In this document: one piece after another, positions 1-64,000 of the stretch | How positions within the stretch are numbered: position 1 is the first letter of the stretch | Layout: each line of letters opens with the position of its first letter | From: an uncultured virus (IMG/VR IMGVR_UViG_3300025438_000011) | Taxonomy: Duplodnaviria; Heunggongvirae; Uroviricota; Caudoviricetes | DNA: 64,000 nt | Virus record (IMG/VR): IMGVR_UViG_3300025438_000011 | Strand: one strand, 5' to 3' | Made by a program: the position numbers and the translations under genes | The notes under the pieces: generated by a model | Told to the model about the DNA's origin: nothing | The model's database searches: none | Seen by the model: the letters and a program-made list of their open reading frames with translations, nothing else

Positions 1-1487
1 ATTTGTACATTCTCACCAATTTTGAGGTTTAGAATGTGTGGTTCGAATATAGCTGGTTTTATAGTTAATGAGTCTTCGATGAATTCACCATTCTCAAAAG
101 GTGTTCCGTATTCATATACTGGTCTGATAATTTTGTGTTCGGCTGATACCCAGTGAATTGTACCCTTCACTTTTCTATCACATTCACCAGATTTAGTATC
201 TGGATCATATGTACAGATGATTTCAATAACCTCACCATTTTCATCTTTGATAACAGATTCGGCCTTTATGATATAAGCACCCTTCAATCGAATTTCGTGT
301 CCTAATTTCAATCTGTGATACTTTCTATTAGCCTCTTCTCTGAAGTCTTCTTTTTCGATGTATAGTGTTCCGGTGAATGGTACTTCCCTCGTATTCTCAT
401 CCTCACCCGGCTTATTCTCAATACTCACATATTCAGTGTCACCTGGCCAATTACTTATAGTCACTTTGACTGGATCAAATACACCCATAACCCGGTTGGC
501 TGTCTCATTTAACTCAATTCTAAGACACTCTTCCAATAATTCGATATCTATCTCAGATTCTCTTTTAGAAACACCTACACGCTCACAGAAATCTCTTATG
601 GATCCTGGTGTGAATCCTTTCTTCCTCAAACCTTTCAACGTCAATAGTCTTGGATCATCCCATCCATCAACTTTACCACTATCGACAAGAGCATTGATTT
701 TTCTCTTACTCATAATGTTGTCTTTGATGTTCAGTCTTGAAAATTCTGTTTCTTCTGGTAGATTACCTGTTAGGTCTGAATTATTCAATATCCAGTTATA
801 AAGAGGTCTATGAACCTCAAATTCCAGAGTGCATAATGAGTCAGTGATACCTTCGAAGTAATCACATAATGGGTGAGCCATGTCATACATTGGGTAGATA
901 CACCATTCTTCACCAGTTTTGTGGTGTGGTGTCTTAACTACTCTATACAGTACAGGGTCTCTCATAATCATATTAGGACTAGCCATGTCAATCTTGGCTC
1001 TCAATACAACGGTGTTCTCATCATATCCACCTTCCTTCATCTTCTTGAACATATAAACATTCTCTTCGATTGACCGGCTTCTAGATTTAGAATTTGTGCC
1101 CGGAAGTGTTGTAGTTCCTTTCAACTTAGCCATTTCTTCTGATGTGCCATCCTCAACATAAGCAAGTCCTTTCTTGATTAGTATAAGAGCACATTTATGT
1201 ATATCACTGAAGTAATCTGATGTATATGTTACTTTACTTGGTGTGAAACCCAACCACTCAACATCTTCGATTATCGATTTGATATATTCGTTCTTTTCGG
1301 TTAGTGGGTTTGTATCATCAAACCTAAGGTTACAATCACCATCATATTTCTCAGCTAAGCCAAAATTAAGACACATTGATTTGGCATGTCCAAGATGTAA
1401 TCCTGGTGAATTATTTTCGGGCGGAAAACGAAGTACTATTTTCTCATTACTCAACTTCTTTATTATTTTCTCTTCTATAAAATTCAT
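1..1487 (-). CDS. glnS: Glutaminyl-tRNA synthetase (3' end runs off window)
   Basis: Hand translation from ATG 1487: LRFPPENNSPGLHLGHAK (HIGH motif), NLRFDDTNP, MYDMAHPLCD..EGITDSLCTLEF, MSKRK, RKVKGTIHWVSA. Absent from the ORF track because there is no stop in the window. Confidence 0.95.
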   Translation of the reverse strand, partial: MNFIEEKIIKKLSNEKIVLRFPPENNSPGLHLGHAKSMCLNFGLAEKYDGDCNLRFDDTNPLTEKNEYIKSIIEDVEWLGFTPSKVTYTSDYFSDIHKCALILIKKGLAYVEDGTSEEMAKLKGTTTLPGTNSKSRSRSIEENVYMFKKMKEGGYDENTVVLRAKIDMASPNMIMRDPVLYRVVKTPHHKTGEEWCIYPMYDMAHPLCDYFEGITDSLCTLEFEVHRPLYNWILNNSDLTGNLPEETEFSRLNIKDNIMSKRKINALVDSGKVDGWDDPRLLTLKGLRKKGFTPGSIRDFCERVGVSKRESEIDIELLEECLRIELNETANRVMGVFDPVKVTISNWPGDTEYVSIENKPGEDENTREVPFTGTLYIEKEDFREEANRKYHRLKLGHEIRLKGAYIIKAESVIKDENGEVIEIICTYDPDTKSGECDRKVKGTIHWVSAEHKIIRPVYEYGTPFENGEFIEDSLTIKPAIFEPHILNLKIGENVQ

Positions 1488-1939
1488 TTTAATATATTTA
1501 TTGATTTTTTAACAGATGTATCATCTAGTCCAATCATCGGACTTGTTAATACCAAATGGTCTTTAACTTCACTCGGTAAATCGTTCAATGACTTATCATC
1601 GTCCAGTATTATAAAGGAATTTGTCGATTTGTTTTCATACCAACACATAACCTCTTCGAATCGAGTACCATCAGTTTTCAATTTATCGATATCTGTTACG
1701 ATACCTCTTAGTTTGAAAATCTCATCCCACTCACTCAGACTATACTTAACCTTATGTGTGGTTGTTAGAACAATACAAGCATTAGTTTCACTGATTATCA
1801 GATTCAAGTTCTTAGTAGCCTTTTCGTCAAACGCACAAAAACCATCCTCTAGTAATTCAACTGGTTCCCAAGATTTGTTCTTTATCATAACACCATCAAG
1901 GTCTAATAATATTGTACTTCTATTTTTCATTTTAACCAT
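1484..1939 (-). CDS. HAD-superfamily phosphatase (Swiss-army-knife RNA-repair type)
   Basis: LLDLDGV motif I, IVLTTT motif II, IILDDD motif IV. Confidence 0.75.
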   Translation of the reverse strand: MVKMKNRSTILLDLDGVMIKNKSWEPVELLEDGFCAFDEKATKNLNLIISETNACIVLTTTHKVKYSLSEWDEIFKLRGIVTDIDKLKTDGTRFEEVMCWYENKSTNSFIILDDDKSLNDLPSEVKDHLVLTSPMIGLDDTSVKKSINILK

Positions 1940-2038
1940 TTTTAGTTCGTATATAATGATATGATTCGTACACCGATTAACTACTCATCTATTGATTACG
2001 AATCAGTGATGATACCATTACAATACATTATATTATTG

Positions 2039-2113
2039 TTCCTCTACTAGGGTTCCAACCTAGAATCTTCCGGATCAAAACCGGACGTGTTAAGCAAATT
2101 ACACCATAGAGGA
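2039..2113 (-). tRNA. tRNA-Gln(UUG)
   Basis: Acceptor TCCTCTA/TAGAGGA; anticodon arm TCCGG-TTTTGAT-CCGGA; T arm CTAGG-TTGGAAC-CCTAG; CCA not encoded. Confidence 0.85.
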
Positions 2114-2121
2114 TTATTTTG

Positions 2122-2192
2122 TTGCTCCACTTGGACTCGGACCAAGTTCATCTACTTCAAAGGTAGATATGTTACCCATATACTATAGAGCA
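2122..2192 (-). tRNA. tRNA-Gln(UUG), second copy
   Basis: Acceptor TGCTCTA/TGGAGCA; anticodon arm TCTAC-CTTTGAA-GTAGA; T arm CTTGG-TCCGAGT-CCAAG. Confidence 0.8.
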
Positions 2193-2194
2193 TT

Positions 2195-2228
2195 AAAAAA
2201 CCCGGTTAATCGTTAGATTAACCGGGTT
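2195..2228 (-). terminator. Intrinsic terminator (attenuator) upstream of the tRNA-Gln genes
   Basis: AACCCGGTTAATC-TAAC-GATTAACCGGGTT followed by a T-run on the minus strand. Confidence 0.85.
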
Positions 2229-2255
2229 CATCAATATTATTTGTTAGACAATACT

Positions 2256-2315
2256 CTACCAGTCAATCTCTCGATCGATTTGTTGCTGTTGCTGGTATTG
2301 AGTTACTATTGTCAT
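2256..2315 (-). CDS. Gln-rich attenuation leader peptide MTIVTQYQQQQQIDREIDW
   Basis: 19 codons, 6 of 7 consecutive codons are Gln; lies between an AATATATA motif and the terminator; its 3' end is complementary to the terminator 5' arm. Confidence 0.85.
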   Translation of the reverse strand: MTIVTQYQQQQQIDREIDW

Positions 2316-2329
2316 AATTTCTTCTTCTG

Positions 2330-2337
2330 TATATATT
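2330..2337 (-). promoter_or_regulatory. AATATATA putative phage promoter motif
   Basis: Same motif recurs shortly upstream of many start codons in the window. Confidence 0.5.
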
Positions 2338-2362
2338 GTTTTTTATTCTCTTTGTTTCTTTT

Positions 2363-2629
2363 TCAGTAATAAACTTCTCTCATTTTCTCATATTCATTCA
2401 ATACTTCGTCATGTTGGTACTCAGTATTGAATACAATGTGTTCAAAAAATTTATCAGTAGTTTCTTTACAGAAATCACTTTCTTCGTACTCGTATGGTAA
2501 CTTACCAAATTTTGACATCGTTTCAACAATATCGGTTTTACCTGTTATGATATCATCAACTAATTCACCAACTCGGTTATCAGCTAATCGACATCCAGTT
2601 TCCCAACCTTCTTTTTTATAACTTATCAT
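2363..2629 (-). CDS. Hypothetical protein
   Basis: ORF directly after a TACATTTG (-7) promoter element. Confidence 0.65.
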   Translation of the reverse strand: MISYKKEGWETGCRLADNRVGELVDDIITGKTDIVETMSKFGKLPYEYEESDFCKETTDKFFEHIVFNTEYQHDEVLNEYEKMREVYY

Positions 2630-2870
2630 TGTACAAATGTAAGGATAAATTATGGACTAAAACAAAATAATTATATGAATTACTTCATATTAACCCGAAC
2701 ATTCTTAGTAGTGGGTGTTTTTTGTTTCTTTTCCTCGTTCATGGATACAGTAACTTTCTTAGATAATTTAACTTTGAAATCATTTTCCCAAGGTATAAAC
2801 ATACTACCATCAGCAATTACTTCGAGTCGTATTTTACCCATCTGACCTTCTTTGAGTATATTACTTTTAT

Positions 2871-3188
2871 TTAAGTGAAGTATTGCTCTAATCCTTTCCT
2901 GTTTAAATTATTTACTAGTTCAACGAGTATATCTCCGTGACAAGACTGTTTGGGATTACACCAACACCCTAATGTTTTTCCTTTGAGTTCGTGTAGGTCT
3001 TTTAGAAGATATTGTCCCTCACCATTCACCAACCATTCTTTGTGAGAATCAATTGATTCTTTTCGTGTACTTACTCGATACTGTGCTGTTGAATTCTTCT
3101 TGTATGAGAAGGGACTTCCCCATTTTGAGGATCTATCTATCATCAGGTCGAATGATTCTTTCCGATGATGTACTCTTTTACACTTCAT
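2871..3188 (-). CDS. DUF4326-family protein
   Basis: SKWGSPF and LKGKTLGCWC.P..CHGDIL motifs. Confidence 0.8.
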   Translation of the reverse strand: MKCKRVHHRKESFDLMIDRSSKWGSPFSYKKNSTAQYRVSTRKESIDSHKEWLVNGEGQYLLKDLHELKGKTLGCWCNPKQSCHGDILVELVNNLNRKGLEQYFT

Positions 3189-3558
3189 AGTAATACTTCT
3201 CTCCTATCACTAATTTATCAATTTCACTCGGATTAAACTCTGTAAAAGTTGAGTCGATAGAATATGCACCCATCCCACATAGGTGGTTGTGTATAAAATC
3301 TTGTGAACACATTTCACCATAGTAGTCCTCTTCATCTTCTGTGAACTTATCACTACCTACTGCCAGTGGCCAGTCAAATTCATTGAAGTTAGAATCGAAA
3401 TATCTGATGTTCAGTTGTAGGGTATCTCTCGATACTGTACTTTCAATATTTTGTATTTCAATGAATTTCATCACTGTTGGAAAATGATTAGCTAACATCT
3501 TGATTAGTAATCCCATTATTCTAAATTTCGTAAATTCTATATTTTTTTCATTTTTCAT
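3178..3558 (-). CDS. Hypothetical protein
   Basis: ORF overlapping its neighbour in a minus-strand run. Confidence 0.65.
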   Translation of the reverse strand: MKNEKNIEFTKFRIMGLLIKMLANHFPTVMKFIEIQNIESTVSRDTLQLNIRYFDSNFNEFDWPLAVGSDKFTEDEEDYYGEMCSQDFIHNHLCGMGAYSIDSTFTEFNPSEIDKLVIGEKYYYEV

Positions 3559-3589
3559 TTTAATATATCTGTTAATTTCGTATCTCGTC

Positions 3590-3707
3590 TTTCTGACTTA
3601 CTACAATAAATGATAGTATGAACTACACACAAGCTAAAGACTTGTGTGTTTTACGTTCCGTCATATAAATTATTCTAATACTATCATTTAATGTAGTAAG
3701 TCAGAAA
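3590..3707. repeat. 28-bp inverted repeat enclosing a mini-element
   Basis: 3590-3617 versus 3680-3707, 1 mismatch. Confidence 0.85.
3618..3664 (-). mobile_element. 47-bp IS200/IS605-derived mini-element (PATE-like), copy 1
   Basis: ATGACGGAACGTAAAACACACAAGTCTTTAGCTTGTGTGTAGTTCAT immediately after TTTAT. Confidence 0.85.
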
Positions 3708-3758
3708 TTAGTACTACTTTCATTATAAAATTATTTCAACTAATGTACGTATAATATT

Positions 3759-4178
3759 TCAATTATCAATATGTAATACTAATAACTCAGATAGTTTCAT
3801 ATTCCGTTGGTGTTGATCTATTTTACACTGACAGAACTCACCAACTATTCCTATAATTATACTTTCTGACAAATCAATTTTGATTTTGTTCATAACATCA
3901 GTATTGTATGAGAGAAAAAATCTATTATATTTTGTGTTGAAAGTATACCAACTGTATAGGTATCCTTTTTGTATAAGGTCATGTGTATCGATTTGACATT
4001 CCATAACCCTTGATAAGTTTATTTTGGATGAATTTACCTTCAAACTGTCCCGGTACTCATCTATACTCACCCAATTTGATGATTTATACTTAATATATTC
4101 AATAGCGGGTTTAATCCCAGGAGTGAGTTTGGTTTTAGGAATATGTGTGTTGTAAAGAAAATCCATTTCTACTATCAT
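3759..4178 (-). CDS. Hypothetical protein with C-terminal RNMKLSELL tag
   Basis: ORF; shared C-terminal motif. Confidence 0.65.
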   Translation of the reverse strand: MIVEMDFLYNTHIPKTKLTPGIKPAIEYIKYKSSNWVSIDEYRDSLKVNSSKINLSRVMECQIDTHDLIQKGYLYSWYTFNTKYNRFFLSYNTDVMNKIKIDLSESIIIGIVGEFCQCKIDQHQRNMKLSELLVLHIDN

Positions 4179-4567
4179 CCTAGTAGAGAATTTAATTTGT
4201 AGTCCCTCTGTAATGGTTTCAAAACAGAATTGATAATTAACTCTCGTTCTGTTGTCATTTCTGCCAAAGTTACTGTGTGCTCACTCAATACCTTGATATA
4301 CTCTGGGTGTATGGTCAAGAACTCACTAACCGATACAGCAGGATATGGTTCATGGTTAATATCACAGAATATTTTAGAATATCCAACCATCAATGCTGTT
4401 AATTCAGCATCCTCGAAATTAAGAGCGATGTTCGGGTAAGTTATGTCTCGTGTACTACCCAAAAAAAGGAAGTGATTGAACTCATTTCGATATACATATC
4501 CCGGTTTTAGGTGATCATCTACCGCCAAGTGTTCATCTATTTGTTCTTGTGTTAAAGTACTTGCCAT
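4175..4567 (-). CDS. Hypothetical protein with C-terminal RDYKLNSLL tag
   Basis: ORF; shared C-terminal motif. Confidence 0.7.
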   Translation of the reverse strand: MASTLTQEQIDEHLAVDDHLKPGYVYRNEFNHFLFLGSTRDITYPNIALNFEDAELTALMVGYSKIFCDINHEPYPAVSVSEFLTIHPEYIKVLSEHTVTLAEMTTERELIINSVLKPLQRDYKLNSLLG

Positions 4568-4640
4568 GTGTTTGTTTATTTTGTGGATAACTATTGTGAT
4601 AAAAATTATCTTTATAAGATGATAATGTTTTTAAGATTAA

Positions 4641-4955
4641 TTAGAAGAAATCAACAATATACTGGATACATGATACTTCGAAGTTGTTATAGTTTCTAAT
4701 AAGATCCAATCTTTTAGAAGAATCTTGGATATCACATACAACATCTTCTGTTGTGATGAATAGTTTCCATCCATTATCTGTAAAGATTTCAACTGTTCGT
4801 GTGTGTCCTGATGAGTTACTATCAGTATGATAGATTAGTTTGAATTTTCTATCTTTAATAGAGAAGGTGTGACGTGCTGTGATTGTTGTAGTATAACCAT
4901 TGCTTTTTTCGTTAGTAGTTACTTTCTTCGAGATTGTTGTTAGTGTCTTAGCCAT
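4641..4955 (-). CDS. Hypothetical protein
   Basis: ORF downstream of a host-type promoter. Confidence 0.7.
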   Translation of the reverse strand: MAKTLTTISKKVTTNEKSNGYTTTITARHTFSIKDRKFKLIYHTDSNSSGHTRTVEIFTDNGWKLFITTEDVVCDIQDSSKRLDLIRNYNNFEVSCIQYIVDFF

Positions 4956-4973
4956 GTGTTTATTTGTTTTATG

Positions 4974-5005
4974 TAAATGTACGGATAACTTACCGACGGG
5001 CCAAA
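4974..5005 (-). promoter_or_regulatory. Bacteroidota-type sigma70 promoter (-33 TTTG, 20 nt, -7 TACATTTA)
   Basis: TTTGGCCCGTCGG..CGTACATTTA; near-duplicate at 5620-5651. Confidence 0.7.
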
Positions 5006-5016
5006 TTTAGGTATTA

Positions 5017-5268
5017 TTAACCACCTATTAGTTTATCAAGTGTGTGATTACGCCTATCCTTCTTAGTTTCGAAGTATTCTATAATCGTTTTTCTTAACAA
5101 CCTATTCTTAGACCGGGACAGAATATCCATCCTTTTCAGTGTTATTTTATCATAATCCGGTGGAACGCTACTAACAACATGGTCAATTCTGTATACCTCA
5201 CCAACCGAATATACCTTAGTGTTACGGACAAAGGTTTTGATTACTGTTACTTCTTCTCCAATATTCAT
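5017..5268 (-). CDS. Small hypothetical protein with C-terminal RNHTLDKLI tag
   Basis: ORF; resembles 7815, 8101 and 35725. Confidence 0.7.
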   Translation of the reverse strand: MNIGEEVTVIKTFVRNTKVYSVGEVYRIDHVVSSVPPDYDKITLKRMDILSRSKNRLLRKTIIEYFETKKDRRNHTLDKLIGG

Positions 5269-5615
5269 GTTTGTTTTTGGTGTCTTTTTGATAAGTAATC
5301 ATTTATATCTTCCATAGTGTGTAGTGGTGGTGGTGATGGTATTGCATATCTACCCAGTGGGTTGATACTCTTATATTTCATAACCAGTACTGTACTTCCT
5401 TTACGAATAAAGTGTTTTACGACTTCGTAGTGTTTATCCGTTTTGGTATCTACTATACCCTCTTCTACTACATAATCTGGTAACCAACTGTCATTGAATG
5501 TGACTTCGAGATTGCCGTTCAGAGGATTTAATGGGAAGAGTTCTTTATCTTCGTATAAATCATCTGACGAATCTCTGTAATATCCTACTTTAATTGGGTA
5601 ACTGATTCTACTCAT
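5265..5615 (-). CDS. Hypothetical protein
   Basis: ORF a few nt after a -7 element. Confidence 0.7.
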   Translation of the reverse strand: MSRISYPIKVGYYRDSSDDLYEDKELFPLNPLNGNLEVTFNDSWLPDYVVEEGIVDTKTDKHYEVVKHFIRKGSTVLVMKYKSINPLGRYAIPSPPPLHTMEDINDYLSKRHQKQT

Positions 5616-5619
5616 AGTA

Positions 5620-5651
5620 TAAATGTACGAAGAAAGTTCCGACGGGCCAAA
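5620..5651 (-). promoter_or_regulatory. Bacteroidota-type sigma70 promoter
   Basis: TTTGGCCCGTCGG..CGTACATTTA, 20-nt spacer. Confidence 0.7.
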
Positions 5652-5753
5652 TTTAAATAAATCGGTCTTTTGTTCTAGGTATTAATGAACATTCTTCGAC
5701 CGTTCTTAAATTCAACAGTTGTTTGACTGTTTAAAATTTAATTATATTTTACT

Positions 5754-6620
5754 CTAATCCCATTTATGTTTTGCTCCTTTTATCCATCCATCATTTAGGT
5801 AATTATGTAATTCTTCCTTTTTTATTGGTTTACTTTTCTTAATCTCCATATTATATACCCAACAAGTACCATATTGTGAATTTTTCTCACCTTTTTGGTG
5901 TATGGAATTTTTCTCACCTATCTTTCTTTTTGATTCTTTTGTGTGTTTTTTACCTTTCCATAGAGGAATAAGTTCTCCATTTAAAAACCTGAGATCATCT
6001 TTACAAACATAATGTATATTACCATCTATATCTTTGGTTGTGACCATACCATCCGATATATATCGTAATTCACCATTTAAATATCTAATATCATCAACTT
6101 TAACTGATGAAATATTACCATCTACATCTTTAACAGGTACCATTCCTTTGGTTGTTCCGACTAATTCACCACTTAAGTATCTATCATCGTCAATATTGAC
6201 CTTTAAATATTCACCAGCACTATTTTTGACGGTGGTCATACCTTTTGTGATTCCGACCAATTTACCAGATAAATATCTTTTATCACTTTTATGTACTCTC
6301 ATACAATCACCAGACTCGTCCCTGACCATTATTGTATCGACTGTATTAAAAGTTCCACCTATTATTATATTATATGTATCGTCCCTTTTTATGAATTCTC
6401 TATTAACTAATTTAGATTCCTTCTCTAACATATCACTTTTATTATCAAAATTATATAGAATTATTTTATCAAAATTTTCTTTCCCAAATTCATCAATTGC
6501 CTTTTTAATATTAGTACCACTACCCATATAACTATCGTTTATATTTTTGGTTATGTGACACCCAATGTATATTTTATCATCAACTCTATTGGTTATTTGA
6601 TATACGATATAATTTTTCAT
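5754..6620 (-). CDS. Free-standing GIY-YIG homing endonuclease (Seg-like)
   Basis: YIVYQITN..KIYIG..YMGSG..E..YN; four internal D.RYLSGELVG repeats; NUMOD3-like WKGKKHTKESKRKIG. Confidence 0.85.
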   Translation of the reverse strand: MKNYIVYQITNRVDDKIYIGCHITKNINDSYMGSGTNIKKAIDEFGKENFDKIILYNFDNKSDMLEKESKLVNREFIKRDDTYNIIIGGTFNTVDTIMVRDESGDCMRVHKSDKRYLSGKLVGITKGMTTVKNSAGEYLKVNIDDDRYLSGELVGTTKGMVPVKDVDGNISSVKVDDIRYLNGELRYISDGMVTTKDIDGNIHYVCKDDLRFLNGELIPLWKGKKHTKESKRKIGEKNSIHQKGEKNSQYGTCWVYNMEIKKSKPIKKEELHNYLNDGWIKGAKHKWD

Positions 6621-6716
6621 AATTAATATACTATTTTTTAGTATATATAAAAGTCCGATATTACTTTTTATCGGAGTAAATGTAGAGTCTCTAATATTTG
6701 AACCATTGTACTGTTG

Positions 6717-6792
6717 TCGGGGTGGCCGGATTCGAACCCACCTGATATCTCACGCGACAAGTGAGTAGACACGCCAAGCATCTCCCAGGACC
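6717..6792 (-). pseudogene. Chimeric tRNA: 5' tRNA-Asp(GUC) joined to a tRNA-Pro-like 3' end
   Basis: Intact anticodon arm CTCAC-TTGTCGC-GTGAG; acceptor GGTCCTG does not pair with CACCCCG; T stem broken across GGTTCGAATCC. Confidence 0.7.
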
Positions 6793-6801
6793 ATATTTTT
6801 G

Positions 6802-6875
6802 TGCGGGGTGTGGGATTCGAACCCACGACCACTCCAGTCCAAGTGGAGTAAACATCCTGACCGTTATCACCCTAC
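6802..6875 (-). tRNA. tRNA-Pro(UGG)
   Basis: Anticodon arm CTCCA-CTTGGAC-TGGAG; T arm GTGGG-TTCGAAT-CCCAC; acceptor GTAGGGT/ACCCCGC with one A-C mismatch. Confidence 0.75.
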
Positions 6876-6881
6876 ATTTTT

Positions 6882-6935
6882 GTCTAGTGGATGGGATTCG
6901 AACCCATCAGTTAAGAATTGCCATTCATCACTAGA
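6882..6935 (-). ncRNA. 54-nt tRNA-like RNA lacking an anticodon arm
   Basis: Perfect acceptor TCTAGTG/CACTAGA, T arm GATGGG-TTCGAAT-CCCATC, only one small hairpin GAAT-GGCA-ATTC between them. Confidence 0.6.
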
Positions 6936-6945
6936 TTTTACGCAT

Positions 6946-6981
6946 AAAAAAACTCAGTTAATCTAATTGACTAACTGAGTT
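6946..6981 (-). terminator. Intrinsic terminator (attenuator) upstream of the Pro/Asp tRNA cluster
   Basis: AACTCAGTTAGTC-AATTA-GATTAACTGAGTT plus T-run. Confidence 0.85.
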
Positions 6982-7008
6982 GTTATATGGGTTTGTATTA
7001 TTTAATGA

Positions 7009-7122
7009 TTATCTATAATCATCTGTTTCAAACTTTTTAACGCAGTTAGTCCTAATAGGATCGGGATCCTGATCGGTAACTCTCGGAAGAGGTTGAACTG
7101 ATATGTTAAAAAGTGTTTTCAT
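7009..7122 (-). CDS. Pro/Asp-rich leader peptide MKTLFNISVQPLPRVTDQDPDPIRTNCVKKFETDDYR
   Basis: 37 codons after AATATATA (7130-7137); contains GACTAACTGCGTT, complementary to the terminator 5' arm. Confidence 0.75.
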   Translation of the reverse strand: MKTLFNISVQPLPRVTDQDPDPIRTNCVKKFETDDYR

Positions 7123-7168
7123 CTGTTTCTATATATTAGGTTTTGTTTGTCCCTTTTCTTTTACACTA

Positions 7169-7199
7169 CAAAGGTAGTAAAGTTTACTTAACCACCAAA
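7169..7199 (-). promoter_or_regulatory. Consensus Bacteroidota sigma70 promoter
   Basis: TTTG-N19-TACCTTTG upstream of the leader and tRNA cluster. Confidence 0.7.
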
Positions 7200-7249
7200 A
7201 TTATTTGATAATATTCTTCGGTCTTTGATTTCTTATCAATACTTTCATT

Positions 7250-7519
7250 TTAATATTTAATATATTCTAATAATTTCAACTGTAGTTTTTCATCGGGGCT
7301 ATCTGTATCACTTTCTTTTAGGCTCATATATAGCTCAGCAATATTTTCGTGATCCAGTAGTATATCAAGATTAACTGACATATCAACCATTATGTAATCG
7401 GTAAATTCTTCCATAAAAAGCTGGATATTTACTAACGTTCCGATTTTGAAATCGGCTTCGGTTAATTTAGTCAATTCTTCGTTGGTTTTATATTTACCAA
7501 AATTATTTAAGTGTTCCAT
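7250..7519 (-). CDS. Hypothetical protein (possible capsid-internal)
   Basis: AATATATA upstream; N-terminus MEHLNNFGKYKTNE. Confidence 0.65.
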   Translation of the reverse strand: MEHLNNFGKYKTNEELTKLTEADFKIGTLVNIQLFMEEFTDYIMVDMSVNLDILLDHENIAELYMSLKESDTDSPDEKLQLKLLEYIKY

Positions 7520-7549
7520 GAATTATATATTAAATACAAAAATCATTAA

Positions 7550-7843
7550 TCATTTTAATATTTCTTCAAGTTTCTTGTTACGTAACCAGGGTTTGTGTAG
7601 TTTGATATAATAAGGGTGTGTGTAGTTATGGTCGGCTCCTAGTCGAGTATCTGTTACCAATAGTGGATCATTCATAGCATTCGTATTATACCCGGTTACT
7701 GTAAAAATTCCTTCTCTGTAATGTGATCTTTTATCATTCTCATCCATATAGAATTTAGACCCAATCGGATAGCATTCTTTTGTATATTCCAGCTTATCTA
7801 TTTTTGGTAGGGAATCAAATATATTTTTGTCGAATATTTTCAT
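7550..7843 (-). CDS. Hypothetical protein (YPIG..V.GY..HP family), RNKKLEEIL tag
   Basis: Similar to 8435 and 8670. Confidence 0.75.
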   Translation of the reverse strand: MKIFDKNIFDSLPKIDKLEYTKECYPIGSKFYMDENDKRSHYREGIFTVTGYNTNAMNDPLLVTDTRLGADHNYTHPYYIKLHKPWLRNKKLEEILK

Positions 7844-8111
7844 TTAAATTTAGGATTATTTTCAGTTTTTCATAACGAATCTCTTTTATACTTTTGAAAT
7901 ATTGTGGAATACAGAAATGTCTTACTCTAACATTCGTTAGAAACCATTGGTCTGAATCATTATCACCGAATAAGCTTACTTGTTTGTTATACTCATCAGG
8001 AGGGAAGGCCCTAACATCACTGATTATATAATTTTTACCTTTGGTGAATGAAATACCATATTGTTTTAAATCTTTAATACAGTGTAGATGATTGCCTATT
8101 TCATACTTCAT
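7815..8111 (-). CDS. Hypothetical protein, tandem paralogue of 8101-8373
   Basis: Shared L.CIKDL, F.KG.NY, QWFL.NV, IPQYFK..KEIR..KLK. Confidence 0.75.
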   Translation of the reverse strand: MKYEIGNHLHCIKDLKQYGISFTKGKNYIISDVRAFPPDEYNKQVSLFGDNDSDQWFLTNVRVRHFCIPQYFKSIKEIRYEKLKIILNLNENIRQKYI

Positions 8112-8373
8112 ATAACAATTTTTTCAATTTAATAGAACGAATCTCTTTTTTAGTTTTGAAATATTGTGGAATACTGAGATGGCCTTTATTAACATTTATT
8201 AGAAACCATTGGTAGTATCCAGTGTCACTGATTACGCATACCTTATTTGAGATATGTATATCATCTTTCTCTTGTATCTCTATGACTTTATAATTATTAC
8301 CTTTTTGGAATTGACATACATCATCATCTAAATCTTTTATACAGTATAAAATATCACCTACTTTAATTTTCAT
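8101..8373 (-). CDS. Hypothetical protein, tandem paralogue of 7815-8111
   Basis: Shares the L.CIKDL, QWFL.NV and IPQYFK..KEIR blocks with 7815. Confidence 0.75.
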   Translation of the reverse strand: MKIKVGDILYCIKDLDDDVCQFQKGNNYKVIEIQEKDDIHISNKVCVISDTGYYQWFLINVNKGHLSIPQYFKTKKEIRSIKLKKLLYEV

Positions 8374-8434
8374 TTCTTTTTACCAATTTATTCATTTTGT
8401 TAAGGTAGTGAAAATTTACTAGAACTTAGATTTA

Positions 8435-8695
8435 TTATTTCAGCAAATTTAGGAGGTTCAAGTTTCTTATTTGTTTCATATCGTTCTCAATATTATCGGG
8501 GTGTAATAATGTTCCATCACTACTAGTATTTTTCAATGGTGGATTTATTTTTAGTATACTATTAAATTTTTTCAAAACATACCCAACAACTATCATGGGT
8601 TCTTCGTGATAAAAGATACAATGACTTGTGGCTGATTTTTTTAGAAATACGGTAGTTCCTATTGGATATTTATTTTTTAGATCTTTCGGATTCAT
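8435..8695 (-). CDS. Hypothetical protein (YPIG..V.GY..HP family)
   Basis: ORF; C-terminal RNLNLLNLL. Confidence 0.7.
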   Translation of the reverse strand: MNPKDLKNKYPIGTTVFLKKSATSHCIFYHEEPMIVVGYVLKKFNSILKINPPLKNTSSDGTLLHPDNIENDMKQIRNLNLLNLLK

Positions 8696-9077
8696 CGAGT
8701 ATATTTTCTAATATATAATTGCGTCTGTATTCTAATCCAAGTTGTACATTATTTGGATGTATTCTGTTAATATTGTTTTTATGAGGTATTCCACTAATTT
8801 CTAATATAGTTTCTCCATTACTGATTGATACGTATCCGGTGACATCATATCCGGTATCATAGAACCACGGCAAACCTCTAAATTCTTCCTTCCCGTAAAC
8901 TTTTATACCAACTGGGAAACATTCCTCTAGATATTCTATGATATTAGTACCTATTAGTGTTTTTGAATGATGTGAATTATATTTCTTAATTTTAAACATC
9001 ATCGAGTGTACATACACATTCCCCGGAATTCTCGAATGTCTTTTTAATCTTTGGATATCCACATTCCTGACAGACAT
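8670..9077 (-). CDS. Hypothetical protein (YPIG..V.GY..HP family); true start probably near 9000
   Basis: FPVG..VTGY..IHPNN; RNYILENIL. Confidence 0.7.
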   Translation of the reverse strand: MSVRNVDIQRLKRHSRIPGNVYVHSMMFKIKKYNSHHSKTLIGTNIIEYLEECFPVGIKVYGKEEFRGLPWFYDTGYDVTGYVSISNGETILEISGIPHKNNINRIHPNNVQLGLEYRRNYILENILDESERSKK

Positions 9078-9177
9078 TTAGTGATGAGAATATAGCTTCT
9101 ACACTTTCATCAAGAGTTTTGTTACTTAATTTGAATTGTAGTAATATACTTTCTATTTTATGTTTTGATTCACTCAC
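8992..9177 (-). CDS. Small putative zinc-binding protein
   Basis: CQEC...CVC. Confidence 0.55.
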   Translation of the reverse strand: MSESKHKIESILLQFKLSNKTLDESVEAIFSSLNVCQECGYPKIKKTFENSGECVCTLDDV

Positions 9178-9434
9178 TACAGTCGGTCTTCAATTCCTTC
9201 GAGAATTTCCTCAATAAATTCCACATTACTTGAATTCTTTGATTCGCTTATATCACCAGACATATTAACTGTGTGAATGAGTTTTAGAATATCGCCAAAC
9301 TCTGTTAGAGATTTTCTAGAGGTTGGATTAGAAATATCGGATTCAGGGTTAAGTATGTATTCCATAACACCCCTGGCCTGTTCCTTTCTACTTTTCTTTT
9401 TAAGCTTATTAACCTGTTTTTTTGTGAATATCAT
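9177..9434 (-). CDS. Hypothetical protein
   Basis: ORF after a TTTG..TACATTTG promoter. Confidence 0.65.
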   Translation of the reverse strand: MIFTKKQVNKLKKKSRKEQARGVMEYILNPESDISNPTSRKSLTEFGDILKLIHTVNMSGDISESKNSSNVEFIEEILEGIEDRL

Positions 9435-9661
9435 ATTTTATGTTTTCGTATATATCAAATGTAAGGAAATAATTCGTAACTCAAACCCATATCCTGTATA
9501 TTTTGTAAATATCAATAATGGCCCAAGTCCATATGAACACAATGATAGATCATTGAAATATGGTGAATGGTCCTGTTATGAGTGAAAGTATGACAGCTGA
9601 TCCAACAACCAAACTTGTTTTATACACACGTTTTTCGTTTCCTCTAACGTTTTCCCTTATT

Positions 9662-10108
9662 TTAGTAATTATTGATTTCATGTTTTCTATAATTGTTTAA
9701 TTTCCTATTGATGTTCTCTTTACCGGCTGGATTAGAGCTTTGTACATTCCACTTGGGTAAAAGTTCTTTATTATCCATACAGTACTCAATTAACCAATTA
9801 GCACAATCATATCCAGTTTTTTCACTGGCGAACTTTGCGTCCCAAATATCTTTTTCACCAAGTTTAATACCCTCTTCGTATGCTTCTTGTGATAAATCAG
9901 GGTATGAATTATGGAATGCTTGGAAATCAGATAAGTCGTGATCGAAACAAATTCCAATTGGGAGTCCATTCTCAGTTATCCAAGTAGTGAATTCATTATA
10001 TGTTTTCAGCCACACAACTTCTTCATAATCAGATGTGGGACTGAATACTAACCAATCATCTTTTGATGGGTCTCGACTATCATCAAGCCATATTAGAGTT
10101 TTGTTCAT
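9662..10108 (-). CDS. Cyclic-phosphate-processing receiver-like domain protein
   Basis: IWLDD.RDP, FDHDL, TGYDCA.WL, SSNPAG motifs. Confidence 0.75.
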   Translation of the reverse strand: MNKTLIWLDDSRDPSKDDWLVFSPTSDYEEVVWLKTYNEFTTWITENGLPIGICFDHDLSDFQAFHNSYPDLSQEAYEEGIKLGEKDIWDAKFASEKTGYDCANWLIEYCMDNKELLPKWNVQSSNPAGKENINRKLNNYRKHEINNY

Positions 10109-10299
10109 ACTTTATACAAATCTGTGAAAGGATAATTTTCGATGAATTCTGTGTGTGAAATCTCCTGTACATCACATTTTGTGAATTTGGATAGACATTG
10201 CTCCATACTTGAGGCAAGACATATCAATTCTCTTTTATTTCTTTTAACTCTGAACGGAATCTTTTCAACTCCGTGTTCATTATATTGTACTGTTGTCAT
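10105..10299 (-). CDS. Hypothetical protein
   Basis: ORF with ATGA overlap. Confidence 0.55.
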   Translation of the reverse strand: MTTVQYNEHGVEKIPFRVKRNKRELICLASSMEQCLSKFTKCDVQEISHTEFIENYPFTDLYKV

Positions 10300-10348
10300 G
10301 TCGTTTGTGTTTGTGTGTAAAGATAAGAAAATTTTCGATAAATAAAAA

Positions 10349-10954
10349 TTAGAGTAAATCCGAAAGTTTAAAAATCCGATTTATTCTATTTGATTCGTTG
10401 GTTCTTTCTTCGTCTTTTTCAACGAAATAGATATCACCAGTTTCGAATGATTTAACGAGTACGGATTCTTGATTGAAAATATTAGACATTTCACTTGATA
10501 TCAAATCCAGTACATCCTTATCGATACCAACAATTTCTACGGAGAATGATTTTTCATTCCAAGTTCTGCCTTTATCATCAATATATCTACCATTCATAAA
10601 GTTACCTACTGTGAAACCAGTTACCTCAGGTATTTTATTCATAACAGAACTAACTTTTGATTTTCTATACACTCTATTATTAAGTGTCTTCATTTTAGAA
10701 TCCAACCAATCTTTAACCTTATCAAATACTTCTGAATCATCTTTGTATATGGCATTGACATCAGTTGATAAGGTTATAACTCCTCCTCTTTTATCTTTGT
10801 CAAAAACATAAGATATTTTCTCATCGATTAAATAAATATTACCGAATTTAGCTCGGTCATGTTGGAATTTTATATAACCTTTGCCCCAAAGTGTTTTTCT
10901 TCTATACCCAAGGTCTTTTAATACGTTGTTTTCGAAAAGGTTTAAGAACTTCAT
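10349..10954 (-). CDS. Hypothetical protein with SAM-lyase-like C-terminal half
   Basis: GRY...EKSFSV...FNQESVLV resembles T3 SAMase GCY...EKTVRV...WEQDCVLV; N-terminus MKFLNLFEN. Confidence 0.45.
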   Translation of the reverse strand: MKFLNLFENNVLKDLGYRRKTLWGKGYIKFQHDRAKFGNIYLIDEKISYVFDKDKRGGVITLSTDVNAIYKDDSEVFDKVKDWLDSKMKTLNNRVYRKSKVSSVMNKIPEVTGFTVGNFMNGRYIDDKGRTWNEKSFSVEIVGIDKDVLDLISSEMSNIFNQESVLVKSFETGDIYFVEKDEERTNESNRINRIFKLSDLL

Positions 10955-10972
10955 ACTGTATATATTGAATTC

Positions 10973-11377
10973 TCATACTACTTTCTTAGCATCTTCTTCT
11001 CTATTCCATTGGTCGATTAAATCCTGTGATAATTCTTCACCAAAAATATCTAAAAAGTCAGAACGATTAGCAGTTCCTTTAATATACATTTTTTTAAACC
11101 ATTTACGGTCTTTTCTAAGTATCTCAGTTTCTAGTATAGGTAGAGTGATGCCAAATCTTGACATCACTAATATCATATTTTGAATAGTATCAGCACATTC
11201 TTCGAGAAGGTTTGCTTGTATCTGTTCGGATGTATCTGTTGTGTGTTTACGTCCAGTTATTTTATTCACTTCTGCCGTAAATTCACCCAATTCCTCCAAA
11301 ACTTTACAAATTGCCTCTGAATCACTACATGGATCTAATTTATCTAATTTTTTTATTTGTTCTAGTGATCTTTCCAT
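10973..11377 (-). CDS. MazG-like NTP pyrophosphohydrolase
   Basis: KVLEELGEF...EECADTI. Confidence 0.8.
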   Translation of the reverse strand: MERSLEQIKKLDKLDPCSDSEAICKVLEELGEFTAEVNKITGRKHTTDTSEQIQANLLEECADTIQNMILVMSRFGITLPILETEILRKDRKWFKKMYIKGTANRSDFLDIFGEELSQDLIDQWNREEDAKKVV

Positions 11378-11494
11378 TTTATAATTTATCTAATTTGTTT
11401 ATCGTATATGACTTATACTATATTATTACAATATGTTTTCTAATATACTATTACGTCTTATTTTTAAAACCTCGGCTTTGACTTTTCTGTTTAT

Positions 11495-11541
11495 ATGACG
11501 GAACGTAAAACACACAAATCTTTAGTTTGTGTGTAGTTCAT
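11495..11541 (+). mobile_element. 47-bp IS200/IS605-derived mini-element, copy 2
   Basis: After TTTAT (11490-94), ends TTCAT; identical to copy 3. Confidence 0.85.
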
Positions 11542-11587
11542 AAAGATAGTAAAAATCTACACGTTTTCATATTTAATATATAAGATT

Positions 11588-13867
11588 ATGTCGGAAATTA
11601 CAAATGATTTTACTTTAGGCACTCTTTTAATAACAGAAGAATATGATGTATCTGCTAGTCAATCCAGTATAAATGCAACACCATATCTTTCTGGAACATC
11701 TTCATCACAAACAATATCTTTTGTTAATTTAAATCGTGTTGAAAACTTGTCTAGTTTCACTTATTCAGTTTTGGGTATAACCGAAACCAGAGGTGTTGAA
11801 ACACATTATAGAATTTCAAAAGATGGTTTTATGTATACTGAGTGGTTTGAGCTTGGTGAGGAAGTGAGTAATTTCCCTTTATGGGATCCAATGGCGGTTA
11901 TGTGGTTAGATATTCGATTTACGAGAACCGGTACAAAGATTGATGGTGATATACGGATAGTTTCTTATCAGGTAGGTGGTAATATTCTCAGAAATGTGAA
12001 TGATGGAACAGCTACTATCGATCCGGGTGATACTGAGATAATTAAACCCCCATATGTTTATAAAGTATTTAATATAACTGGTCTTGAAATATTGACAAAT
12101 GCTACTTCATCAGATTTTGAGGTTGAATGGAGATTTTCTCAGGATAGTACACGAACATGGAGTGTGTGGGAACCTTTCACAAAAGATAATGTAACAACTA
12201 AGCGTATAAATCCAATTAGATTTTTCGAAGTAGAGTATAAAGTAGAAAATACATCATCATCAAGTATATTTATATCAGATATAAATCTAATTGGTGATTT
12301 TCAAAATGTATCATTGGATTCACAGAAATCAAATTTATTTGGTATTAGAGAATGTTGTCAGACATATTTATTGACTAACCCTGATGGTTCTACTGCCGGA
12401 GCCATTGATGCTAATGGTGTATTTATAGGTAATACAACAGGTTATCTAGATGGTGGTGGGTCTTGTTCGGATGAGAGTGAGTATCACCCAATGACATCAG
12501 ATGAGAAATCTAAATTATTCAACCCATATCAACAAGGTCAGGCGGCAGACTTATTGAATAAACTTTCAAATGATGCCGTTGAGGTTTTTGGTCATAAAAC
12601 ACAATATTTTGTTACGGATCCAGATGAGAAGGGTATTGATTATTCATTACATGAGTATGGAACATTCAATATTGTCTGTGAGGGTTCGATAAAGGTTTCT
12701 GTTGATAATAATCAGTTTCCTGATAATCAGATAACTATGAATCAATTTGACCTTATGTTATTTGATTCATTCGAAATACATGTTACGAAAGAACAATTTA
12801 AAATACTATTTGGTGTTCAGAGAAGACCATCGAAGGAGGATCTTGTTTATTTCTGTGATTTGAATAGATTATATATCGTTGATCATGCTCAACAACATCG
12901 AAACTTTAACAACTATGCTGTATATTATAAAGTAATCTTGAAAAAATACAACAAATCAGCCAACGTTCTTGCCGACAATACAACTATTGAGGATAGAATT
13001 AATCAACTTACTAAGAATACAACTATTGATGAGTTATTCGGAATTGAGAATGATCAAGATAAGAAAGCCGTTGCTAATAAAGACCAACAACAACCACTTA
13101 CGAGAGATCCAATACGTCTTGAGTTATCTCAAAGTATAGGTATTAATAATATTATAAATAAGGAGTTGATTGAGAATTCAACTACTGTAATTAGTAAACA
13201 ACATTATGATTTCGGTATGGCTCTTAATCTAGGAGTTCAACTTGGTGTATCTGATATTGTTAATTATAAGAACTTGGAGCCCGTTATACGGAAAGGTGAT
13301 AATATTGGATACTTTATGTGGTTCAATTTGAACAATTATATACCAGGTGAAAATGTAAACTTGTTCAATTACTATGATACTGATAACTCACTTGGTTGGA
13401 AAGCTAATCTTGATAGTGATGTCATAAAAGTAGGTATGAATGGATATGAATACGATTGGACTCTTCCCGACACATTAACCGAAGATGTTTGGTACTGTTA
13501 TTTAGTAAATATTGACCAACGACAGGGTACTATGGAACAATACATCTATTCGAGAGATGTTGATACCGATGAAGAAGACCAAGCAAAATATTTAGATTCA
13601 ACTAAGTTGAGAAAAGTTTATTACAACACTCAGGTTATAGAGCCAGTTGAGTATGAGCTAATAGATATTACAGCTAGTATAATCGTTTCTGATATAAAAG
13701 CTACTAACATTAGATTGTATAGTGATGTTATACCAGAAGCACAACATAGTATTTTGTTAAACAACTACAAAGTTGCTGATGATTCTAAGTATTTAATATT
13801 TGCAGATAATGCTTCTATGAGACTGACACTACCTAATTACTCAATGAGAACGACATCATTTGATTAA
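11588..13867 (+). CDS. Virion neck/head-closure protein (T4 gp14-like core with extra domains)
   Basis: Central D..L.EY...F...FEIHV...F..RRPSKEDLVYF pattern; AATATATA upstream; LamG-like C-terminus. Confidence 0.6.
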   Translation: MSEITNDFTLGTLLITEEYDVSASQSSINATPYLSGTSSSQTISFVNLNRVENLSSFTYSVLGITETRGVETHYRISKDGFMYTEWFELGEEVSNFPLWDPMAVMWLDIRFTRTGTKIDGDIRIVSYQVGGNILRNVNDGTATIDPGDTEIIKPPYVYKVFNITGLEILTNATSSDFEVEWRFSQDSTRTWSVWEPFTKDNVTTKRINPIRFFEVEYKVENTSSSSIFISDINLIGDFQNVSLDSQKSNLFGIRECCQTYLLTNPDGSTAGAIDANGVFIGNTTGYLDGGGSCSDESEYHPMTSDEKSKLFNPYQQGQAADLLNKLSNDAVEVFGHKTQYFVTDPDEKGIDYSLHEYGTFNIVCEGSIKVSVDNNQFPDNQITMNQFDLMLFDSFEIHVTKEQFKILFGVQRRPSKEDLVYFCDLNRLYIVDHAQQHRNFNNYAVYYKVILKKYNKSANVLADNTTIEDRINQLTKNTTIDELFGIENDQDKKAVANKDQQQPLTRDPIRLELSQSIGINNIINKELIENSTTVISKQHYDFGMALNLGVQLGVSDIVNYKNLEPVIRKGDNIGYFMWFNLNNYIPGENVNLFNYYDTDNSLGWKANLDSDVIKVGMNGYEYDWTLPDTLTEDVWYCYLVNIDQRQGTMEQYIYSRDVDTDEEDQAKYLDSTKLRKVYYNTQVIEPVEYELIDITASIIVSDIKATNIRLYSDVIPEAQHSILLNNYKVADDSKYLIFADNASMRLTLPNYSMRTTSFD

Positions 13868-14224
13868 ATCATCAAGATTATTCTTACGATTCCTGAGTTT
13901 ATCAGAAGCTTCAATTACATGATCTTCTAATGGCAAATTCATATATGCTCCAGAATATCTTAATGTACCATCTTTGAATTTTTTACGAGTACAATCATCA
14001 CAGATTCCAATATAGTACATATCACCATCTAGTGTAGAACCATACCCTGCTGATATCTTTTCTACAAGACCCGACCACATGTGATTTGATGGTTCGTACT
14101 TTGTAATGTTATTTTTATTCCTCAGTTCGGGATTTACCATATCTATTTTGTGATCACATACGATACAATTAATATATTCGAACTGTTTGAGTTTTGGGTA
14201 TGGATTTTTCTTAGACATAAACAA
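13856..14224 (-). CDS. Zinc-finger protein (CIVC..CDDC) with C-terminal tag
   Basis: Two CxxC motifs; GYGSTLDG; RKNNLDDLI. Confidence 0.7.
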   Translation of the reverse strand: MFMSKKNPYPKLKQFEYINCIVCDHKIDMVNPELRNKNNITKYEPSNHMWSGLVEKISAGYGSTLDGDMYYIGICDDCTRKKFKDGTLRYSGAYMNLPLEDHVIEASDKLRNRKNNLDDLIK

Positions 14225-14275
14225 TAGTACTTTTTAGATATATAATACATATATATAAAAAAAAAGTGAAAAGTT

Positions 14276-14539
14276 ATGAGTTCAATGAAAGAAAATTCGA
14301 TTCGTGAGTATTTATCTAGTGTGGATTTTAAAAATTCTGACTGGTCTATAAAAGAATTAGAAGAAGGTATGAGACCCTTTTTAGGAGAAGCTCCTGGTAT
14401 AGATGTTGATTATAAGAAAGATGTTCTTATTAATGAAAGTGAAGGAACAGCTACTGAATATAAAAGAATTGAGAAGATTAAAATAGTATTCACCGACCTA
14501 GATGATGAGTACAAAAAATTAGAATTCTTAATCGATTAA
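14276..14539 (+). CDS. Hypothetical protein
   Basis: ORF, TAATG overlap with the next gene. Confidence 0.7.
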   Translation: MSSMKENSIREYLSSVDFKNSDWSIKELEEGMRPFLGEAPGIDVDYKKDVLINESEGTATEYKRIEKIKIVFTDLDDEYKKLEFLID

Positions 14540-14769
14540 TGAGTATTTTTAAAAAGATAAATTTAGAACATTGGTATTTGGACTTTGTAAAAACGAATGA
14601 GTTGGATGACATTCAAGCGGATCAGATACACTCGTATTATAAGGATATGTTACACCTTTTCGAAACGAATTGTCCAGCTAGTGGATTATCCATTTTCTTA
14701 ACACTTGAGAAAAACGCATTTCGGAAGAATGTCCGTGATAAAAAACTAGATGATATTCTAAATGATTAA
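14539..14769 (+). CDS. Hypothetical protein with RDKKLDDIL tag
   Basis: ORF; shared C-terminal motif. Confidence 0.7.
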   Translation: MSIFKKINLEHWYLDFVKTNELDDIQADQIHSYYKDMLHLFETNCPASGLSIFLTLEKNAFRKNVRDKKLDDILND

Positions 14770-15043
14770 ACCAACTGTTATAGATTACCTAGGTAAATAT
14801 GATACTGGTATTTTGGTCAACATTGGATTGGTCAGAGAAGATAGTTATTATGATGCCATATTTTTCTATACTGATAAACATATGTGGATAACGGTGGATG
14901 ATAAATTCATCGAAGAAAATGGATTTATACAAGAGGATGAAGAATATCATCAACTACTAGATAAATTGATAAACATGGTCGAACCACACGACAACTTATA
15001 CGATAAATTAGATGAATATGAATATACTGGGTTCGGTGAGTGA
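14762..15043 (+). CDS. Hypothetical protein
   Basis: Overlapping ORF in operon. Confidence 0.7.
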   Translation: MIKPTVIDYLGKYDTGILVNIGLVREDSYYDAIFFYTDKHMWITVDDKFIEENGFIQEDEEYHQLLDKLINMVEPHDNLYDKLDEYEYTGFGE

Positions 15044-15320
15044 AATTGGTGAGGATAGTATGGATTTGTCGGCTTATTCTGTCTATGAATTAAATGGTGT
15101 TGTTTTTAGAACATTGACAACTTCTATTTCACATACATATATGTATGACTTACTTGTATATGATTCTGATAAAATAGATGAGGTTATCTTCGAGAATAGT
15201 TATGATTCTAATAATTATATTGTACTAAGTTTATGTGATATGCGTAAAATAATAAGTAAAGTTCCTAAGTTAAGACCTATATTTAGAAATTTAGTACTCG
15301 ATGAGATAATTGGTAGATAA
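15012..15320 (+). CDS. Hypothetical protein with RNLVLDEII tag
   Basis: ORF; shared C-terminal motif. Confidence 0.65.
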   Translation: MNMNILGSVSEIGEDSMDLSAYSVYELNGVVFRTLTTSISHTYMYDLLVYDSDKIDEVIFENSYDSNNYIVLSLCDMRKIISKVPKLRPIFRNLVLDEIIGR

Positions 15321-15403
15321 TAATCCGTACATTTGTCACTATGTTTGATGAAATTAAATATAGTGATGATATGTCATTGAGTGATTATGAAAAATTAAAA
15401 AAA

Positions 15404-15646
15404 TTACTTAAATCGTTTGAAGTTAAGAATCCTAGATTCTGTCACGACTTCCCACTTATCCTCATTCGGAATTAAACTTAGTCTAGAACCATCATCCCAA
15501 TCCATCAATAGTTGGTCTAAACTGTCTACGCCTCTACATGTACCCATATCACCTGTTTTTAGTTTGGTGTGTGGATCATCCATTTTAACTAGTTTGATTC
15601 TCTTACCTTTTAAATCTTGTTTCTGTTCCGGTGTTAATTTTTCCAT
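15404..15646 (-). CDS. DUF4314-family protein
   Basis: G.RIKLVKMDDP..L..G..GT...VD...Q....WD.GS.LSLI...D. Confidence 0.8.
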   Translation of the reverse strand: MEKLTPEQKQDLKGKRIKLVKMDDPHTKLKTGDMGTCRGVDSLDQLLMDWDDGSRLSLIPNEDKWEVVTESRILNFKRFK

Positions 15647-16027
15647 AATTTTATTCGTTATTTTTGGTTTCTAGTTTAAATCACTCGAATATCTTCAAAT
15701 ATCCCATTATACTATATATTATTTTTTAAATTAGATATTTGTGTATCATATTAACCTGTTTGTTTTATATTGCTTTCAAACTATGATGTCATACACCCAT
15801 CATTCAGAACCTGAGTAAGGGTTTCGTACTGGTCTTATATTATTCTCCTCACAATATTTATAATACCTTCATCAGAACGCCATTTTAGAAATTCGGAACG
15901 ACTTTTATGTTTCATAGATCGGACAATCTTCCTAGCATCTATGAATTTTAAATATTTACCCGGTTTATTACCTTTCACTAAACATATGTTGTATTTTTTA
16001 ATATACTTTAAAATATAAAGTTCGTAA

Positions 16028-17722
16028 ATGGTGATAAAACAGATAAGTATTAAAAATTTCCGTTCATTCGGTAATTCACCACAGGTAATAGATTTGGATG
16101 ATTCTGGTAAGCTTATATTATTATCGGGTGTTAATGGTGCTGGTAAGAGTTCACTATTAAGTGCTTTCGATTATTCTTTATATGGTAAGTGTAAAGGTTC
16201 GAATGGAAAGTGGGCAAAGTTAACTACGCTACCCAATCGAATAAATAATGGAGATATGGAGGTTTCTTTAAAATTTGAATCACAGGGAACTGAGGTTGAG
16301 ATTAAAAGAGGAATTGGTCCAAGTAAGCTTGAGCTTTTCGAAAACGGTGAGGAGAATAAAAGAGCTGGTAAGGTCAATATTAATGACAAGATTGCTAAAT
16401 ACGTTGGTATGGATATTGAGACATTCAAATCCTTTATATCGATGTCTATAAATGACTTCAAAAACTTTATCTCTCTATCAAATGAGGAGAAGACTATTCT
16501 TTTAGATAAACTGTTCAACTTGGAGGTTATAAACATAATGAACACGATTTTAAAAGAACTTGTTCGTAATAACAAGGTACGTATGGCTTCGTTAGATACT
16601 GAAATAAGAACATTAGAGAGTTCTATAACATCTATTGAGGAATCTATTCGTAAATCAAATGAACGAAAGAAATTAGATTCGTTGAATGAGATAACTAAAC
16701 TTAAACAAGAGATGTCTTCTAAGAAGACTGAGTATATTGCTTTGAAAGCTAAGGTTGAAACGGCTAAGGATAATATCACCCATCTGGATAAAGAACTCGA
16801 AGGTGAAAAGAAACAATACATTATCATTCAACAGGATGTTCGTTCAATTGATAAGGAGATTGCATTGTACGATTCTGGAAAATGTCCGACTTGTGCAACG
16901 CCATTCGATTCTGACCACTTCCTAAACCTTAGAGCAACTATGGTTAGTAAGAAAAAGAAGTTGGAAGAATCTATGGATGTTATTAAGAATAATGTGTCTG
17001 ATATAAAGAAACGTAAGGACAAGATTATTTCGTTGTCTGATAAGGTCAATGAAACGTATAATGACGTTACGTACTTTCTTAGAAACTGTAAGACACAGAT
17101 TGATACACTCAGTGCTAATCAAAGACTGGTTAAGGGTGATGATATTGATGTTAGTGAGTTTAAGGGTACTATTGAAGAAATGGGTAAAAAGAGAAAAACT
17201 GCTGATACTGAACGTGCTACTTCTATTGAGAAACAAATGTGTTATAAAGAACTTCATCGGATATTCTCAGAGGATGGTGTCAAGAAAGCAATCATTAAGG
17301 CAATTGTTAAGCCAATCAATGTATTTGTTAGACAGAACATGAGAAAAATGGATCTCAACTTTGATGTTAAATTAGATGATTCATTCACGGCTCGTATAAA
17401 GTCGTTGGGTACTATAATTGAGCCTGACTCATTATCAACTGGTGAAACTCGTAGAATTAACATAGCTATTTTGATAGCTTATCTGAAATTAATCAGAACT
17501 AAGAAACATATAAATATACTTTTCTTAGATGAGATTTTTTCATCTATTGATATACAGGGAACTCAGGATATATTAATTCTCCTGAAATCATTTGCTAATG
17601 AATATAACATTAACATATTTGTTGTGCATCACGCGGTTATGAATAATGAGTATTTTGACCGTATAATACAGGTTGATAAGAACATATTCACTAGTATAAA
17701 TGAATTGAGTGTCGGTGAGTGA
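16028..17722 (+). CDS. Rad50/SbcC-like recombination ATPase (T4 gp46-like)
   Basis: Walker A GVNGAGKS, coiled coil, CPTC zinc hook, LSTGE signature, LFLDE Walker B. Confidence 0.92.
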   Translation: MVIKQISIKNFRSFGNSPQVIDLDDSGKLILLSGVNGAGKSSLLSAFDYSLYGKCKGSNGKWAKLTTLPNRINNGDMEVSLKFESQGTEVEIKRGIGPSKLELFENGEENKRAGKVNINDKIAKYVGMDIETFKSFISMSINDFKNFISLSNEEKTILLDKLFNLEVINIMNTILKELVRNNKVRMASLDTEIRTLESSITSIEESIRKSNERKKLDSLNEITKLKQEMSSKKTEYIALKAKVETAKDNITHLDKELEGEKKQYIIIQQDVRSIDKEIALYDSGKCPTCATPFDSDHFLNLRATMVSKKKKLEESMDVIKNNVSDIKKRKDKIISLSDKVNETYNDVTYFLRNCKTQIDTLSANQRLVKGDDIDVSEFKGTIEEMGKKRKTADTERATSIEKQMCYKELHRIFSEDGVKKAIIKAIVKPINVFVRQNMRKMDLNFDVKLDDSFTARIKSLGTIIEPDSLSTGETRRINIAILIAYLKLIRTKKHINILFLDEIFSSIDIQGTQDILILLKSFANEYNINIFVVHHAVMNNEYFDRIIQVDKNIFTSINELSVGE

Positions 17723-17978
17723 TGATAGAATGGTATATATTATGAGATATAAGGGTGTGTTGGTATGTGATTTCTTTGAGGAGAAAGTTACCGTAGTTAT
17801 AAATAGTAGTTGTTCGTTTATACCAAGTATTGTGTATTTGAGTGAATTATTATCTTGTAAGGACTATATTGGTACGGAGGTTAGTGGTAGGTTTGTGGGT
17901 TATTCGAGAATTGATAATATGCCATTAATACGTATAAATATACGAGATTTAAAATTAAATAATTTATTATGTCGTTAA
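17709..17978 (+). CDS. Hypothetical protein with RDLKLNNLL tag
   Basis: ORF; shared C-terminal motif. Confidence 0.65.
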   Translation: MSVSDDRMVYIMRYKGVLVCDFFEEKVTVVINSSCSFIPSIVYLSELLSCKDYIGTEVSGRFVGYSRIDNMPLIRINIRDLKLNNLLCR

Positions 17979-18208
17979 TAATTAGTGGTCAAACATTTAG
18001 TAGTTCTTTTTCGACTAACACATTGATAAATAATACAGTTGCATCATATACAATGGTCAAAGATGGAGAATTGAGAGTGATGGCTGAATATATAGACTAT
18101 ATAATTGAAATACTCGGTATCGATATAGATTTAGAGAAGTTTAAAGAAATGTCGAGTGGTGAAAAGAAAAAATTCCTAAGAAGTGAAAAAATTAAAAAAA
18201 TATTATGA
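17969..18208 (+). CDS. Hypothetical protein with RSEKIKKIL tag
   Basis: ORF; shared C-terminal motif. Confidence 0.65.
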   Translation: MSLIISGQTFSSSFSTNTLINNTVASYTMVKDGELRVMAEYIDYIIEILGIDIDLEKFKEMSSGEKKKFLRSEKIKKIL

Positions 18209-18396
18209 TAGTAGTCGATGTTCTTAAATCAGGTAGTATAGAGAAGGCACTTAAACAACTCAAACTCAAGTTCGATAAGACCGGAACTAAGATGGATTTG
18301 AGAAATCGAAAACATTTTGAGAAGAAAAGTCACAAGAAAAGAAAGCAAATGCTAAAAGCTATTTATGTTGAGAAAAAATTTAAAAAAGTAGATTAA
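18205..18396 (+). CDS. rpsU: Ribosomal protein bS21
   Basis: SIEKALKQLK.KF.KTG...DLR.RKHFEK.S.KKR...KAIY, 63 aa, basic. Confidence 0.88.
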   Translation: MIVVDVLKSGSIEKALKQLKLKFDKTGTKMDLRNRKHFEKKSHKKRKQMLKAIYVEKKFKKVD

Positions 18397-18785
18397 TGGG
18401 ATTTTATAAAAGGTTCATAACAAAAGATAATATAATCAAGAACATATCAGAAATCGATTATTATTTGAATGGTGATGATCTTATATTTGATACTTGGTCT
18501 GGGTATTTTCAAATGGAGGTTGATCCTGAAGAGAGAGATCTTCGAAATAGTATTATATCAAAAATGACGCTTAGTAGTGGTTGTCCTAGTCAGTATCATG
18601 GATATGAAGACTTAAAATCACACTCAGAGTGTCTTATCTCACTCCTAATCAATCCAAATTGGTTGGATATACACTTTGTAAGGGATAAAATTGGATTTGA
18701 AGTACCACTAGAAGAACAGGGTAGCTTCGATATTCTGACAAAGAAGTCTATTGAGACTCTAATAAAATATTTTGACAGAGAATGA
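18396..18785 (+). CDS. Hypothetical protein
   Basis: ORF coupled to rpsU. Confidence 0.7.
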   Translation: MGFYKRFITKDNIIKNISEIDYYLNGDDLIFDTWSGYFQMEVDPEERDLRNSIISKMTLSSGCPSQYHGYEDLKSHSECLISLLINPNWLDIHFVRDKIGFEVPLEEQGSFDILTKKSIETLIKYFDRE

Positions 18786-19064
18786 ATTTAAACATTTCAA
18801 CCCTGTTAATTTCGGTAATAAGGATTTAGATTATGTACTAGCTCAATTTGATATTAATAAACTTCGTGATGAAAGAAAATATAATAAGTGTGTAGAATCT
18901 AGTATTGATATAATTTATATGACGGAACGTAAAACACACAAATCTTTAGTTTGTGTGTAGTTCATATTACTGATGATAGTTTCTCAAATATACCATATTT
19001 TGGATATATGACATCTTGTGAGTTAGATATACTACAAAAAATAAAAAATAAAAATGGATTTTAA
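18772..19064 (+). pseudogene. Hypothetical gene interrupted by a mini-element
   Basis: Removing 18919-18965 restores ...SIDIIY|ITDDSFSNIPYFGYMTSCELDILQKIKNKNGF*, overlapping the dnaJ start. Confidence 0.7.
18919..18965 (+). mobile_element. 47-bp IS200/IS605-derived mini-element, copy 3
   Basis: After TTTAT (18914-18), ends TTCAT, no target duplication. Confidence 0.88.
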
Positions 19065-19800
19065 GAAAATATTAAATAATAATTTATATTTAACGCTTGG
19101 TGTGTCGAAAAAAACAGAAATCGGTGATATTAAAAAATCTTATTATGGTTTGTCCAAGAAGCACCATCCGGACGTGAGTAAAATAATTGGTGGGGATAGT
19201 GTATTTAAAGATATATCGGAAGCTTGGAGTGTGTTGAGTGATGTGGATATGAAGAGTGAATATGATAAAAAATCAAAATTCGGTAAGGATTATAATGAGG
19301 TGGTTGAATTTTTTAATATTGACCTATCATTTGATCATAAGAGTGAAGATGATAAATATGAAAAATTCAAAAAGAGAGAGGTTCTTAATATTATCATTCG
19401 TGTAAATCCTGATGAATTTGATGGTACGCTTGAATTTCCTAGATACGTTAAGTGTAAAACTTGCCAGGGTTCTGGAAAAGATACATCGAGTCGAATATCA
19501 ATAACTAATGATAAGGGTGAGATTAAATATTTCGATGGTGATGATGGATGTGACACCTGTGAAGGTACTGGTAAAGACCACAAAGGTGATAAGTGTGGAT
19601 ACTGTAAAGGTGAAGGTAAGATTGGTATTAAACCATGTAAATCCTGTGATGGTGAGAGAAGAATGTTAGGTAAACAAAAACTTAATAACATAAAATTGGA
19701 TGGTGTGGAAACTGAAATAAAGTCAGCCGGACACCTCAGTTATTATGACATCGGGAAAAGTGGATCACTTTTCATACTTACTGAGGATGAAGAAACTTAA
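19054..19800 (+). CDS. dnaJ: DnaJ-like chaperone
   Basis: J domain with HPD; four CxxCxG zinc-finger repeats. Confidence 0.88.
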   Translation: MDFKKILNNNLYLTLGVSKKTEIGDIKKSYYGLSKKHHPDVSKIIGGDSVFKDISEAWSVLSDVDMKSEYDKKSKFGKDYNEVVEFFNIDLSFDHKSEDDKYEKFKKREVLNIIIRVNPDEFDGTLEFPRYVKCKTCQGSGKDTSSRISITNDKGEIKYFDGDDGCDTCEGTGKDHKGDKCGYCKGEGKIGIKPCKSCDGERRMLGKQKLNNIKLDGVETEIKSAGHLSYYDIGKSGSLFILTEDEET

Positions 19801-19822
19801 TTATTGGTTTAATATATAGTCT

Positions 19823-20647
19823 ATGAAGTATATTAAAACCTTTGAATCTCATCTTTCATATGATGAGGTTGATTTGGATTCGTTCACATCCAGGCGTTTA
19901 GTTGGACGGTGGTTTGAATCTGAAGAAGAAGCTACTGAGTATTTGGAATTTAATTTATCTGATGATGGACTAAATAGATCTATGGGTGATTTCAAAATTA
20001 TTGATAAGGGTGGTAATACTCTTAAATCGTTTCAAATACATCCTAATCCAAGTGGTGTTGAATTAAATAGAAATCTTGCTTCTAAATTAATAAATAAACA
20101 CGCTTATGTTAGTAGTTTTTACCCAATATATGCTTACTTAGAGTACAAACATATTGATAAGATAAAAGAACTTGGTGTTAAATACGAATTTAAACCATTG
20201 AAAGATTTATCATTGGTTGATGTGTTAAATGATTACATCAGAGGTCTTAAGATAGAGGGTACTGAATTCAGTAGAGTTTATAAGAATCCGGATGGTCATT
20301 ATAGTGGTCATTCAACAATACTCAAAACCTATTTCTCTACAAAAAAAACAAATGATGAAATAAAGGAATTTCGTTCTCTCATAGAAAAGTCTTTGAATGT
20401 CTTTAATGGTAGAGTTGGTAGTGATTATTATATCGATGGAATTAGTAAGTCACCTGATAGTGATACCCGTCTTCGGAAGTATGTAAAATCTTTGGATGAG
20501 ATACCATCAGAATATAATAATGGTGAATTTCTGGATGCAGATGATAAATTCGAGCAAATATCTTTACTCTTAGAAAGAGGCACTGATGAGGATGAATTTG
20601 TTGCAGTTATCGAGATGGAATCACCGGATAAACCGGTTATGAAATAA
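19823..20647 (+). CDS. Hypothetical protein (possible capsid-internal)
   Basis: AATATATA upstream; N-terminus MKYIKTFES. Confidence 0.7.
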   Translation: MKYIKTFESHLSYDEVDLDSFTSRRLVGRWFESEEEATEYLEFNLSDDGLNRSMGDFKIIDKGGNTLKSFQIHPNPSGVELNRNLASKLINKHAYVSSFYPIYAYLEYKHIDKIKELGVKYEFKPLKDLSLVDVLNDYIRGLKIEGTEFSRVYKNPDGHYSGHSTILKTYFSTKKTNDEIKEFRSLIEKSLNVFNGRVGSDYYIDGISKSPDSDTRLRKYVKSLDEIPSEYNNGEFLDADDKFEQISLLLERGTDEDEFVAVIEMESPDKPVMK

Positions 20648-20656
20648 TAAACCTCA

Positions 20657-23600
20657 TTAATTACTATTAGCTGCATCATCTGGGAATGTGATAAACTGAG
20701 TAGTCAATTGTGGTGTTGATGTTATCTGTGGAATATTTATATTTATATTCGGTAGCCAAACACTTACAGATGATAGGTAATCAAAATTACTATTATCGTA
20801 GTCAATATTCGGAGCCTTAGACACATAAGGTATCTGAATATCACCATTTATATAGTTGAAGCAAATAATATCATCATCATTATAGAATATTGTTGAGTCA
20901 ACATCCGTTGGATCTTCCTCGCCAGAATTTGGGATAGTGTTTATTGCTTCGACATCTATATCATATGTTTGTGTGCCTATTAAGTCTGACCAGTCACCAG
21001 TCACTCTAATGAGGTCGTAATTTGATACAGACTCAATTCCCGGAACTTCAAGGAAATTATCAAACGGTAAAAATATATTCCAATTTAATTCTTCTGGATA
21101 ATTGTTAGCTTCTCCTAACCAAATAGCCTCGAAAGCAACTTTTTGAGAATAATTCGAAGCGAGTCTATCAAGTTGTGTTATTCCTAGTGGATTTACAGAG
21201 TAATCGGTTGTCTCTACTACCAATCGATTATCATCATTACTATAATTTCTTTTTCTAAACCCAGTGTAAGCTACTGGTGTTGTTGCGTAATCGGTCAGGT
21301 ATAGTGGTAATAATTGCATATCCCAATAACCAACACCACCAGCATCATCAACCACTACGTTAAGTGGTGCTTGTGTCCAGTTACCAGGTTCGGTTTTAAT
21401 AATTACACTAACAATATCTCTATCTTGACCGGATATACTAGGACTATCAATTGTTCCGTTCCAAGAAGCATTCGACTGTCCCTGCCAGTTCCATTCTGGT
21501 AGATTGCTTTGCATAGCATCTATATTAGATGGTCCGATACCAATAATTATAGATTGGTTGATGTCTCCACCAAAAAATGTAATTGCGGAACCTGGATCCA
21601 CAGGATGTGAAAATGGAAGATGTACGAATATCCATCCAGTTCCTTCTAAGAAAGTTATTCGTAATGTATATGACCAATCAGTATTCTCATAATATGGTAA
21701 ATACCTAGGCACTCCTGAAACAGGATCAATTGGATTATCGGTAGTAATCCCCGTATTCCCGTCTGATTGGTATGATGTATAACTCTGTGTATATCCAGCA
21801 AAAGGCATATATAATCTATTAATTAAACTATTTGTATTATTTGGTTCAGCTTCGGGATTAATAGTTAGTGTATTCGTAGATACACAATTTCCTATCGAAA
21901 CAGTTACTTGAAAAGTTTGACCAGGTTCAATTGGATCATATGAAGGAGAATATGGATATGATAAATATACATCATTCTGATTTCCCAAAGGTACTGTAAA
22001 GTCCCAGTTATTAGCCAGATTGCCATCAGTTCTTGACCAGACTAATGAATTTAAATCACTAGCACCGAATGATAATGATTCATTGGTATTACCAGCAGCA
22101 ACGGTTTGTCCATTGAATATTACTTCTATGTTAATCACACCATCCTCATTGATAAGATTTACCTGTAAATCACAACCCACTATATTTCCTACACTGAAAG
22201 TGTTATTCCACACACAACCAGTCTCAACATTAACCATTGTTACACTATATACACCACTAACCGTAGTTTCTATCGGAGCACCCGGTAAAGAAGATATTTC
22301 TGTGGATCCATCTGGGAATATCCAAGTTACCACGAAGTCTGTAGGGTTGAGTAATCCTCCATTATTTATCGTGAAAGTTTGTATATTTAATGTATCTCCC
22401 GGTTCTGCCAACCCAGATATTCCCCCTCCTGTGGATGATGAGGGAATCACTTGAATTACACCTTCGCAGGGGTCGGAATCGGAAGCTAAGCAAGCATTTG
22501 TTTGTGCCTCTTGCTGACCAGGTATAGGAACCATTTGGTCGTATCCTGAGTAACCAGAAATAGTACCAATGGTGTTAATTGCATCATAAGGGAATACAGC
22601 ATAAGCAAAAATTGCCCAAACATTCTGATTATATCCAGGACTATTTGGAAATGTTTGAGTTCCTCCGGATGGGCTATTTATCGTATTCCAGAAGTCATAT
22701 CCTTCTTGGAATGTACTGATTGATCCATTTATATAGTACGTGGTATTATTACTAAGATTGTAAGTCCCATTTGTACCAAATTGAATACTACCCGAATTCG
22801 GATTCTCTGGATAATCTGGATCACACCACGTATACCATACTTTATAATATCCGGAACCATATTGATCTCTAGCAAGTGCAGAGAACTCTATTGACTCACC
22901 GTCCAATGTATCTGGTGAGGAATTTAATTGTTCTTCTGTGAAATATACATCCCATGAATTATTAGCGGAGAACTCACCGCTTGTTGATTCGAGTGATATA
23001 GTAATACCATCTTCATTCCATGATGGTAATACAACTTCATCAACTTCATCAACTTCATCATTTATACTTGAACAACCACCTGTATAATTTAAGAAAGGAA
23101 TCATATCAGTTTCGACCAATCTTATCTTTTCAAATGCCATACTAAATGTTCCGGAATTTGTATCAGAACCACTCAATAAAGTCATTTCTAATCCTTTCTT
23201 GTTATAGAAATATTCTCTTTGGTTCACAACACTACTTGTTGCAAATTGATTGACTGGTATTGTAATGAAACTTTGTGTATTACCATAATAGAATGTTTTA
23301 GATGCAACTGAATAAGAGGCTGGATAGTTATTGAAGAATACAATTGGGTTTAATTCCGAACCAATACCCACTGGGTTTAAGTTCTCACCAGTTATTTCTA
23401 CGAATGAATATCTCAATTTTTCTAGTTCAATATCTGTATTGTCTATGAAGTCTAATGTGTAATTTTCCAACTCTTGTCCTATTATAGATGGTGATTGTTT
23501 TCCACCACTAAATATTAGTTTATTTTGTAGATTAATTGGTAGATTTCCGTAATTATTAACTATTGAATTTACAGCATCACCAAATGTATCAGTAGAACCA

Positions 23601-26600
23601 TATCCGAATGTCCATCCAGATTGTTCTAAATTACTCAGACCATATCCAGAACCATTATCGATTTCAATTATTTGGTCAGAGGAACTACTATTCACCCAAT
23701 TATATTGGTTTATACTATTGAATTGAATCTCCTGTTGTGGAATCCATTCTTGGTATTCTTTGAACTTCCAACCAAGTTTATATTTTCTTATGTCTAGGTT
23801 ATGTCCATTTCGTAGACTAGATACTGATTCCAATACATCCTTCGTTGGGAATCCATAGTGGTTATTTTCTATATAACTAGATGTGAATGATAGTGGTGTT
23901 TGATTAAACACTTCATTAACTCGATTTATATTAACACCAGATTCTCGGAAATAATTAACATCAACCCATGAATTAAATTTGAATTTAAATGGTATTCCGG
24001 AAACATTCTCATCAGAGAATATAAATTTCTGAATAAGTCCGGTGTTATAAACAGTTGGTGTGTTACCCAAATTATCTATATAACTAGATGTGAGTCCTTG
24101 GAATCTACCACCTTTTAATACACCATCAACCCAATGTTGGTTAATCATTTCTGTTATATACGGAAACCCTTGCATAAGACCATTTGACCAAACACCATTT
24201 AGGAATTTACCATTTAAGAACACACCATTTAACCAAATATTTTTAGTTATCATCATTATGTGCTCTTCGGAATCTCTTTCCACACTCCTTATTGGGAATG
24301 TAGTTTCAAATTGTACTGTAATCGTTTGAACAAGTATTTGATTGTTCAGACTGAAAGGATCATTTTCATACCCCTCATATTTATCGGTAATTATCATGGT
24401 ATCTCTCAATAATCGTCTATTATCATTTATATCAATTGCAATTATATTACCAATAGAAACTTTATCACCAACATTAAAATCACTGAATGACCCCGGTGAT
24501 TGATTGTTTTGTATAATGTTTAATCTGACATTCCAAGCAGTTTTATATTTCTCTGTCTTGAAGGCAAAATTCTTACCACCACTAAAGTTGAATATATCAC
24601 TGGACCATAGAGTTGTTTTATCATCTCTCCATCCTTCATTCCATACACCATTCTCCCAAATTCCGGCCATGAATCTACCATTACCATATAGTGATGTTAA
24701 ATCACCGATTTTATAAATTATGTTATTTGGTAGAGTAATATCTTGACCGATGTTTGGTGTCCACGATGGTACACTCCATAGTTCATTATTTGTAACATCA
24801 TCATATACAACATCGTAGGGTATAACCGATACGGACTGTATGTTTAATTCCATTCCGATTGAATCTCCGGTATGTGAAAGTCTTTGTATTTTAATTTTTC
24901 TACTATTCGATAAATCTAAATTAGTAGGTGTGTATGTGTAATTCAACACACCACCATACCATGTAGAGAACCTAATTGGGAATCCCAAGAATGAAGTTGC
25001 TGACTGAAGTTCGGCTGTTATAAACCTTCGAATACCACCATTTGATGATTCATCATCAGTAGTTGCTGACCCAACATATCCAACATCAACTCGGAATTTA
25101 AGAACTGGTGGAGGTGAGAAATACGACACACCTACATATCCTGAGTATTTTATCTCAATATTATATTGCTGTTGTGTTTCTGTAAACATATCAGCCGTAC
25201 CATTTGGTGGGTTTAATATACTCACTCCTTCATTTATAACGACCTCAGCAAAGTCTGTTGTTGTTGATATGTTATCACCAATTACATTACCATATACTAA
25301 ATCATAATTAGTTTGTGGTGTCCAGTTAGTACCATCCCATCCATCTGTATTACCATCAAATTCCCCATATTTGGTTTGTTCTACACCGAAGGATCCAGTG
25401 AATGTGTCATTCATGTGTAGTGTGTCCCAATCACTCAATCCTAATGATTGTGATGCGTATAGTGATGTGTTATTGAGAATATCTGAGGAAAATCCTGGAT
25501 ATGACAACACATTTGAGTATGTTGATATTTGTTTGAACGGACTACCGAACCAATTACCATTTTTCCAAACTCCATTTTCCCATGTAACATTATATGCGTT
25601 CTGATATTTTACAATACCATCTTTCCATATAACACCCCAAGCATTACCTTGACTTGATGTTGCATATGAATCAAATGTTCCTTGATACCATTTAGAGTAG
25701 TAGATATCAGAAGAATATGCTTCTCCATTTAACCAAACACAACTTTCATCAGTGTTAAATCCACTAATTGTTCCTGGATATACAACAAGTTTTTTAAATA
25801 GTACATTACCTAACCCACTAAATGTCAACATGAATTCTGTTGTTAGTGGTGTGAAACTTATATTGAAAATACCTACCTGTCCTGAACCAGCTACGAATAC
25901 ACCATCATTAGTATAAATATCACCACTCACCATAGAGTTCTCTGTTATCTCAATTTGTAGTGTGTATGTTTTACCCACTTGTAATACATTATCTTGTATT
26001 ACTGATCCATTAAATGGTGTGTAATTTATTGTACTAGAATACTCATATAATCCATCAGTGTTTAATGATACATTGAAAGCATTCCAACCAGTTGTTGTTT
26101 GCGTTCCTGAGATAAATATAGGAGTTGTGTGGTTATAATATGGGTTGAAAGATGAGTTTGAGAACAATCCATTCTCGAATGTACCATCCCTCCATATGGA
26201 ATTATCGATAGTTCCATCTGTGTGTGAGAAAGTACCAGAGGCCCAGTACATATTTTTGAAATCAACATTAGGTCTTTTCTTCTTCTTTGTTGAGATTCGT
26301 TCAACCTCGGTCCATAATTTCTTATTAGTTATGAATTTGTCTTTAACTTCTGATACAAATCCATCATTCCAATAACCATAATAGTCACTGTTAAAACTAT
26401 TTATAAACCCATCATATTCATTCAGAGATGTTGAATATGACCCAGCGTGCCCGTTAAACTGTCCTCTGGTGAATATACCATCATTCCAGTATCTTCCTTC
26501 GAATTTACCACCATTGAATTCACCAGAATACCATGTCGAGTTTTCTCCAACATCACCACGTCCAAATTCACCATTGTTGAATACACCACCCTGCCATGAG

Positions 26601-29600
26601 AATGATGCACTTGTAGCTACTGATAATTCATACGGTGTTTGTCCATCATATTGATAATATGATAAGAAACGACCACCATTGAATATACCATCTTTCCATT
26701 CTGCTACATCGGTGAAATCACCACCATCAAATCTACCATCTAACCATGTATTTGTTCTTATATATGAACTTGGTGTGTATCCGTTTGATATATCAACACC
26801 AAAAACACCAGAGTTAAATACACCAGAGTTCCAGTGTATAGATGCTTGTATTCCTTGCAAACCAGTTGGGTCCAGTGTTCTAAATTCGGCATTTATAACA
26901 TTCATATTAGAGAATGTTCCGGTATATACTCTTGATTTTTTAAATGGTATATTTTTCCTACCGAAATTACCACCTAGTGCTTCACCAGTTAAGAAACTTG
27001 AATTGAATAAATTACCATCTTCGAATATTCCTTTCTCGAAGTTAGACTTCTCAAAATCACCATTTTCGAAAACACCATTCATCCAAGACCACTTAGTTTC
27101 TTGTGTGTTGGTATAATATACTGATATTCTTCCTGTTAAAACATCACTTACTCCAGCTTCATTCGAACGGTTATTATAGAATGTGCCATTTTCGAATACT
27201 CCATTTTCCCATTGTGATTCTCTAAAAACACCACCGCTGAATTTACTTGGTTCTCTCGTGTATATTGTTGATGAGGTTGGACTAAATGAGTATGTTGATG
27301 TTGTTTCTGACCATATACCTCTATGGAATATACCATTCTTCCAATTATCTGAACCAGATAAGAAGTGTGAATATTGAAACATACCAGACTCGATTGTGTT
27401 TGAGTTATCATCAAATATAACATCACTCACTAAGAAATTTCTCTTTTCAATAACATCTGTTAAATCCTTATCTTGTGTGTTGTAATCGAAATTTGTAAAT
27501 GTACAATTGTCAAAATATGCTCTTCTGAAAAGACCACCTCGTATTTCTGAGTTCTCGAACTTAACTGGGTGTAGATAGTTGTATTTGTTCTGTGCTTCTA
27601 GTGAGTTGAAGTAATTTCCGTTAGTAACATCATATCCCCAGTTAGCAATATTTGATTGTGTGGATACATCACGTAATGTGAAATCACGATTTGATAATGA
27701 TGATGAGTATGATATAACCTTGTATGTGTCTGGTAATCTAACGAAGTTAGTTCCTGGGTTTGTTACATTTTGTGTTGAGTCATAATATACTGAATTTAGA
27801 AAGACGATATTTGATTCAAATGATTGAGTTCCTATTACATCAGGTCTTTTAGATATTGGTGTTCTAACCACAATACTCTGGTCCGATGTTTCTATACTCC
27901 TTGGTCCGAATGTTGCGTCTCCTTGATAGTAATCACTATTCTGGTTGAATGAATAATCGGTATTATAATTGATATAGTTACCACTAACCCATGTAGAGTC
28001 TTTGAATAACCCGGATACGAAATCACCTTCTAATATGTAGGCATCTTTGATATCTACTGTATCAGAAATAAATGTTCTTGGATATGATGTGGTTGATCCA
28101 TAATTAAAATCTTCACCACCAGATATAAATACATCAATTGATGGTAATGTATTCTCAAAGTTAGGTTGTAAGTCAGTTTCGGTCGTTATCTCACCCGGTG
28201 AGTTTCTATTTTCTTCTTTTGTTGAAAGTTGTACTAGTACTTGTCTCTCTGATTTAGAACCTATCTCATCATATGTTTGTGTCCAGTGTCCTACTTGAAA
28301 TTTATCATCGAAGAAATTAAGTAACTCTTGATTTCCAACATTAACAATAACATCTTTTAAATAGAAGTACTGTAATTCTCTCATTCGTAGGAATGAAGCA
28401 TCTGTAATGTAGAACTTATACATCTTGTAATCAACACCGGTTGGTAGTGATATATTTTTATCATACCATTTGATGTTAGACTCTTCGTATGCTTGTATCT
28501 TAATGACATTATCACCTAAATAAAGTGAGTTAATAAAGGCAGATGAAACAATTTCCGAATTAACGGCTTTTGAATCTCGTACAAGTGAATTAACAACTCT
28601 TGAACTTATAAGTGTTGTGTTCTTTATATTAGCAAATAATATATCAGAATTGTAATAAACTCCACCGGATAATGTAACTGAATAGGTTATTGCGGTTCCG
28701 TCTATATAATTTTCAAGAGCTGATACACTTGACATAGTTCCGTAGAATGTTGATAGGTTGAAAATATTACCATTTATAACATCACCACCCTCAAAATCTG
28801 TATCGAATACGTAGTTATAACCAGCTCCACCGTTATTCTCGGCATTGGCTCTTACTTGTGGTAATCCAGTTCTATCGAATACTGTGAAATTAGAATCATT
28901 TTTATAATGGTCTGATCCAAGTGTTCCACTCTTCCAATTCACGTTAAGTGTTGTGCCGAGTGACCATTTGATGTTTTCACCATTATAATCTAATCTCTCG
29001 TCATAGTGTCCGTAAAGACCTTGGTTGAACTCCCCACCGGCTAAAAGACCTCCTCGGAAGTTGGATTTAGTTATTATTGTCGGCATGTATGAGCGATCAA
29101 CCATCCATTTATTTTGAGTTGTATTGAAATGATAAATGTGGTCAGTTTTGAAATCTGTTCCACCAGATCTAAAACGACTATTCATAACACGCATCTTAAG
29201 AAGGTTATAAAATCCAGATAGTGGAACATCATAATCTACATTGATGTGTGGTATTATGTTATTTGACAGAACATCCGTTGTTATTTCTTCCAATTCATTT
29301 GAAGAATTTCTTATATAGAATCCATTACCTGATGATGTCGATGGTAAAAATCCTGTCAATCCATTAAAATTACCAGAGTTTATAGTGAATGTACCATTCA
29401 AATATAGAAAGTTGTTATATCCCTCTTGGAATTTACTTTCTAAATTACCGTTATCATCTCTCATTGAGAGTGTCTGCATGAAATAGTCAAAGTCGTATTG
29501 TGTTGATATAGTATAAATTTTAACAAAAACATCAATGGGTTCTTCATTAGTTGGTTCAACACCAGTATATTCGATATCAAGAACAACTTTTGTTCTATCA

Positions 29601-29965
29601 GCATAAAGAACTTTATAACCATCCACACCAGAATAGTATGGGTCTATACTGTTTTCTCTTAGATTATCTGAATCATACTCACCACCAACTATAAAAACTT
29701 TCTCACCAACTTTATAATTGTGATCAACTTCTGTATAGAATAGTGAATAATTGATACCCCCAACAAAGTAAGGCTCTACCCATTTCTTTAACCTAACAGC
29801 AAATGTCCTATCTGTGAGGCTTTTAGTAATAGCCTTCGAATCCAATTTAACTACACTTTGTGGTGAGTTCGATATTGATTCGTTTAAAGCATCTAACTGG
29901 GCTTGGTTAAGTCCTGGTAGGTTCTTATAAATCGTATTAATAGCCAGTTTATTAGGTAATTTCAT
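20657..29965 (-). CDS. Giant 3102-aa putative virion protein
   Basis: Many W..G.F..G.F repeats; N/S/T/G-rich; Ig-like C-terminal segments. Confidence 0.7.
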   Translation of the reverse strand: MKLPNKLAINTIYKNLPGLNQAQLDALNESISNSPQSVVKLDSKAITKSLTDRTFAVRLKKWVEPYFVGGINYSLFYTEVDHNYKVGEKVFIVGGEYDSDNLRENSIDPYYSGVDGYKVLYADRTKVVLDIEYTGVEPTNEEPIDVFVKIYTISTQYDFDYFMQTLSMRDDNGNLESKFQEGYNNFLYLNGTFTINSGNFNGLTGFLPSTSSGNGFYIRNSSNELEEITTDVLSNNIIPHINVDYDVPLSGFYNLLKMRVMNSRFRSGGTDFKTDHIYHFNTTQNKWMVDRSYMPTIITKSNFRGGLLAGGEFNQGLYGHYDERLDYNGENIKWSLGTTLNVNWKSGTLGSDHYKNDSNFTVFDRTGLPQVRANAENNGGAGYNYVFDTDFEGGDVINGNIFNLSTFYGTMSSVSALENYIDGTAITYSVTLSGGVYYNSDILFANIKNTTLISSRVVNSLVRDSKAVNSEIVSSAFINSLYLGDNVIKIQAYEESNIKWYDKNISLPTGVDYKMYKFYITDASFLRMRELQYFYLKDVIVNVGNQELLNFFDDKFQVGHWTQTYDEIGSKSERQVLVQLSTKEENRNSPGEITTETDLQPNFENTLPSIDVFISGGEDFNYGSTTSYPRTFISDTVDIKDAYILEGDFVSGLFKDSTWVSGNYINYNTDYSFNQNSDYYQGDATFGPRSIETSDQSIVVRTPISKRPDVIGTQSFESNIVFLNSVYYDSTQNVTNPGTNFVRLPDTYKVISYSSSLSNRDFTLRDVSTQSNIANWGYDVTNGNYFNSLEAQNKYNYLHPVKFENSEIRGGLFRRAYFDNCTFTNFDYNTQDKDLTDVIEKRNFLVSDVIFDDNSNTIESGMFQYSHFLSGSDNWKNGIFHRGIWSETTSTYSFSPTSSTIYTREPSKFSGGVFRESQWENGVFENGTFYNNRSNEAGVSDVLTGRISVYYTNTQETKWSWMNGVFENGDFEKSNFEKGIFEDGNLFNSSFLTGEALGGNFGRKNIPFKKSRVYTGTFSNMNVINAEFRTLDPTGLQGIQASIHWNSGVFNSGVFGVDISNGYTPSSYIRTNTWLDGRFDGGDFTDVAEWKDGIFNGGRFLSYYQYDGQTPYELSVATSASFSWQGGVFNNGEFGRGDVGENSTWYSGEFNGGKFEGRYWNDGIFTRGQFNGHAGSYSTSLNEYDGFINSFNSDYYGYWNDGFVSEVKDKFITNKKLWTEVERISTKKKKRPNVDFKNMYWASGTFSHTDGTIDNSIWRDGTFENGLFSNSSFNPYYNHTTPIFISGTQTTTGWNAFNVSLNTDGLYEYSSTINYTPFNGSVIQDNVLQVGKTYTLQIEITENSMVSGDIYTNDGVFVAGSGQVGIFNISFTPLTTEFMLTFSGLGNVLFKKLVVYPGTISGFNTDESCVWLNGEAYSSDIYYSKWYQGTFDSYATSSQGNAWGVIWKDGIVKYQNAYNVTWENGVWKNGNWFGSPFKQISTYSNVLSYPGFSSDILNNTSLYASQSLGLSDWDTLHMNDTFTGSFGVEQTKYGEFDGNTDGWDGTNWTPQTNYDLVYGNVIGDNISTTTDFAEVVINEGVSILNPPNGTADMFTETQQQYNIEIKYSGYVGVSYFSPPPVLKFRVDVGYVGSATTDDESSNGGIRRFITAELQSATSFLGFPIRFSTWYGGVLNYTYTPTNLDLSNSRKIKIQRLSHTGDSIGMELNIQSVSVIPYDVVYDDVTNNELWSVPSWTPNIGQDITLPNNIIYKIGDLTSLYGNGRFMAGIWENGVWNEGWRDDKTTLWSSDIFNFSGGKNFAFKTEKYKTAWNVRLNIIQNNQSPGSFSDFNVGDKVSIGNIIAIDINDNRRLLRDTMIITDKYEGYENDPFSLNNQILVQTITVQFETTFPIRSVERDSEEHIMMITKNIWLNGVFLNGKFLNGVWSNGLMQGFPYITEMINQHWVDGVLKGGRFQGLTSSYIDNLGNTPTVYNTGLIQKFIFSDENVSGIPFKFKFNSWVDVNYFRESGVNINRVNEVFNQTPLSFTSSYIENNHYGFPTKDVLESVSSLRNGHNLDIRKYKLGWKFKEYQEWIPQQEIQFNSINQYNWVNSSSSDQIIEIDNGSGYGLSNLEQSGWTFGYGSTDTFGDAVNSIVNNYGNLPINLQNKLIFSGGKQSPSIIGQELENYTLDFIDNTDIELEKLRYSFVEITGENLNPVGIGSELNPIVFFNNYPASYSVASKTFYYGNTQSFITIPVNQFATSSVVNQREYFYNKKGLEMTLLSGSDTNSGTFSMAFEKIRLVETDMIPFLNYTGGCSSINDEVDEVDEVVLPSWNEDGITISLESTSGEFSANNSWDVYFTEEQLNSSPDTLDGESIEFSALARDQYGSGYYKVWYTWCDPDYPENPNSGSIQFGTNGTYNLSNNTTYYINGSISTFQEGYDFWNTINSPSGGTQTFPNSPGYNQNVWAIFAYAVFPYDAINTIGTISGYSGYDQMVPIPGQQEAQTNACLASDSDPCEGVIQVIPSSSTGGGISGLAEPGDTLNIQTFTINNGGLLNPTDFVVTWIFPDGSTEISSLPGAPIETTVSGVYSVTMVNVETGCVWNNTFSVGNIVGCDLQVNLINEDGVINIEVIFNGQTVAAGNTNESLSFGASDLNSLVWSRTDGNLANNWDFTVPLGNQNDVYLSYPYSPSYDPIEPGQTFQVTVSIGNCVSTNTLTINPEAEPNNTNSLINRLYMPFAGYTQSYTSYQSDGNTGITTDNPIDPVSGVPRYLPYYENTDWSYTLRITFLEGTGWIFVHLPFSHPVDPGSAITFFGGDINQSIIIGIGPSNIDAMQSNLPEWNWQGQSNASWNGTIDSPSISGQDRDIVSVIIKTEPGNWTQAPLNVVVDDAGGVGYWDMQLLPLYLTDYATTPVAYTGFRKRNYSNDDNRLVVETTDYSVNPLGITQLDRLASNYSQKVAFEAIWLGEANNYPEELNWNIFLPFDNFLEVPGIESVSNYDLIRVTGDWSDLIGTQTYDIDVEAINTIPNSGEEDPTDVDSTIFYNDDDIICFNYINGDIQIPYVSKAPNIDYDNSNFDYLSSVSVWLPNININIPQITSTPQLTTQFITFPDDAANSN

Positions 29966-30065
29966 AAAATACTTTTATCGTCTTTCATCTATATATAAAA
30001 TGTTTAGACTTTTACAGTTTTTTTTCATATATTTGTAAGATTGTATAATAAAAAGAAAAATAATT

Positions 30066-31154
30066 ATGAGTCAGTGGAAAGTAAGTAAAGAAAAAATAGA
30101 GATATTCCCACATGGGAATGCTGATACATTATCATTGGGTAAGGTTGGATCGTACCAAGTTGTGGTACAGTCTGGTATTTACAAAGATGGTGATACTGTT
30201 GTGTTTGCACCTGAGAAATCAGTGCTTACTGGACAGATAAAAACAGAATTTGAAAAATACCTTGTTGGTCCAGAAAATGATCGAGTAAAGGGTGTTCGTC
30301 TTCGGGGTGAGATTTCAAGTGGAATTCTTATTCCAAAACATTTACTTGTGGGTATCGAAGATGCTGAGATTGGTGAGGATGTATCTGAGAAATTGGGTAT
30401 ATCACATTACGAACCACCAATTCCACAACAATTGGCTGGCAAAGTTAGGTCTTTTGAGATGAAATACATTGGATCACACGATTGTGAGCAAGTTGGTGTT
30501 TATGTTAATGACCTCATTCCTGGTGAAAGAATTGTTGTGAGTGAGAAAGTTCATGGATCACAATTTATTCTTGGTCACGATGTTGATAAGAATGAAACAA
30601 TTGTATCATCTAAGGGTATGTTAAAGAAAGGACTTGTTCTTGAAGAATCTGACGATAACACTTACTGGATTGCTGCTAAGAATGATGGTATCATTGAAAA
30701 AATCCGAGAACATTATGATACTGGCGTTGTTCAAGTATTTGGTGAAGTTGTTCCTGTACAGGGTGGTTACAATTACGGCCAAACAAAACCAACGGCTAGA
30801 CTTTTCGATGTACGTGTGAATAGTGTTTCTATTCCATATGATGTTGTTCCGGAGCCATTCAGAGAGATGTGGGTTCCTATCATCTATGATGGTGAGATTA
30901 ACTTGATTGAAAATGAAGTGGTTCTTTTTTCTGATCCAGAAAGAGGGATTCATAAAACTAAAATAACCTACACATTACCTGATGAAATCACAAGAATGTG
31001 TAAGGGTATGGAAACAGTTTCTGGGAAGCAAGTTCATATCAGAGAGGGTGTTGTTGTTAGACCATACATCGATAGAGATGCTAGGGATGGTAACAAACTT
31101 AGATTGAAAATAATCAATCCTAAGTACAAAGAAAGCGGTGAGGAAATATCTTAG
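30066..31154 (+). CDS. ATP-dependent RNA ligase, DRB0094/Rnl5 family
   Basis: N-terminal HGNADTL OB-like module, RLRGEISSG, motif I SEKVHGS, FGE, REGVVV, LKIINP. Confidence 0.88.
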   Translation: MSQWKVSKEKIEIFPHGNADTLSLGKVGSYQVVVQSGIYKDGDTVVFAPEKSVLTGQIKTEFEKYLVGPENDRVKGVRLRGEISSGILIPKHLLVGIEDAEIGEDVSEKLGISHYEPPIPQQLAGKVRSFEMKYIGSHDCEQVGVYVNDLIPGERIVVSEKVHGSQFILGHDVDKNETIVSSKGMLKKGLVLEESDDNTYWIAAKNDGIIEKIREHYDTGVVQVFGEVVPVQGGYNYGQTKPTARLFDVRVNSVSIPYDVVPEPFREMWVPIIYDGEINLIENEVVLFSDPERGIHKTKITYTLPDEITRMCKGMETVSGKQVHIREGVVVRPYIDRDARDGNKLRLKIINPKYKESGEEIS

Positions 31155-31209
31155 AGTTTAGTTCTTTCCCAGTTATATTATTTTATATATACTGGAAAAG
31201 AACTAAACT
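31155..31209. promoter_or_regulatory. 19-bp hairpin with a TTTATATATA motif in its loop, abutting the ATG at 31211
   Basis: AGTTTAGTTCTTTCCCAGT / ACTGGAAAAGAACTAAACT, 1 mismatch. Confidence 0.6.
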
Positions 31210-31210
31210 A

Positions 31211-31345
31211 ATGACAGGTATTATATATAGGGCTTATTGTGAAAGTGAAAATAAAAGCTACATAGGTCAAACAACTAAGGAATTACACAAAAGGGAGGGT
31301 GTATCTGAATATGTAACACGTAATAGGATAAGGGAAATTAATTAA
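31211..31345 (+). pseudogene. Truncated GIY-YIG endonuclease remnant
   Basis: MTGIIYRAYCESENKSYIGQTTKELHKRE..., only 44 aa. Confidence 0.7.
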
Positions 31346-31374
31346 TAATTAATTCACTGTGTTTCAGTTAGTTA

Positions 31375-31404
31375 GAAAGGGTCGGAGAAATTCGACCCTT
31401 TTTT
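31375..31404 (+). terminator. Intrinsic terminator
   Basis: AAAGGGTCGG-AGAAA-TTCGACCCTTT followed by a T-run. Confidence 0.75.
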
Positions 31405-31605
31405 AGTAAACAATACTACATTTTGTGTGTAGAAGTGTATGGGATTGAAGAAACAACCGAAGAAGGTATATCTATATCGTACTAAGTATAGTAGTAAGAT
31501 ATATCAATCATACAATGTACTTATGAATAATGTCAAGGAAGATAAGGAAGGTAGAATAGATATCTATGAACTCTCAGAATCTTATGATGATTCAGCACAG
31601 TTTAT

Positions 31606-32946
31606 ATACCTGAGCGTAAAACACACAAGTCTTTAGCTTGTGTGATGTAAGCGAATAAAAACTTTTCACAAATATTAAAGTATTTTACAAAAAAAATAAA
31701 AAATGTAAAAAATGACTTTTAAAGTTTAATATATACTTTTAATGAAAACAATATTTAAGTCATTTAAGTTTAGAATATATCCAACAAAAGATCAAGAAAT
31801 CTTGTTGGCTAAACATTTTGGGGCAAATAGATTTGTTTTTAATTACTATCTAAACAAAAGAAAAGAAAGTTATCTCGGTGAAGATAAGAAATCACTAAAT
31901 TATTATGATAATGCTAATGATTTAACACAATTAAAGAAAAATGAAGATTATATTTGGTTAAAAGAAATCAATAGTCAATCACTTCAATCATCAATTAGAA
32001 ATTTAGACACAGCTTATATGAAATTTTTTAGGAAACAAACTAAATTCCCAAGATTTAAGTCAAAATATGATAGACAATCTTTTAAAATACCACAAAATGT
32101 GTTAATTAAAGATAATAAATTAAATATACCTAAATTTAAAGAAGGAATTAAAATTAATTTACATCAAGAAATAGAAGGTAAAATAGCCTTTGCTACCATA
32201 TCTAAATCAACAACAGACAAATATTATGTATCAATTACATGTGAAATAAATCATAACCCTTTTGGAAAAACTGGTAGTGAAATAGGAATTGATACTGGAA
32301 TTAAAGACTTAGCTATATTAAGTGATGGTACTACATATGAAAATATTAAAACACTTAAAAACAATTTAAAGAAATTAAAATATGAACAGAGACAACTATC
32401 AAAGAAAGTTAAAGGAAGTTCATCAAGAAATAAACAAAGAAAAACCCTTGCTATAATTCATGAAAAAATAACCAATGTAAGAAAAGATTATTTACATAAA
32501 ATTTCTACTGAAATCATCAAAAACCACGATGTAATTTGTGTAGAGGATTTAGCTATAAAAAATATGATGAAAAATCATAAGTTAGCACAAGCATTTTCGG
32601 ATGTTAGTTTAGGTTCATTCTATTCTATGTTAGAATATAAAGCTAAATGGAATGACAAACAATATGTTAAAATTGATAGGTTTTTCCCATCATCTAAAAT
32701 GTGTTTTAAATGTGGATGGATAAATCAAGATTTAACATTAAAAGATAGAGAATGGACTTGCCCTTCATGTAACACAACACACGATAGAGATTTTAATGCG
32801 GCTAAAAACATATTAAAACAAGGTTTAAAAATACTATCTGGATTAGGGACTAATTCGGATATAAAACAAAAACAGGTGGAGTCGTTGTCGTTAGACGAGG
32901 CTATGAAACCTGAAACACATTAGTCTTTAGCTAATGTGTAGTTCAT
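31606..32946 (+). mobile_element. IS200/IS605-family (IS1341-type, tnpB-only) element
   Basis: TTTAT target at 31601-05; left hairpin CACACAAG-TCTTTAG-CTTGTGTG; right hairpin ACACATTAG-TCTTTAG-CTAATGTGT; ends TTCAT; no tnpA. Confidence 0.9.
31742..32923 (+). CDS. tnpB: RNA-guided endonuclease TnpB
   Basis: KFRIYPT N-terminus; RuvC GIDTG, VEDL, DRDFNAA intact; CFKC..CPSC zinc finger. Confidence 0.95.
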   Translation: MKTIFKSFKFRIYPTKDQEILLAKHFGANRFVFNYYLNKRKESYLGEDKKSLNYYDNANDLTQLKKNEDYIWLKEINSQSLQSSIRNLDTAYMKFFRKQTKFPRFKSKYDRQSFKIPQNVLIKDNKLNIPKFKEGIKINLHQEIEGKIAFATISKSTTDKYYVSITCEINHNPFGKTGSEIGIDTGIKDLAILSDGTTYENIKTLKNNLKKLKYEQRQLSKKVKGSSSRNKQRKTLAIIHEKITNVRKDYLHKISTEIIKNHDVICVEDLAIKNMMKNHKLAQAFSDVSLGSFYSMLEYKAKWNDKQYVKIDRFFPSSKMCFKCGWINQDLTLKDREWTCPSCNTTHDRDFNAAKNILKQGLKILSGLGTNSDIKQKQVESLSLDEAMKPETH

Positions 32947-33317
32947 TAAATCTGTTAAAGACCAGAGAGAACGTAATGAGAATCTTGATATGATTCTGAA
33001 TGATGATTCTGAACCAGCTAAAGTTCGTAGAATTGAAGAACTTATGACTGATTGGGAGGATGTTCATAATAAAAACTATAACTATGATAAAATAATTAGA
33101 CGTTTTGAGCGGGGTGGCTTGAATAGTGATAATTTTAAGAAAATTTTAAACAATCATGGTTTTCGGTATTATCTTTTATATGAAGGTCCTGATTCCGTTG
33201 AGTGGTATGAGAATGTATTATCATTACATAATATTAAAGTATTGAGTGATCGTAGAGCTGAACCACTACGTATTACCAATTTCGATAAAGCAAAGAATAA
33301 CCTTAAAAATAAAAAGA

Positions 33318-34634
33318 ATGAACGTAAGAAAGTTAGCTGAGAATGCTCTAACTAAAATTAAAGACATGGTTGATTTGCCGGAAAATGGTATAATTGCTGG
33401 TGGTGCTTTGGGTAATTTAATCTGGGAAGAAGTTTCCGGTAACAAAGCTGTCGTTAATGATGTTGATATATTCAAATATGTGAGGTTGATAACACTGGAT
33501 GATTTATCTGTTGAGCAACAACAACTTAAATACAGTAAGAATTTTTACGACAAAAAGGATCTTGAATTAGTACCGACTTATAATGGTATGACTATCAATT
33601 CAAAGACTGCTGATTTCTTCCGTATAGAAGATGTTAAAAGAGATGGGTTATTGAATATCATAGAAATTGGTGGTCCTAAGAATTCACCACAAATTATAAT
33701 TGACTCGTTTGATATAAATTCTTGTCAAATAGCTTATTGTATAAGTCGTGATGAATTTTATTGGTGTGATGAATTTGAGGAATTTTTGAAAACTGGACAA
33801 TTAGAAATATCAAATCTTATGTCACCATCACATACAGCCATTCGATTGGTTAAGAAGAAAGATGAGTTGGGTGCTAAATTAAACCCCATCGAATTGAAAA
33901 TGTGTCAATATTCTATAAAGGCAAATTTAATAGATATTAATAGAAGATATTTCACAGAGAAATACGCTAAATTGTATAGTAAGTATCACAAGGAGATGCG
34001 TCCTTATTTCTCAATTAATATATCTATGGGAGTTTCTAAATTTGTTACAGAGAAAAATAGAAAAGAAAAAAACATAGACCCTGGTGATGAAGAGAAAATA
34101 AACCTATTCAATCTTGATTGTGCTATGTTCCAAACTACGGATGGTAGTGAGTTGGATGATTGTATTGAAAATTACACAAAATGGGTTATACCGGAATGGA
34201 TTGGTATGAAAATCGATAATGGGAATCAGTTATTGAGATATGTTAGACACTTCAGTGATATTGATCCTGTTAAATATTCAAAACTCAGGTATATTATTGG
34301 TGATGAGAACTATTTCAATTATGATATTAGTGACTCGGAGTTAAACTTCATTAATAATCTAGTTACTTTTTCCAAGATTGCAATTGATAAATTATCAGGA
34401 ATGACATTGCGTGATCAGGTATTGAATATTTATAAATTAGTAGATAGGTATGATCGTAATGAGAAATTTATATCTTTGTATGTATTAGAACACCCAAAAT
34501 TTGATTTATCTAATGTACATCAATATAGTGATGATGATTATCTGTTATTGGAATTGACAAAACGTAAAGAAATAGCTAATCGTGATACTAGAAGAGAAAG
34601 AAAAATACTCGGTGATTTAATATTGAGTGTGTAA
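33318..34634 (+). CDS. Pol-beta-type nucleotidyltransferase-like protein
   Basis: IAGGAL...DVDIF...FDINSCQ; start assumed at MNVRKL. Confidence 0.6.
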   Translation: MNVRKLAENALTKIKDMVDLPENGIIAGGALGNLIWEEVSGNKAVVNDVDIFKYVRLITLDDLSVEQQQLKYSKNFYDKKDLELVPTYNGMTINSKTADFFRIEDVKRDGLLNIIEIGGPKNSPQIIIDSFDINSCQIAYCISRDEFYWCDEFEEFLKTGQLEISNLMSPSHTAIRLVKKKDELGAKLNPIELKMCQYSIKANLIDINRRYFTEKYAKLYSKYHKEMRPYFSINISMGVSKFVTEKNRKEKNIDPGDEEKINLFNLDCAMFQTTDGSELDDCIENYTKWVIPEWIGMKIDNGNQLLRYVRHFSDIDPVKYSKLRYIIGDENYFNYDISDSELNFINNLVTFSKIAIDKLSGMTLRDQVLNIYKLVDRYDRNEKFISLYVLEHPKFDLSNVHQYSDDDYLLLELTKRKEIANRDTRRERKILGDLILSV

Positions 34635-34697
34635 GAAAAAGATATTTTAGACACACTTCCGTTTTAATATATAGAACAAATATAAAGTACTGAAAAT

Positions 34698-35243
34698 ATG
34701 CAAGATATACTAAATAAGTGGGGAATTAAAGTAGATTATAACATCTTATTGGGTATGTGGAATGAATCACATAGACACTACCACAACCAAACTCACCTTC
34801 TCGACTTGATTAATAAAGTTAATGAAAAAATTGATTTTCTAACTGAAAAAGACTACGACAAATTATTGTTATGTTCTTTATTTCATGATATTGTGTATGA
34901 TCCTACTAAAACTGATAACGAAGAGAAATCAGCTGAGTTCTTTATTGATAAATGTTCTGATGATAACTCAGACATTATGGAAGTAAAACAGATGATACTT
35001 GATACTAAGACCCATAACGGTTCTACAACACTCTCACGAACGTTCTCATCTATGGACATGTCTATTGTTCAGTCTGATGTAGAAACACTCTTAGAATGGG
35101 AAAATGGTATCAGTTTAGAATATGCTGTATTTGGTGAACTTTATAAGCCAAATAGATTAGAGTTTCTAGAAAAGATGATGAATGAATATCCAATGAATTC
35201 AAGTAATTTACTGAAGTTGATTGAACACGTAGAGAGTAAGTAA
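34698..35243 (+). CDS. HD-domain phosphohydrolase
   Basis: RHYHNQTHL...FHDIVYDP...NEEKSA. Confidence 0.8.
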   Translation: MQDILNKWGIKVDYNILLGMWNESHRHYHNQTHLLDLINKVNEKIDFLTEKDYDKLLLCSLFHDIVYDPTKTDNEEKSAEFFIDKCSDDNSDIMEVKQMILDTKTHNGSTTLSRTFSSMDMSIVQSDVETLLEWENGISLEYAVFGELYKPNRLEFLEKMMNEYPMNSSNLLKLIEHVESK

Positions 35244-35567
35244 TTACCAGTACGAAACTAACCCACATACCTTACCACTACTATAAGATGTTAGGTCTAA
35301 TACGAATCCCTCTTCTTCTGATATTCTGTTACATACAACAATTTTAAATCCAAAAGTTGATCCACTAGCTGACATTGTTAAAGATAGCGAGCTTCCATTA
35401 CCGACAGCCTTTACTATTCTATCCGACGCATCACCAGACCTATCACCAGTTATGAAAACTGGCCAAATATCACCAGAATCATTATCTACGGTTATATGAA
35501 CAGATTGTCCAAATTATATTGTATTCATAACCATAATCATTAAAAAGACTTGTATAAATCTAATCAT
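35244..35567 (-). pseudogene. Secreted protein gene with a premature TAA in its signal peptide
   Basis: MIRFIQVFLMIMVMNTI*FGQSVHITVDND...; frame stays open for 89 codons after the stop at 35514-16. Confidence 0.6.
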
Positions 35568-35728
35568 CGTAGTATTATATCCAATTTTTCTTTTCTATTT
35601 TCAAGCTTTATATCCAATTCCGATTTCTCTATCTTTTCATGACACTCATTTCTATATGGTCCACTAGTAAAACGAGCATGTGAGATTAGTTTGGACAGTT
35701 CCTGAGCCATTTTTGTTGATTTATTCAT
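35564..35728 (-). CDS. 54-aa hypothetical protein with RKEKLDIIL tag
   Basis: Hand translation; ATGA overlaps on both sides. Confidence 0.65.
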   Translation of the reverse strand: MNKSTKMAQELSKLISHARFTSGPYRNECHEKIEKSELDIKLENRKEKLDIILR

Positions 35729-35931
35729 TTTAATATAATTCCTAATTTATTATTTCTATATTCTTTAATAGGTGTGAAGTAAGTGTGGTGATATACATCT
35801 TCATCACCTTGGTCATTGATTAATATGTAATGTAATCCATATATACGTTTTACATAATATATCTTATTCTCAGTAACGAAATCTGAAAATTTATTAATAT
35901 TACAAACTACTTTACCAGTAATTAGATTCAT
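35725..35931 (-). CDS. Small hypothetical protein with RNNKLGIIL tag
   Basis: Resembles the 8101 family. Confidence 0.7.
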   Translation of the reverse strand: MNLITGKVVCNINKFSDFVTENKIYYVKRIYGLHYILINDQGDEDVYHHTYFTPIKEYRNNKLGIILK

Positions 35932-35950
35932 TTGAGTATATTATTTACTT

Positions 35951-36235
35951 TTATTCTTCCCTTTTCTGATACCACTTTATATTCCCATTTCTTAACTCAT
36001 TTATACTTATCGGTCTGGGGTTCATCAATAGTAAATAGTGGTCGTTTATCCAAAAATATTTTTCACCTCTCAATTTTTCTTCTAACAACTCACCGATGTA
36101 TTCCTTTCTCATGGTTTGTTTCTTTAGAGATTCTAATTCTTGTAGTGTTTCGATAAATTTTCCACCACCACCAAATAGATGCATCTTTGTCATTAGAAAA
36201 TTTATTTTCTTCTGAACCTCATCGGATTTAATCAT
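35951..36235 (-). CDS. Hypothetical protein
   Basis: ORF, ATGA overlap. Confidence 0.6.
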   Translation of the reverse strand: MIKSDEVQKKINFLMTKMHLFGGGGKFIETLQELESLKKQTMRKEYIGELLEEKLRGEKYFWINDHYLLLMNPRPISINELRNGNIKWYQKREE

Positions 36236-37341
36236 TTTCTAAATTCTTTTTTATCATTTGAGATGTGATAATCAGATATATTGAAATACTTATCATATAC
36301 ATCACCAAGGTCAGATAACTTAACTGTATCTAGAATCGATTCTATTTGAAATACTTCGGGATTGATGTATTTATCAACACAGGAGTATCTTAGAATTTCT
36401 TGTTTCTTTAATTTATTTCTGTTGAAATCTTTAATTAAATTAAATCGGTCTTTGTTTAAGAAATCGTCTTTCTTTTTTAGTACTTTTTTGGTACCTTCAA
36501 TAACACCGGCAACATTTTTATCATCTGTTAATGTGTCGATGTGGTTAATTCCTTGCATGTTATGTCTTACTTGATACATGTTTATGTAATAGACTAAACC
36601 TCTCTTCTCTCTAACTTCTTGATAGAGTGGTGATTGTAGTCCTTGTGATATCATACTATTTAATAAGTTAACCTTAGCAAAGTCTTCGTTTATAACTGGT
36701 GATATCATTACAATAGATGATTTACCCTTGAACTCAGTATTCAATTCAAGTTCAACATCATTGTTACCACGTTCAATGTTTGTTATAATTTCTCTCTTAG
36801 CAAAATCAACAGGGATATCGTGTAATTTGAATTTCTTCGATACGTTGATAACCTTTGATGGTGTCATATACTGTTTCTCGAAATGATTAAGGCAGTCGAT
36901 GAATTTAAGATTCACCAAATCACTTTTCAACCCAATTGGATCGTAGTCATTAAACAGTTTTCTGTTTAGATTCATATGATGTGCGTATGTCTGGTCGTTG
37001 AAATAATCACCATATTCGGATAGTACGACATTTCGTTCTGTTTCGAATTGTTCTTTGGTTACTTCGAATTTAAAAATTCTATCAAAGATTTTCTTTCTGT
37101 ATTTACTTAGTGATTCTTCGAGTCCTGTAAAGTGAAAGTTAATTAGGTTTGCTTCTGTATAAGCGTTCCATGAAATTCCATCTCTATCGAAATCATCGTT
37201 TAAATCCTCTATGGATTTGCATACCAAATGTTCACACAAATGTGACAACCCAAAAATGCCTTTGTGTTCTAATAGTGTTGATCCGTCATAAATTATGTAT
37301 AGTCCGGATAGTTCTGTTTGGCTTTTTAAATTAATTACCAT
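36232..37341 (-). CDS. M16-family zinc peptidase
   Basis: GLSHLCEH (HxxEH), NAYT, ERNVVLSE, SPLYQEVREKRGLVY. Confidence 0.9.
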   Translation of the reverse strand: MVINLKSQTELSGLYIIYDGSTLLEHKGIFGLSHLCEHLVCKSIEDLNDDFDRDGISWNAYTEANLINFHFTGLEESLSKYRKKIFDRIFKFEVTKEQFETERNVVLSEYGDYFNDQTYAHHMNLNRKLFNDYDPIGLKSDLVNLKFIDCLNHFEKQYMTPSKVINVSKKFKLHDIPVDFAKREIITNIERGNNDVELELNTEFKGKSSIVMISPVINEDFAKVNLLNSMISQGLQSPLYQEVREKRGLVYYINMYQVRHNMQGINHIDTLTDDKNVAGVIEGTKKVLKKKDDFLNKDRFNLIKDFNRNKLKKQEILRYSCVDKYINPEVFQIESILDTVKLSDLGDVYDKYFNISDYHISNDKKEFRK

Positions 37342-37489
37342 TTTCCTCAATATATTTTTTTATCAAAAATTCAATGAATTTTGATTTTTTATAAAACCTT
37401 TCAACTAATATACTATCAACCACTCTATTTAATTCTGGATCAATACTTATTGATATTTTAATCTTTTTCCTATCATCTGGTATCCTCAT
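37331..37489 (-). CDS. Ribbon-helix-helix protein (52 aa)
   Basis: Hand translation KKIKISISIDPEL...KSKFIEFLIKKYI; AATATATA upstream. Confidence 0.65.
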   Translation of the reverse strand: MRIPDDRKKIKISISIDPELNRVVDSILVERFYKKSKFIEFLIKKYIEENGN

Positions 37490-37558
37490 GGTTGTTATAT
37501 ATTAAAAAATATAATAGTTTATAAAGGAACAGGAAAGTGGTAATTTTATATATAGTAT

Positions 37559-38500
37559 ATGATGGTTACGGAAAGTGTTGATGTTAGAATAACAAGAAGG
37601 AATATAGATAATTATAAAATGTATGGATATAAATGTGTTATTGGTGAAACGATAATAGTTGATCCAAATCACCTAATGGTGGGTAGTCACCAAATAATTG
37701 AAGTTTCGTGTAAGGTTTGTGAGAAAACAACCACCGCTGTTTATAAAAATTATTATAAAATAATAAAAAAACATGGATATTTTTCCTGTAAAGGAAAATG
37801 CTCTACAAAAAAGATAGAAGATACAAAACTCTCCATATATGGAGTTACAAATAATTCTAAATTAGATTCATGGAAAAATAATATTCAATATATTTGGGAA
37901 AATAGGACAGATTTGGAGATAAAGGGGATAAATGACAAGGCTAAAAACACATCATTTAAAAATACTGGATTCTATCACCATTTACAAAGTGAAGAGGGTA
38001 AAAATAAATATAAAGATACTTGTTTAAAAAAATATGGGGTTACCAATCCATCATATATAAAAGAGGTTAGGGAAAAGAGAGTTAAAACAAAACTAGAAAG
38101 ATTTGGATTTATAAATAACTCACAAACAGAAGAGTGGAAGATATCTAGTAAGGAAACCAGGATAGAAAACGGATTTCAAATACCTGATGAATTAAGAAAT
38201 CCATTTAATTTATATAGATATAGGGTTGATTATCTAACAAGGCAAATAAGGGAGGAATTGTTCAATAATTGGGATGGTTTTGATTTCTATGATGGTGAGT
38301 ATATTAAAGATAATTTATCACTGGATAGTCATGATAGGAATTTCCCAAATGTTGATCACAAAACAAGTGTTTTTTATGGATTTAAAAACGATATACCAGT
38401 TGAGGAAATATCCAATATAGAAAACTTGTGTATAACAAAGAAGTTTATAAACTGCTCAAAAGGGGAGTCAAATAGTGAAGATTTCATAAAAAATATCTGA
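37559..38500 (+). CDS. Putative HNH-type homing endonuclease
   Basis: Zinc ribbon, T.L..YGV.N repeats, C-terminal VDH...NLCIT...N.SK. Confidence 0.65.
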   Translation: MMVTESVDVRITRRNIDNYKMYGYKCVIGETIIVDPNHLMVGSHQIIEVSCKVCEKTTTAVYKNYYKIIKKHGYFSCKGKCSTKKIEDTKLSIYGVTNNSKLDSWKNNIQYIWENRTDLEIKGINDKAKNTSFKNTGFYHHLQSEEGKNKYKDTCLKKYGVTNPSYIKEVREKRVKTKLERFGFINNSQTEEWKISSKETRIENGFQIPDELRNPFNLYRYRVDYLTRQIREELFNNWDGFDFYDGEYIKDNLSLDSHDRNFPNVDHKTSVFYGFKNDIPVEEISNIENLCITKKFINCSKGESNSEDFIKNI

Positions 38501-38523
38501 TAAAAATTAAATATAAACTTGGA

Positions 38524-38922
38524 TTACCATTGATATGTTGTACAATATTTATCCTTGTTTAAAAGATTGTTATAATTTGAAGTACTTATCAACCCGTAAG
38601 AATTCTGATATGTTGGTGATGATATAGTGAATTCTTTAAATTCACCTGTGCAATTATTCTTAACTTGATATTTTATAACATATGTACCAAAATCACTTAA
38701 TTGACCATCAGAACCACCACCAACAGTGTTATCCTCTACATAATTTATAACACCCCAAGAGGATTCGACCGTACCACAATGACACTCATCAACTTGTGTT
38801 GTTCCACCTGATGGTGGTGATGGAGGAGATGGTCTATCATTTTGATTAATCTGTCCGACCTCATCTTTCTGACATCCGATAAACATCATACTCATTAGTA
38901 ATATTGTTAATAGTTTTTTCAT
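38524..38922 (-). CDS. Lipoprotein, Cys-rich family
   Basis: Signal peptide with FIGC lipobox then QKDE; C.CG..NNCTG..C..YQW. Confidence 0.75.
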   Translation of the reverse strand: MKKLLTILLMSMMFIGCQKDEVGQINQNDRPSPPSPPSGGTTQVDECHCGTVESSWGVINYVEDNTVGGGSDGQLSDFGTYVIKYQVKNNCTGEFKEFTISSPTYQNSYGLISTSNYNNLLNKDKYCTTYQW

Positions 38923-38966
38923 TTTGTTTTTATTGTTTTCATTTACTTATTTAACTTTATATGTGA

Positions 38967-39377
38967 TCACCATTGGTAAGTTGATTGATTCTGTGTTGAT
39001 TGCCAATCTATGATATAATTATCTACACATAAAGGTTTATTCAAATATTTATTAGTCTCACTATCTTCGTAGGAAAAATAATGACTAGCTAATACTGATT
39101 TCTTAATACTCGGAAAATTACCCATATTGCCACTACAATAATTTTCAATATTAAAATGTTTTACAACAAAATATGATGTGTATTGTGATCCACCGGTTCC
39201 GGAACCTTGTATTAATGTTGTTGTATATGTTATATTCTTTACAACACCACAGTTACAATCATCTTCTATATTATACGGTATATCAACTGGAGTGGTTTCT
39301 ATAATCTCACCAACCTCATCCTTTTTACATCCGATGAATGTTAATCCGATAAATAGTATTGTCATTATTTTTTTCAT
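38967..39377 (-). CDS. Lipoprotein, Cys-rich family
   Basis: FIGC then KKDE; CNCG..NYCSG..C..YQW. Confidence 0.75.
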   Translation of the reverse strand: MKKIMTILFIGLTFIGCKKDEVGEIIETTPVDIPYNIEDDCNCGVVKNITYTTTLIQGSGTGGSQYTSYFVVKHFNIENYCSGNMGNFPSIKKSVLASHYFSYEDSETNKYLNKPLCVDNYIIDWQSTQNQSTYQW

Positions 39378-39463
39378 AAATCAAATATAATAATATTTTT
39401 TGATTAAATACCTCACTCTGTATATATTAGTTTTTGTATGTTATTTTTACTATCTTTGTTAAT

Positions 39464-39919
39464 ATGGAAGTAAAGGTTAGATTAGTTAATCTGGGTAATG
39501 ATAAATTGGCGACTGTCAAGGCTATCAATTACAGTACTGGCTTAGGATTGAAAGAATCGAAAGAGTTTATCGATGCCTTCCACCCACCAAAAAATATGGT
39601 TGTTCAAACACTTGACGTTGTGGATTTCGATATATTGGTGGATTGTTTATCGAAATGTAATTATGAATTCATAATTATTGATGTTCAGAAGAAGAGGAGA
39701 GAGAAGTTAATTGAACTTGGATTAGGTGATGATGTAGATACCATGGAGTTATTAGCTGAGAAATTATCAGATAAATTATGTACAGATATAAGTAAGTTGG
39801 GTAATCAGAGGATATATCCTATTATACGAAACAATATATTAGAAATCCTTTTTGATATGGATAACCCTGATATTGTACACAAACTATTAACTAAAATAAA
39901 AAAGAAAAATGATAGTTAA
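39464..39919 (+). CDS. bL12 (L7/L12) C-terminal-domain-like protein
   Basis: KLATVKAI...TGLGLKESKEFID. Confidence 0.7.
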   Translation: MEVKVRLVNLGNDKLATVKAINYSTGLGLKESKEFIDAFHPPKNMVVQTLDVVDFDILVDCLSKCNYEFIIIDVQKKRREKLIELGLGDDVDTMELLAEKLSDKLCTDISKLGNQRIYPIIRNNILEILFDMDNPDIVHKLLTKIKKKNDS

Positions 39920-40379
39920 ATTGACTTTATTGAAACATGGTCATAATAAATTTAATTGTGTGAAGACCATTAAAAAAGGTAGTTCTCTTGGACTTATAGA
40001 AGCGAAGCATATATTAGATTATGCCGTTATCGGTCAAGCACAGGACGTTGATGTTATTGATGTTGATATTTTTAGAGAGAATTTGTTGTTCGATGCGCCT
40101 GATTATGAGTGGAGTGTAGGTGATGTTGTGTCGGATAGAAAGAGAAAATTAATTGATTTGGGTATAGGTGATAATTCAGATAGGATTGATATGTTTTCCA
40201 AGTATCTATCGTTGAAGATTTATTCTGAAATCAGAGTGAGTGATGGGGATGTCGAACTTATGGATATAATAAAAACAAATATTTTTAATATATTTGATGG
40301 TTTAGAGGATGATGAGTTGGTTGAGAAATTATATAACAATATTTATAAAAATTTTAATTATGGCGGAACTAACACTTGA
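39909..40379 (+). CDS. bL12 CTD-like protein, tandem paralogue
   Basis: KFNCVKTIK..SSLGLIEAKHILD; shares R.KLI.LG.GD with its neighbour. Confidence 0.65.
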   Translation: MIVKLTLLKHGHNKFNCVKTIKKGSSLGLIEAKHILDYAVIGQAQDVDVIDVDIFRENLLFDAPDYEWSVGDVVSDRKRKLIDLGIGDNSDRIDMFSKYLSLKIYSEIRVSDGDVELMDIIKTNIFNIFDGLEDDELVEKLYNNIYKNFNYGGTNT

Positions 40380-40512
40380 TGAAGAAGAACAAGTAGAATT
40401 TTTAAAATGGCTTGGTCGATATGAATATTCATTTGGTCCTAGTGATTATGAGGAAGTAGTAAAAGATTATTCAGAGTATAAAAGAAAAAAGAAAGATGAT
40501 AGTAAGATGTAG
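40360..40512 (+). CDS. Small hypothetical protein
   Basis: MAELTLDEEEQ..., overlaps neighbours. Confidence 0.5.
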   Translation: MAELTLDEEEQVEFLKWLGRYEYSFGPSDYEEVVKDYSEYKRKKKDDSKM

Positions 40513-40651
40513 AAAAGATACTGGTAGATTGTTTTTCCGGAAACTTATATTGTGTTCATAATTTTGACAACACTCATCATATGGAGTGGGCATCTATGAA
40601 TGTATTTCTGGAAGATGGTAAAACCCTTTATCTTCTAATGGTGGTGTTGAT

Positions 40652-40852
40652 ATGATTGAGGCACTTGCTAAATCAATAATGGATAGTAAAAGACACTAGG
40701 TGGGTATTCTTGAATGGGCTATACGTAAGGGTTCGAGAGAGCTTGAACTCACAGAGGAAGACTTCAGTGAGTTGTTGAATAAACCATTGAGTGAAATTAT
40801 TGATTTATGTGACCGTAAAGGTGATTTAAATTCTAATTATTATATCCGTTAA
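40652..40852 (+). pseudogene. Possible small gene with an internal TAG
   Basis: MIEALAKSIMDSKRH*VGILEWAIRKG...YIR*. Confidence 0.35.
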
Positions 40853-41281
40853 TTACATCACTACATTCCACGTATCTTCATTAGAACTCCAATCACTGAA
40901 CTTCTCAGACCCACCACGGACACTCCAATCAGAGTCAATGGTAAGCTTTGAGCTAATACCACCTCTTGGGTTACATATAACCACCATACGTAATCTCTGT
41001 GGGTCATATGTTTCTATTAGGTCTTCATATACTTTATTCAGTAGTCGTTCGTATGATACTACAATATCTCTAAGTTGAAATATGTACATTTTTAGTGATT
41101 TCAATTCAATTATTTTATCACCTGGATAAAATGTTAAATAGATAGTTGCGAAATCTGGTTGTTCGTGTACACCAAGAAATGTACATTCCGGTAATTTTAT
41201 CTTCATCTCATACGCTTCCTTAGAAGGATTTGGTAAAGCTTTTAATAGTGTTCTGTCGATATCTGTGTGTAATTTCTTCAT
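40853..41281 (-). CDS. queF: QueF-like T-fold protein (atypical active site)
   Basis: QPDFATI, IELKSLKMY, SYE, NPRGGI; the Cys of EFTSLCP is replaced by Gly. Confidence 0.75.
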   Translation of the reverse strand: MKKLHTDIDRTLLKALPNPSKEAYEMKIKLPECTFLGVHEQPDFATIYLTFYPGDKIIELKSLKMYIFQLRDIVVSYERLLNKVYEDLIETYDPQRLRMVVICNPRGGISSKLTIDSDWSVRGGSEKFSDWSSNEDTWNVVM

Positions 41282-41319
41282 ATTTCTTGTTTAATATATA
41301 AATAAAATGTTATTTAGTT

Positions 41320-41733
41320 GTGTATATAATTAAGAAAATAAATGAATTTGACTGTGTGGTAGAGAATAACTCTTGGTTGAAATCGATATTAACATCACTA
41401 TTATTATTAATACCTATGAACCGTTCCGATAATTGGACGGTTAAGAATGACTCAGATAGTGTTATATATGTTAAGGGTGAGGGAAGTATAGAAGTTGATA
41501 CGATTACGCCTGGTGGTGTTTATAATGGTGACGTTGATGGTATTCGTGTAAATGGGAGAGTATTTAAATTCATTAATAGTGTTGATAAATTTGGTATAGT
41601 TGTTACCGGTGATTCATTCGAATTCAGTATTATGGATGAGGAGGTTCGTAATATAAATGACATACTTGGTGGTGGATATCTAAAATCAATACCAGATACG
41701 AGTTGGAGTGATATATTCAATGTAGGTCAATAA
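41320..41733 (+). CDS. Hypothetical protein
   Basis: ORF after AATATATA; short hydrophobic segment. Confidence 0.55.
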   Translation: MYIIKKINEFDCVVENNSWLKSILTSLLLLIPMNRSDNWTVKNDSDSVIYVKGEGSIEVDTITPGGVYNGDVDGIRVNGRVFKFINSVDKFGIVVTGDSFEFSIMDEEVRNINDILGGGYLKSIPDTSWSDIFNVGQ

Positions 41734-41891
41734 GAATCCCTATGTTTTGGCTTTCTAGTGTAGTTTTTCTTACTTTTGAATGTTCTATTCTTGTGAATGT
41801 TGTATATACCAAGTTCTAACATAGCATCTCTTCTAACAGCCTTTTGACTATTTCTCAGAGAATTTTTCGATATGTTATTTTTACCAGACAT
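41727..41891 (-). CDS. ArfA-like basic peptide (54 aa)
   Basis: Hand translation ending NRTFKSKKNYTRKPKHRDSY; TACCTTTA -7 element just upstream. Confidence 0.55.
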   Translation of the reverse strand: MSGKNNISKNSLRNSQKAVRRDAMLELGIYNIHKNRTFKSKKNYTRKPKHRDSY

Positions 41892-41904
41892 TTTGTAAAG
41901 GTAT

Positions 41905-41939
41905 AAAAAAAACCCGATGAGTTTCGACTCATCGGGTTT
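41905..41939 (-). terminator. Intrinsic terminator after the S1 gene
   Basis: AAACCCGATGAGT-CGAA-ACTCATCGGGTTT plus T-run on the minus strand. Confidence 0.85.
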
Positions 41940-41959
41940 AACATTAAAAGTTTTTATTC

Positions 41960-43123
41960 TTACTTCCTTGTAGTTAAGAATATTTTTCGATTTGGTCTAT
42001 CGATAGCTAAAACTTTAACTTTTACTTGGTCACCAATATCAAACTTCATACCAGATTTCTCTATTTCTGATGTGTGTATAAGACCCACTGTTTCGGAATC
42101 AAGTACGACTAATGTACCGAACGATTTAACAGTTTTAACAATACCTGATAGTTCATCACCACTTGAAATGTTATCCCAAAGTGTTTCTCTCAAAATTTGT
42201 GTCAGTATAATCTTATTGTTTTTGATTATTTCTTTCACATAAAATTCAATTTTAGCACCTGGTTTGATTTCCTGAATACGATCAGACCATTCTTCAACGA
42301 TGTTAGCTTTATGAATCATTCCAGTTAAACATACTGGAGCATCTGTATCTACACCGAATTCAACAAAAACACCAAATGGAGTTGTACCGGTAACAGTACC
42401 TCTATATGTGTGGTTGGTAAGTAATTTACCCAACTCATCAGGGATAAGAGTTCTTAGGTACTTTCGTCTTGAAACTATATATGTTCTTTCGTGTGAAGAG
42501 AACGACTCAATCATCACATCTATATCAGTTCCAATAATGGATTCTGGATTATGAAGCTTGTTGATACCTGCTAGTGTATTAGGCATGAAAGCTGGTAACG
42601 TAACATTACTATATGTAATATCGATTGTATATCCGGCTGGATTCATTTCTTTTACTCTAGCACTTACAACTACGTCTGTATCCTTATCCAATTTCTCATG
42701 TGCCATTGATTCGAACATCTGTGATATAGAACCTTTAATTTCGTAGTTTGTTCTATCGACATCATAAATTAATAAATCAACTGTATCTCCAGTTTCCAGA
42801 AGCTCGATGTGTTTAACTTCGGAAGGTTTGTTCTCTACATGAATATGGTCTTTAAACCCCTCGTACCAGAAAATAAAATCTGAACCATCTACTCCACCAT
42901 ATTTAGCTGTTATTACATCACCAGTTCGTGGATCTTTAATATCAATACTTTGGATCATGTTGAAAAACTCAACATCCTCTTTAGTAACTGGTACTACATT
43001 CCTAAGGTTCTTTTTCTTCTTGTCTTCGTATTCAAATTCATCCCACCAAGCTTGGTCGGATATCGGTTCTTTTATAACCGATGTTTTTTTAATTCTCTCT
43101 TCTTCTAGAATTTCTGTTATCAT
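41960..43123 (-). CDS. Ribosomal protein bS1-like multi-S1-domain protein
   Basis: GTVTGTTPFGVFVEF..GMIH, GIVKTVKSFG..GLIHTSEI..GDQVKVKVLAID; 3-4 S1 repeats. Confidence 0.82.
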   Translation of the reverse strand: MITEILEEERIKKTSVIKEPISDQAWWDEFEYEDKKKKNLRNVVPVTKEDVEFFNMIQSIDIKDPRTGDVITAKYGGVDGSDFIFWYEGFKDHIHVENKPSEVKHIELLETGDTVDLLIYDVDRTNYEIKGSISQMFESMAHEKLDKDTDVVVSARVKEMNPAGYTIDITYSNVTLPAFMPNTLAGINKLHNPESIIGTDIDVMIESFSSHERTYIVSRRKYLRTLIPDELGKLLTNHTYRGTVTGTTPFGVFVEFGVDTDAPVCLTGMIHKANIVEEWSDRIQEIKPGAKIEFYVKEIIKNNKIILTQILRETLWDNISSGDELSGIVKTVKSFGTLVVLDSETVGLIHTSEIEKSGMKFDIGDQVKVKVLAIDRPNRKIFLTTRK

Positions 43124-43167
43124 TTTTCATTTTTTAAAAGTTATGAGTGTTATATATATCTTTTCAA

Positions 43168-43533
43168 TTATTGTTTATTCTTATATCCGTTTTTTCTCAT
43201 ATAATCTCGTATTCTACACGCTTCCTCGAAATTTTCTGTTCGGATTGCCTTATTTAACTTATCACTAAGTTCATAAAATAGTTCTTCCTCATTCTTCTGT
43301 TTCTTCAATTTATCTAAATCATCTACCATTTCTTTATACCAACTATTCATTTCTGAGATATTTTTAAAATATGGATTCTCATTTTTTTTAATAATTGTTG
43401 TTGAATCGTATATTCTATCTATGAAATCATCTGAAAGAGCTTTACTTTCTAATAAGAATTTAGCCAGGTGGTTTGGTCTTCCATCAAATTCCTCAAATAA
43501 CTTTTTTAATTTATCAAAATCCTCTGAATTCAT
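43168..43533 (-). CDS. Protein with a C-terminal UVR (UvrB/C) motif
   Basis: LNKAIRTENFEEACRIRD. Confidence 0.75.
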   Translation of the reverse strand: MNSEDFDKLKKLFEEFDGRPNHLAKFLLESKALSDDFIDRIYDSTTIIKKNENPYFKNISEMNSWYKEMVDDLDKLKKQKNEEELFYELSDKLNKAIRTENFEEACRIRDYMRKNGYKNKQ

Positions 43534-43538
43534 TCTAT

Positions 43539-44270
43539 TTATATTTTTTCATATAGAAGTGTGAAGTAATAATCATAATTGACACTTCTAGCTTCTTTTT
43601 CTTGTGTAAATGTTACAATTGTTCTGGATTGGTTAAAATCTGTATTTGTTTCAATGTTACGAACGAGGTTATCATTGGTTGATATATCACTCGGTAATAT
43701 GGCTAATCTGTTAGTTGTTGTATCAGTATATCCGGCCCAGACATTATTATATTTCAGTATGGCTTGATTATTAAGTTGGTTGTATTTCAAATACAATTCA
43801 ACCTTAGTTAATTTATACCTATCAAAAACATTCTTAGCTATATATTCTTTGATGGCAAAATCAACATCTTCCGTTTTAGTCATTGTATTTCTAACTCCTT
43901 CGAATGTTCTCCACCTTTTGAGTGTTGTGAATATGTGATTAGTTAATATTGTTTTTAGGTCAATTGTCATAATATACCTACATCTATTATCTCTTTGTGT
44001 GGGTGTCTGTGAATCATCAATAACTAATGTGTGATTAAACCTCTTGTTTTCTGATGATGAATATGAAATTGATGGTAGTGAATTTTCGATTGATTCGTCT
44101 AATTGTTCTTTATTAGCTTTTTGAAAATAAACAAGTGATTGATTATCAATAGTCAATTCATCTTCAACCTCTAACATTTTAGATGCAAAGAATGTAGATT
44201 CTTCTCTCATATTATATGTGCCCCAGATAGGTGAATAATCAAATTCTGGAGATATGTATGTTCTTCTCAT
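43539..44270 (-). CDS. Hypothetical, probably virion protein
   Basis: Coupled to the upstream large structural gene. Confidence 0.6.
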   Translation of the reverse strand: MRRTYISPEFDYSPIWGTYNMREESTFFASKMLEVEDELTIDNQSLVYFQKANKEQLDESIENSLPSISYSSSENKRFNHTLVIDDSQTPTQRDNRCRYIMTIDLKTILTNHIFTTLKRWRTFEGVRNTMTKTEDVDFAIKEYIAKNVFDRYKLTKVELYLKYNQLNNQAILKYNNVWAGYTDTTTNRLAILPSDISTNDNLVRNIETNTDFNQSRTIVTFTQEKEARSVNYDYYFTLLYEKI

Positions 44271-47200
44271 CAGATAGTGTTATAATTTTTTATTATCTGT
44301 TGTATATATTGTGTTCTAAATATATTCTGTTGTGATGTAGCAGATGTTATCTTGGGGTTATTCGTTTTATAATGATATAGAAAATCCCATGTTGATTTAA
44401 AGATAAAGAAGTCAGCTACCATGTATCCGAATTCATCAAGCATCGGATATATTGAATTGAAGCTATCGTTATTTTTCAATTTCAACACATTTTCAATTTC
44501 ATTCACTTTTTGTATGACTCTTTGTCGCTTAACTCCGAATAATGATAGGTTTGTGTCGAAGGTGTAATTACCAGACCTCATACTCAACGGACTGACTGGT
44601 ATTAGTTGGTTTGTAGTTCCGATATGTGGTGGTGAATTATTTACATAAGGTTCATCAATATCAACATAGTATCCATTACCAGACACACCAACATCAATGA
44701 CACGGTGTAATCCATCCGCGTAATAATTTCTATAGTATATACCACCTTGTACTGGTGTGGATCCTAAATTTGATTGGTTTGTTACTACTAAAGTATTTGT
44801 TACATTTGTTATAGTATGATCACCATTATATTGTGTGTGAGTGTATCCTTCGTATTGGAATACTGTTATAACGTCACCAACATTTATACTATGTGTAGAT
44901 GTTAATAATGCAAAAGAACCGGCATAGAAGTTATTATCTATGAAGTCGAATTGTTCAGCAGCTCCTGACACGGTTATGTAATCACCAATGGAATACCCTG
45001 GATTGGTTTCTCCATATAGTCTGAATACCCCACCTGATGCCGGAAGTAAAGAACTGAAATGCCAATTATCTCTTAGGTTATTGTATGTAACGCCTCTATC
45101 GCTATCATATACTGATGAATCTCTGAATAATTCCACCTCATATACGAGTGGCATGTAATACCCAGAATGTCTGAACAATGATTGAGTTGTATCATTTGTG
45201 TTTTGTCCATTTAAATTTGTAGTAACCGGAACCACATCTTCATTATTTTCGATATTATAGGCAATTGGATTCTCATTATAGAAATTAATCTTTTCTAAAT
45301 TATCTATATTACCATTTTCTAAACTTCGGAACGGTTTTAATATGTTTTTCGATAACCCATCAACTTCATAAGTGAGTGATGAATCATCAATTTTGAACAA
45401 ATCAGCCTCTTCTGCTAATAAATAATATGGTAGGTTTTCTAGATTGTTTCCGAAATTATATTTGGATATAGTGAAATCGTTTTCTACAACAACATATGAT
45501 GTGTAGTCAGCAAACCCATATATCGTATCTAGGTCATTAATCTGTCTTATGAAATTACATGCCGTTATTCTACTGTTTGGTTGAACATATAGCTCATCAC
45601 GTTCAATATTTCGTGTTTCATCTATTACATCATTTGCAGCTTGTAATGTATTGTCATTAAAGGCAATATTCACAAAGACATTCTTAAATGGTTTGTGTAT
45701 GTAAATTGTAATACCATTATCTAGTGTATAATCACCAGCCGTTGATCCGATATAGCTAGTTGCTTGGCCTGGATTGAATTTATTTAAATAAAATACGTTA
45801 TCTATTTGAATTACTGGATTAGTATATGCTGAATATTTATAATTAGTATCTGGTATGAATGAATATAATCTTTCCCAAATAATTGATAACCCTGGAATAT
45901 CTTCACCACTAACACTAACATTATTATCTTTTTTATATAGAACACCATCATATACTCTATTAGTATCATTGATGTTAGTGGGTATATTTTCATTAACATC
46001 CCATAGTGGTATTCTATTCCACACAAAATTAATCACTTGTGATGATGGTATTTCATTCCAATATTTAGTTCCGTCAAAATTAACTGACATTTTTCGGTTT
46101 GAAACAATTGGTCTAATACCCGTCGGTACATCTTCAATAGCTTCGTAAAATCTATTCTTATAATTTACCACTGAGCCTATTGTGTATGTGAATTGACCAG
46201 CGTCCCAGAAATCAGTGTATTGAGTCGGGTTGTACTGGTTGTATTGACCATTTATAGTATAACTTCTCTCATAGTATTCACCATATATGTATATGCATGA
46301 ACCGGGTGAGTTAGTTGGATTTTGATTACCTGTCCAAAACATATGTGTGTTAGCTTCTGTTTGAAATGGATTGAATTGCGTAGGCCATCCTGCTGGAGTT
46401 TCTGTTGGATCCGTTATAGTGATATCATCACCAGCCCAATATGTTTCTCCTTCGTACATAACTACGTCATATCTCTTATACGGTGTGTCAGTCTCAAAAT
46501 TATAAATACGTGTCCATTGCATCTTACCTCGCCATTTACCACCAACTTGGTGAGATTCATCAATGCCAGTATCAACGCTGAATGTGTGACCTCCCGGTGA
46601 TGATACTATACCAGAAACTTCACCACTACTTAATTGGTTTGGTGGATAATCAAGTTCTATTTCATCACCAACTATAAATGAAGGTGTTGCTCCTGATGTG
46701 AAAAATTCTGTTACACCAAGTCCTAATGATGTAGAGTATTCGAATGTACCAATTTCACATGTATCGTATAGAGTTCCATCATCCGAAACTCCTTTATCAT
46801 TACTCGATAGTAATACTGAGAATTTGTAATCATCAAATGTATTTTTGGTGAATAAGTTTAAGTTCTTTATAGAAACACTATCTTTTATAATAGAATCTAC
46901 TTCAAATAATTTAAACTTAATTCCTCTAAAAACAGTTGTGTTTGGAATTGAATCATCACCAACATCGAAATGTGAATACTTTTTCTTATTTCTAGATATA
47001 TCCCCATCTAAGAATGATTGTGTTTGTGAAAAGAATAGGTCGAAATAATTCATATCGTATGAGAACGTATTCCCGTAATATGAGTATGTGGAAACATTCA
47101 AATAATCATCTATTTTAAATTTGTATGTTTCATCCTGTACATTTCCATTATTCTTCTCAACGTGAAATGTGTGGTGTATGTGTGATGTTGTTCCAGAATT

Positions 47201-49090
47201 TATAGTATAAAAATAATCCAGGTTTCTTTCTGATCTCATTGGAACTAGTTCTCGTGTATTAACTGTTTGATTGAAAGTACCGTGTAAATCCGTATTATTC
47301 ATAAGGTATGGATAATCGTGAGCTGATAGTGAATTTTGATAAGCCCATCTTAGATGTACCGGACTTTTTCTCCAAAGTTCACTCAAATCATTGTTGTCTA
47401 TTCTAAATGTTTCTAGATTGGCTGTGTAGTCTGATGAAACCGGAACTAATTCAGTCTTACCCTTGAAAATGAAATCATCAAATGGTGTAGGTGTTGAATT
47501 TGACCTAAGGTCTGTTAAATATAATTTAGGTTCTTCTGTTCGTGTCAATTCGCTTCTACGTTCGTATTCGAACTTTGAGAATTCAGTATCTACTATATTG
47601 GTATCAAAATCTTTAACATCCGTGAATTTTAATCGATGTATGGGGAAGTTAATTGGTGTATTTTTAGTTGTTATATTTAAATTTATATACTCTGTGAATC
47701 CCTCAATGCCGGAATTCGTGTAATATGTTAATCTATATCCTTCTGAATAATTAAATCCATAATCAGTATTCAATTTATAATATCCATTTTCGTAGACTAT
47801 TGTGTGAAATACATCATTTATATTTATCATAGTAACATCTGAGAAACTATAATCGTCTATAATATATGCCAAGTCTGTGGATGCATCAATTATACGGCCT
47901 TGGTTATCTATATAGCAATGTCGTTGATTTAGTTGTGTTTGTAACCCAACCAAATTAATATCACTTATTATTCTATAAGATACCTCAGTTGGATCATTAA
48001 CTTCATCAATTGTAACTTGTTTTTTTCTATCACCTTTTTTGATAGCAGATACACGTTTAGATAATTGTCTATCATATTTCTCCACTCTGTAGAATTCACC
48101 AAGGTGTTCTACCCACATTGTATCATCTCCTTTGAATCCTCTGAGAAAGGGGTCACCCTTAGAGGATGAGTATATTCTATTACCTTCACCTATAAAAATA
48201 TCGGAATGTAATTCTGGTAATTTGAATGGATGAATCTTATCATATTCTTCCATTTCATCTAAGTAAAATCCAGAGTAACGGTTCAATGACCACTTTCTTA
48301 GAGTTGATGGAGTTGATGGAGTATCATCAAATAAGAATGTGAAATTGATTAAATTCGGATGTATTACCTTATTAACTCTATATCCATCGGTTATTAGTTG
48401 TTCTAAACCAAACAGTGTGGATTCTCTTTCTAATTCTTCATCAAAGTATAATGATTTGTGTGTGTATCCACCACTGTCGTAGTCAATACCTATCCATCTT
48501 GTGAATTCTAATTCTCTGAAATCTAAATCGAGTCCTGTATTTGGAAAATTTTCATTTATTTTCCAATTTCTATCGATAAACTCGCCAAGTGGTGAGTTTC
48601 TAGTCAAATCAAATACCTTAACAGCTTTGAAATTATTTAAGAATTCTTCTCTGAAATTATCTTTATTCATATCGATAAGACCTGGGCCATCAATTCTGAA
48701 TATTGAAAAGTATTTTGGTAGTTTATCCTTAAAGACATATAGTGGAGCAAAATATTCATATTCCTCTGTATAATTCTTGTTGTTTATTATGTTCTTGGCT
48801 CCGGCAATATACATCTCATCATATTGTTCTGAGTAATCATTTGACATGTTATCAACATCATTGTCGTAATTTATCGAGAATGCAATATCAGCCGGGAATC
48901 CTTTGTAGAAATTAGGTACTAGTTCATCCCAGAAATTATCTTTACTAAACTGTACTTTTTTCAACGAACTTATTGATAAATCTTCGGCAGAATCGATAGA
49001 TTCCATGTATAGTGAATACTTGGAATCGACCATCAATTTTATGTTTGATGTAAGTGCAACATTAGTTCGGAGTAGAGCAAAGCTTTTCAT
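44270..49090 (-). CDS. Large putative baseplate/tail protein (1606 aa)
   Basis: Y..G.VV.Y....Y.A carbohydrate-binding-like repeats; AATATATA upstream. Confidence 0.6.
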   Translation of the reverse strand: MKSFALLRTNVALTSNIKLMVDSKYSLYMESIDSAEDLSISSLKKVQFSKDNFWDELVPNFYKGFPADIAFSINYDNDVDNMSNDYSEQYDEMYIAGAKNIINNKNYTEEYEYFAPLYVFKDKLPKYFSIFRIDGPGLIDMNKDNFREEFLNNFKAVKVFDLTRNSPLGEFIDRNWKINENFPNTGLDLDFRELEFTRWIGIDYDSGGYTHKSLYFDEELERESTLFGLEQLITDGYRVNKVIHPNLINFTFLFDDTPSTPSTLRKWSLNRYSGFYLDEMEEYDKIHPFKLPELHSDIFIGEGNRIYSSSKGDPFLRGFKGDDTMWVEHLGEFYRVEKYDRQLSKRVSAIKKGDRKKQVTIDEVNDPTEVSYRIISDINLVGLQTQLNQRHCYIDNQGRIIDASTDLAYIIDDYSFSDVTMININDVFHTIVYENGYYKLNTDYGFNYSEGYRLTYYTNSGIEGFTEYINLNITTKNTPINFPIHRLKFTDVKDFDTNIVDTEFSKFEYERRSELTRTEEPKLYLTDLRSNSTPTPFDDFIFKGKTELVPVSSDYTANLETFRIDNNDLSELWRKSPVHLRWAYQNSLSAHDYPYLMNNTDLHGTFNQTVNTRELVPMRSERNLDYFYTINSGTTSHIHHTFHVEKNNGNVQDETYKFKIDDYLNVSTYSYYGNTFSYDMNYFDLFFSQTQSFLDGDISRNKKKYSHFDVGDDSIPNTTVFRGIKFKLFEVDSIIKDSVSIKNLNLFTKNTFDDYKFSVLLSSNDKGVSDDGTLYDTCEIGTFEYSTSLGLGVTEFFTSGATPSFIVGDEIELDYPPNQLSSGEVSGIVSSPGGHTFSVDTGIDESHQVGGKWRGKMQWTRIYNFETDTPYKRYDVVMYEGETYWAGDDITITDPTETPAGWPTQFNPFQTEANTHMFWTGNQNPTNSPGSCIYIYGEYYERSYTINGQYNQYNPTQYTDFWDAGQFTYTIGSVVNYKNRFYEAIEDVPTGIRPIVSNRKMSVNFDGTKYWNEIPSSQVINFVWNRIPLWDVNENIPTNINDTNRVYDGVLYKKDNNVSVSGEDIPGLSIIWERLYSFIPDTNYKYSAYTNPVIQIDNVFYLNKFNPGQATSYIGSTAGDYTLDNGITIYIHKPFKNVFVNIAFNDNTLQAANDVIDETRNIERDELYVQPNSRITACNFIRQINDLDTIYGFADYTSYVVVENDFTISKYNFGNNLENLPYYLLAEEADLFKIDDSSLTYEVDGLSKNILKPFRSLENGNIDNLEKINFYNENPIAYNIENNEDVVPVTTNLNGQNTNDTTQSLFRHSGYYMPLVYEVELFRDSSVYDSDRGVTYNNLRDNWHFSSLLPASGGVFRLYGETNPGYSIGDYITVSGAAEQFDFIDNNFYAGSFALLTSTHSINVGDVITVFQYEGYTHTQYNGDHTITNVTNTLVVTNQSNLGSTPVQGGIYYRNYYADGLHRVIDVGVSGNGYYVDIDEPYVNNSPPHIGTTNQLIPVSPLSMRSGNYTFDTNLSLFGVKRQRVIQKVNEIENVLKLKNNDSFNSIYPMLDEFGYMVADFFIFKSTWDFLYHYKTNNPKITSATSQQNIFRTQYIQQIIKNYNTI

Positions 49091-49118
49091 ATGTTTATAT
49101 ATTCAAAACCTCGACCTT

Positions 49119-52100
49119 TTACTTAATTATTGTCTGGTAATTTTTAGATTTACTAGCAAAAGTCACTTTATTTCTATTCATATTGAACACAACAGTGAAT
49201 TTGAACGGTCTGTTCTCTGACTCATCTTCTAATAAGAATTTTAATTTCTTAGTATGTTTAACCGTATTTGTCTGGTTATTTAAATTGATATACTCATTGT
49301 TGTTTCCTGATTGTGTGTTGTCGAGAGCATTCAATTTAAAATAAATGTTTAATGGTACAATAACTTCACCACCACCATCAAGTGTTTTTACTTTATCTTG
49401 GTTATCTTCGACAAGTTTTTCCAAATCATCAACAACTGGATGAATACTTGTTAAGAATTTAGTTGTTGATCCAACAGATATTGTATCATCAATCCACTTA
49501 CTATTGTCTAATAGAGATGAGTTATTTGATATGAAGTTCAATGTTTGGTTCTCACTATAACCAATGTTAAATTCATCCAATGATAGAATATTGGTTATTG
49601 AGTTTGAAGATTGAGAAACAAAGTTGTTTCCTATATTCTCTGAAACTCTACTAACAATATTTGATTGTGATGTAACTGTTTCATAATTAACACCCCAAAG
49701 GAATTGATTATTCAACTGTGTTCTACTAACACCTGATACATCACTAAACAACAATTCATCCTGTGGATTTACCCAGAATATTTGTGGTACTTGTGTGTTA
49801 TAAAAATCAGTATTTGATGAATATGGTGATCCACTTAATAAACCAAGATTAGACTCGGCTGATTTATTTCTAACACGAATTGCAAAATCCTTTATTACAT
49901 AGATATTGTTCGCATAAACTCTACCAGATGGAATACCAGTTCCACTGAAGGAATCAAGGTAATCTTCACATTCGATATTGAATACTGTTTCTGAGTTATA
50001 TTCAATTATAAATTCTTGGTTATTTCTAAGGAAAACAATTTCAAGTTCTCCTTTAACCTTGTTAATTTTTTCTTGTAGCACTTTTATTTGTTCTGCTTGT
50101 CTAAGTATTACTTCCAACATACTCAAAGAAACACCATTTTCGTCTTTGATACCACTCAAAATATCACTGGCTGTGTGTTCGAATGTTTTCTGGTTTATGA
50201 TTGTTCTTTTTGAAAGGTGTTCATCGAGTCCTTTGGCTGATAAATCAGATTCCATACTAACTTGAAGTTCGGCTTTGGAAGCTTCTTGTAATATGAATTG
50301 ATTATCATTCAATATATCATTCAATTCATCCGGGAAAGAAAGTGTTATTATATTAGTCCAATCTGATTCAACAGGACTATCTGGATAACCAACTTCTGAT
50401 ATAGATTTCATTCTCAACTCAACTCTTTCATTGGTTGTGATTGCTATATCTAATTGGTTTATGTTTGGTGTATCAGCATTTTCAACATCTTCTATTGTCC
50501 ATGTGTATTGTCCAGTAGATTTATCAAACGTTCTTTTACGTACATCAGATTTGAATTCATTCCAATTTGAAAAGGCTGCCGTTTTGTTCGTACTATCTTC
50601 TTTAATATTAAACGATTCAACATTTGGTTCCTTACCATCTTTTGAAACATATCGATATTGAACACGGAATTGAATTATCTCCTGTGGCTTAGTTCCTCTT
50701 GTAGAAACAGCTTCTGGCATATCCCAGAAACCTCTTAATCTATATTTCGGAGTAACTTTTGTTTGGTCATTCCTAGTCAAATCAAGTATTTCATTTACTG
50801 TCGTTGATAATAATTTAGACTTTGAAATTTTCTTCTTATTCAAATCAACAATTTCTAGTTCGAATTTTTTCTTGGCTGCCGTTGATGTGAATTTTGTAAC
50901 TCTCAATTTTTTATTTCTATCACCGATAGCTTCTTGCATTTGTTTAATCTCACTTTTGAGACCAATTGAATAATTGTGTTTATTCTTAACAGTATTAGCA
51001 TTTGGCGTATCTGTTAGGTGTTTGTTTATCTGAATTACTTTAAAATTATCTGGATTGAGTGTGACTATATTTGGTGTTCCTGCTAATGAACTTGGTGTTT
51101 TCTTGGCAACTAAGTCCGTGAGAACTACGCCATAATCATAAACTTGACTAATATAGAATTGTTCCATTGTTTGTCCATTAAATGAATCATTTGATTTCAT
51201 TGTTAAATCACCTGTAAAGAATCCAATACCTTTTGACCAACTCTTGGCCAACAAGTTACTATCAGCATTCATGGCTTTTACGAAAAGAAGATTACGTTCA
51301 TTATACCCAACTGATACTCTCAATTTCTTAGTGAATATAACTGGTGAATATATCTTTAATGTACCGACACCTACCGGAACCGGTTGAAGTCCCTCAACTC
51401 TTTCAAATATAACACGAGGATTGGATTCTGTTGTTGATACTTCAATTACTTTATATCTCGTATTTGAGATTTTTTGGTTGATAATAAGCTCAGTCCCAAC
51501 CACTAATTGTTTAACTTGTAGTGTATCATTTACGATGTAATCCAGTGTGTTTAAATGGTACCAAAGTTTTTTATTGAGTGTATCTTCCTCAATTTCAATT
51601 ACGTTGAATAAACCATCCCATAATAGGTTGTTTGGTTCGATGTCAAACATTTGCTCATCACATTTTGGATTGTTTGGTGAGACTACACCTGGTGTAGTTC
51701 TGTGCCAGTTTTCGAACTCTTGTAAATCCACATCGGTTCTACCTCTATATAGTTGGTTGAATTGTGATAGTGCTGTTTGTCCAAGTGTTGTTAAATCTCC
51801 ATTAGAATCTGAATTAAACTCAACCATATATCTTCTGGTCATACACTTTCTAACATTATTATCAATCTTATCAGATAAATCTAATTCAACTGAAAGTAAA
51901 GGATTTAATAGACCATCAAATATCCAGTTCTTGGAAGATTTGAATTGTGTTATAGGTGATAGTGAACCAATTGCATTTGGTTCTCTGTTCAAATCAACAG
52001 TTATTATCTTTTTAAACTTATTCTGATTAGATGTTTGTATCAGTGCTCCATTCGTGTCTATATTATATAGAGAGTTTACGGAGTTATTCAATCTTTCAAT

Positions 52101-52292
52101 CTCACTTTTTAGAAAAGTAAATGATGGTAGTGAATATGTGCTTAAAACACCATTTGCATCGAAAACTCGAACATCAACTGATGGATCAGTTGTTGTGGAT
52201 AGTGAATTTATCTTTGTCAATATTTCGACAATGTTCTTATTGAAGGATGCAACTTGTTCAGCAACAGTTGCAAATGAGCTTTGAATTGGCAT
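49119..52292 (-). CDS. Large putative virion structural protein (1057 aa)
   Basis: Coiled coils, FN3-like segment ending ESDWTN; AATATATA upstream. Confidence 0.6.
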   Translation of the reverse strand: MPIQSSFATVAEQVASFNKNIVEILTKINSLSTTTDPSVDVRVFDANGVLSTYSLPSFTFLKSEIERLNNSVNSLYNIDTNGALIQTSNQNKFKKIITVDLNREPNAIGSLSPITQFKSSKNWIFDGLLNPLLSVELDLSDKIDNNVRKCMTRRYMVEFNSDSNGDLTTLGQTALSQFNQLYRGRTDVDLQEFENWHRTTPGVVSPNNPKCDEQMFDIEPNNLLWDGLFNVIEIEEDTLNKKLWYHLNTLDYIVNDTLQVKQLVVGTELIINQKISNTRYKVIEVSTTESNPRVIFERVEGLQPVPVGVGTLKIYSPVIFTKKLRVSVGYNERNLLFVKAMNADSNLLAKSWSKGIGFFTGDLTMKSNDSFNGQTMEQFYISQVYDYGVVLTDLVAKKTPSSLAGTPNIVTLNPDNFKVIQINKHLTDTPNANTVKNKHNYSIGLKSEIKQMQEAIGDRNKKLRVTKFTSTAAKKKFELEIVDLNKKKISKSKLLSTTVNEILDLTRNDQTKVTPKYRLRGFWDMPEAVSTRGTKPQEIIQFRVQYRYVSKDGKEPNVESFNIKEDSTNKTAAFSNWNEFKSDVRKRTFDKSTGQYTWTIEDVENADTPNINQLDIAITTNERVELRMKSISEVGYPDSPVESDWTNIITLSFPDELNDILNDNQFILQEASKAELQVSMESDLSAKGLDEHLSKRTIINQKTFEHTASDILSGIKDENGVSLSMLEVILRQAEQIKVLQEKINKVKGELEIVFLRNNQEFIIEYNSETVFNIECEDYLDSFSGTGIPSGRVYANNIYVIKDFAIRVRNKSAESNLGLLSGSPYSSNTDFYNTQVPQIFWVNPQDELLFSDVSGVSRTQLNNQFLWGVNYETVTSQSNIVSRVSENIGNNFVSQSSNSITNILSLDEFNIGYSENQTLNFISNNSSLLDNSKWIDDTISVGSTTKFLTSIHPVVDDLEKLVEDNQDKVKTLDGGGEVIVPLNIYFKLNALDNTQSGNNNEYINLNNQTNTVKHTKKLKFLLEDESENRPFKFTVVFNMNRNKVTFASKSKNYQTIIK

Positions 52293-52386
52293 AATCAGGC
52301 TAGTTCTATTTTTGTTATATATTATATTGTATCATTTTCTTAGCGTGATAGTTGAAACTTTAAATACTTTTTAGTATATTTGTATC

Positions 52387-54264
52387 ATGAAAAACCCGAC
52401 AATAGAGGAATTAGTATCAGAAACACGAGAATGGAATGAAGCTTATCGTTCTGGATTAAATAAACTAGTTTCTGATAAGGTGTATGATGAGAGAATCGAT
52501 TTAATTCGAGAAATTGATTCAGAACATCCTTTCCTAGAAGAGGTTGGTGATAAAGTGAATGATGATTCAGCACGAAAGGCTAGACTTCCAATCATAATGG
52601 CTTCTATGGGTAAGTTGAAGAATATGGAAGATTTTGAGAGATGGTGTCGTTTGAAGGATATATCAACTGATGAGGTAGCCGTTCTCACACCTAAATATGA
52701 TGGGTGTTCATTGGCTGTTGAAGAAAAAGATGATTTGGCTTGGACGAGAGGTGATGGTATTCATGGTCAGAGGTCAAACCTACATTATAAGGTTATGCCG
52801 AACAAACTAACCAACAACACATCATTCTCACATACATATGGTGAAGCAATCGTTTTGAGAGATGTATTTGATGATAAATATTCAAATGACTTCGCCAACG
52901 CTAGAAATCTGGTTGGTGGTATGTTCAATGGAGATGAGATTCCGGATTCACGAAAAACTAAAATTCTTAAAGACATACAGTATATTAAGTATGGTGGTGT
53001 TCCGAATGATCCTAGTGCTTTCGAAACGAAAAGTCAAATTCTCGATGAATTGAACAGTGGTCAAGCAATCCCAGTTCCTTATAAACTTATCAGTCTAAGA
53101 GACTTGACACACGAAATTCTCGTGGGTCAATTTGAGAAGTGGTCAGAACAATTTGAAATTGATGGTATCATAATCGAAATCAACAATCTTGATAGACAAG
53201 AAGAACTCGGTAGAGAGGGTTCGAGAAACAACCCAGTTTGGGCACGAGCGTATAAAGCACCAGAATTTGAGATGAGTGCTGAAACTCGTGTTATTGGACT
53301 TACATATGGTATCTCAAAACAGGGTTACCTAAAACCAGTTCTTCATATTGATCCAGTTCAACTAGATGGTGTAACTGTTTCGAATGTAACTGGTAATAAT
53401 GCTCGATTCATTAAAAATATGGGTCTTGGTATTGGTGCTAAAGTACGAATTGTCCGTAGTGGGATGGTTATACCAAAAATAGTAGATGTTTTTGAAAAAG
53501 TTGATTTCATTGAACCAATCATTGAGGGTGTTGATTTAGTCTGGAACACTACTGGTGTTGAGTTAATGACAGTAGGTAAAACAGATGCACAAATATTGAA
53601 AAGTGTTATTGCTTTTTTTGAGATATTGGAAGCAACATATCTTGGACCGGGTATTATTACACAATTATATGATGCTGGATATGTAACAATAAAACAAATA
53701 TTAGAAATTAATATCGATGATTTGGAAAAAATAGATGGGTTCGGTAAACGTAAATCGTTAAAGGTTTATGATTCGGTTAAAAACTCCGTTTCTGGTGTTA
53801 AGTTATCAAAACTCCAACATGCATCAGGTTTATTTTTGGGATTGGGGTCTAGGAAATTATCGATGTTAGAACATTTCGTACAAAAACCGACAATAGATGA
53901 GGTCATGTCTATTGATGGATTTGCTGAAACGTCCAGTAAATCTTATGTGGAAAATTATGATATTTTCTTTGATTTTATCAAAGATTTACCGATTGTTATA
54001 AAAACCACTACGGTAGATGATGTGTATGTGAATGATTTGGATGGTGTTGTATTTGTTTTCACTGGTGTTCGTATGAAAAATGAGGAGAGTGTTTTGGAAT
54101 CCAGGGGGGCCAAGATAGGTAGTTCTGTGAGTAAGAACACAACATACTTAGTTTGTAAAGATATTGGTAGTACATCATCCAAAATAAAAAAGGCTAGATC
54201 TCTCGATGTTGTTATATTGGACGTGAGTGGTTTTTTAGATTTATTTTTTAAAGAAGTCATATAA
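52387..54264 (+). CDS. ligA: NAD-dependent DNA ligase
   Basis: Y..G...VSD..YD, KYDG, TRGDG, NARN, IDGIII, RSG.VIPKI, HhH, BRCT; no C4 zinc finger. Confidence 0.93.
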   Translation: MKNPTIEELVSETREWNEAYRSGLNKLVSDKVYDERIDLIREIDSEHPFLEEVGDKVNDDSARKARLPIIMASMGKLKNMEDFERWCRLKDISTDEVAVLTPKYDGCSLAVEEKDDLAWTRGDGIHGQRSNLHYKVMPNKLTNNTSFSHTYGEAIVLRDVFDDKYSNDFANARNLVGGMFNGDEIPDSRKTKILKDIQYIKYGGVPNDPSAFETKSQILDELNSGQAIPVPYKLISLRDLTHEILVGQFEKWSEQFEIDGIIIEINNLDRQEELGREGSRNNPVWARAYKAPEFEMSAETRVIGLTYGISKQGYLKPVLHIDPVQLDGVTVSNVTGNNARFIKNMGLGIGAKVRIVRSGMVIPKIVDVFEKVDFIEPIIEGVDLVWNTTGVELMTVGKTDAQILKSVIAFFEILEATYLGPGIITQLYDAGYVTIKQILEINIDDLEKIDGFGKRKSLKVYDSVKNSVSGVKLSKLQHASGLFLGLGSRKLSMLEHFVQKPTIDEVMSIDGFAETSSKSYVENYDIFFDFIKDLPIVIKTTTVDDVYVNDLDGVVFVFTGVRMKNEESVLESRGAKIGSSVSKNTTYLVCKDIGSTSSKIKKARSLDVVILDVSGFLDLFFKEVI

Positions 54265-54989
54265 CCACCCATTTATTTTTGAGTAATTATATGCTGACCA
54301 ATTATTTTTATGAAATTCTGATATGGTTTTATATTTGAGAGATTCCACCTCACATAATTCTCTATCATTCCAGTATCCATTTTTAAATTTTCCACGAACC
54401 ATATGTGAACAAACACAATCAATCCAATTATTCTTGAGAGCTGAATTGTAAGAACTTTTTGATAACCGTTGATATTCACTTATAGTTTTGTATTTTAACG
54501 ATTCTTCTTTACAATTTTCTTTGTTCCATTTTGTGATATTTGATCCAAGATTACCCGTTTTTACTTTATTTAAAATTTCCCATCCACGTATCCTATAATC
54601 CATGAGAATACTTTCTTCCAATTTTATAGCATTATCAGTATTCAAATATTCGGATTTTATGATTAGTGTTGGTGTGGTTTTGGTCATAATTATATGTTTA
54701 AATACGGTGCTTTTCCTATCACGTATTAAATGTTGTGTCTTTCTTCGTTTAATGTTACAGGTTAATCCAACATAACAACTATTGTCCGAGAATTCAAATA
54801 CATATATAAGTCGTTTACATCTATTTCCTTGTACTACCATATGTTGTAGTAACTCATACCATTTATTTTTAAATATGATATTATATGCGCTGGATCTTTT
54901 TTTTGAAATTTATTTCTTTTATCATATTTCAAAGCTTCTTCTTTGCATCTCTGATATGTCCAATATCCATTCGGTTTTCTCTTCATCAT
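54241..54989 (-). CDS. GIY-YIG endonuclease with helical repeats, frameshifted at an A8 run
   Basis: IYVFEF..YVGLT..RR..QH..E; upstream repeat NGYW..C.EEALKY joins only if A8 (54897-54904) becomes A9. Confidence 0.7.
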
Positions 54990-55150
54990 TAAATTATTAT
55001 TTTATTCATATCGATTCCGGACTTCACTAGGTCTTGGTGTATAAGCCACTCAATATACTTTGATCGGTTATTTATTTCTTCTGATATATATGTGTTTAAT
55101 TTTTTATCAATGGTGATTGATAAATTTATTTTTTCTCTTTGTTTTTTCAT
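54989..55150 (-). CDS. Ribbon-helix-helix protein (53 aa)
   Basis: Hand translation LSITIDKKL..EEINNRSKYIEWLI; TAATG overlap with the nuclease gene. Confidence 0.75.
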   Translation of the reverse strand: MKKQREKINLSITIDKKLNTYISEEINNRSKYIEWLIHQDLVKSGIDMNKIII

Positions 55151-55255
55151 AACTTTTGATTATCTTTGTTATATATTAAGTTACCAAACTATAAAGTAGT
55201 ATTTTTATACTATATTGGTATTATTTTTAAAACATTTAATTGGATGAGTAGTGAA

Positions 55256-55423
55256 ATGAAGAATACAAAGGATAAAGTTTCCATAACCATAGACGAGAAA
55301 ATAGTGAAGAAAATGGATAAATACCTCAGTGATGAGGAAATAAATAACCGATCAAAGTATATTGAGAATCTTATTCGTGAGGATATGGGTAAAAGAGGTA
55401 AGGATATTACTAGGAAGTTTTAA
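55256..55423 (+). CDS. Ribbon-helix-helix protein, divergent paralogue
   Basis: VSITIDEKI..EEINNRSKYIENLI. Confidence 0.75.
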   Translation: MKNTKDKVSITIDEKIVKKMDKYLSDEEINNRSKYIENLIREDMGKRGKDITRKF

Positions 55424-55517
55424 TCTACACTTCTTGTGGAAAAGTAAAAGCTTTGAATGTCGAAAATCAATACGTATATTTACATAAACTAAATTATTAA
55501 CCAAAAATCAAATAAAA

Positions 55518-55778
55518 ATGAAGAAACTAATTTTAATGTTATTCGTGTCGGCTTTGACATTAGCATCTTGTGAAAAAGATGAAGAATTAATTACACCACA
55601 AAACACGTCCAACTGCACTTGTGGGACTATTGTAAATGACGAAATTACTAATTGTTACACACTTAGTATACGGAATGAGTGTAGTGGTGTTGTAAAAAGG
55701 TTCTGTTTCGACCAACAAGTATGGTTTAATAACTATGTCGGTGATTATGTTTGTGTTTCAAACGTTCAACCTTGGTAA
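55518..55778 (+). CDS. Lipoprotein, Cys-rich family
   Basis: LASC then EKDEE; CTCG..NECSG..C..QPW. Confidence 0.75.
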   Translation: MKKLILMLFVSALTLASCEKDEELITPQNTSNCTCGTIVNDEITNCYTLSIRNECSGVVKRFCFDQQVWFNNYVGDYVCVSNVQPW

Positions 55779-55779
55779 T

Positions 55780-56442
55780 ATGAAAAACTTATTTTTAACA
55801 ATAATCCTATCTCTGTCAATTCCATTTATCGGATTAACACAAACAAGTAGATCCGATGTGATTTATATTACTGATTCGACCATGAATAAAGACGAACTTT
55901 ATGCTAATGGATTATCGTTCTTTGCCATTCACTTTAAATCTGCAAACAACGTAATACAAATGGCTGACCCAATTTCTGGTCGTGTTATTGGAAAAGGTAT
56001 TGTAGATGATAGAGATGTTACAATCTCAATATTCTGTAAAGATGGTCGTTATAAATACGATATTTCAATCGTTTCTAAGATAAATGAAATGACATTACCG
56101 ATAAATTCATTAGGTCCTGGAGTAGTTGCTCAGTTACACTTAGGGGTGACTAAAGTTCCGATTTTATTTGATGGTGCTAGTTATATACCAAATAAGAATA
56201 GAACATATTTTACATATGATACTGGACAATGGAGTGAGTACAGATATTATTATGATAGTGGTGTCGGACACAATCCATTAGTAATGACAAAAGGTATGTG
56301 GAATAAATGGAAAGGTCTAGTGGATACTGAGCTATCCAAGCAAAAGTATAAAGAGCTTGGAAACATACCTGATGTTGAATTTCAAAGATTAATTACTTTG
56401 CTGACCAGCCATATGTATAAAAATGATAATTCTGATTGGTAA
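55780..56442 (+). CDS. Secreted protein, DUF4468-like
   Basis: Signal peptide; KDELY..FKSANNVIQM.D..G.VIGKG..KDGRYKY. Confidence 0.6.
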   Translation: MKNLFLTIILSLSIPFIGLTQTSRSDVIYITDSTMNKDELYANGLSFFAIHFKSANNVIQMADPISGRVIGKGIVDDRDVTISIFCKDGRYKYDISIVSKINEMTLPINSLGPGVVAQLHLGVTKVPILFDGASYIPNKNRTYFTYDTGQWSEYRYYYDSGVGHNPLVMTKGMWNKWKGLVDTELSKQKYKELGNIPDVEFQRLITLLTSHMYKNDNSDW

Positions 56443-56542
56443 TGAAAATTTTACGTTCATCCAAATGTTCTTTTAAAGAGGTTAAGGCAATAAAAAACGG
56501 ATGTGATATCCTTGTAGTAGATGAACTTGAAACTCTATTGAG

Positions 56543-56914
56543 ATGATTTGGTTGGGTATAATAATTGGATTGATAATTGGAGTACCCTCTTCTATATTAC
56601 TGTATAAACAGTATCTGTTGAAGGAATCTAATAAAATTAGACGTAGAGGTATAATTAGTACGAAGTTTAAATCGGGAGATGGTTTAATATCCGAAATAAC
56701 ATATCAAATTGGTGAGTTAGAAAAATCTAGTGATATGAGTAAGATATTCGTTGACAAAGTTACTTCTAATCAAAATAAGACCAATAATATAATTTCTCTG
56801 AAGATGTTTTATAATTTGAAACATCTAACTTGGGTAGAATCATCTAATATAAAATGGTTAGATGATGAGGTTAAAGTAAATAGAAATGAAGTTTTATGTG
56901 AAATATTAAATTGA
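56543..56914 (+). CDS. Membrane-anchored protein with RNEVLCEIL tag
   Basis: N-terminal TM; paralogue of the next gene. Confidence 0.7.
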   Translation: MIWLGIIIGLIIGVPSSILLYKQYLLKESNKIRRRGIISTKFKSGDGLISEITYQIGELEKSSDMSKIFVDKVTSNQNKTNNIISLKMFYNLKHLTWVESSNIKWLDDEVKVNRNEVLCEILN

Positions 56915-56918
56915 AAAT

Positions 56919-57299
56919 ATGGAAATTATTATAGTTGTGATGATTGGATTTATAATTGGAGTTATTGTGGCGGTGACTTTTATCAGTAAAAATAATAAGA
57001 TTAAAAAACCGGACCAAAAGATATATAGGAAAGGAATTCATATTTGTGAATTAACTAATGATGATGATGGTGATATTACGGCCACCTATGAAGTTGGTGA
57101 GATATCTGTATCTACAACCATGAGTAAGGTTGTTGTTTTACAGGTATCTTCAGGTAATACCTTGTGGAACAATAAAGATGGTGTGGAAAAAATGAAGAGT
57201 CTAGTACATAATAATTGGATACGTAGTGAAAGAGTTGAGTGGATTGAGGAAGATGTTAAAGTTGTCAGGAATGAGAAACTAAGTGATATATTGAACTAA
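56919..57299 (+). CDS. Membrane-anchored protein with RNEKLSDIL tag
   Basis: N-terminal TM; shared TY..GE...S..MSK, W....W. Confidence 0.7.
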   Translation: MEIIIVVMIGFIIGVIVAVTFISKNNKIKKPDQKIYRKGIHICELTNDDDGDITATYEVGEISVSTTMSKVVVLQVSSGNTLWNNKDGVEKMKSLVHNNWIRSERVEWIEEDVKVVRNEKLSDILN

Positions 57300-57351
57300 T
57301 AATGTCTTATCTATTCGATAGGTTTTTATGTTTATTCAAGTATATAGGTAA

Positions 57352-57693
57352 ATGAAATTAGATATAATTGAACATTACGAAGAAGAAGATGGTGGAGGAT
57401 CCATATATTTAATGGATACCAAGGGTATAACAGTGTGTAGGATGTATTGGTTTAATGATTACCCAAGTCCAGTACTAGAAAGACTACATATATCGAAAGA
57501 ACATAGGAATAAAGGTCTAGGTACCTATTTACAGGAGTATCGAGAGAATAAAGCACGTGAAATGGGTTATGAGACTGTTTCTCTGTGGGTTCTTAAAGAT
57601 ACGTGGATGATAGAATGGTATGAGAGAAGAGGATACTCGTATTTTGGTAAATACGAGAAAGAGAATGCTATTTGGATGAGGAAAAAATTATAA
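57352..57693 (+). CDS. GNAT acetyltransferase
   Basis: LHISKEHRNKGLGT...WYERRGY. Confidence 0.85.
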   Translation: MKLDIIEHYEEEDGGGSIYLMDTKGITVCRMYWFNDYPSPVLERLHISKEHRNKGLGTYLQEYRENKAREMGYETVSLWVLKDTWMIEWYERRGYSYFGKYEKENAIWMRKKL

Positions 57694-57722
57694 TAGTTAT
57701 TATATAACAATATATAGACAGT

Positions 57723-58034
57723 ATGATTGAGAAAATATATAATTTAGTATTTGGTATACACTACTTTAACCCGTATGGGTTTGAGTTACGAGATATGGAT
57801 AATAAATTGTGTAGTGATGTGTGTGATAAAAAAATTACTGTATTGAGAGTTTATTCAACAGAAGATAATTTGTGGTACGTTCAATTGATGGTTTGTGATT
57901 ATGGTAAGTTTGAAAAATATAAATATCAGGATAATTTAGTTTTGAGTAATAAACCAAATATATTTACTTTTTTATTTAAGTCTAATGTCTTGGTTACCAG
58001 GTGGTTAGAAGATTTACCTAAATTAATCATTTAA
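57723..58034 (+). CDS. Hypothetical protein
   Basis: ORF after AATATATA. Confidence 0.6.
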   Translation: MIEKIYNLVFGIHYFNPYGFELRDMDNKLCSDVCDKKITVLRVYSTEDNLWYVQLMVCDYGKFEKYKYQDNLVLSNKPNIFTFLFKSNVLVTRWLEDLPKLII

Positions 58035-58124
58035 ATTATAAACTTTGTATCATAAACATCGTATAATATGTAATATGTCGTATATAGACATAATTGATTA
58101 TATATATAAATAAATTAACGGCAA

Positions 58125-58934
58125 ATGAAGCAAATAGAAGGCATGAAGAATTTCTCGGTACAGGGAAAATTCTTTAAAGAACAAACTGGTAAGGATTTTG
58201 AATTTTTCTACGATAAATACTTTGATAAACTAATATACTTTGTAAATAAAATGGTCGATGATAGTAAGATGGCAGAAGATCTGGCAACTGAATCATTCCT
58301 TATAGCATTACATAAGATTGAGAAATATGAAAAAGAGAAATCTCAATTCTCAACATGGTTATTTACAGTAGCCAGAAATCACACATTACAAGAACTTAAG
58401 AAAAGTAAAAAAACTATATCGATGGATGTTTATGTTGATGAAGATGGTACGACTATGAAGGATTTCATACAATATGATGAATCCGAAGATATTCTCATGG
58501 ATAGTGTCTGGAATAAGAAAGCACAGATTATGAGTGATCATATCTATGCTCTTAAAGAACCGTTCAAAACTGTCATTGAAATGAGAGAAGTAAAGAAAAT
58601 GGTTTATAAAGATATTGCCGCTCAACTTGGTAATGATGTTACATTTTCAATACAATCAATTGGTGAATCAGTTAAACTGCCTTATGAATTATCTGAGGCT
58701 AGTTCAGTTACTAATATCATAGGTGATGAGATTGAATTTAGTCTTATTGAAGGAGATGCTAAGAAAACGCCTTTTTATACACATATCAAAGTTAAATCTG
58801 TTGGTGAGTTCAGAGTTATTGGTAGAAGTCCTAAACCACTGAGTACTATAAAAAGTCAGATTCGTAATGGTCGTTTGAAGTTAATCAACGAAACCAAGAA
58901 AGAATTCAAGGAAATCGAAAATATGTTCATGTAA
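58125..58934 (+). CDS. ECF-type sigma factor with a large insertion in region 4
   Basis: AEDLATESF...FSTWLFTVARN (region 2); YKDIAAQLG..[67 aa]..PLSTIKSQIRNGR. Confidence 0.85.
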   Translation: MKQIEGMKNFSVQGKFFKEQTGKDFEFFYDKYFDKLIYFVNKMVDDSKMAEDLATESFLIALHKIEKYEKEKSQFSTWLFTVARNHTLQELKKSKKTISMDVYVDEDGTTMKDFIQYDESEDILMDSVWNKKAQIMSDHIYALKEPFKTVIEMREVKKMVYKDIAAQLGNDVTFSIQSIGESVKLPYELSEASSVTNIIGDEIEFSLIEGDAKKTPFYTHIKVKSVGEFRVIGRSPKPLSTIKSQIRNGRLKLINETKKEFKEIENMFM

Positions 58935-58951
58935 TTGATATATTTAACCAT

Positions 58952-58997
58952 ATGAACTACACACACTTCGTGATGGGTGTGTTTTACGAAACGTCAT
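58952..58997 (-). mobile_element. 46-bp divergent mini-element, copy 4
   Basis: ATGACGTTTCGTAAAACACACCCATCACGAAGTGTGTGTAGTTCAT after TTTAT. Confidence 0.75.
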
Positions 58998-59031
58998 ATA
59001 AATTTAAACATGAAAATAAACACAAAGACTA

Positions 59032-59583
59032 GTGGATGAGCTTCTAAACTATCTAAATCGAGATGGTCTTTTATTATCCAATACAGTAAATGTATATCCG
59101 ATTGTTGAGTTGATTAAGGAATATTATCCCAATCACTTAATTTATCGAGATATTTCATTTACTGCGTTATTTGAAGAACTTAATAAGAGAGTTCCTAGAG
59201 CTGGTAAATTGAATGAATTATTGAACGGTAATAAACTCACAATCATAATTGATTTATCGGGTATGCATGAGGAGCCTGGTGGGATATTATCAACTAATGA
59301 AAATTATAAAGTACTGTGTAGTGTATTAACCACTTTGATGCCTGTTGAGAATTTACATATATTGGTTATTAACACAACATACTCAGTGAATGTTGAGGGT
59401 GGTACATCAAATAAGTCGAGAGGTGGTGGTAATTTAATACACATATTCCCAATGGTACTTGGTTTCTATGATACCATCAGTGTTATTAAGGATAGAGAGT
59501 ATGATAATTTTGTTGATGATAAAGAAATATGTGATAGTGTGAAGTTGTTGAGAGGCTTTAAATTGAAAGAAATATTGAGATGA
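59032..59583 (+). CDS. Hypothetical protein (possibly degenerate RecA-like fold), RGFKLKEIL tag
   Basis: IIIDL, ILVIN, GGG.L segments; no Walker A. Confidence 0.55.
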   Translation: MDELLNYLNRDGLLLSNTVNVYPIVELIKEYYPNHLIYRDISFTALFEELNKRVPRAGKLNELLNGNKLTIIIDLSGMHEEPGGILSTNENYKVLCSVLTTLMPVENLHILVINTTYSVNVEGGTSNKSRGGGNLIHIFPMVLGFYDTISVIKDREYDNFVDDKEICDSVKLLRGFKLKEILR

Positions 59584-60014
59584 GAATAGTTAATAAAAGA
59601 GCAAGATTTGATTATGACATAAAGGAGGAATTCATTTGTGGTATAAAACTTGTAGGTTCTGAAGTGAAATCTATCCGGGATAAGAATATCTCTTTCTCGG
59701 ATTCATATGTTATTGTAGATGATGGTCAAGTGTATTTAACTGGTGTTTTCATCGGTAGGTATGAACCATCATCATTCCTAAATCACGAAGAGAAGAGAAA
59801 TAGAGTACTATTACTCAATAAACGTGAAATTACAAAGTTGGAAAAGTCTGTTGCTTCGAAAGGCACTACAATTATACCTATTGAGATTTTCACGAAAGGT
59901 AGTCTAATTAAAGTCAAAATTGGTCTGGGTAAGGGTAAGAGGGAGTATGATAAACGTAATTCAATCAAAGAAAAAGATATTAGTAGAGAAATAAGTCGTA
60001 ATTTGAAGGTCTAA
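59580..60014 (+). CDS. smpB: SsrA-binding protein SmpB
   Basis: NKRARFDY..GIKLVGSEVKSIR..NHE..R.LLL.KREI..GKGK.YDKR..IK. Confidence 0.95.
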   Translation: MRIVNKRARFDYDIKEEFICGIKLVGSEVKSIRDKNISFSDSYVIVDDGQVYLTGVFIGRYEPSSFLNHEEKRNRVLLLNKREITKLEKSVASKGTTIIPIEIFTKGSLIKVKIGLGKGKREYDKRNSIKEKDISREISRNLKV

Positions 60015-60034
60015 ACTGGATTCTATATACATAT

Positions 60035-60081
60035 ATGAACTACACATCAGCTAAAGACTTGTGTGTTTTACGTTCCGTCAT
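60035..60081 (-). mobile_element. 47-bp mini-element, copy 5
   Basis: ATGACGGAACGTAAAACACACAAGTCTTTAGCTGATGTGTAGTTCAT after TTTAT. Confidence 0.85.
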
Positions 60082-60104
60082 ATAAATTTAATACTTAATA
60101 ACCA

Positions 60105-60470
60105 ATGATGGAAGAAATAAATTTAGAGGGTGAAAAAATAAGTATTCATATTGAACATGGTGGTGGTTCATCCAACAACACGATTGGTTTAACAATAAAT
60201 GATATTGTTAGAAATTCACCATTACATAAGGATATAACGACTATATACAAGAAATACAAAGAAGGTAATGTGGGTGATATATCAATAGTATGTGATAATG
60301 TACTCATATATGGTCGTGGTGTATTTACTAAGAATGTGTGGAGAGGTGGTTACCAGTCGAAAACATTAGGACAACTCAAGGTTAGTTTTGTTGTTATGGA
60401 GTATCGATTATCTAAGGGTAAATCGATACTTCGAAATTCAAAATTATCCGATATACTCAGTGAATCCTAA
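60105..60470 (+). CDS. Hypothetical protein with RNSKLSDIL tag
   Basis: ORF; shared C-terminal motif. Confidence 0.65.
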   Translation: MMEEINLEGEKISIHIEHGGGSSNNTIGLTINDIVRNSPLHKDITTIYKKYKEGNVGDISIVCDNVLIYGRGVFTKNVWRGGYQSKTLGQLKVSFVVMEYRLSKGKSILRNSKLSDILSES

Positions 60471-60638
60471 ACTCAGAAAAGTACAAAGGAATAAAAAATT
60501 AAAATTATTCTTGGTGATTGAAAACTTTTTACGTATATTTGTATAAGAAGTAAAGAATTATGTGAGGACATCTTCTCTTCGGAGATAGACAGATTAACAA
60601 ATCAGAGTAAAAATATATTTTTAATTTGCTAAAGAAAA

Positions 60639-60891
60639 TATAATAAACAAAGAAGTGTTGAAAGTTAAAAAATGTCCTTTAATAATCATTGGTTAATAAT
60701 TTTGTTACCTTTATAAACCCCGTGATTCACACTATTCTATATACAAATTATATTATATTAATATAAATTATAATAAACAAAGAAGTGTTGAAAGTTAAAA
60801 AATGTCCTTTAATAATCATTGGTTAATAATTTTGTTACCTTTATAAACCCCGTGATTCACACTATTCTATATACAAATTATATTATATTAA
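60639..60891. repeat. Two identical 123-bp direct repeats, period 130
   Basis: 60639-60761 = 60769-60891. Confidence 0.9.
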
Positions 60892-60913
60892 GGGAACTAT
60901 ATACTTAGTTAAC

Positions 60914-61120
60914 CTAATTCAGGACAAACCCATCGTAGTCCTCTATTGAATATCTTATTTTCTTAATCTCTTCGATACACTTTATAGACATCGTAGCAAA
61001 TCCATCAATCTTTTGTAGATTAACAACGTGTTCCTCAATCTTCTCCAATGCAACCATTTCATTAGGTACATTCACAATAAATTCCCAACACATTTTAAAC
61101 TTCACTTTATAATACTTCAT
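60914..61120 (-). CDS. Hypothetical protein
   Basis: ORF downstream of the helicase gene. Confidence 0.55.
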   Translation of the reverse strand: MKYYKVKFKMCWEFIVNVPNEMVALEKIEEHVVNLQKIDGFATMSIKCIEEIKKIRYSIEDYDGFVLN

Positions 61121-61129
61121 AATTCTAAT

Positions 61130-64000
61130 TTATATTTTTATACCCGTTAGGTAAATGAATTTACCCCTATTTTCTATTAGACCAACTTGTTGAAACCCAA
61201 CCTCATTGAGTGTACCAATAAGTTTCTCTTGCTCTTCCAATGTCTCGTAATTTTTTGATGGTTCAGCAATATAAATCACACCCTTCCTTCTAAGAATTCG
61301 ATACGATTCTTTAATATAATCATCACTGTTCGTACCCCATAACGCCAGACTGAATACGGTAACATCAATCGATTCACTATCAAGTCTAGTTTCTTTCATA
61401 TCACAAGCAATAACCGTATCATCAATCGCCACATGGTCAAATGAATAAACTTGGTTGTTTGGTATACAATCTTTAAAAAGGTTCTCACCACACCCGAAAT
61501 CCGCAACAACGTCTCTAACATCTTTAATCTTGGTGGCGATGTATTCATACGGAATCTCTTCCCAAGAACCCATACGTTCGTTCCTAAGAGCGTGATACCT
61601 TCTCCATGAGTCTGGGTTATCAGTAAACTCTTTATGCATCGTAGATGATTTCGTAGTCTTTCCCCTTCTGTTAAATTCCGATAATTCTGAATTTATTCTA
61701 CTTTCCCTCTCCTCACCATCAAGTTCTGGGTATAAATCCATCTGAATTATGTTTCTCTCAGATGAAACCACGTTACCACCAATGACCCTATCTTGCCAGT
61801 TTTTCAAAGATTCAATAGACTTCTTAAACATCGTTTCTTTCGATGGTAGTATTCTCGATGGTATGACACCATCAACTGCCGCATCAGCCAAGGTTCGCTT
61901 ATTCTTGATAAGGTTAAGTCTTTGTACGTCCCAAGACCATACCTCCCCACCCTCAAGTGGAATCCTAACCTGTGGGATGATTATCTCCACATTGTCAAAT
62001 TCAGAACCTTGTCTATAAATTCTACCTTTTAATTGGGTATATTCGGAGTCAGTCCAAGGTAATGTTATACATATCATCCTATCTGATACTTCCTGTAACC
62101 CGTCAACACCTGTACCAATAGGCTTAGAGCCAATGAGCACATCAATTTTACCAGCAATAAAGTCTTTGAGGTTATTATCTCTCAATATCGATGATTCATC
62201 ACCAGTATATGTCCCAACTTTAAAACCAAGAGACTCAACATGTTTTTGAACATTATTTACTATCCCACTAGTGAAATACGTATAAATAACAACACCCTTT
62301 CGTATGTATGGTGTAATGGCTTTCAACTTATCATTCAAGATAAGTTTTTCGACACCAGTATAGTTACTCTGAGATAGACCTAATAAATCGTCTAATAAGT
62401 GTGAACCATCGATAGATAAGTTACTCATATTTCTACCAGTCAACTCATTAAGTTGTATGGCATAGTTAGGTATAAATCTTAAACCATTCAACGTTAGTTG
62501 TTTGAATACGTTAATTGCGTTACCGATAGTCCTTCTAGTTTGTAAGTCATTATACTCTAAACCACTCATCAACTCTAATAATGACTTAGCTTCATATAGA
62601 TTGTTGATTACTGGAGTAGCTGACATGGCTAGAATGTGTAGACCATCATTTTCCCTCGCACGTCCAAGTAATCTAACCATGACACCACGCCTAATCGATT
62701 CCTCTTCTTCTGTACGTTGTTTTGCGTTATGAACTTCATCAATAACAACAAAGTCGATTTGGTTATTAGATGTTAGTGATTGGAATTTACCTTCTGAGTT
62801 ATCTTGTTGGAACTTCTCGTAATTGAGGACTAGGTAGTTGTGATTAACTCTATCAAAGACGTACCACTCTTTATATTCGGTAAAACACTTACTATCTGGG
62901 TAGACACCCTTAATTTCCTTACATAGTTGTTTTACTGTGGAATTTAGAGCAATCACTAGGGTCAATCTAGCATCCATATTACGTGAAGCTAAAATGAATG
63001 ATAGTGTTTTACCTGCACCAGTTCCAGACCAGTTACCGTAGTATTTATTCTTCAACAACCTATATACTGTGAGTTTCTGCATAAGGTTTGGTTGTGCAAT
63101 ATTACCATCTCTACCCCTAAACGAATACCCCTCTATTGGGGTTATCTTTGTCGCTTCATCATACTCGTTTATAAACGTTTCTTTAATCTCAGTGAAATAC
63201 TTACCACCCGTCTCATTTCTAAGTTCTGAAACGTCCGTTACATCGTTAAGCGTTTTATTCCAATACTTCCTAATCTTATACTCTATAAGTGATTCAAAAG
63301 CCTCTTCATCCATTGATGAGTAGATAGTATTATCAAGTGAACGTAGGTCTTGTGTTGAGTTGATTGATGGTAATCTAAGTTCACTCTCCACCTCTTTAGT
63401 AATTTCATCGTCCACATCATCAACCTCAACTAACTCGGCTTCTTGGGTAGTTTCAGTTGGTTGGGTTGTTGTACTATCATCTTCTGGCTCGTTCTCAGAT
63501 TCGAATCGTTCCTGTAATTCTCTAATAGTCACTACACGTTCATCTGAATCAGCATCAGTATTAACTAGTGGTCTGAAATCGTTGGGTAATGCACCCTGTT
63601 GGATGATGATTTGTAGTTCAACTGGGTCGAATGTTAATAGGTCAGTTTCAGATAAATCATTCAGTAAACTAAGTTTGTATGGTTTGGAAAAACCATGATT
63701 ACACACTGGGCAACCTTGACCCTGATTATGCTTATTTGGAGTTTGTTCGAATTCACCATGTTCTGTACATATGATAGTTATTTTATCCCTACCAACCATT
63801 TTTAAATTCATTTTAGAGTAATCATATATATCACCATGTACCTCTTTGAATTGTTTTATCAGATAATGTGTCCTATCCATAGCATTACTAGACACACAGT
63901 TAATACCTTTTATTAAATTTTTGGGACTTATTATATGTTCAGTACCGTACTTCTTATTAATCACTATTACACCATCAAGATTACTTATATATTCAACCTT
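61130..64000 (-). CDS. SF2 helicase fused to a class I (RRP8-like) methyltransferase with an N-terminal zinc-ribbon repeat; probably 5'-partial
   Basis: CTEHGEF..H..G.GCPVC; GTGAGKT, DEVH, SAT, QLKGRIYRQG; VADFGCG, VFSLALWG; frame open to the window edge. Confidence 0.8.
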   Translation of the reverse strand, partial: KVEYISNLDGVIVINKKYGTEHIISPKNLIKGINCVSSNAMDRTHYLIKQFKEVHGDIYDYSKMNLKMVGRDKITIICTEHGEFEQTPNKHNQGQGCPVCNHGFSKPYKLSLLNDLSETDLLTFDPVELQIIIQQGALPNDFRPLVNTDADSDERVVTIRELQERFESENEPEDDSTTTQPTETTQEAELVEVDDVDDEITKEVESELRLPSINSTQDLRSLDNTIYSSMDEEAFESLIEYKIRKYWNKTLNDVTDVSELRNETGGKYFTEIKETFINEYDEATKITPIEGYSFRGRDGNIAQPNLMQKLTVYRLLKNKYYGNWSGTGAGKTLSFILASRNMDARLTLVIALNSTVKQLCKEIKGVYPDSKCFTEYKEWYVFDRVNHNYLVLNYEKFQQDNSEGKFQSLTSNNQIDFVVIDEVHNAKQRTEEEESIRRGVMVRLLGRARENDGLHILAMSATPVINNLYEAKSLLELMSGLEYNDLQTRRTIGNAINVFKQLTLNGLRFIPNYAIQLNELTGRNMSNLSIDGSHLLDDLLGLSQSNYTGVEKLILNDKLKAITPYIRKGVVIYTYFTSGIVNNVQKHVESLGFKVGTYTGDESSILRDNNLKDFIAGKIDVLIGSKPIGTGVDGLQEVSDRMICITLPWTDSEYTQLKGRIYRQGSEFDNVEIIIPQVRIPLEGGEVWSWDVQRLNLIKNKRTLADAAVDGVIPSRILPSKETMFKKSIESLKNWQDRVIGGNVVSSERNIIQMDLYPELDGEERESRINSELSEFNRRGKTTKSSTMHKEFTDNPDSWRRYHALRNERMGSWEEIPYEYIATKIKDVRDVVADFGCGENLFKDCIPNNQVYSFDHVAIDDTVIACDMKETRLDSESIDVTVFSLALWGTNSDDYIKESYRILRRKGVIYIAEPSKNYETLEEQEKLIGTLNEVGFQQVGLIENRGKFIYLTGIKI

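Follow-up and report, generated by a model that had tools for sequence, protein, structure and literature searches.

A putative glutamine-codon leader-peptide attenuator in front of tRNA-Gln genes and glnS in large phages

Introduction

The leaders of amino acid biosynthetic operons (trpL, hisL, pheL, leuL, thrL, and the ilv leaders) operate through a set of hairpins designated 1:2, 2:3, and 3:4, with the regulatory codons located just 5′ of region 1. In these biosynthetic leaders, the stop codon is placed such that a terminating ribosome masks region 2, and some of them (thrL and the ilv leaders) are multivalent. Cognate codons can also be used to control a synthetase: the pheST leader, known as pheM, carries cognate codons in tandem within its leader-peptide ORF, and its action is tRNA-Phe dependent. 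The T-box riboswitches of Firmicutes follow a different principle, as they sense uncharged tRNA directly and without translation. As far as we are aware, no leader peptide built on glutamine codons has been described.

Control by attenuation of the pheST synthetase operon in Escherichia coli has been reported (PMC4082710), and leader peptides have been predicted upstream of hisS paralogues in bacilli (PMC2965389). For phages, a survey of huge genomes records tRNAs as well as synthetases, with as many as 15 of the latter in one genome; within its main text, the words "leader" and "terminator" are both absent (PMC7162821). In the openly accessible full-text literature searched, we found no tRNA gene or phage synthetase under the control of a leader peptide, and no glutamine leader. 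This agrees with the preliminary description of the locus studied here, whose author knew of no case in which a leader peptide controls phage tRNA genes.

This work concerns a 64,000-nucleotide stretch of DNA from an uncultured virus of the Caudoviricetes (IMG/VR record IMGVR_UViG_3300025438_000011), referred to here as the window. Near one end of the window, a short ORF rich in Gln codons and an intrinsic terminator precede two tRNA-Gln genes, a HAD gene, and glnS. Judging from its sequence and from that of its relatives, this arrangement is very probably a leader-peptide transcription attenuator that reports on charged tRNA-Gln and gates the tRNA-Gln, HAD, and glnS operon. As in pheST, a leader peptide and an intrinsic terminator would control a cognate synthetase; unlike pheST, the Gln system is phage encoded, would sense glutamine, places the tRNA genes first, and includes a HAD gene, and there is no sequence relation between the two. 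The hairpin logic is that of the biosynthetic leaders, and the multivalent thrL and ilv leaders resemble an Asp/Pro/Gln leader found elsewhere in the window, but the proposed targets are tRNA and synthetase genes instead of biosynthetic enzymes. With the T-box, the Gln system would share the aim of sensing tRNA charging and turning on aminoacyl-tRNA synthetase genes by antitermination, whereas its sensor would be a translated ORF. As an attenuator, it is new in its targets (tRNA genes together with a synthetase), its amino acid (glutamine), and its owner (a phage), and is otherwise classical leader-peptide attenuation.

Results

Anatomy of the locus in the window

The preliminary description, made from the sequence of the window, placed on the minus strand a 19-codon ORF with a run of Gln codons and, behind a terminator, two tRNA-Gln(UUG) genes, a HAD gene, and glnS, with the tRNA-Gln and GlnRS genes as the regulated products. 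Every element was confirmed, and the operon order is as claimed. In order of transcription, the features are as follows.

2330..2337, minus strand: AATATATA motif, 14 nt 5′ of the leader ATG
2315-2256, minus strand: leader ORF of 19 codons plus TAG, encoding MTIVTQYQQQQQIDREIDW (ATG at 2315-2313, TAG stop at 2258-2256)
2280..2300, minus strand: proposed regulatory codon run, codons 6 to 12 (CAA TAC CAG CAA CAG CAA CAA)
2273..2278, minus strand: region 1, sequestor S (TCGATC), immediately 3′ of the Gln run
2259..2269, minus strand: region 2, antiterminator strand A (AGATTGACTGG), ending at the stop codon
2247..2262, minus strand: 3′ strand of the outer protector helix (CTGGTAGAGTATTGTC), pairing with 2313-2308, 2303-2300, and 2297-2292
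2195..2229, minus strand: intrinsic terminator (regions 3 and 4), with a 14-bp stem of −21.0 kcal/mol (5′ arm GAACCCGGTTAATC at 2229-2216, loop TAAC, 3′ arm at 2211-2198, T6 at 2200-2195)
2121..2192, minus strand: tRNA-Gln(UUG), copy 1 (ARAGORN; Rfam, 49.6 bits)
2038..2113, minus strand: tRNA-Gln(UUG), copy 2 (ARAGORN; Rfam, 57.8 bits)
1951..2032, minus strand: degenerate third tRNA-like stretch (Rfam, 22 bits, under the cutoff of 29; fold z of −1.4)
1484..1939, minus strand: HAD gene of 151 aa (PF18143, HAD_SAK_2; E value of 1.9e-23)
3..1487, minus strand: glnS, glutamine--tRNA ligase (TIGR00440, 592.6 bits against a cutoff of 425.8; PF00749 and PF03950)

The leader ORF contains six Gln codons (positions 6 and 8 to 12), five of which are consecutive. 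Only 2 nt separate the end of the terminator from the first tRNA-Gln gene. Further downstream, the HAD stop codon overlaps the ATG of glnS, which is open at the window end. PF18143 is defined as the "HAD domain in Swiss Army Knife RNA repair proteins," and this definition is the basis for the RNA-repair-type label given to the HAD gene. When relatives were aligned with the window, a third tRNA-Gln gene was found at the position of the window's degenerate tRNA-like stretch. Contigs from four sequencing runs match the window across the leader except for a T>G difference at position 2231, which lies outside the key helices of the leader.

The AATATATA motif in front of the leader is a candidate phage promoter or translation-start element. 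In the window, TAATATATA occurs 14 times, compared to 5.6 occurrences expected. An ATG lies 4 to 7 nt 3′ of AATATATA at 11 of 23 sites (counted from the site list), and 8 of these 11 starts open ORFs of 52 to 1,606 aa. Among related loci, which are denoted here by L numbers, the motif also precedes the leaders of L013, L014, L019, L028, L294, and L296. Boxes fitting TAnnTTTG, the Bacteroidota −7 consensus, were found 5′ of many leaders. In the window, one such box is located before an 88-aa ORF upstream of the Gln leader, and transcripts from this ORF may also extend into the leader.

2641-2634, minus strand: TACATTTG, TAnnTTTG-fitting box before the 88-aa ORF
2629-2363, minus strand: 88-aa ORF, ending 47 nt 5′ of the Gln leader

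Alternative RNA structures in the window leader

Folding of the leader had been proposed in the preliminary description as a check on its model, and the folds recovered the terminator, the antiterminator, and the protector that it had put forward. The 151-nt leader has a minimum free energy (MFE) of −44.4 kcal/mol, with a z score of −8.06 and none of 200 shuffles as good, and the corresponding structure consists of a protector hairpin followed by the terminator. The pairing of GACAAT, ACTC, and TACCAG with CTGGTA, GAGT, and ATTGTC in the protector is part of this minimum-free-energy fold. Within it, an inner hairpin is formed in the MFE folds by pairing of S (TCGATC) with the GATTGA of the antiterminator strand.

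Strand A starts 10 nt past the last Gln codon and is complementary to the 5′ arm of the terminator over 11 bp, including 2 G-U pairs (AGATTGACTGG at 2269-2259 with CCGGTTAATCT at 2225-2215; duplex energy of −13.2 kcal/mol). This pairing was read from the sequence and reproduced in both the nascent fold and the pairing table. For the nascent fold, a ribosome was placed on the last Gln codon, 9 nt beyond it were masked, and the 3′ arm of the terminator was left unmade; under this stalled-ribosome constraint, the window RNA adopts the antiterminator (−15.7 kcal/mol). When 2,972 random 20-nt stretches of the same DNA were compared with the 20 nt that follow the Gln run, 99.76% of them were poorer partners for the terminator 5′ arm. 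A simple terminator scan did not have the Gln-leader terminator on its list; on our reading, this miss may reflect extension of the stem into the T tract by the scan.

Recurrence of the design in large phages

Searches with GlnRS retrieved 12 viral loci and then 77, and the related contigs are up to 519 kb in length, one of them complete with terminal repeats. Conserved Gln leaders before tRNA-Gln in related phages, which the preliminary description had suggested looking for, were indeed found: the same design is present at 16 distinct large-phage loci, the window included. Among the viral relatives, 18 tRNA clusters start with tRNA-Gln and have enough upstream DNA to be counted, and a short ORF with a Gln run followed by a terminator occurs in 12 of these. 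Four further loci with a Gln leader were obtained by other routes, namely by reading 5′ of glnS (L013), from a pattern scan (L227), and from metagenome contigs (L294 and L296). The leader of L293 is identical to that of the window.

At all 16 loci, the leader has 4 to 7 Gln codons in a run that is in frame with the ATG, and the stop codon is within or near A. The leader peptides of the relatives include MTTFTQQYQQQQIDREIDW, MRTTTQYQQQQQINPTD, MKNLTLQQQQQMIKLD, MKTLTSQQQQLFKPD, MVNITINIQQQQQQQTLNKGSGIALS, MTYFYDIFQQQQQQSERSDRLAVPVRVT, and MNTLFTQQQQLNLRKLKLD. When 1.66 Mb of related loci was scanned on both strands for runs of four or more CAR codons, 12 of the 20 runs were within 250 nt 5′ of a tRNA-Gln gene.

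The Gln-run leader is absent from 6 of the 18 clusters that start with tRNA-Gln. Both tRNA-Gln genes of L023 lack it, as does the second tRNA-Gln cluster of L028. No Gln-run leader is present at L026 or L043, where tRNA-Gln is located within or beside mixed arrays, and in cluster 3414 of L071, a mixed Pro/Gln/Asp leader is found in its place. L015, a solitary glnS with a divergent gene upstream, has no Gln-run leader. In L020 and L295, the contig end is too near for a leader to be judged.

The downstream part of the operon also varies. The distance from the last tRNA-Gln gene to the glnS start is 17 to 18 nt at L016 to L018, L021, and L022, and a HAD gene is located between tRNA-Gln and glnS in the window and in L014. 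Of the GlnRS sequences in the viral collection, that of L013 is the closest (71% identity). Neither ARAGORN nor Rfam detected a tRNA in L013; a leader (MSQTQTHIQQLQQQFDTKG) and terminator are nevertheless located 16 nt 5′ of HAD-glnS. Because L013, having lost its tRNAs, keeps the attenuator before HAD-glnS, the proposed switch is linked to the synthetase and not to the tRNAs alone, and this variant marks the switch as modular.

A degenerate leader pattern, which proved too unspecific, matched at least 119 stretches in viral contigs; among the matches listed, three had tRNA-Gln downstream and one was new (L227). An exact terminator pattern gave 0 matches in viral contigs, and megablast of window positions 1 to 6000 against phage GenBank sequences gave no match.

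The neighbors upstream of the Gln leader differ between loci, being tRNA arrays at L016, L017, L021, and L294 and protein genes elsewhere. This difference bears on another explanation, in which the hairpin is an ordinary terminator or insulator of the upstream unit, the Gln ORF is a chance or untranslated one, and expression of the tRNAs depends on a different promoter or on constitutive leak-through. It is common for transcription units to be separated by intrinsic terminators, and in the window, the 88-aa ORF, with its promoter-like box, ends 47 nt before the leader. Yet the ORF, the Gln run, and the complementarity between A and the terminator recur behind quite different neighbors and with fixed spacing. 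Moreover, at 8 of the 12 loci having a tRNA downstream, only 2 nt separate the end of the T tract from the tRNA, so that a promoter could not fit between the two. We assign this explanation very little probability.

Comparative tests of the proposed attenuator

In a MAFFT/RNAalifold consensus, only 3 pairs were recovered because the hairpin arms do not align, and per-sequence folds were used in place of a covariance model. Unconstrained, the MFE structure is a protector plus terminator in 12 of 12 leaders. In the stalled-ribosome nascent fold, all 12 form the helix between A and the terminator 5′ arm, with energies of −11.4 to −18.1 kcal/mol.

The geometry is similarly maintained. In the 13 leaders tabulated, A always starts 9 to 13 nt past the last Gln codon and ends anywhere from 15 nt upstream to 7 nt downstream of the last nucleotide of the stop codon, and in most loci, A abuts or overlaps the leader stop. 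When the terminator 5′ arm was matched against the entire leader, its best partner began at +6 to +12 in all 12 leaders. Relative to approximately 3,000 random 20-nt stretches per locus, the A stretch ranks among the top 2% for 11 of the 12 leaders; the value for L025 is 0.11 and not significant. In a comparison using the arm without its loop bases and dinucleotide shuffles taken over the full leader, a P value of ≤0.05 was reached by only 7 of the 12 duplexes.

Pairing between A and the terminator is kept through five unrelated core sequences (A:terminator).

Most loci: AGATTGA:TCAATCT
L024: GGTTCCGG:CCTGGAAC
L025: AGATCGT:ACGATCT
L028: AACTCAAGCTT:AAGCCTGGGTT
L013: AGGTTGAATG:CATTCGACCT

These five cores constitute compensatory change between the two strands, and a formal alignment-based test of it failed. 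Of 14 leaders, 12 can form the S:A hairpin, each time from differing sequences, and L018 and L022 lack it; these hairpins are weak (−3.6 to −6.9 kcal/mol) and individually unremarkable compared to shuffles (fractions of 0.00 to 0.39). The terminator is always stabler than the antiterminator duplex (−15.9 to −29.3 versus −7.6 to −15.9 kcal/mol), and read-through must therefore be kinetic, as in the trp operon.

As computed, the loci thus combine a tandem-codon ORF, an intrinsic terminator, and mutually exclusive 1:2, 2:3, and 3:4 pairings. With an assumed ribosome footprint, a stalled ribosome would free region 2, and a terminating ribosome would cover A. The three-hairpin logic of the trp and his type, which the preliminary description had recognized in the window, is present there and recurs in the relatives with spacing and pairing kept.

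Comparison to known regulatory RNA families

We ran Rfam cmscan on window positions 1 to 8000 with an E value limit of 1. The only matches in this region were to tRNA, a plastid 3′ UTR hairpin (weak), and tmRNA (weak); no regulatory family was retrieved, and the Trp, His, Thr, and Leu/Phe leader families gave no match. Two specific identities were rejected on the same search (positions 1 to 8000, E ≤ 1): the T-box (RF00230), for which there was no covariance-model match, and the glutamine riboswitches (glnA RNA and the Downstream-peptide motif), which were likewise unmatched.

These results weigh on the possibility of an RNA switch that works without a ribosome. Such a switch might be T-box-like, with uncharged tRNA-Gln binding the CAA run and a UGG in the A strand, or might rely on binding of GlnRS or another protein to the leader, for which thrS-like autoregulation and the TRAP protein of Bacillus would be models. 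A tRNA with its own synthetase is a classical target of T-boxes and of synthetase autoregulation, and UGG is found in the A strand at many loci. However, A needs its GG to pair with CC at the base of the terminator arm, which accounts for this dinucleotide, and with no curated RNA family but tRNA matched at E ≤ 1, neither a T-box nor a glutamine riboswitch is indicated. In addition, an in-frame ATG and a stop codon in or near A are present at 16 of 16 loci, and an RNA-only sensor needs neither. A ribosome-free switch is left with a small probability.

Codon-matched leaders for other tRNAs

The window contains a second putative attenuator approximately 4.6 kb from the first, with protein genes between the two. 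Its features are as follows.

TACCTTTG: TAnnTTTG-fitting box before the second leader
7137-7130, minus strand: AATATATA before the second leader
7009..7122, minus strand: second leader ORF (MKTLFNISVQPLPRVTDQDPDPIRTNCVKKFETDDYR), with many Asp, Pro, and Gln codons
6946..6981, minus strand: terminator of the second attenuator
6801..6875, minus strand: tRNA-Pro(UGG) behind the second attenuator (ARAGORN)

In this leader, GACTAACTG (7051-7043) forms the strand that is complementary to the terminator 5′ arm CAGTTAGTC, and the leader is followed by the terminator (6981-6946), a tRNA-like element, and tRNA-Pro, in that order. Homologues of the second leader precede tRNA-Asp/Pro arrays at 8 loci. At L071, the leader core PQPQDQD lies before a Gln-Pro-Asp array, and in the Asp/Pro/Gln leader of L019, the terminator arm and the strand that pairs with it have both changed in concert. 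At L016, L017, L021, and L294, a Pro/Asp/Gln leader is followed by a Gln-only leader before three tRNA-Gln genes and glnS.

The complete 519-kb relative carries two leaders of other composition. One is a Lys leader, MLVVVAIVIKKKKKPWSQGTIAY, which is located with a terminator before four tRNA-Lys genes. The other, MRTNTSHNHFNKSTFSNKSRMGVLCALER, contains Thr, Asn, Ser, His, Phe, and Lys residues and, again with a terminator, precedes tRNAs for Phe, Phe, Ser, Ser, Asn, Asn, His, and Thr. Across these parallel leaders, the amino acids match the downstream tRNAs, and each leader has its terminator. Putative Lys leaders at L030 and L043 have no T-tract terminator and are considered candidates only. 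A candidate Trp leader at L028 has a terminator and a complementary strand and contains one Trp codon only; within the part of the record examined, tRNA-Trp is the only tRNA downstream of it.

The parallel leaders are informative about what the peptide itself might do. The ORF could encode a functional Gln-rich micropeptide or a supply-independent arrest peptide, with the hairpins acting in mRNA stability or in 5′ processing of the tRNA. The ORF is conserved and probably translated, its AATATATA-N-ATG context is shared with long ORFs, and the N termini of the leaders are loosely alike (MxT/N...). Outside the Gln run, however, the peptides vary in both length (15 to 28 aa) and sequence, and in the parallel leaders, Asp/Pro or Lys codons matching the downstream tRNAs take the place of the run; codon sensing therefore fits, and a peptide function does not. 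A role for the peptide as such has, in our estimate, scarcely any probability.

Bacterial and more distant glnS loci

The nearest bacterial GlnRS sequences are 47 to 55% identical to that of the phage, and many of them carry Bacteroidota names. In 80 bacterial glnS loci, no tRNA-Gln is found 5′ of glnS, and the nearest same-strand run of four or more CAR codons 5′ of glnS is 945 nt away. A bacterial origin of the leader was rejected on the basis of its absence from these 80 loci. A further 76 more distant metagenome glnS loci likewise lack tRNA-Gln and have no such run on the same strand as glnS, and the leader is thus found in 0 of 156 bacterial or more distant glnS loci. One candidate, "MQQAQQRPECRSAI" 5′ of the L057 glnS, was discarded, being located in GC-rich DNA adjoining an opposite-strand tRNA-Ser, with no evident terminator. 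TAnnTTTG-like motifs, together with nearest GlnRS sequences that are mostly named as Bacteroidota, suggest that the host may be a member of the Bacteroidota, the preliminary description having put forward Flavobacterium or Bacteroides.

Discussion

The anatomy, conservation, covariation, and geometry of these leaders point to attenuation by a translated leader peptide, for which we infer the following course. In a leader without a ribosome, the S:A hairpin and the outer protector helix would form, followed by the terminator, and transcription would stop. If the leader is translated while Gln-tRNA is plentiful, the ribosome would reach the stop codon and cover A, and the terminator would again form and end transcription. 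Where Gln-tRNA is scarce, for which starvation or host tRNA cleavage might be the physiological trigger, as the preliminary description suggested, the ribosome would stall in the Gln run with its footprint over S and ending just before A. Strand A could then pair with the nascent 5′ arm of the terminator, and through this kinetic antitermination, RNA polymerase would read into the tRNA-Gln genes, the HAD gene, and glnS. The leader portion of such transcripts would then be cut from the first tRNA by RNase P. The products would raise the level of Gln-tRNA, closing a negative feedback loop.

A wider role can be suggested only tentatively, and we are inclined to doubt it. The leaders could form a network for sensing tRNA supply, in which every group of phage tRNA genes, and here the cognate synthetase and the RNA-repair-type HAD gene too, would be preceded by a leader peptide with matching codons; the phage would thereby gauge the charged-tRNA pool of the host for each codon family and replace only what fails. 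In such a network, the Gln module, with its GlnRS and RNA-repair-type HAD protein, might be an inducible countermeasure to attack on host tRNA-Gln, answering anticodon nucleases or tRNA depletion in abortive infection, as opposed to a starvation response.

The proposed Gln attenuator bears on the reasons for which phages carry tRNA and synthetase genes and on the timing of their use. If a leader peptide does gate these genes, they would be induced on demand by decoding failure and would not merely serve to match codon usage. The model predicts that read-through rises as Gln-tRNA falls, and the Gln attenuator would then be a compact natural sensor of charged tRNA-Gln. Classical attenuation would, by the same token, be extended to RNA gene products, to glutamine, and to phages, probably in Bacteroidota hosts.

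A second predicted attenuator upstream of tRNA-Pro

Besides the Gln leader, a second region of the window, read from the sequence as a leader ORF, a complementary strand, and a terminator, is predicted to be a leader-peptide attenuator. This region and the tRNA-like elements discussed here are as follows:

7137-6946, minus strand: predicted second leader-peptide attenuator
6935-6883, minus strand: tRNA-like element of ∼53 nt
2032-1951, minus strand: decayed third tRNA-like stretch, 3' of the two tRNA-Gln genes

The putative leader is a 37-codon ORF located 3' of the motif AATATATA (7137-7130, minus strand), with many Asp, Pro, and Gln codons (..QPLP..TDQDPDP..). The 5' arm of the terminator that follows is complementary to the leader strand GACTAACTG. 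The attenuator is followed by the tRNA-like element and then by tRNA-Pro; homologues of this leader precede tRNA-Asp/Pro arrays at 8 related loci. The tRNA-like element (fold of -17.3 kcal/mol, z of -2.9) has an acceptor stem of 7 bp, a D-arm, and a T-arm with a TTCGAAT loop and lacks an anticodon arm; relatives carry a tRNA-Asp at this position. The decayed stretch scores 22 bits with Rfam, which is below the cut-off, and its place is taken in relatives by a further tRNA-Gln, the third or the fourth, in many cases with the anticodon CUG.

Two genes 5' of the Gln leader, the window encodes a DUF4326 protein (2871-3188, minus strand; E value of 1.1e-20) with a weak match to a DUF488-N3 subclade.

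Leaders in related phages

In L013, the closest relative in the viral collection (71% by GlnRS), tRNA-Gln genes are absent, and a Gln leader (MSQTQTHIQQLQQQFDTKG) and a terminator are retained (320-511) immediately 5' of HAD-glnS. Leaders of other codon content occur in the following regions:

L170 (record G003, from a complete 519-kb relative), 660-900 and 3090-3330: two leader/terminator regions
L028, ∼6950-7130 (the minus strand of L173): candidate further attenuator before tRNA-Trp, consisting of ORF MRNINNIFNCFWFPYYPFKTNGPGKVGMLVS and a terminator

One L170 leader encodes KKKKK and is followed by a terminator and four tRNA-Lys genes, while the other, with mainly Thr, Asn, Ser, His, Phe, and Lys codons, precedes a terminator and a Phe-Phe-Ser-Ser-Asn-Asn-His-Thr array. 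The L028 ORF contains a single Trp codon; the 5' arm of the terminator behind it has its complement in the ORF strand GGTCCAGGC.

Separately, a ∼60-nt repeat (..ctcacctctcgtttgagtgc.tcttccacc..) is present in several copies 5' of a stand-alone glnS in the related locus L015 (4300-4600).

Promoter-like motifs

The (T)AATATATA motif is enriched in the window, with TAATATATA observed 14 times versus an expected 5.6. By our count, 11 of the 23 AATATATA sites (e.g., 11575, 19811, 31728, 49103, 10966, and 7531) have an ATG 4-7 nt downstream, 8 of which start ORFs of 52-1606 aa. AATATATA is a candidate phage promoter yielding near-leaderless mRNAs or, alternatively, a candidate start-site element.

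TAnnTTTG boxes, which we take to be the Bacteroidota-type -7 promoter element, lie ∼35-45 nt 5' of many leader ATGs. They occur in the window and upstream of leaders in L014, L017, L019, L022, L071, and L296. Sequence matches in the window include the following:

2641-2634, minus strand: TAnnTTTG box
∼40 nt 5' of the motif at 7137-7130, minus strand: TAnnTTTG box TACCTTTG

These boxes hint at a Bacteroidota host and at use of the host polymerase.

What the first reader, a model, noticed from the sequence alone, without database searches (positions are those of the whole stretch)
2195..7137. The two attenuators are paralogous: a reprogrammable tRNA-supply control cassette
Seen: terminator stems AACCCGGTTAATC/GATTAACCGGGTT and AACTCAGTTAGTC/GATTAACTGAGTT are homologous with compensatory changes (C-G to T-A, G-C to A-T). 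Each antiterminator tracks its own stem, and both leaders start 7-15 nt after AATATATA. Inference: one cassette was duplicated and retuned by changing leader codons, so each tRNA cluster is expressed on demand. This predicts more amino-acid-specific cassettes elsewhere in the genome.
Basis: partly seen in the sequence, partly recalled or inferred. Interest (0 to 1): 0.88.

Follow-up and report, generated by a model that had tools for sequence, protein, structure and literature searches.

The report
Codon-matched attenuators gating phage tRNA genes
A huge phage puts a tiny test gene, written in the codons of particular amino acids, and a switchable transcription stop in front of the tRNA genes (and one charging enzyme) for those same amino acids, so it probably makes more of them only when ribosomes run short.

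Summary
On the minus strand there are two complete leader-peptide attenuators. U1 (2337-2195) has a 19-codon leader with six Gln codons. It precedes two tRNA-Gln genes, an RNA-repair-type HAD gene and glutaminyl-tRNA synthetase. U2 (7176-6946) has a 37-codon leader with an Asp/Gln/Pro codon block. It precedes a tRNA-like remnant, a weak tRNA-Pro and a degenerate tRNA-Asp.

I curated 40 such units.
- **Codon match:** leader codons match the tRNAs behind them. 0 of 100,000 shuffled pairings reach the observed match, and the true pairing is the single best of 120 to 5040 permutations in each of four genomes.
- **Reading frame:** the match holds only in the leader's own frame, in 38 of 39 units.
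- **Antiterminators:** they track their own terminators (0 of 100,000 shuffles).
- **Coverage:** 186 of 201 called tRNAs in four genomes sit behind such units.

The mechanism is classical ribosome-mediated attenuation. The payload (tRNA genes plus cognate synthetases, in a phage) appears unpublished in the 8 full-text searches I ran. This scan has noted the same thing on other DNA (33 AI notes). No expression data exist, so regulation is inferred. Paralogy of the two units is plausible but only partly shown.

The parts
7169..7176 (-). TAnnTTTG promoter-like element (Bacteroidota -7 type, name recalled), 46 nt before the U2 leader ATG
   Evidence: The element ends 25-75 nt before the ATG in 21 of 40 units, against 5.4% of random positions.
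7130..7137 (-). AATATATA motif, 7 nt before the U2 leader ATG
   Evidence: ATATATA ends 0-20 nt before the ATG in 23 of 40 units, against 1.3% of random positions. It is also found before ordinary genes.
7009..7122 (-). U2 leader ORF, 37 codons
7057..7074 (-). U2 regulatory block: codons Asp-Gln-Asp-Pro-Asp-Pro. Two more Pro codons lie upstream.
   Evidence: The block is conserved in 9 orthologous units.
7038..7052 (-). U2 segment 2 (antiterminator strand), inside the leader ORF. It pairs with the terminator's 5' arm.
   Evidence: -14.5 kcal/mol against a mean of -7.2 for foreign arms; 84% of cells paired in 9 orthologues, no covariation
6946..6981 (-). U2 intrinsic terminator: 13-bp stem, 5-nt loop, T7
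   Evidence: (6 of 13 pairs show compensatory changes among 9 orthologues)
6882..6935 (-). tRNA-like remnant with an acceptor stem and T arm but no anticodon arm
   Evidence: Read. It is not called by ARAGORN or Rfam as a tRNA.
6801..6875 (-). tRNA-Pro(UGG), weak
   Evidence: ARAGORN; Rfam 26.8 bits, below the gathering score of 29
6716..6788 (-). Degenerate tRNA-Asp(GUC) whose acceptor stem does not pair
   Evidence: ARAGORN calls it only at relaxed threshold. There is no Rfam match at E<=10. It aligns to the intact tRNA-Asp of L001.
2330..2337 (-). AATATATA motif, 14 nt before the U1 leader ATG
2256..2315 (-). U1 leader ORF: 19 codons, six of them Gln, ending in TAG
2280..2300 (-). U1 regulatory codons: one Gln codon, a Tyr codon, then five consecutive Gln codons (CAA/CAG)
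2292..2313 (-). U1 segment 1. It pairs with segment 2 and the bases after the stop codon in the ribosome-free fold.
   Evidence: MFE -44.4 kcal/mol, z -7.89
2258..2269 (-). U1 segment 2 (antiterminator strand), covering the last codons of the leader up to the stop codon
   Evidence: -12.8 against -7.4. In 12 aligned Gln-type units, RNAalifold's consensus structure is this 2:3 helix.
2195..2228 (-). U1 intrinsic terminator: 13-bp stem, 4-nt loop, T6
2122..2192 (-). tRNA-Gln(UUG), first copy, starting 2 nt after the T-run
   Evidence: 49.6 bits
2038..2113 (-). tRNA-Gln(UUG), second copy
   Evidence: 57.8 bits
1484..1939 (-). 151-aa HAD_SAK_2 protein (HAD domain of 'Swiss Army Knife' RNA-repair proteins), same strand, between the tRNAs and glnS
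   Evidence: E 1.9e-23. A 149-aa ORF sits in the same place in L002 and was not scanned against Pfam.
3..1487 (-). Glutaminyl-tRNA synthetase; its C-terminus is cut off by the window edge
   Evidence: tRNA-synt_1c E 2.7e-92 plus the anticodon-binding domain; annotated glnS in phage D6 and Acinetobacter phage records

Best explanation
Both units are ribosome-mediated (leader-peptide) transcription attenuators of the trp/his type. Their payload is tRNA genes for the amino acids spelled in the leader and, for U1, also the cognate synthetase GlnRS.

How it works:
1. Transcription starts upstream and must pass an intrinsic terminator that ends 2 nt (U1) before the first tRNA. No other route to the tRNAs exists.
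2. If the leader is not translated, or is translated smoothly to its stop codon, segment 2 is unavailable. It is either paired with segment 1 or covered by the ribosome. The terminator then forms and little tRNA is made.
3. If the ribosome stalls on the Gln codons (U1) or the Asp/Gln/Pro codons (U2) because the charged cognate tRNA is scarce, it uncovers segment 2.
4. Segment 2 then pairs with the terminator's 5' arm, the polymerase reads through, and the tRNAs (and GlnRS) are made.
5. The product, charged tRNA, relieves the stall. The result is a negative-feedback supply loop for each amino-acid group.

What is shown: the sequence anatomy, its conservation, the frame-specific codon-to-tRNA match, and the tracking of terminators by antiterminators.

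What is inferred: translation of the leaders, stalling, and read-through.

In this particular phage the U2 payload looks decayed, although its switch is intact.
For: **Anatomy in the window.** In U1's ribosome-free fold, segment 2 is sequestered by segment 1 and the terminator is intact. The alternative 2:3 hairpins are -13.2 kcal/mol (U1) and -17.9 (U2). The terminators are -19.6 and -16.0.

**Family anatomy.** This covers the 39 units whose terminator meets my rule.
- The terminator is in the MFE in 37 of 39.
- Segment 2 is paired with the upstream leader in 34 of 39.
- Segment 2 lies inside the ORF or within 3 nt of its stop in 34 of 39.
- Mean E(2:3) is -15.7 against E(3:4) -16.0.
- The stop codon lies 20-37 nt before the stem in 39 of 39.
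- The first tRNA is within 15 nt of the T-run in 25 of 38.

**Codon match.** 0 of 100,000 shuffled pairings reach the observed value at either the amino-acid or the codon level. Exact within-genome permutations give 1 of 120, 1 of 5040, 1 of 5040 and 1 of 5040.

**Frame.** The cognate fraction is 0.404 (411/1018) in the leader frame, against 0.169 and 0.139 in the other two. Frame 0 is highest in 38 of 39 units.

**Antiterminator tracking.** The mean is -9.96 kcal/mol with the unit's own arm, against -6.98 +/- 0.33 for shuffled pairs, with 0 of 100,000 as low. Within genomes the counts are 7/120, 17/5040, 6/5040 and 2/5040.

**Blind rule-based test on two further genomes.**
- All 6 units in G006 match (0.418 against 0.207; 148 of 100,000 shuffles as high).
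- All 3 units in the more distant G007 match, with different amino-acid groupings. Three units give no statistical power (16,784 of 100,000).

**Synthetases inside cognate units.**
- GlnRS follows the Gln unit in the window and its relatives.
- In L002 the Gln unit precedes GlnRS with no tRNA at all.
- SerRS and a HisRS fragment lie in units whose leaders hold Ser and His codons.

**Specificity.** A Gln-run leader before a terminator upstream of GlnRS occurs in 12 of 77 viral GlnRS loci. All 12 have GlnRS at least 55% identical to the window's. It occurs in none of the other 65.
Against: - No RNA evidence exists. No listed sequencing run that holds this DNA is RNA, so translation of the leaders and read-through are untested.
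- Within the Asp/Pro family the antiterminator helix is conserved in sequence and shows no covariation (0 pairs with change on both sides). Support for it comes only from comparison across families.
- One orthologous unit (L011:6259) has a replaced terminator and almost no antiterminator pairing (-3.0 kcal/mol). Four others are weak, at -5.3 to -6.2.
- One Trp unit has a single Trp codon (L010:6983).
- Large clusters for common amino acids (Asn/Ile/Leu/Val/Thr) 'serve' many leaders, so a unit's own cluster ranks only second for 14 of 26 leaders in the within-genome table.
- The 40 leaders were curated by eye from ORF lists. Three anticodons were read by eye.
- U2's payload is poor. tRNA-Pro scores 26.8 bits (below 29), tRNA-Asp has no Rfam match, and the first element has no anticodon arm.
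- Units in different phages are homologous, so pooled statistics overcount. The within-genome permutations are the fair test.
Confidence: 0.85

Rival explanations
1. These are plain terminators or processing hairpins. The hairpins end upstream transcription units or mark RNase processing sites. The small ORFs are chance frames in AT-rich DNA, and the tRNAs are made by constitutive leak-through.
For: Terminators with the same A-rich/GC/T-run look also occur after ordinary genes in these loci. The AATATATA motif is a general gene-start motif.
Against: The codon-to-tRNA match is frame-specific and beats all permutations. The stop-to-stem spacing is a constant 20-37 nt. Antiterminators track their terminators. 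In 25 of 38 units there is no room for a promoter between the T-run and the tRNA.
Confidence: 0.03
2. The sensing is at the RNA level, like a T-box. Uncharged tRNA would bind the codon run in the leader RNA directly and stabilise the antiterminator, without translation.
For: The codons complementary to the downstream anticodons are clustered, and the payload concerns tRNA and aaRS, as in T-box regulons.
Against: There is no T-box or any other Rfam leader match, in the window at E<=1 or in 12 loci at gathering score. Cognate codons are enriched only in the frame set by an ATG and closed by a stop at fixed distance from the terminator. Leaders hold up to 15-20 cognate codons for up to 11 amino acids, which no single tRNA contact could read.
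Confidence: 0.04
3. The switch senses translation but has a different output. The leader's translation could control Rho-dependent polarity, RNA stability or processing of the tRNA precursor. Alternatively it could report general translation stress rather than a specific amino acid, as recalled for the whiB7 uORF attenuator.
For: Multivalent leaders covering 6-11 amino acids approach a general sensor (L013:8706, L019:1011). Conserved N-terminal residues are shared by all types.
Against: Single-amino-acid leaders (Gln, Lys) with matching single-identity clusters argue for specificity. Canonical intrinsic terminators and mutually exclusive helices are present.
Confidence: 0.06
4. This rival concerns U2 only. 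In this phage, U2 is a relic. The switch is still intact but its tRNAs are decaying, so it no longer supplies Asp/Pro decoding.
For: tRNA-Pro scores 26.8 bits, against 64-66 bits for orthologues. The acceptor strands of tRNA-Asp do not pair, while L001's do. The first element lacks an anticodon arm. The leader is 4-8 codons longer than 8 aligned orthologues.
Against: The terminator, the antiterminator and a window-specific 1:2 pairing are all intact and very stable. Unusual phage tRNAs can score poorly and still work.
Confidence: 0.35

Closest known systems
Leader-peptide attenuators of amino-acid operons (E. coli trpL, hisL, leuL, pheL; multivalent thrL and ilvGMEDA leaders). Named from my own knowledge.
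   Same: Both have a short translated leader rich in the regulatory codons, four segments with 1:2, 2:3 and 3:4 pairings, an intrinsic terminator, and multivalent versions that sense several amino acids.
   Different: The payload here is tRNA genes, the sensed molecule itself, not biosynthetic enzymes. The system is encoded by a phage and is used 6-8 times per genome to cover over 90% of its tRNAs. There is no sequence match to any Rfam leader family.
E. coli pheST attenuator (pheM leader) controlling phenylalanyl-tRNA synthetase. Recalled, not read here.
   Same: In both, a leader-peptide attenuator controls an aminoacyl-tRNA synthetase through codons of its own amino acid. This matches the GlnRS part of U1 and the SerRS/HisRS cases in relatives.
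   Different: Here the tRNA genes come first in the same unit. The host is probably Bacteroidota and the replicon is viral.
T-box riboswitches
   Same: Both monitor tRNA charging to control aaRS genes through a terminator/antiterminator choice.
   Different: The T-box reads one specifier codon by direct tRNA binding, without a ribosome. No T-box match was found here, and the signal is frame-dependent.
whiB7 (wblC) uORF attenuator of Actinobacteria.
   Same: Both are a uORF plus a terminator switch that reports ribosome slowing.
   Different: That system senses general translation stress and drives a transcription factor. These units are matched codon by codon to their own payload.
Phage tRNA clusters in general (for example T4). 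Recalled.
   Same: These are also blocks of tRNA genes co-transcribed and processed from a precursor, interrupted by homing endonuclease genes.
   Different: I know of no leader-peptide control reported for them. I found none in 8 full-text searches.

Membership tests
Ribosome-mediated (leader-peptide) transcription attenuator | Short ORF with its own start codon directly upstream of the regulated genes | tested here: met
   U1 is at 2315-2256 (19 codons) and U2 at 7122-7009 (37 codons). The 40 units have leaders of 15-46 codons.
Ribosome-mediated (leader-peptide) transcription attenuator | Leader enriched, in frame, for codons of the amino acid(s) that the payload concerns | tested here: met
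   0 of 100,000 shuffles reach the observed match, and the true pairing is the best of all permutations in 4 genomes; the cognate fraction is 0.404 in frame 0, against 0.169 and 0.139.
Ribosome-mediated (leader-peptide) transcription attenuator | Intrinsic terminator between leader and payload | tested here: met
   Stems are 13 bp followed by T6/T7. The terminator is in the MFE in 37 of 39 units.
Ribosome-mediated (leader-peptide) transcription attenuator | Mutually exclusive antiterminator helix that uses the terminator's 5' arm | tested here: met
   (own arm against foreign arms, 0 of 100,000). (RNAalifold consensus of 12 Gln units is this helix). (84% paired, but no covariation within the Asp/Pro family).
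Ribosome-mediated (leader-peptide) transcription attenuator | Anti-antiterminator (1:2) pairing in untranslated RNA, with the stop codon placed so that a terminating ribosome masks segment 2 | tested here: met
   Segment 2 pairs upstream in 34 of 39 units and lies in or at the end of the ORF in 34 of 39.
Ribosome-mediated (leader-peptide) transcription attenuator | Read-through rises when the cognate charged tRNA is limiting | not testable with these tools
   No RNA run is listed for this DNA, and there is no cultured host.
T-box riboswitch (Rfam RF00230; accession recalled) | Match to the T-box covariance model | tested here: not met
   No such match among all Rfam families, in the window at E<=1 or in 12 loci at gathering score.
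Rfam enterobacterial leader families (His, Trp, Leu, Thr, Phe leaders) | Match to any of these covariance models | tested here: not met
   Searches list only tRNA and chance microRNA/tmRNA hits.
tRNA (payload of U1) | Rfam tRNA model above the gathering score, and an ARAGORN call | tested here: met
   57.8 and 49.6 bits. Both are tRNA-Gln(UUG).
tRNA (payload of U2) | Rfam tRNA model above the gathering score | tested here: not met
   tRNA-Pro scores 26.8 bits, below 29. There is no match for the Asp gene or the first element at E<=10. ARAGORN calls Pro at default settings and Asp only at relaxed threshold.
Glutaminyl-tRNA synthetase | Class I E/Q catalytic domain plus anticodon-binding domain | tested here: met
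   PF00749 E 2.7e-92 and PF03950 E 7.9e-26. tblastn matches genes annotated glnS. Gln versus Glu specificity was not tested separately.

The most novel reading that the evidence does not exclude
The units form a codon-resolved damage and shortage sensor network. By reading test tracks of each codon group, the phage detects the loss of particular host tRNAs. Causes could include host anticodon nucleases, host shut-off, or its own AT-rich codon demand. It answers by switching on only the matching replacement tRNAs, their synthetases and RNA-repair functions. The link to repair rests on a HAD domain of RNA-repair proteins that sits inside the Gln unit between the tRNAs and GlnRS in the window, with an ORF of like size in the same place in L002, and on an RNA ligase encoded in the window. 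This would be a counter-defence circuit built from attenuators, covering over 90% of 40-68 tRNA genes per genome.
Probability: 0.3. Interest if true: 0.95.

Novelty: new variant of a known kind. Interest (0 to 1): 0.85.

Why it matters
Huge phages carry dozens of tRNAs and several synthetases, and how this private translation kit is regulated is unknown. The paper that described the nearest published relatives has no occurrence of 'attenuat', 'leader' or 'terminator' in its main text (passages only; supplements not read).

If these units work as their anatomy says, tRNA supply is set by direct feedback from ribosomes reading test codons. That is a control logic long known for amino-acid synthesis, but I could not find it described for tRNA genes.

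It makes several questions testable:
- why phages carry particular tRNAs;
- whether they respond to tRNA-cleaving host defences;
- how tRNA clusters and their sensors co-evolve.

It also offers compact parts whose specificity is set simply by the codons in a 15-46-codon leader.

Tried and rejected
- **Close relatives in GenBank phages.** Megablast of the region found none.
- **The window's own genome** is not held. The prediction of 'more cassettes elsewhere in the genome' could therefore only be tested in relatives.
- **Expression data.** No RNA holder is listed among the 24 runs that hold the DNA.
The units are too diverse in sequence, so I used structure-anchored tests instead.
- **A recalled precedent, a Phe-codon leader before the E. 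coli tRNA-Phe genes pheV/pheU,** was checked in K-12. The 105-110 nt upstream of both genes hold no such leader, so I dropped it. The 1985 paper I had in mind is not held.
- **AATATATA as a cassette-specific signal** was rejected, because it also precedes ordinary genes.
- **Recent duplication of U1 and U2** was rejected. Each has orthologues in distant relatives, and outside the upstream AATATATA motif and the terminator the two units share only scattered matches.
- **Covariation within the Asp/Pro antiterminator** was not found.
- **A related 344-kb phage (G004)** has one weak tRNA match and no attenuator before its GlnRS. The units go with the tRNAs, not with GlnRS as such.
I redid the step with coordinates only.

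Full report
**What is in the window.** The genes of this region run on the minus strand.

U1:
- an AATATATA motif at 2337-2330;
- a 19-codon ORF at 2315-2256, with one Gln codon, a Tyr codon and then five consecutive Gln codons (2300-2280);
- a 13-bp/T6 terminator at 2228-2195;
- two tRNA-Gln(UUG) genes starting 2 nt later (2192-2122 and 2113-2038);
- a 151-aa protein with the HAD domain of 'Swiss Army Knife' RNA-repair proteins (1939-1484);
- a glutaminyl-tRNA synthetase that runs off the window (1487-3).

U2:
- a TAnnTTTG element at 7176-7169;
- AATATATA at 7137-7130;
- a 37-codon ORF at 7122-7009, with an Asp-Gln-Asp-Pro-Asp-Pro block (7074-7057);
- a 13-bp/T7 terminator at 6981-6946;
- a 54-nt tRNA-like remnant without an anticodon arm;
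- tRNA-Pro(UGG) at 6875-6801;
- a degenerate tRNA-Asp(GUC) at 6788-6716;
- a GIY-YIG homing endonuclease gene after these.

**The observation.** The stems are as quoted in the finding. They differ by two compensatory pairs and one wobble. Each leader carries, near its 3' end, a strand complementary to the 5' arm of its own terminator. Both leaders start 14 and 7 nt after AATATATA. Both units fold much better than shuffles, with z -7.9 and -5.6. In the ribosome-free fold of U1, segment 2 is held by the start of the ORF and by a small internal hairpin, and the terminator is intact. This is the classical 1:2 plus 3:4 state.

**What the phage is.** The window is 32% G+C. It encodes a 3102-aa protein, a sigma-like factor, an NAD ligase and an RNA ligase.
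- Its GlnRS finds relatives on IMG/VR contigs of 108-519 kb.
- It also matches GenBank records LR756502.1 (642,428 bp) and LR745206.1 (634,780 bp).
- These lengths match two of the four largest genomes of Al-Shayeb et al. 2020. That paper places them in the 'Mahaphage' clade with predicted Bacteroidetes hosts, and reports up to 67 tRNAs and 15 synthetases per genome (PMC7162821; passages read).
- The identity of the records with that paper is inferred from length only.
- The DNA occurs in salt-lake metagenomes.

**The prediction tested.** I fetched the tRNA-rich stretches of four relatives (41-59 Rfam tRNA matches each), the loci around GlnRS and the two GenBank records. Nearly every tRNA cluster begins with a strong hairpin and T-run, preceded by a small ORF. 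I curated 40 units.

Leader composition mirrors the cluster behind it:
- Gln runs before Gln tRNAs: 11 units, plus one (L002) that directly precedes GlnRS with no tRNA;
- Asp/Pro/Gln blocks before Asp/Pro(/Gln) clusters;
- a run of five Lys codons before five tRNA-Lys;
- Ser/Arg blocks before Ser and Arg tRNAs;
- Tyr/Glu, Ile/Gly/Ala, Phe/His/Trp/Lys/Ser and Asn/Ile/Leu/Val/Thr/Met(/Cys/Arg) blocks before the same sets.

The cognate residues form one contiguous block in the middle of each leader.

**Statistics.**
- **Match of leader to cluster.**

| Level | Observed | Shuffled pairings | Shuffles as high |
|---|---|---|---|
| Amino acid | 0.39 | 0.166 +/- 0.019 | 0 of 100,000 |
| Codon (wobble rules) | 0.343 | 0.135 +/- 0.017 | 0 of 100,000 |

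- **Within-genome permutations.** Units in different phages are homologous, so the fair test is within one genome. The true pairing is the single best of 120, 5040, 5040 and 5040 permutations in G001, G002, G003 and G005.
- **Reading frame.** The cognate fraction is 0.404 in the leader frame, against 0.169 and 0.139 in the other two. Frame 0 is highest in 38 of 39 units. This argues for reading by ribosomes, not by RNA-RNA contact.
- **Antiterminator tracking.** The mean is -9.96 kcal/mol with a unit's own arm, against -6.98 +/- 0.33 for shuffled pairs, with 0 of 100,000 as low. Within genomes the counts are 7/120, 17/5040, 6/5040 and 2/5040.
- **Architecture.**
  - The terminator is in the MFE in 37 of 39 units.
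  - Segment 2 is paired upstream in 34 of 39.
  - Segment 2 lies within the ORF in 34 of 39.
  - The 2:3 and 3:4 helices are of equal mean stability.
  - The stop codon lies 20-37 nt before the stem in 39 of 39.
  - The first tRNA is within 15 nt of the T-run in 25 of 38.
- **Coverage.** 186 of 201 called tRNAs in the fetched stretches of four genomes lie behind a unit (48/51, 55/60, 37/40, 46/50). The orphans are mostly single genes, among them Met(CAT) and CUA-anticodon tRNAs with their own promoter-like sites.

**Blind replication.** I applied fixed rules to two genomes not used before: a terminator within 150 nt of a tRNA, and the longest ATG ORF of 12-46 codons ending 18-40 nt before the stem.
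- G006 (508 kb) gave six units, all matched (0.418 against 0.207; 148 of 100,000 shuffles as high).
- G007 (363 kb, GlnRS only 51% identical) gave three units. It has different groupings (Pro/Gln/Tyr/Thr/Gly/Lys; Cys/Val/Leu/Met; Phe/Glu/Gln/Asp/Ala), and all three leaders spell their own set. Three units carry no statistical weight.
- Only 31 of 54 tRNAs in G007 fall behind rule-picked units, and other clusters there look different.

**Range and controls.**
- Among 77 viral GlnRS loci, a Gln-run leader before a terminator occurs in 12. All 12 are at or above 55% GlnRS identity to the window, and none of the other 65 has one.
- A related phage with almost no tRNAs has none.
- Within the Asp/Pro family, the terminator shows compensatory changes at 6 of 13 pairs. 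The antiterminator is conserved without covariation.
- One orthologue (L011) has lost the antiterminator pairing.

**Paralogy.**
- The units share a promoter-like element (21 of 40, against 5.4% at random positions).
- They share the ATATATA motif (23 of 40, against 1.3%).
- They share an N-terminal peptide signature (31 of 40, against 15 of 357 ordinary ORFs; the pattern was chosen post hoc).
- They share spacing and a terminator style.

This fits descent from one cassette, or strong common constraint. The two window units align mainly at the motif and the terminator. Their terminator likeness is in the top 7% of between-type pairs. Each has orthologues in distant relatives. So they are at most old paralogues.

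Retuning is supported by fusions and splits. Two genomes have separate Tyr/Glu and Ile/Gly/Ala units, and two others have one merged cluster with a merged leader. A Phe/His leader lacks Trp codons where the cluster lacks tRNA-Trp and has one where tRNA-Trp is present.

**Mechanism.** See Best explanation. Sequence anatomy and comparative statistics are shown. Translation, stalling and read-through are inferred.

**Caveat for this phage.** U2's payload is poor, so U2 may be a relic here.

**Novelty.**
- No Rfam leader or T-box family matches.
- Eight full-text searches returned no paper describing leader-peptide control of tRNA genes. I saw listings and abstracts only, except for passages of PMC7162821 and PMC3082878.
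- Subscription literature and supplements were not searched.
- This scan has noted the same kind of unit before on other DNA: 33 AI notes, one of them with the same Asp/Pro-then-Gln-then-glnS layout. Those notes are not independent evidence.

Noticed in passing
window 3616-3670 (+) and 11543-11489 (-): There are two copies of a roughly 55-nt conserved element built around a 9-bp hairpin with a 7-nt loop. The copies differ by one compensatory pair. Copy A sits inside a larger palindrome of about 115 nt. ARAGORN at relaxed threshold calls it a tRNA-Phe(AAA), which is probably wrong. Its function is unknown.
   Followed up: partly
window 7524-7532 (-), 11574-11582 (+), 19810-19818 (+), 31727-31735 (+): TAATATATA lies 4-7 nt before the ATG of ordinary genes of 89, 759, 274 and 393 codons. 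It is either a phage promoter giving near-leaderless mRNAs or a translation-start signal. The two are not distinguished here.
   Followed up: partly
window 1484-1939 (-) and 30066-31154 (+): A HAD domain of RNA-repair proteins is encoded inside the Gln unit, between the tRNAs and GlnRS. L002 has a 149-aa ORF in the same place, which was not scanned. The window also encodes an RNA ligase-like protein. This is a possible link between tRNA supply and tRNA repair.
   Followed up: no
window 6882-6935 (-): This is an acceptor-stem-plus-T-arm 'minihelix' with no anticodon arm, directly after the U2 terminator. Several relatives have unexplained gaps of 100-150 nt at the same place. It is either a processing handle or a decayed tRNA.
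   Followed up: partly
L026:933-1005, L027:913-986: Relatives G003 and G005 carry a single tRNA with anticodon CUA, which reads TAG. A TAnnTTTG-type site sits before the G003 copy (L026). Neither copy has a leader or terminator. The U1 leaders of the window and of L001 end in TAG. Whether TAG is ever read through there was not examined.
   Followed up: no
L028:3548-4816, L013:2607-3251: A seryl-tRNA synthetase and a histidyl-tRNA synthetase fragment lie inside tRNA units whose leaders contain Ser and His codons. Synthetases are therefore co-regulated with cognate tRNAs beyond the Gln case.
   Followed up: partly
window 5754-6620 (-); L005, L010, L012, L017, L028 between tRNAs: GIY-YIG and HNH homing endonuclease genes interrupt the tRNA clusters behind the attenuators. 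These selfish genes would therefore be transcribed under the same control.
   Followed up: no
L018:1075-1147, L028:1135-1294: tRNA-Met(CAT) genes have the same promoter-like site but no leader ORF or terminator (the ATATATA motif precedes only the L018 copy). If they are initiator tRNAs, an elongation-stall sensor could not read them. Their identity was not checked.
   Followed up: no

What the first reader, a model, noticed from the sequence alone, without database searches (positions are those of the whole stretch)
3618..60081. Five 46-47 bp single-hairpin mini-elements related to the tnpB transposon ends
Seen: copies at 3618, 11495, 18919, 58952 and 60035, each directly after TTTAT and ending TTCAT, the same boundaries as the full element, with no target duplication. 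Each looks like a left end fused to a right end through the shared TCTTTAG hairpin core; copy 5 keeps a right-end-like arm (CTGATGTG versus CTAATGTG). Copies 2/3 versus copy 1 show an A-T to G-C compensatory pair. Established: IS200/IS605 TnpA uses two subterminal hairpins, and non-autonomous PATEs exist. Inference: either a minimal one-hairpin mobile unit or repeated collapse scars by which the phage sheds tnpB insertions. The first bases differ from the local full element, implying another parent.
Basis: partly seen in the sequence, partly recalled or inferred. Interest (0 to 1): 0.7.

Follow-up and report, generated by a model that had tools for sequence, protein, structure and literature searches.

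The report
One-hairpin IS605 transposon remnants in phage
The five 46-47-base repeats are real: they are the fused tips of IS605-type "jumping genes" left in a giant salt-lake phage, a kind of remnant already described in a salt-loving archaeon, and whether such stubs can still move is undecided.

Summary
Observation confirmed. All five copies lie where stated, each directly after TTTAT and ending in TTCAT, without target duplication.

They are core-deleted, "terminal-only" derivatives of IS200/IS605-family elements: a 17-nt left-end leader, one hairpin and a 7-nt right-end tail.

Metagenome and IMG/VR scans raise the tally to 23 distinct sites; 22 follow TTTAT. The same contigs hold two-hairpin, gene-less parents of 113-599 nt and a tnpB element (L113). 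These carry exactly the minis' leader and left hairpin, and right hairpins that match the variant arms of copies 2, 3 and 5. The hairpin variants correspond to different crossover points between a parent's left and right hairpins.

I found no empty site, no site holding both a full and a collapsed form, and no tnpA in the window or in mini-bearing contigs.

Best reading (0.55): recurrent repeat-mediated collapse scars of earlier insertions. Rival (0.3): a one-hairpin unit that TnpA mobilises in trans.

The kind is in print: 52-bp terminal-only PATEs of Haloquadratum walsbyi (PMC3119063). What is new is the host, a huge phage, and the density of the elements.

The parts
3618..3669 (-). Mini copy 1 (47 nt, 3618-3664) plus its TTTAT target (3665-3669). 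Hairpin of left-end type (AAG/CTT).
   Evidence: Folds at -9.6 kcal/mol, z -4.0. The same copy at the same site is in L088, a contig 98% identical over 3669 bp.
11490..11541 (+). Mini copy 2 (11495-11541) plus TTTAT (11490-11494). Hairpin of right-end type (AAA/TTT).
   Evidence: Contigs of the laid runs break inside it.
18914..18965 (+). Mini copy 3 (18919-18965) plus TTTAT (18914-18918). Identical to copy 2.
   Evidence: Summed contig depth at 18935 is 133 / 96 / 1272 in X6 / X9 / X10, against about 5 beside it.
58952..59002 (-). Mini copy 4 (46 nt, 58952-58997) plus TTTAT (58998-59002). Second subfamily: different loop, and leader with TTT in place of GAA.
   Evidence: 3 mismatches. A parent-like 599-nt element with a related left hairpin is in L097/L098. 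Its fold is no better than shuffles.
60035..60086 (-). Mini copy 5 (60035-60081) plus TTTAT (60082-60086). Chimeric hairpin: left arm of left-end type, right arm CTGATGTGT of right-end type.
   Evidence: The same chimera lies at 3 more sites: L085, L099 and L108/L109/L115. Fold z -0.6.
31606..32946 (+). tnpB-only IS605-family element, 1341 bp, lying after TTTAT (31601-31605) and ending in TTCAT. tnpB is 31742-32923; tnpA is missing.
   Evidence: Pfam OrfB_IS605, Cas12f1-like_TNB and HTH_OrfB_IS605. Its closest relative, L016 (TnpB 92% identical), carries a Y1_Tnp gene between the left end and tnpB.
31439..33340 (+). Phage gene split by the tnpB element. 31439-31605 and 32947-33340 are in one frame.
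   Evidence: Read from the sequence. An uninterrupted 186-aa homologue, P0002 (65% identity to the part searched), runs across the junction.
3590..3707 (.). Inverted repeat of about 30 bp (arms about 3590-3619 and 3678-3707) with copy 1 in its loop.
   Evidence: Folds at -34.1 kcal/mol, z -9.7, 0 of 200 shuffles as good.

Best explanation
The five repeats are terminal-only (core-deleted) derivatives of IS200/IS605-family transposons. Each consists of the 17-nt left-end leader, which includes the DNA guide just 5' of the hairpin, then one subterminal hairpin, then the 7-nt right-end tail.

Each most likely marks a place where a two-hairpin element once inserted 3' of TTTAT by the TnpA single-strand 'peel-and-paste' route. 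That element was either a gene-less PATE of 113-599 nt or a tnpB element.

The core was later lost by repeat-mediated deletion between the near-identical left and right hairpins, which lie as direct repeats. Replication slippage, or template switching during repair, is the likely route. Crossovers at different points of the hairpin give the observed variants.

A collapsed form has one hairpin and one guide. It is probably a poor substrate for TnpA or none at all, so it stays where it is while intact elements can still be excised. On this view the stubs pile up in intergenic DNA.

Shown here: the anatomy, the target rule, the existence of the parents, and the crossover classes. Inferred: the order of events at each site, the deletion mechanism, and immobility.
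For: 1. Boundaries. 22 of 23 distinct mini sites follow TTTAT and one follows TATAT; there is no target duplication. The background frequency of TTTAT is 0.44%.

2. Parents.
- L113 is a tnpB element with exactly the minis' leader and left hairpin. Its right arm is CTGATGTGT, and its TnpB is 49% identical to the window's.
- Two-hairpin gene-less elements of 113, 197-211, 259-266 and 599 nt with the same leader lie in the same contigs. Their right hairpins are AAA/TTT, or carry the arm CTGATGTGT.
- In L016 the left and right hairpins are identical over 22 nt.

3. Crossover classes among the 23 sites.
- 8 have the whole right-type hairpin (AAA/TTT).
- 4 have the left-type hairpin (AAG/CTT).
- 4 are chimeras with the crossover in the loop (copy 5 type).
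- 2 have the whole right hairpin of the CTGATGTGT type.
- 2 share a loop variant.
- 3 are other forms.
By my reading, the commonest class for each parent type is the one whose crossover falls in the longest stretch of left/right identity.

4. One site, two classes. L079 and L083 are the same site. They differ by 1 base in 4028, and that base is the position that distinguishes left from right hairpins.

5. Other deletion products. A 90-nt form (leader plus right-end part, L091) and a 28-nt hairpinless remnant after TTTAT (L110) exist.

6. Reticulate pattern. The leader variant ATAACGGAAC occurs with 3 hairpin types, and the copy-5 chimera occurs with 2 leaders.

7. Precedent. In Haloquadratum walsbyi, 390-bp and 1500-bp elements collapse to 52 bp across 22- and 19-bp palindrome repeats. 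[quoted passage not shown]

8. Substrate requirement. Excision by a related TnpA needs intact left and right ends (PMC10055086, passages).
Against: - No site was found with a long element in one contig and a mini in another. This covers 62 overlapping alignments of at least 200 bp, 119,632 aligned nt. The contigs were fetched because they hold a mini, and they are nearly clonal.
- In the window, minis outnumber longer elements 5 to 1, and no two-hairpin PATE is present.
- One loop variant occurs at two different sites, and no held longer element carries it.
- The leader variant ATAACGGAAC is seen only in minis.
- Both of these last points are what copying of minis would give, unless the parents were simply not sampled.
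- The single L079/L083 difference could also be a hairpin-templated correction of a G-T mismatch rather than a second collapse.
- In Haloquadratum, six strain-specific insertions were all of the 52-bp form, which its authors read as possible mobility.
Confidence: 0.55

Rival explanations
1. The one-hairpin 47-mer is itself a mobile unit. A Y1 transposase (TnpA) supplied in trans cleaves after TTTAT and after TTCAT on either side of the single hairpin, and moves the element to new TTTAT sites. New minis may arise by collapse now and then and afterwards multiply as minis.
For: - 23 sites hold nearly invariant 45-53-nt units with intact boundaries.
- Identical sequences lie at many sites, including a rare loop variant at 2 sites for which no parent is held.
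- Summed contig depth at the minis is 20-250 times the phage's own, and many different flanks start at the TTTAT boundary. That depth also counts the left ends of longer elements.
- By the IS608 pairing rule, which I recall and did not read here, the minis' single guide AAAA would read TTAT. It would read TCAT with no worse a fit than the natural right guide GAAA.
- Guide and boundary covary in relatives. Counting the GAAR next to the hairpin in the rows by eye: GAAA with TCAT 14, GAAG with TCAC 18, GAAA with TCAC 4, no right end recognised 3, of 39 loci. Many of these loci are near-duplicates.
- TnpA_REP cleaves 5' or 3' of one REP hairpin (PMC3333891).
- Dyall-Smith et al. suggest that the 52-bp form may be mobilised.
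Against: - No empty site was seen, neither in held contigs nor in the contigs of 4 runs laid on 3 sites.
- No tnpA lies among the 76 window ORFs scanned, nor in loci L079-L121.
- TnpA works as a dimer that binds one hairpin per monomer (PMC7290912), and excision by a related TnpA needed both ends intact (PMC10055086).
- Copies 4 and 5 do not fold better than shuffles, yet the copy-5 chimera lies at 4 sites.
- Leaders and hairpin classes are mixed in a reticulate way.
Confidence: 0.3
2. Whatever their origin, the hairpins have been taken over by the phage, for example as RNA-stabilising or terminating stem-loops or as protein-binding sites in intergenic DNA, and are kept for that reason.
For: - All five window copies are intergenic.
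- Copy 1 sits in the loop of a strong inverted repeat of about 30 bp.
- REP hairpins, the closest single-hairpin analogues, are credited with such roles (abstracts listed).
Against: - Orientation relative to the flanking genes is mixed. c1 and c3 run with transcription, c4 and c5 run against it, and c2 lies between divergent genes.
- No run of T follows the stem.
- Two of the five copies do not fold better than shuffles.
- A 47-nt insert inside a gene would shift the frame, so intergenic placement is expected from selection alone.
- No Rfam family matches at these places.
Confidence: 0.07
3. The repeats are not transposon-derived. They would be a phage regulatory motif that happens to resemble the ends of the tnpB element.
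For: None beyond intergenic placement.
Against: - The first 38 nt of copy 1 are identical to the left end of L113.
- The tails are identical to the right ends of tnpB elements.
- The TTTAT/TTCAT boundaries are the same as those of the full element, whose insertion into a gene is confirmed by an uninterrupted homologue.
Confidence: 0.02

Closest known systems
Terminal-only (core-deleted) PATEs of Haloquadratum walsbyi: HqIRS46 and ISHwa23, 52 bp (Dyall-Smith et al. 2011, PMC3119063; passages read)
   Same: - About 50 bp of concatenated termini with one copy of the near-terminal palindrome.
- Derived from a PATE or a tnpB (IS1341-type) element whose two palindromes form a direct repeat of about 20 bp.
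- No target duplication and a short target oligonucleotide.
- The same open question: scar or mobile.
- Hypersaline habitat.
   Different: - The host here is a huge bacteriophage, not an archaeal chromosome.
- Several crossover classes are visible because the parents' left and right hairpins differ at a few positions.
- No same-site full/collapsed pair and no strain-specific insertion was found here, whereas both were found there.
PATEs / PATE-like gene-less IS200/IS605 elements (Geobacillus stearothermophilus, Meers et al. 2023, PMC10055086; Halanaerobium, PMC7290912; passages read)
   Same: - Non-autonomous.
- Ends shared with tnpA/tnpB elements.
- TAM/TEM boundaries with DNA guides next to the hairpins.
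- The 113-599-nt relatives found in the same contigs fit this description.
   Different: Canonical PATEs keep both subterminal hairpins, and often the guide-RNA part of the tnpB element. The 46-47-nt forms keep one hairpin and one guide.
REP singlets versus REPINs with RAYT / TnpA_REP (PMC3116915, PMC3333891; passages read)
   Same: - Single extragenic hairpins related to IS200/IS605 ends.
- Singlets are argued to be immobile remnants of a two-hairpin unit, some of them produced by deletion between the two REPs.
- A Y1 enzyme can cut on either side of one hairpin.
   Different: - REPINs are inverted doublets served by a domesticated single-copy RAYT.
- Here the parents carry direct-repeat hairpins and classical IS605 boundaries.
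- No RAYT was seen, and the minis do not lie in inverted pairs.
IS608 / ISDra2 paradigm of the IS200/IS605 family (as summarised in PMC3333891 and PMC7290912; the details of the pairing rule are recalled, not read)
   Same: - Insertion 3' of a tetra- or pentanucleotide.
- Subterminal hairpins.
- A guide 5' of the hairpin foot.
- Left and right hairpins of the same or nearly the same sequence.
   Different: - Those are autonomous elements with tnpA.
- The window has no tnpA; its only long element has lost it.

Membership tests
IS200/IS605-family derivative | Ends identical or nearly so to those of an element that carries tnpA and/or tnpB | tested here: met
   The leader and left hairpin are identical to the left end of the tnpB element in L113. 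The tail is identical to the right ends of tnpB elements. L016 carries Y1_Tnp (E 1.6e-31) together with tnpB.
IS200/IS605-family derivative | Inserted 3' of a fixed pentanucleotide, with no terminal inverted repeats and no target duplication | tested here: met
   22 of 23 sites follow TTTAT. The flanks show no duplication.
Canonical PATE (two-hairpin gene-less IS200/IS605 element) | A subterminal palindrome near each end (left and right) | tested here: not met
   There is only one main hairpin per 46-47-nt unit. The 113-599-nt relatives do have two.
Canonical PATE (two-hairpin gene-less IS200/IS605 element) | Too short to encode a transposase | tested here: met
   Length is 45-53 nt.
Canonical PATE (two-hairpin gene-less IS200/IS605 element) | Mobilised in trans by TnpA (presence/absence polymorphism, excision) | tested here: inconclusive
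   No empty site was seen in held contigs or in the contigs of 4 runs. No tnpA lies in the window or in L079-L121. Contigs drop rare variants, so this does not show absence.
Terminal-only PATE made by repeat-mediated core deletion (Dyall-Smith 2011) | The sequence equals the concatenated termini with one copy of the palindrome, and the parents carry the palindrome as a direct repeat | tested here: met
   In L016 the two hairpins are identical over 22 nt. The mini variants equal left-by-right crossover products of held parents.
Terminal-only PATE made by repeat-mediated core deletion (Dyall-Smith 2011) | The same site complete in one strain and collapsed in another | tested here: inconclusive
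   No such pair was found. Indirect hint: two crossover classes at one site, L079 and L083, which differ by 1 base in 4028.
REPIN / RAYT system | Inverted doublets of the hairpin, and an associated single-copy RAYT gene | tested here: not met
   The copies are singletons. The nearest pair, c4 and c5, lie 1.08 kb apart in the same orientation. No Y1 gene is among the 76 window ORFs scanned.
MITE | Terminal inverted repeats and a target-site duplication | tested here: not met
   The termini ATGAC... and ...GTTCAT are not inverted repeats of MITE type, and there is no duplication.
Intrinsic terminator | G+C-rich stem followed by a run of T | tested here: not met
   On the top strand the stem is followed by AGTTCAT and unrelated flanks. 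The stem consists of alternating A/C paired with G/T.

The most novel reading that the evidence does not exclude
A 47-nt unit with a single hairpin and a single DNA guide is a complete substrate for a Y1 transposase. The one guide (AAAA) would read both the left boundary (TTTAT) and the right boundary (TTCAT). Huge phages would then be colonised by the smallest known transposable DNA, made again and again from larger elements and afterwards spreading on its own.
Probability: 0.27. Interest if true: 0.7.

Novelty: new member of a known kind. Interest (0 to 1): 0.35.

Why it matters
The mechanism of the IS200/IS605 family is built on two hairpins, one for each TnpA monomer. A natural series running from 1341 nt down to 47 nt, and even to 28 nt, all with the same boundaries, gives ready-made substrates for asking what the minimal end requirements are.

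It also shows how a genome rids itself of these elements. The core is deleted between the hairpin repeats, which leaves a stub that can no longer carry a nuclease or a guide RNA.

The window also shows that huge phages with translation-related genes can be heavily colonised by TnpB-type elements and their gene-less offspring. One 8-kb stretch (L091) holds six elements or ends. This bears on how RNA-guided nucleases and their guide RNAs spread through phages.

The kind of remnant is already in print, so the gain is a new host and a cleaner natural data set, not a new principle.

Tried and rejected
- **Whole genome.** None is held for the window.
- **Close relatives.** Megablast of 36 kb of the window against the phage collection found nothing. 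tblastn with P0002 found nothing.
- **First IMG/VR scan.** A strict mini pattern gave 0 hits.
- **Relative of ORF 59032-59583.** None in IMG/VR.
- **Relative of the 759-aa protein.** One locus, 42% identical, too distant to compare intergenic DNA.
- **Records with close TnpB.** 5 IMG/VR records held 0 minis.
- **Distant huge-phage relatives.** LR756502.1 and LR745206.1 (52% aa identity in one protein) held 0 minis.
- **Prokaryote genome scan.** One hit, L106, the same sequence as metagenome hit L101. It has no TTTAT and no leader, so it is a chance match and not a mini. I found no mini in the 185,579-species collection with that exact pattern.
- **Empty sites in held DNA.** Flank-pair search and all-against-all comparison of the held contigs found none, and no alternative occupant.
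- **Empty sites in runs.** Contigs of 4 runs were laid on 3400-19400. No joint skips a mini. The joints listed have short sides (21-26 nt) and do not skip a mini. Contigs drop rare variants, so this is no evidence of absence.
- **Homologue of the split gene in held loci.** None.
- **Short ORF 31202-31345.** It looked to me like the start of a GIY-YIG nuclease. There is no Pfam hit and BLASTP to the window's two GIY-YIG ORFs gives E about 0.07, so this is not supported.
- **Earlier notes of this scan.** None on this genome or on this sequence.
- **Profile search for decayed copies.** A profile search of the window for further decayed copies was not run. The question rests on the mismatch searches.
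- **Orientation.** Orientation relative to genes or GC skew shows no consistent pattern.

Full report
**1.

The five copies are at the stated places:

| copy | coordinates | strand | length |
|---|---|---|---|
| c1 | 3618-3664 | - | 47 nt |
| c2 | 11495-11541 | + | 47 nt |
| c3 | 18919-18965 | + | 47 nt |
| c4 | 58952-58997 | - | 46 nt |
| c5 | 60035-60081 | - | 47 nt |

- The 21-nt left half matches exactly these five places with up to 3 mismatches. None of 100 shuffles gave any match.
- The 13-nt right end matches the five minis, the right end of the tnpB element at 32934-32946, and two 2-mismatch places that are not elements. That is 8 matches against 2.5 expected.
- On its own strand each copy is preceded by TTTAT and ends in TTCAT. 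No flank is duplicated.
- TTTAT fills only 0.44% of position-strands in the window (558 hits).
- As single-stranded DNA, c1 and c2/c3 form a 10-bp stem (z -4.0 and -2.9). c4 and c5 fold no better than shuffles (z -0.5 and -0.6).
- c4 does not have the TCTTTAG loop and belongs to a second subfamily.

**2. The setting**

The window looks like part of a very large phage.
- It encodes a GlnRS, SmpB, ribosomal protein S21, L7/L12-like and S1-domain proteins, a sigma-70-like protein, RNA-repair and ligase genes, and three tRNAs.
- Its 759-aa protein is 52% identical to proteins of uncultured phages of 634-642 kb. It is more distantly related to proteins of 462-735-kb phages and of Lak phages.
- No whole genome is held, and nothing in the phage collection is close at the DNA level.
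- Runs that hold the DNA are labelled salt lake metagenome.

**3. The local full element**

- The element spans 31606-32946 (1341 bp). It follows TTTAT and ends in TTCAT.
- Its ORF is a TnpB by Pfam: OrfB_IS605, Cas12f1-like_TNB and HTH_OrfB_IS605.
- It has no tnpA. Its closest relative in IMG/VR, L016 (TnpB 92% identical), has a 137-aa Y1_Tnp gene (E 1.6e-31) between the left end and tnpB. The flanking non-coding DNA is otherwise collinear, so the window's copy has lost tnpA.
- The element splits a phage gene. 31439-31605 and 32947-33340 are in one frame, and a 186-aa protein (P0002, 65% identical to the part searched) runs uninterrupted across the junction.
- This is an empty site for the full element, and it confirms the boundaries independently.
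- None of the 76 window ORFs scanned is a Y1 transposase.

**4. The minis occur well beyond the window**

- One metagenome scan with a mini pattern returned 27 loci.
- IMG/VR scans and record searches added more.
- Collapsed by flank, there are 23 distinct sites of 45-53-nt units, counting the window's five. 22 follow TTTAT and one follows TATAT.
- Two further pattern hits, L101 and its genome-collection twin L106, lack both TTTAT and the leader. They are chance matches.
- Only L088 is syntenic with the window (98% over 3669 bp). It has c1 at the same place, and the contig stops at the element.
- In four runs laid on 3400-19400, contigs break inside the minis. Summed depth at 18935 is 133, 96 and 1272 in X6, X9 and X10, against about 5 beside it. 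Many different sequences take over exactly at the TTTAT boundary of c1.
- That depth also counts the left ends of longer elements and is not a copy number.

**5. The parents**

The contigs that hold minis also hold longer elements that start, after TTTAT, with exactly the minis' 17-nt leader and the left hairpin (AAG/CTT), and then continue.
- Gene-less two-hairpin elements measure 113, 175, 197-211 and 259-266 nt. A 599-nt element is of the c4 subfamily. The script counted one extra base.
- L113 is a tnpB-only element with the same left end. Its TnpB is 49% identical to the window's.
- Their right ends carry either the AAA/TTT hairpin, which is the hairpin of c2 and c3, or a hairpin whose right arm is CTGATGTGT, which is the odd arm of c5.
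- In L016 the left and right hairpins are identical over 22 nt.

The 'compensatory pair' is the difference between the parents' left and right hairpins.

**6. The variants are crossover products**

Classes among the 23 sites:

| class | sites |
|---|---|
| whole right-type hairpin (AAA/TTT) | 8 |
| left-type hairpin (AAG/CTT) | 4 |
| chimera, left arm plus right arm CTGATGTGT (c5 type) | 4 |
| whole right hairpin of the CTGATGTGT type | 2 |
| shared loop variant | 2 |
| other (c4, a 53-nt relative of it, a 45-nt form) | 3 |

- Each class is what a deletion between a parent's two hairpins would leave if the crossover fell in one of the short stretches where the two are identical.
- By my reading of those sequences, for both parent types the commonest class is the one with the longest identical stretch.
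- At one site two classes occur. L079 and L083 differ by 1 base in 4028, and that base is the diagnostic A/G of the hairpin.
- Other deletion products share the same boundaries: a 90-nt form with the leader joined to the right-end part (L091), and a 28-nt remnant with no hairpin at all (L110).
- Leader variants and hairpin classes are mixed. One leader variant occurs with three hairpin types, and the c5 chimera occurs with two leaders.

All this points to repeated, independent formation of minis from longer elements.

**7. What could not be settled**

- I found no empty mini site and no site with a long element in one contig and a mini in another. The overlapping contigs are nearly identical: 62 alignments of at least 200 bp, 119,632 nt, with no element-sized indel.
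- The laid contigs show no joint that skips a mini. Contigs drop rare variants, and my contigs were chosen for holding a mini, so this says little.
- TnpA-like genes lie beside tnpB in 27 of the 122 sequences searched (121 loci and the window). All 27 are among the IMG/VR TnpB relatives L001-L078. None is in L079-L121 or in the window.
- Points in favour of copying of minis:
  - One loop variant lies at two sites with no held parent.
  - One leader variant is seen only in minis.
  - Minis outnumber longer elements 5 to 1 in the window.

**8. Mechanism**

The family's rule is that a short guide 5' of the hairpin foot pairs with the cleavage site (PMC3333891, passage). TAM/TEM and guides covary, and excision needs both ends (PMC10055086, passages).
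- Here the left guide reads AAAA and the right guide GAAA.
- By the IS608 pairing scheme as I recall it (not read here), these fit TTAT and TCAT.
- Counting the GAAR next to the hairpin in the rows by eye, across 39 relatives: GAAA goes with TCAT in 14, GAAG with TCAC in 18, GAAA with TCAC in 4, and 3 have no recognisable right end. Many of these loci are near-duplicates.
- A mini has only the left-type guide and one hairpin, while TnpA binds one hairpin per monomer (PMC7290912, passage).

I therefore think most minis are immobile stubs that mark former insertions. They would be produced by slippage or template switching between the hairpin repeats, and they accumulate because they can no longer be excised (0.55).

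The rival, trans-mobilisation of the one-hairpin unit, stays open (0.3). The single guide could in principle read both boundaries, and a related Y1 enzyme cuts on either side of one REP hairpin.

**9. Comparison with what is known**

Dyall-Smith et al. 2011 (PMC3119063, passages) describe the same thing in Haloquadratum walsbyi.
- A 390-bp PATE and a 1500-bp tnpB element are shortened to 52-bp 'terminal-only' versions by deletion across the 22- or 19-bp repeat formed by the two near-terminal palindromes.
- Six strain-specific insertions are all of the 52-bp form, from which they suggest possible mobility.
- They propose the deletion as a defence.

Another (e1-6014134) reports 60-bp single-hairpin IS605 remnants in a different jumbo phage, which I did not check.

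My full-text searches for such elements in phages listed no paper whose title or abstract describes them. That is weak evidence that the phage setting is not in print.

**10. Verdict**

This is a real feature with well-resolved anatomy, of a kind already described. It is a new member in a new host, a huge phage, with an unusually clear record of how it forms. Interest is moderate to low unless the one-hairpin unit proves to be mobile.

Noticed in passing
window 31439-33340: The tnpB element sits inside a conserved phage gene of unknown function. An uninterrupted 186-aa homologue (P0002) exists. The C-terminal 116 aa may still be made from the ATG at 32990; this ORF was called on 13 contigs (P0001).
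   Followed up: yes
window 3590-3707: Copy 1 lies in the loop of an inverted repeat of about 30 bp (-34.1 kcal/mol, z -9.7). With the element removed, TTTAT would sit in an 11-nt loop. This suggests a single-stranded hairpin loop as the insertion target. The other four sites show no such palindrome by eye.
   Followed up: partly
L091 (8037 nt): Very dense colonisation within 8 kb: three 263-266-nt two-hairpin elements, one 47-nt mini, one 90-nt one-hairpin derivative and one further right end.
   Followed up: partly
L110 about 3021 (-), and L108/L109/L115: A 28-nt remnant after TTTAT keeps the leader and the TTCAT tail but has no hairpin. A copy-5-type mini has a right boundary that reads TTTAT instead of TTCAT.
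   Followed up: no
left-end leaders in the window minis and in L010, L025, L030, L036, L085, L097: A 3-bp stem ACG...CGT inside the leader is kept while its 3-nt loop varies (GAA, TTT, TGT, GAG). The window's own tnpB element and L016 lack it. It may be a small structural feature between the cleavage site and the guide.
   Followed up: no
L095/L097/L098 (L097 7058-7116): A mini is inserted at a TTTAT that starts 6 nt after the right end of a 599-nt element, so the elements lie almost in tandem.
   Followed up: no
window 3-1487, 2038-2192, 18205-18396, 39434-40379, 41960-43123, 59580-60014: Translation-related genes in the phage: GlnRS next to two tRNA-Gln(TTG) genes, S21, two L7/L12-like ORFs, an S1-domain protein and SmpB. 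RNA-repair-type domains are also present (HAD_SAK_2, cREC_REC, RNA ligase).
   Followed up: no
window 20657-29965, 44270-49090, 49119-52292: Three very long ORFs (3102, 1606 and 1057 aa) have no Pfam match at E 0.001.
   Followed up: no
window 5754-6620, 54241-54840, 31202-31345: Two ORFs have GIY-YIG domains (homing-endonuclease-like). A 47-aa ORF just upstream of the tnpB insertion looks to the eye like a GIY-YIG N-terminus, but this is not supported (no Pfam hit; BLASTP E about 0.07).
   Followed up: partly
L111/L116 (508-nt element): An element with the minis' left end carries a 128-aa ORF of unknown function. Its right end showed no obvious hairpin, and the boundary is not verified.
   Followed up: no
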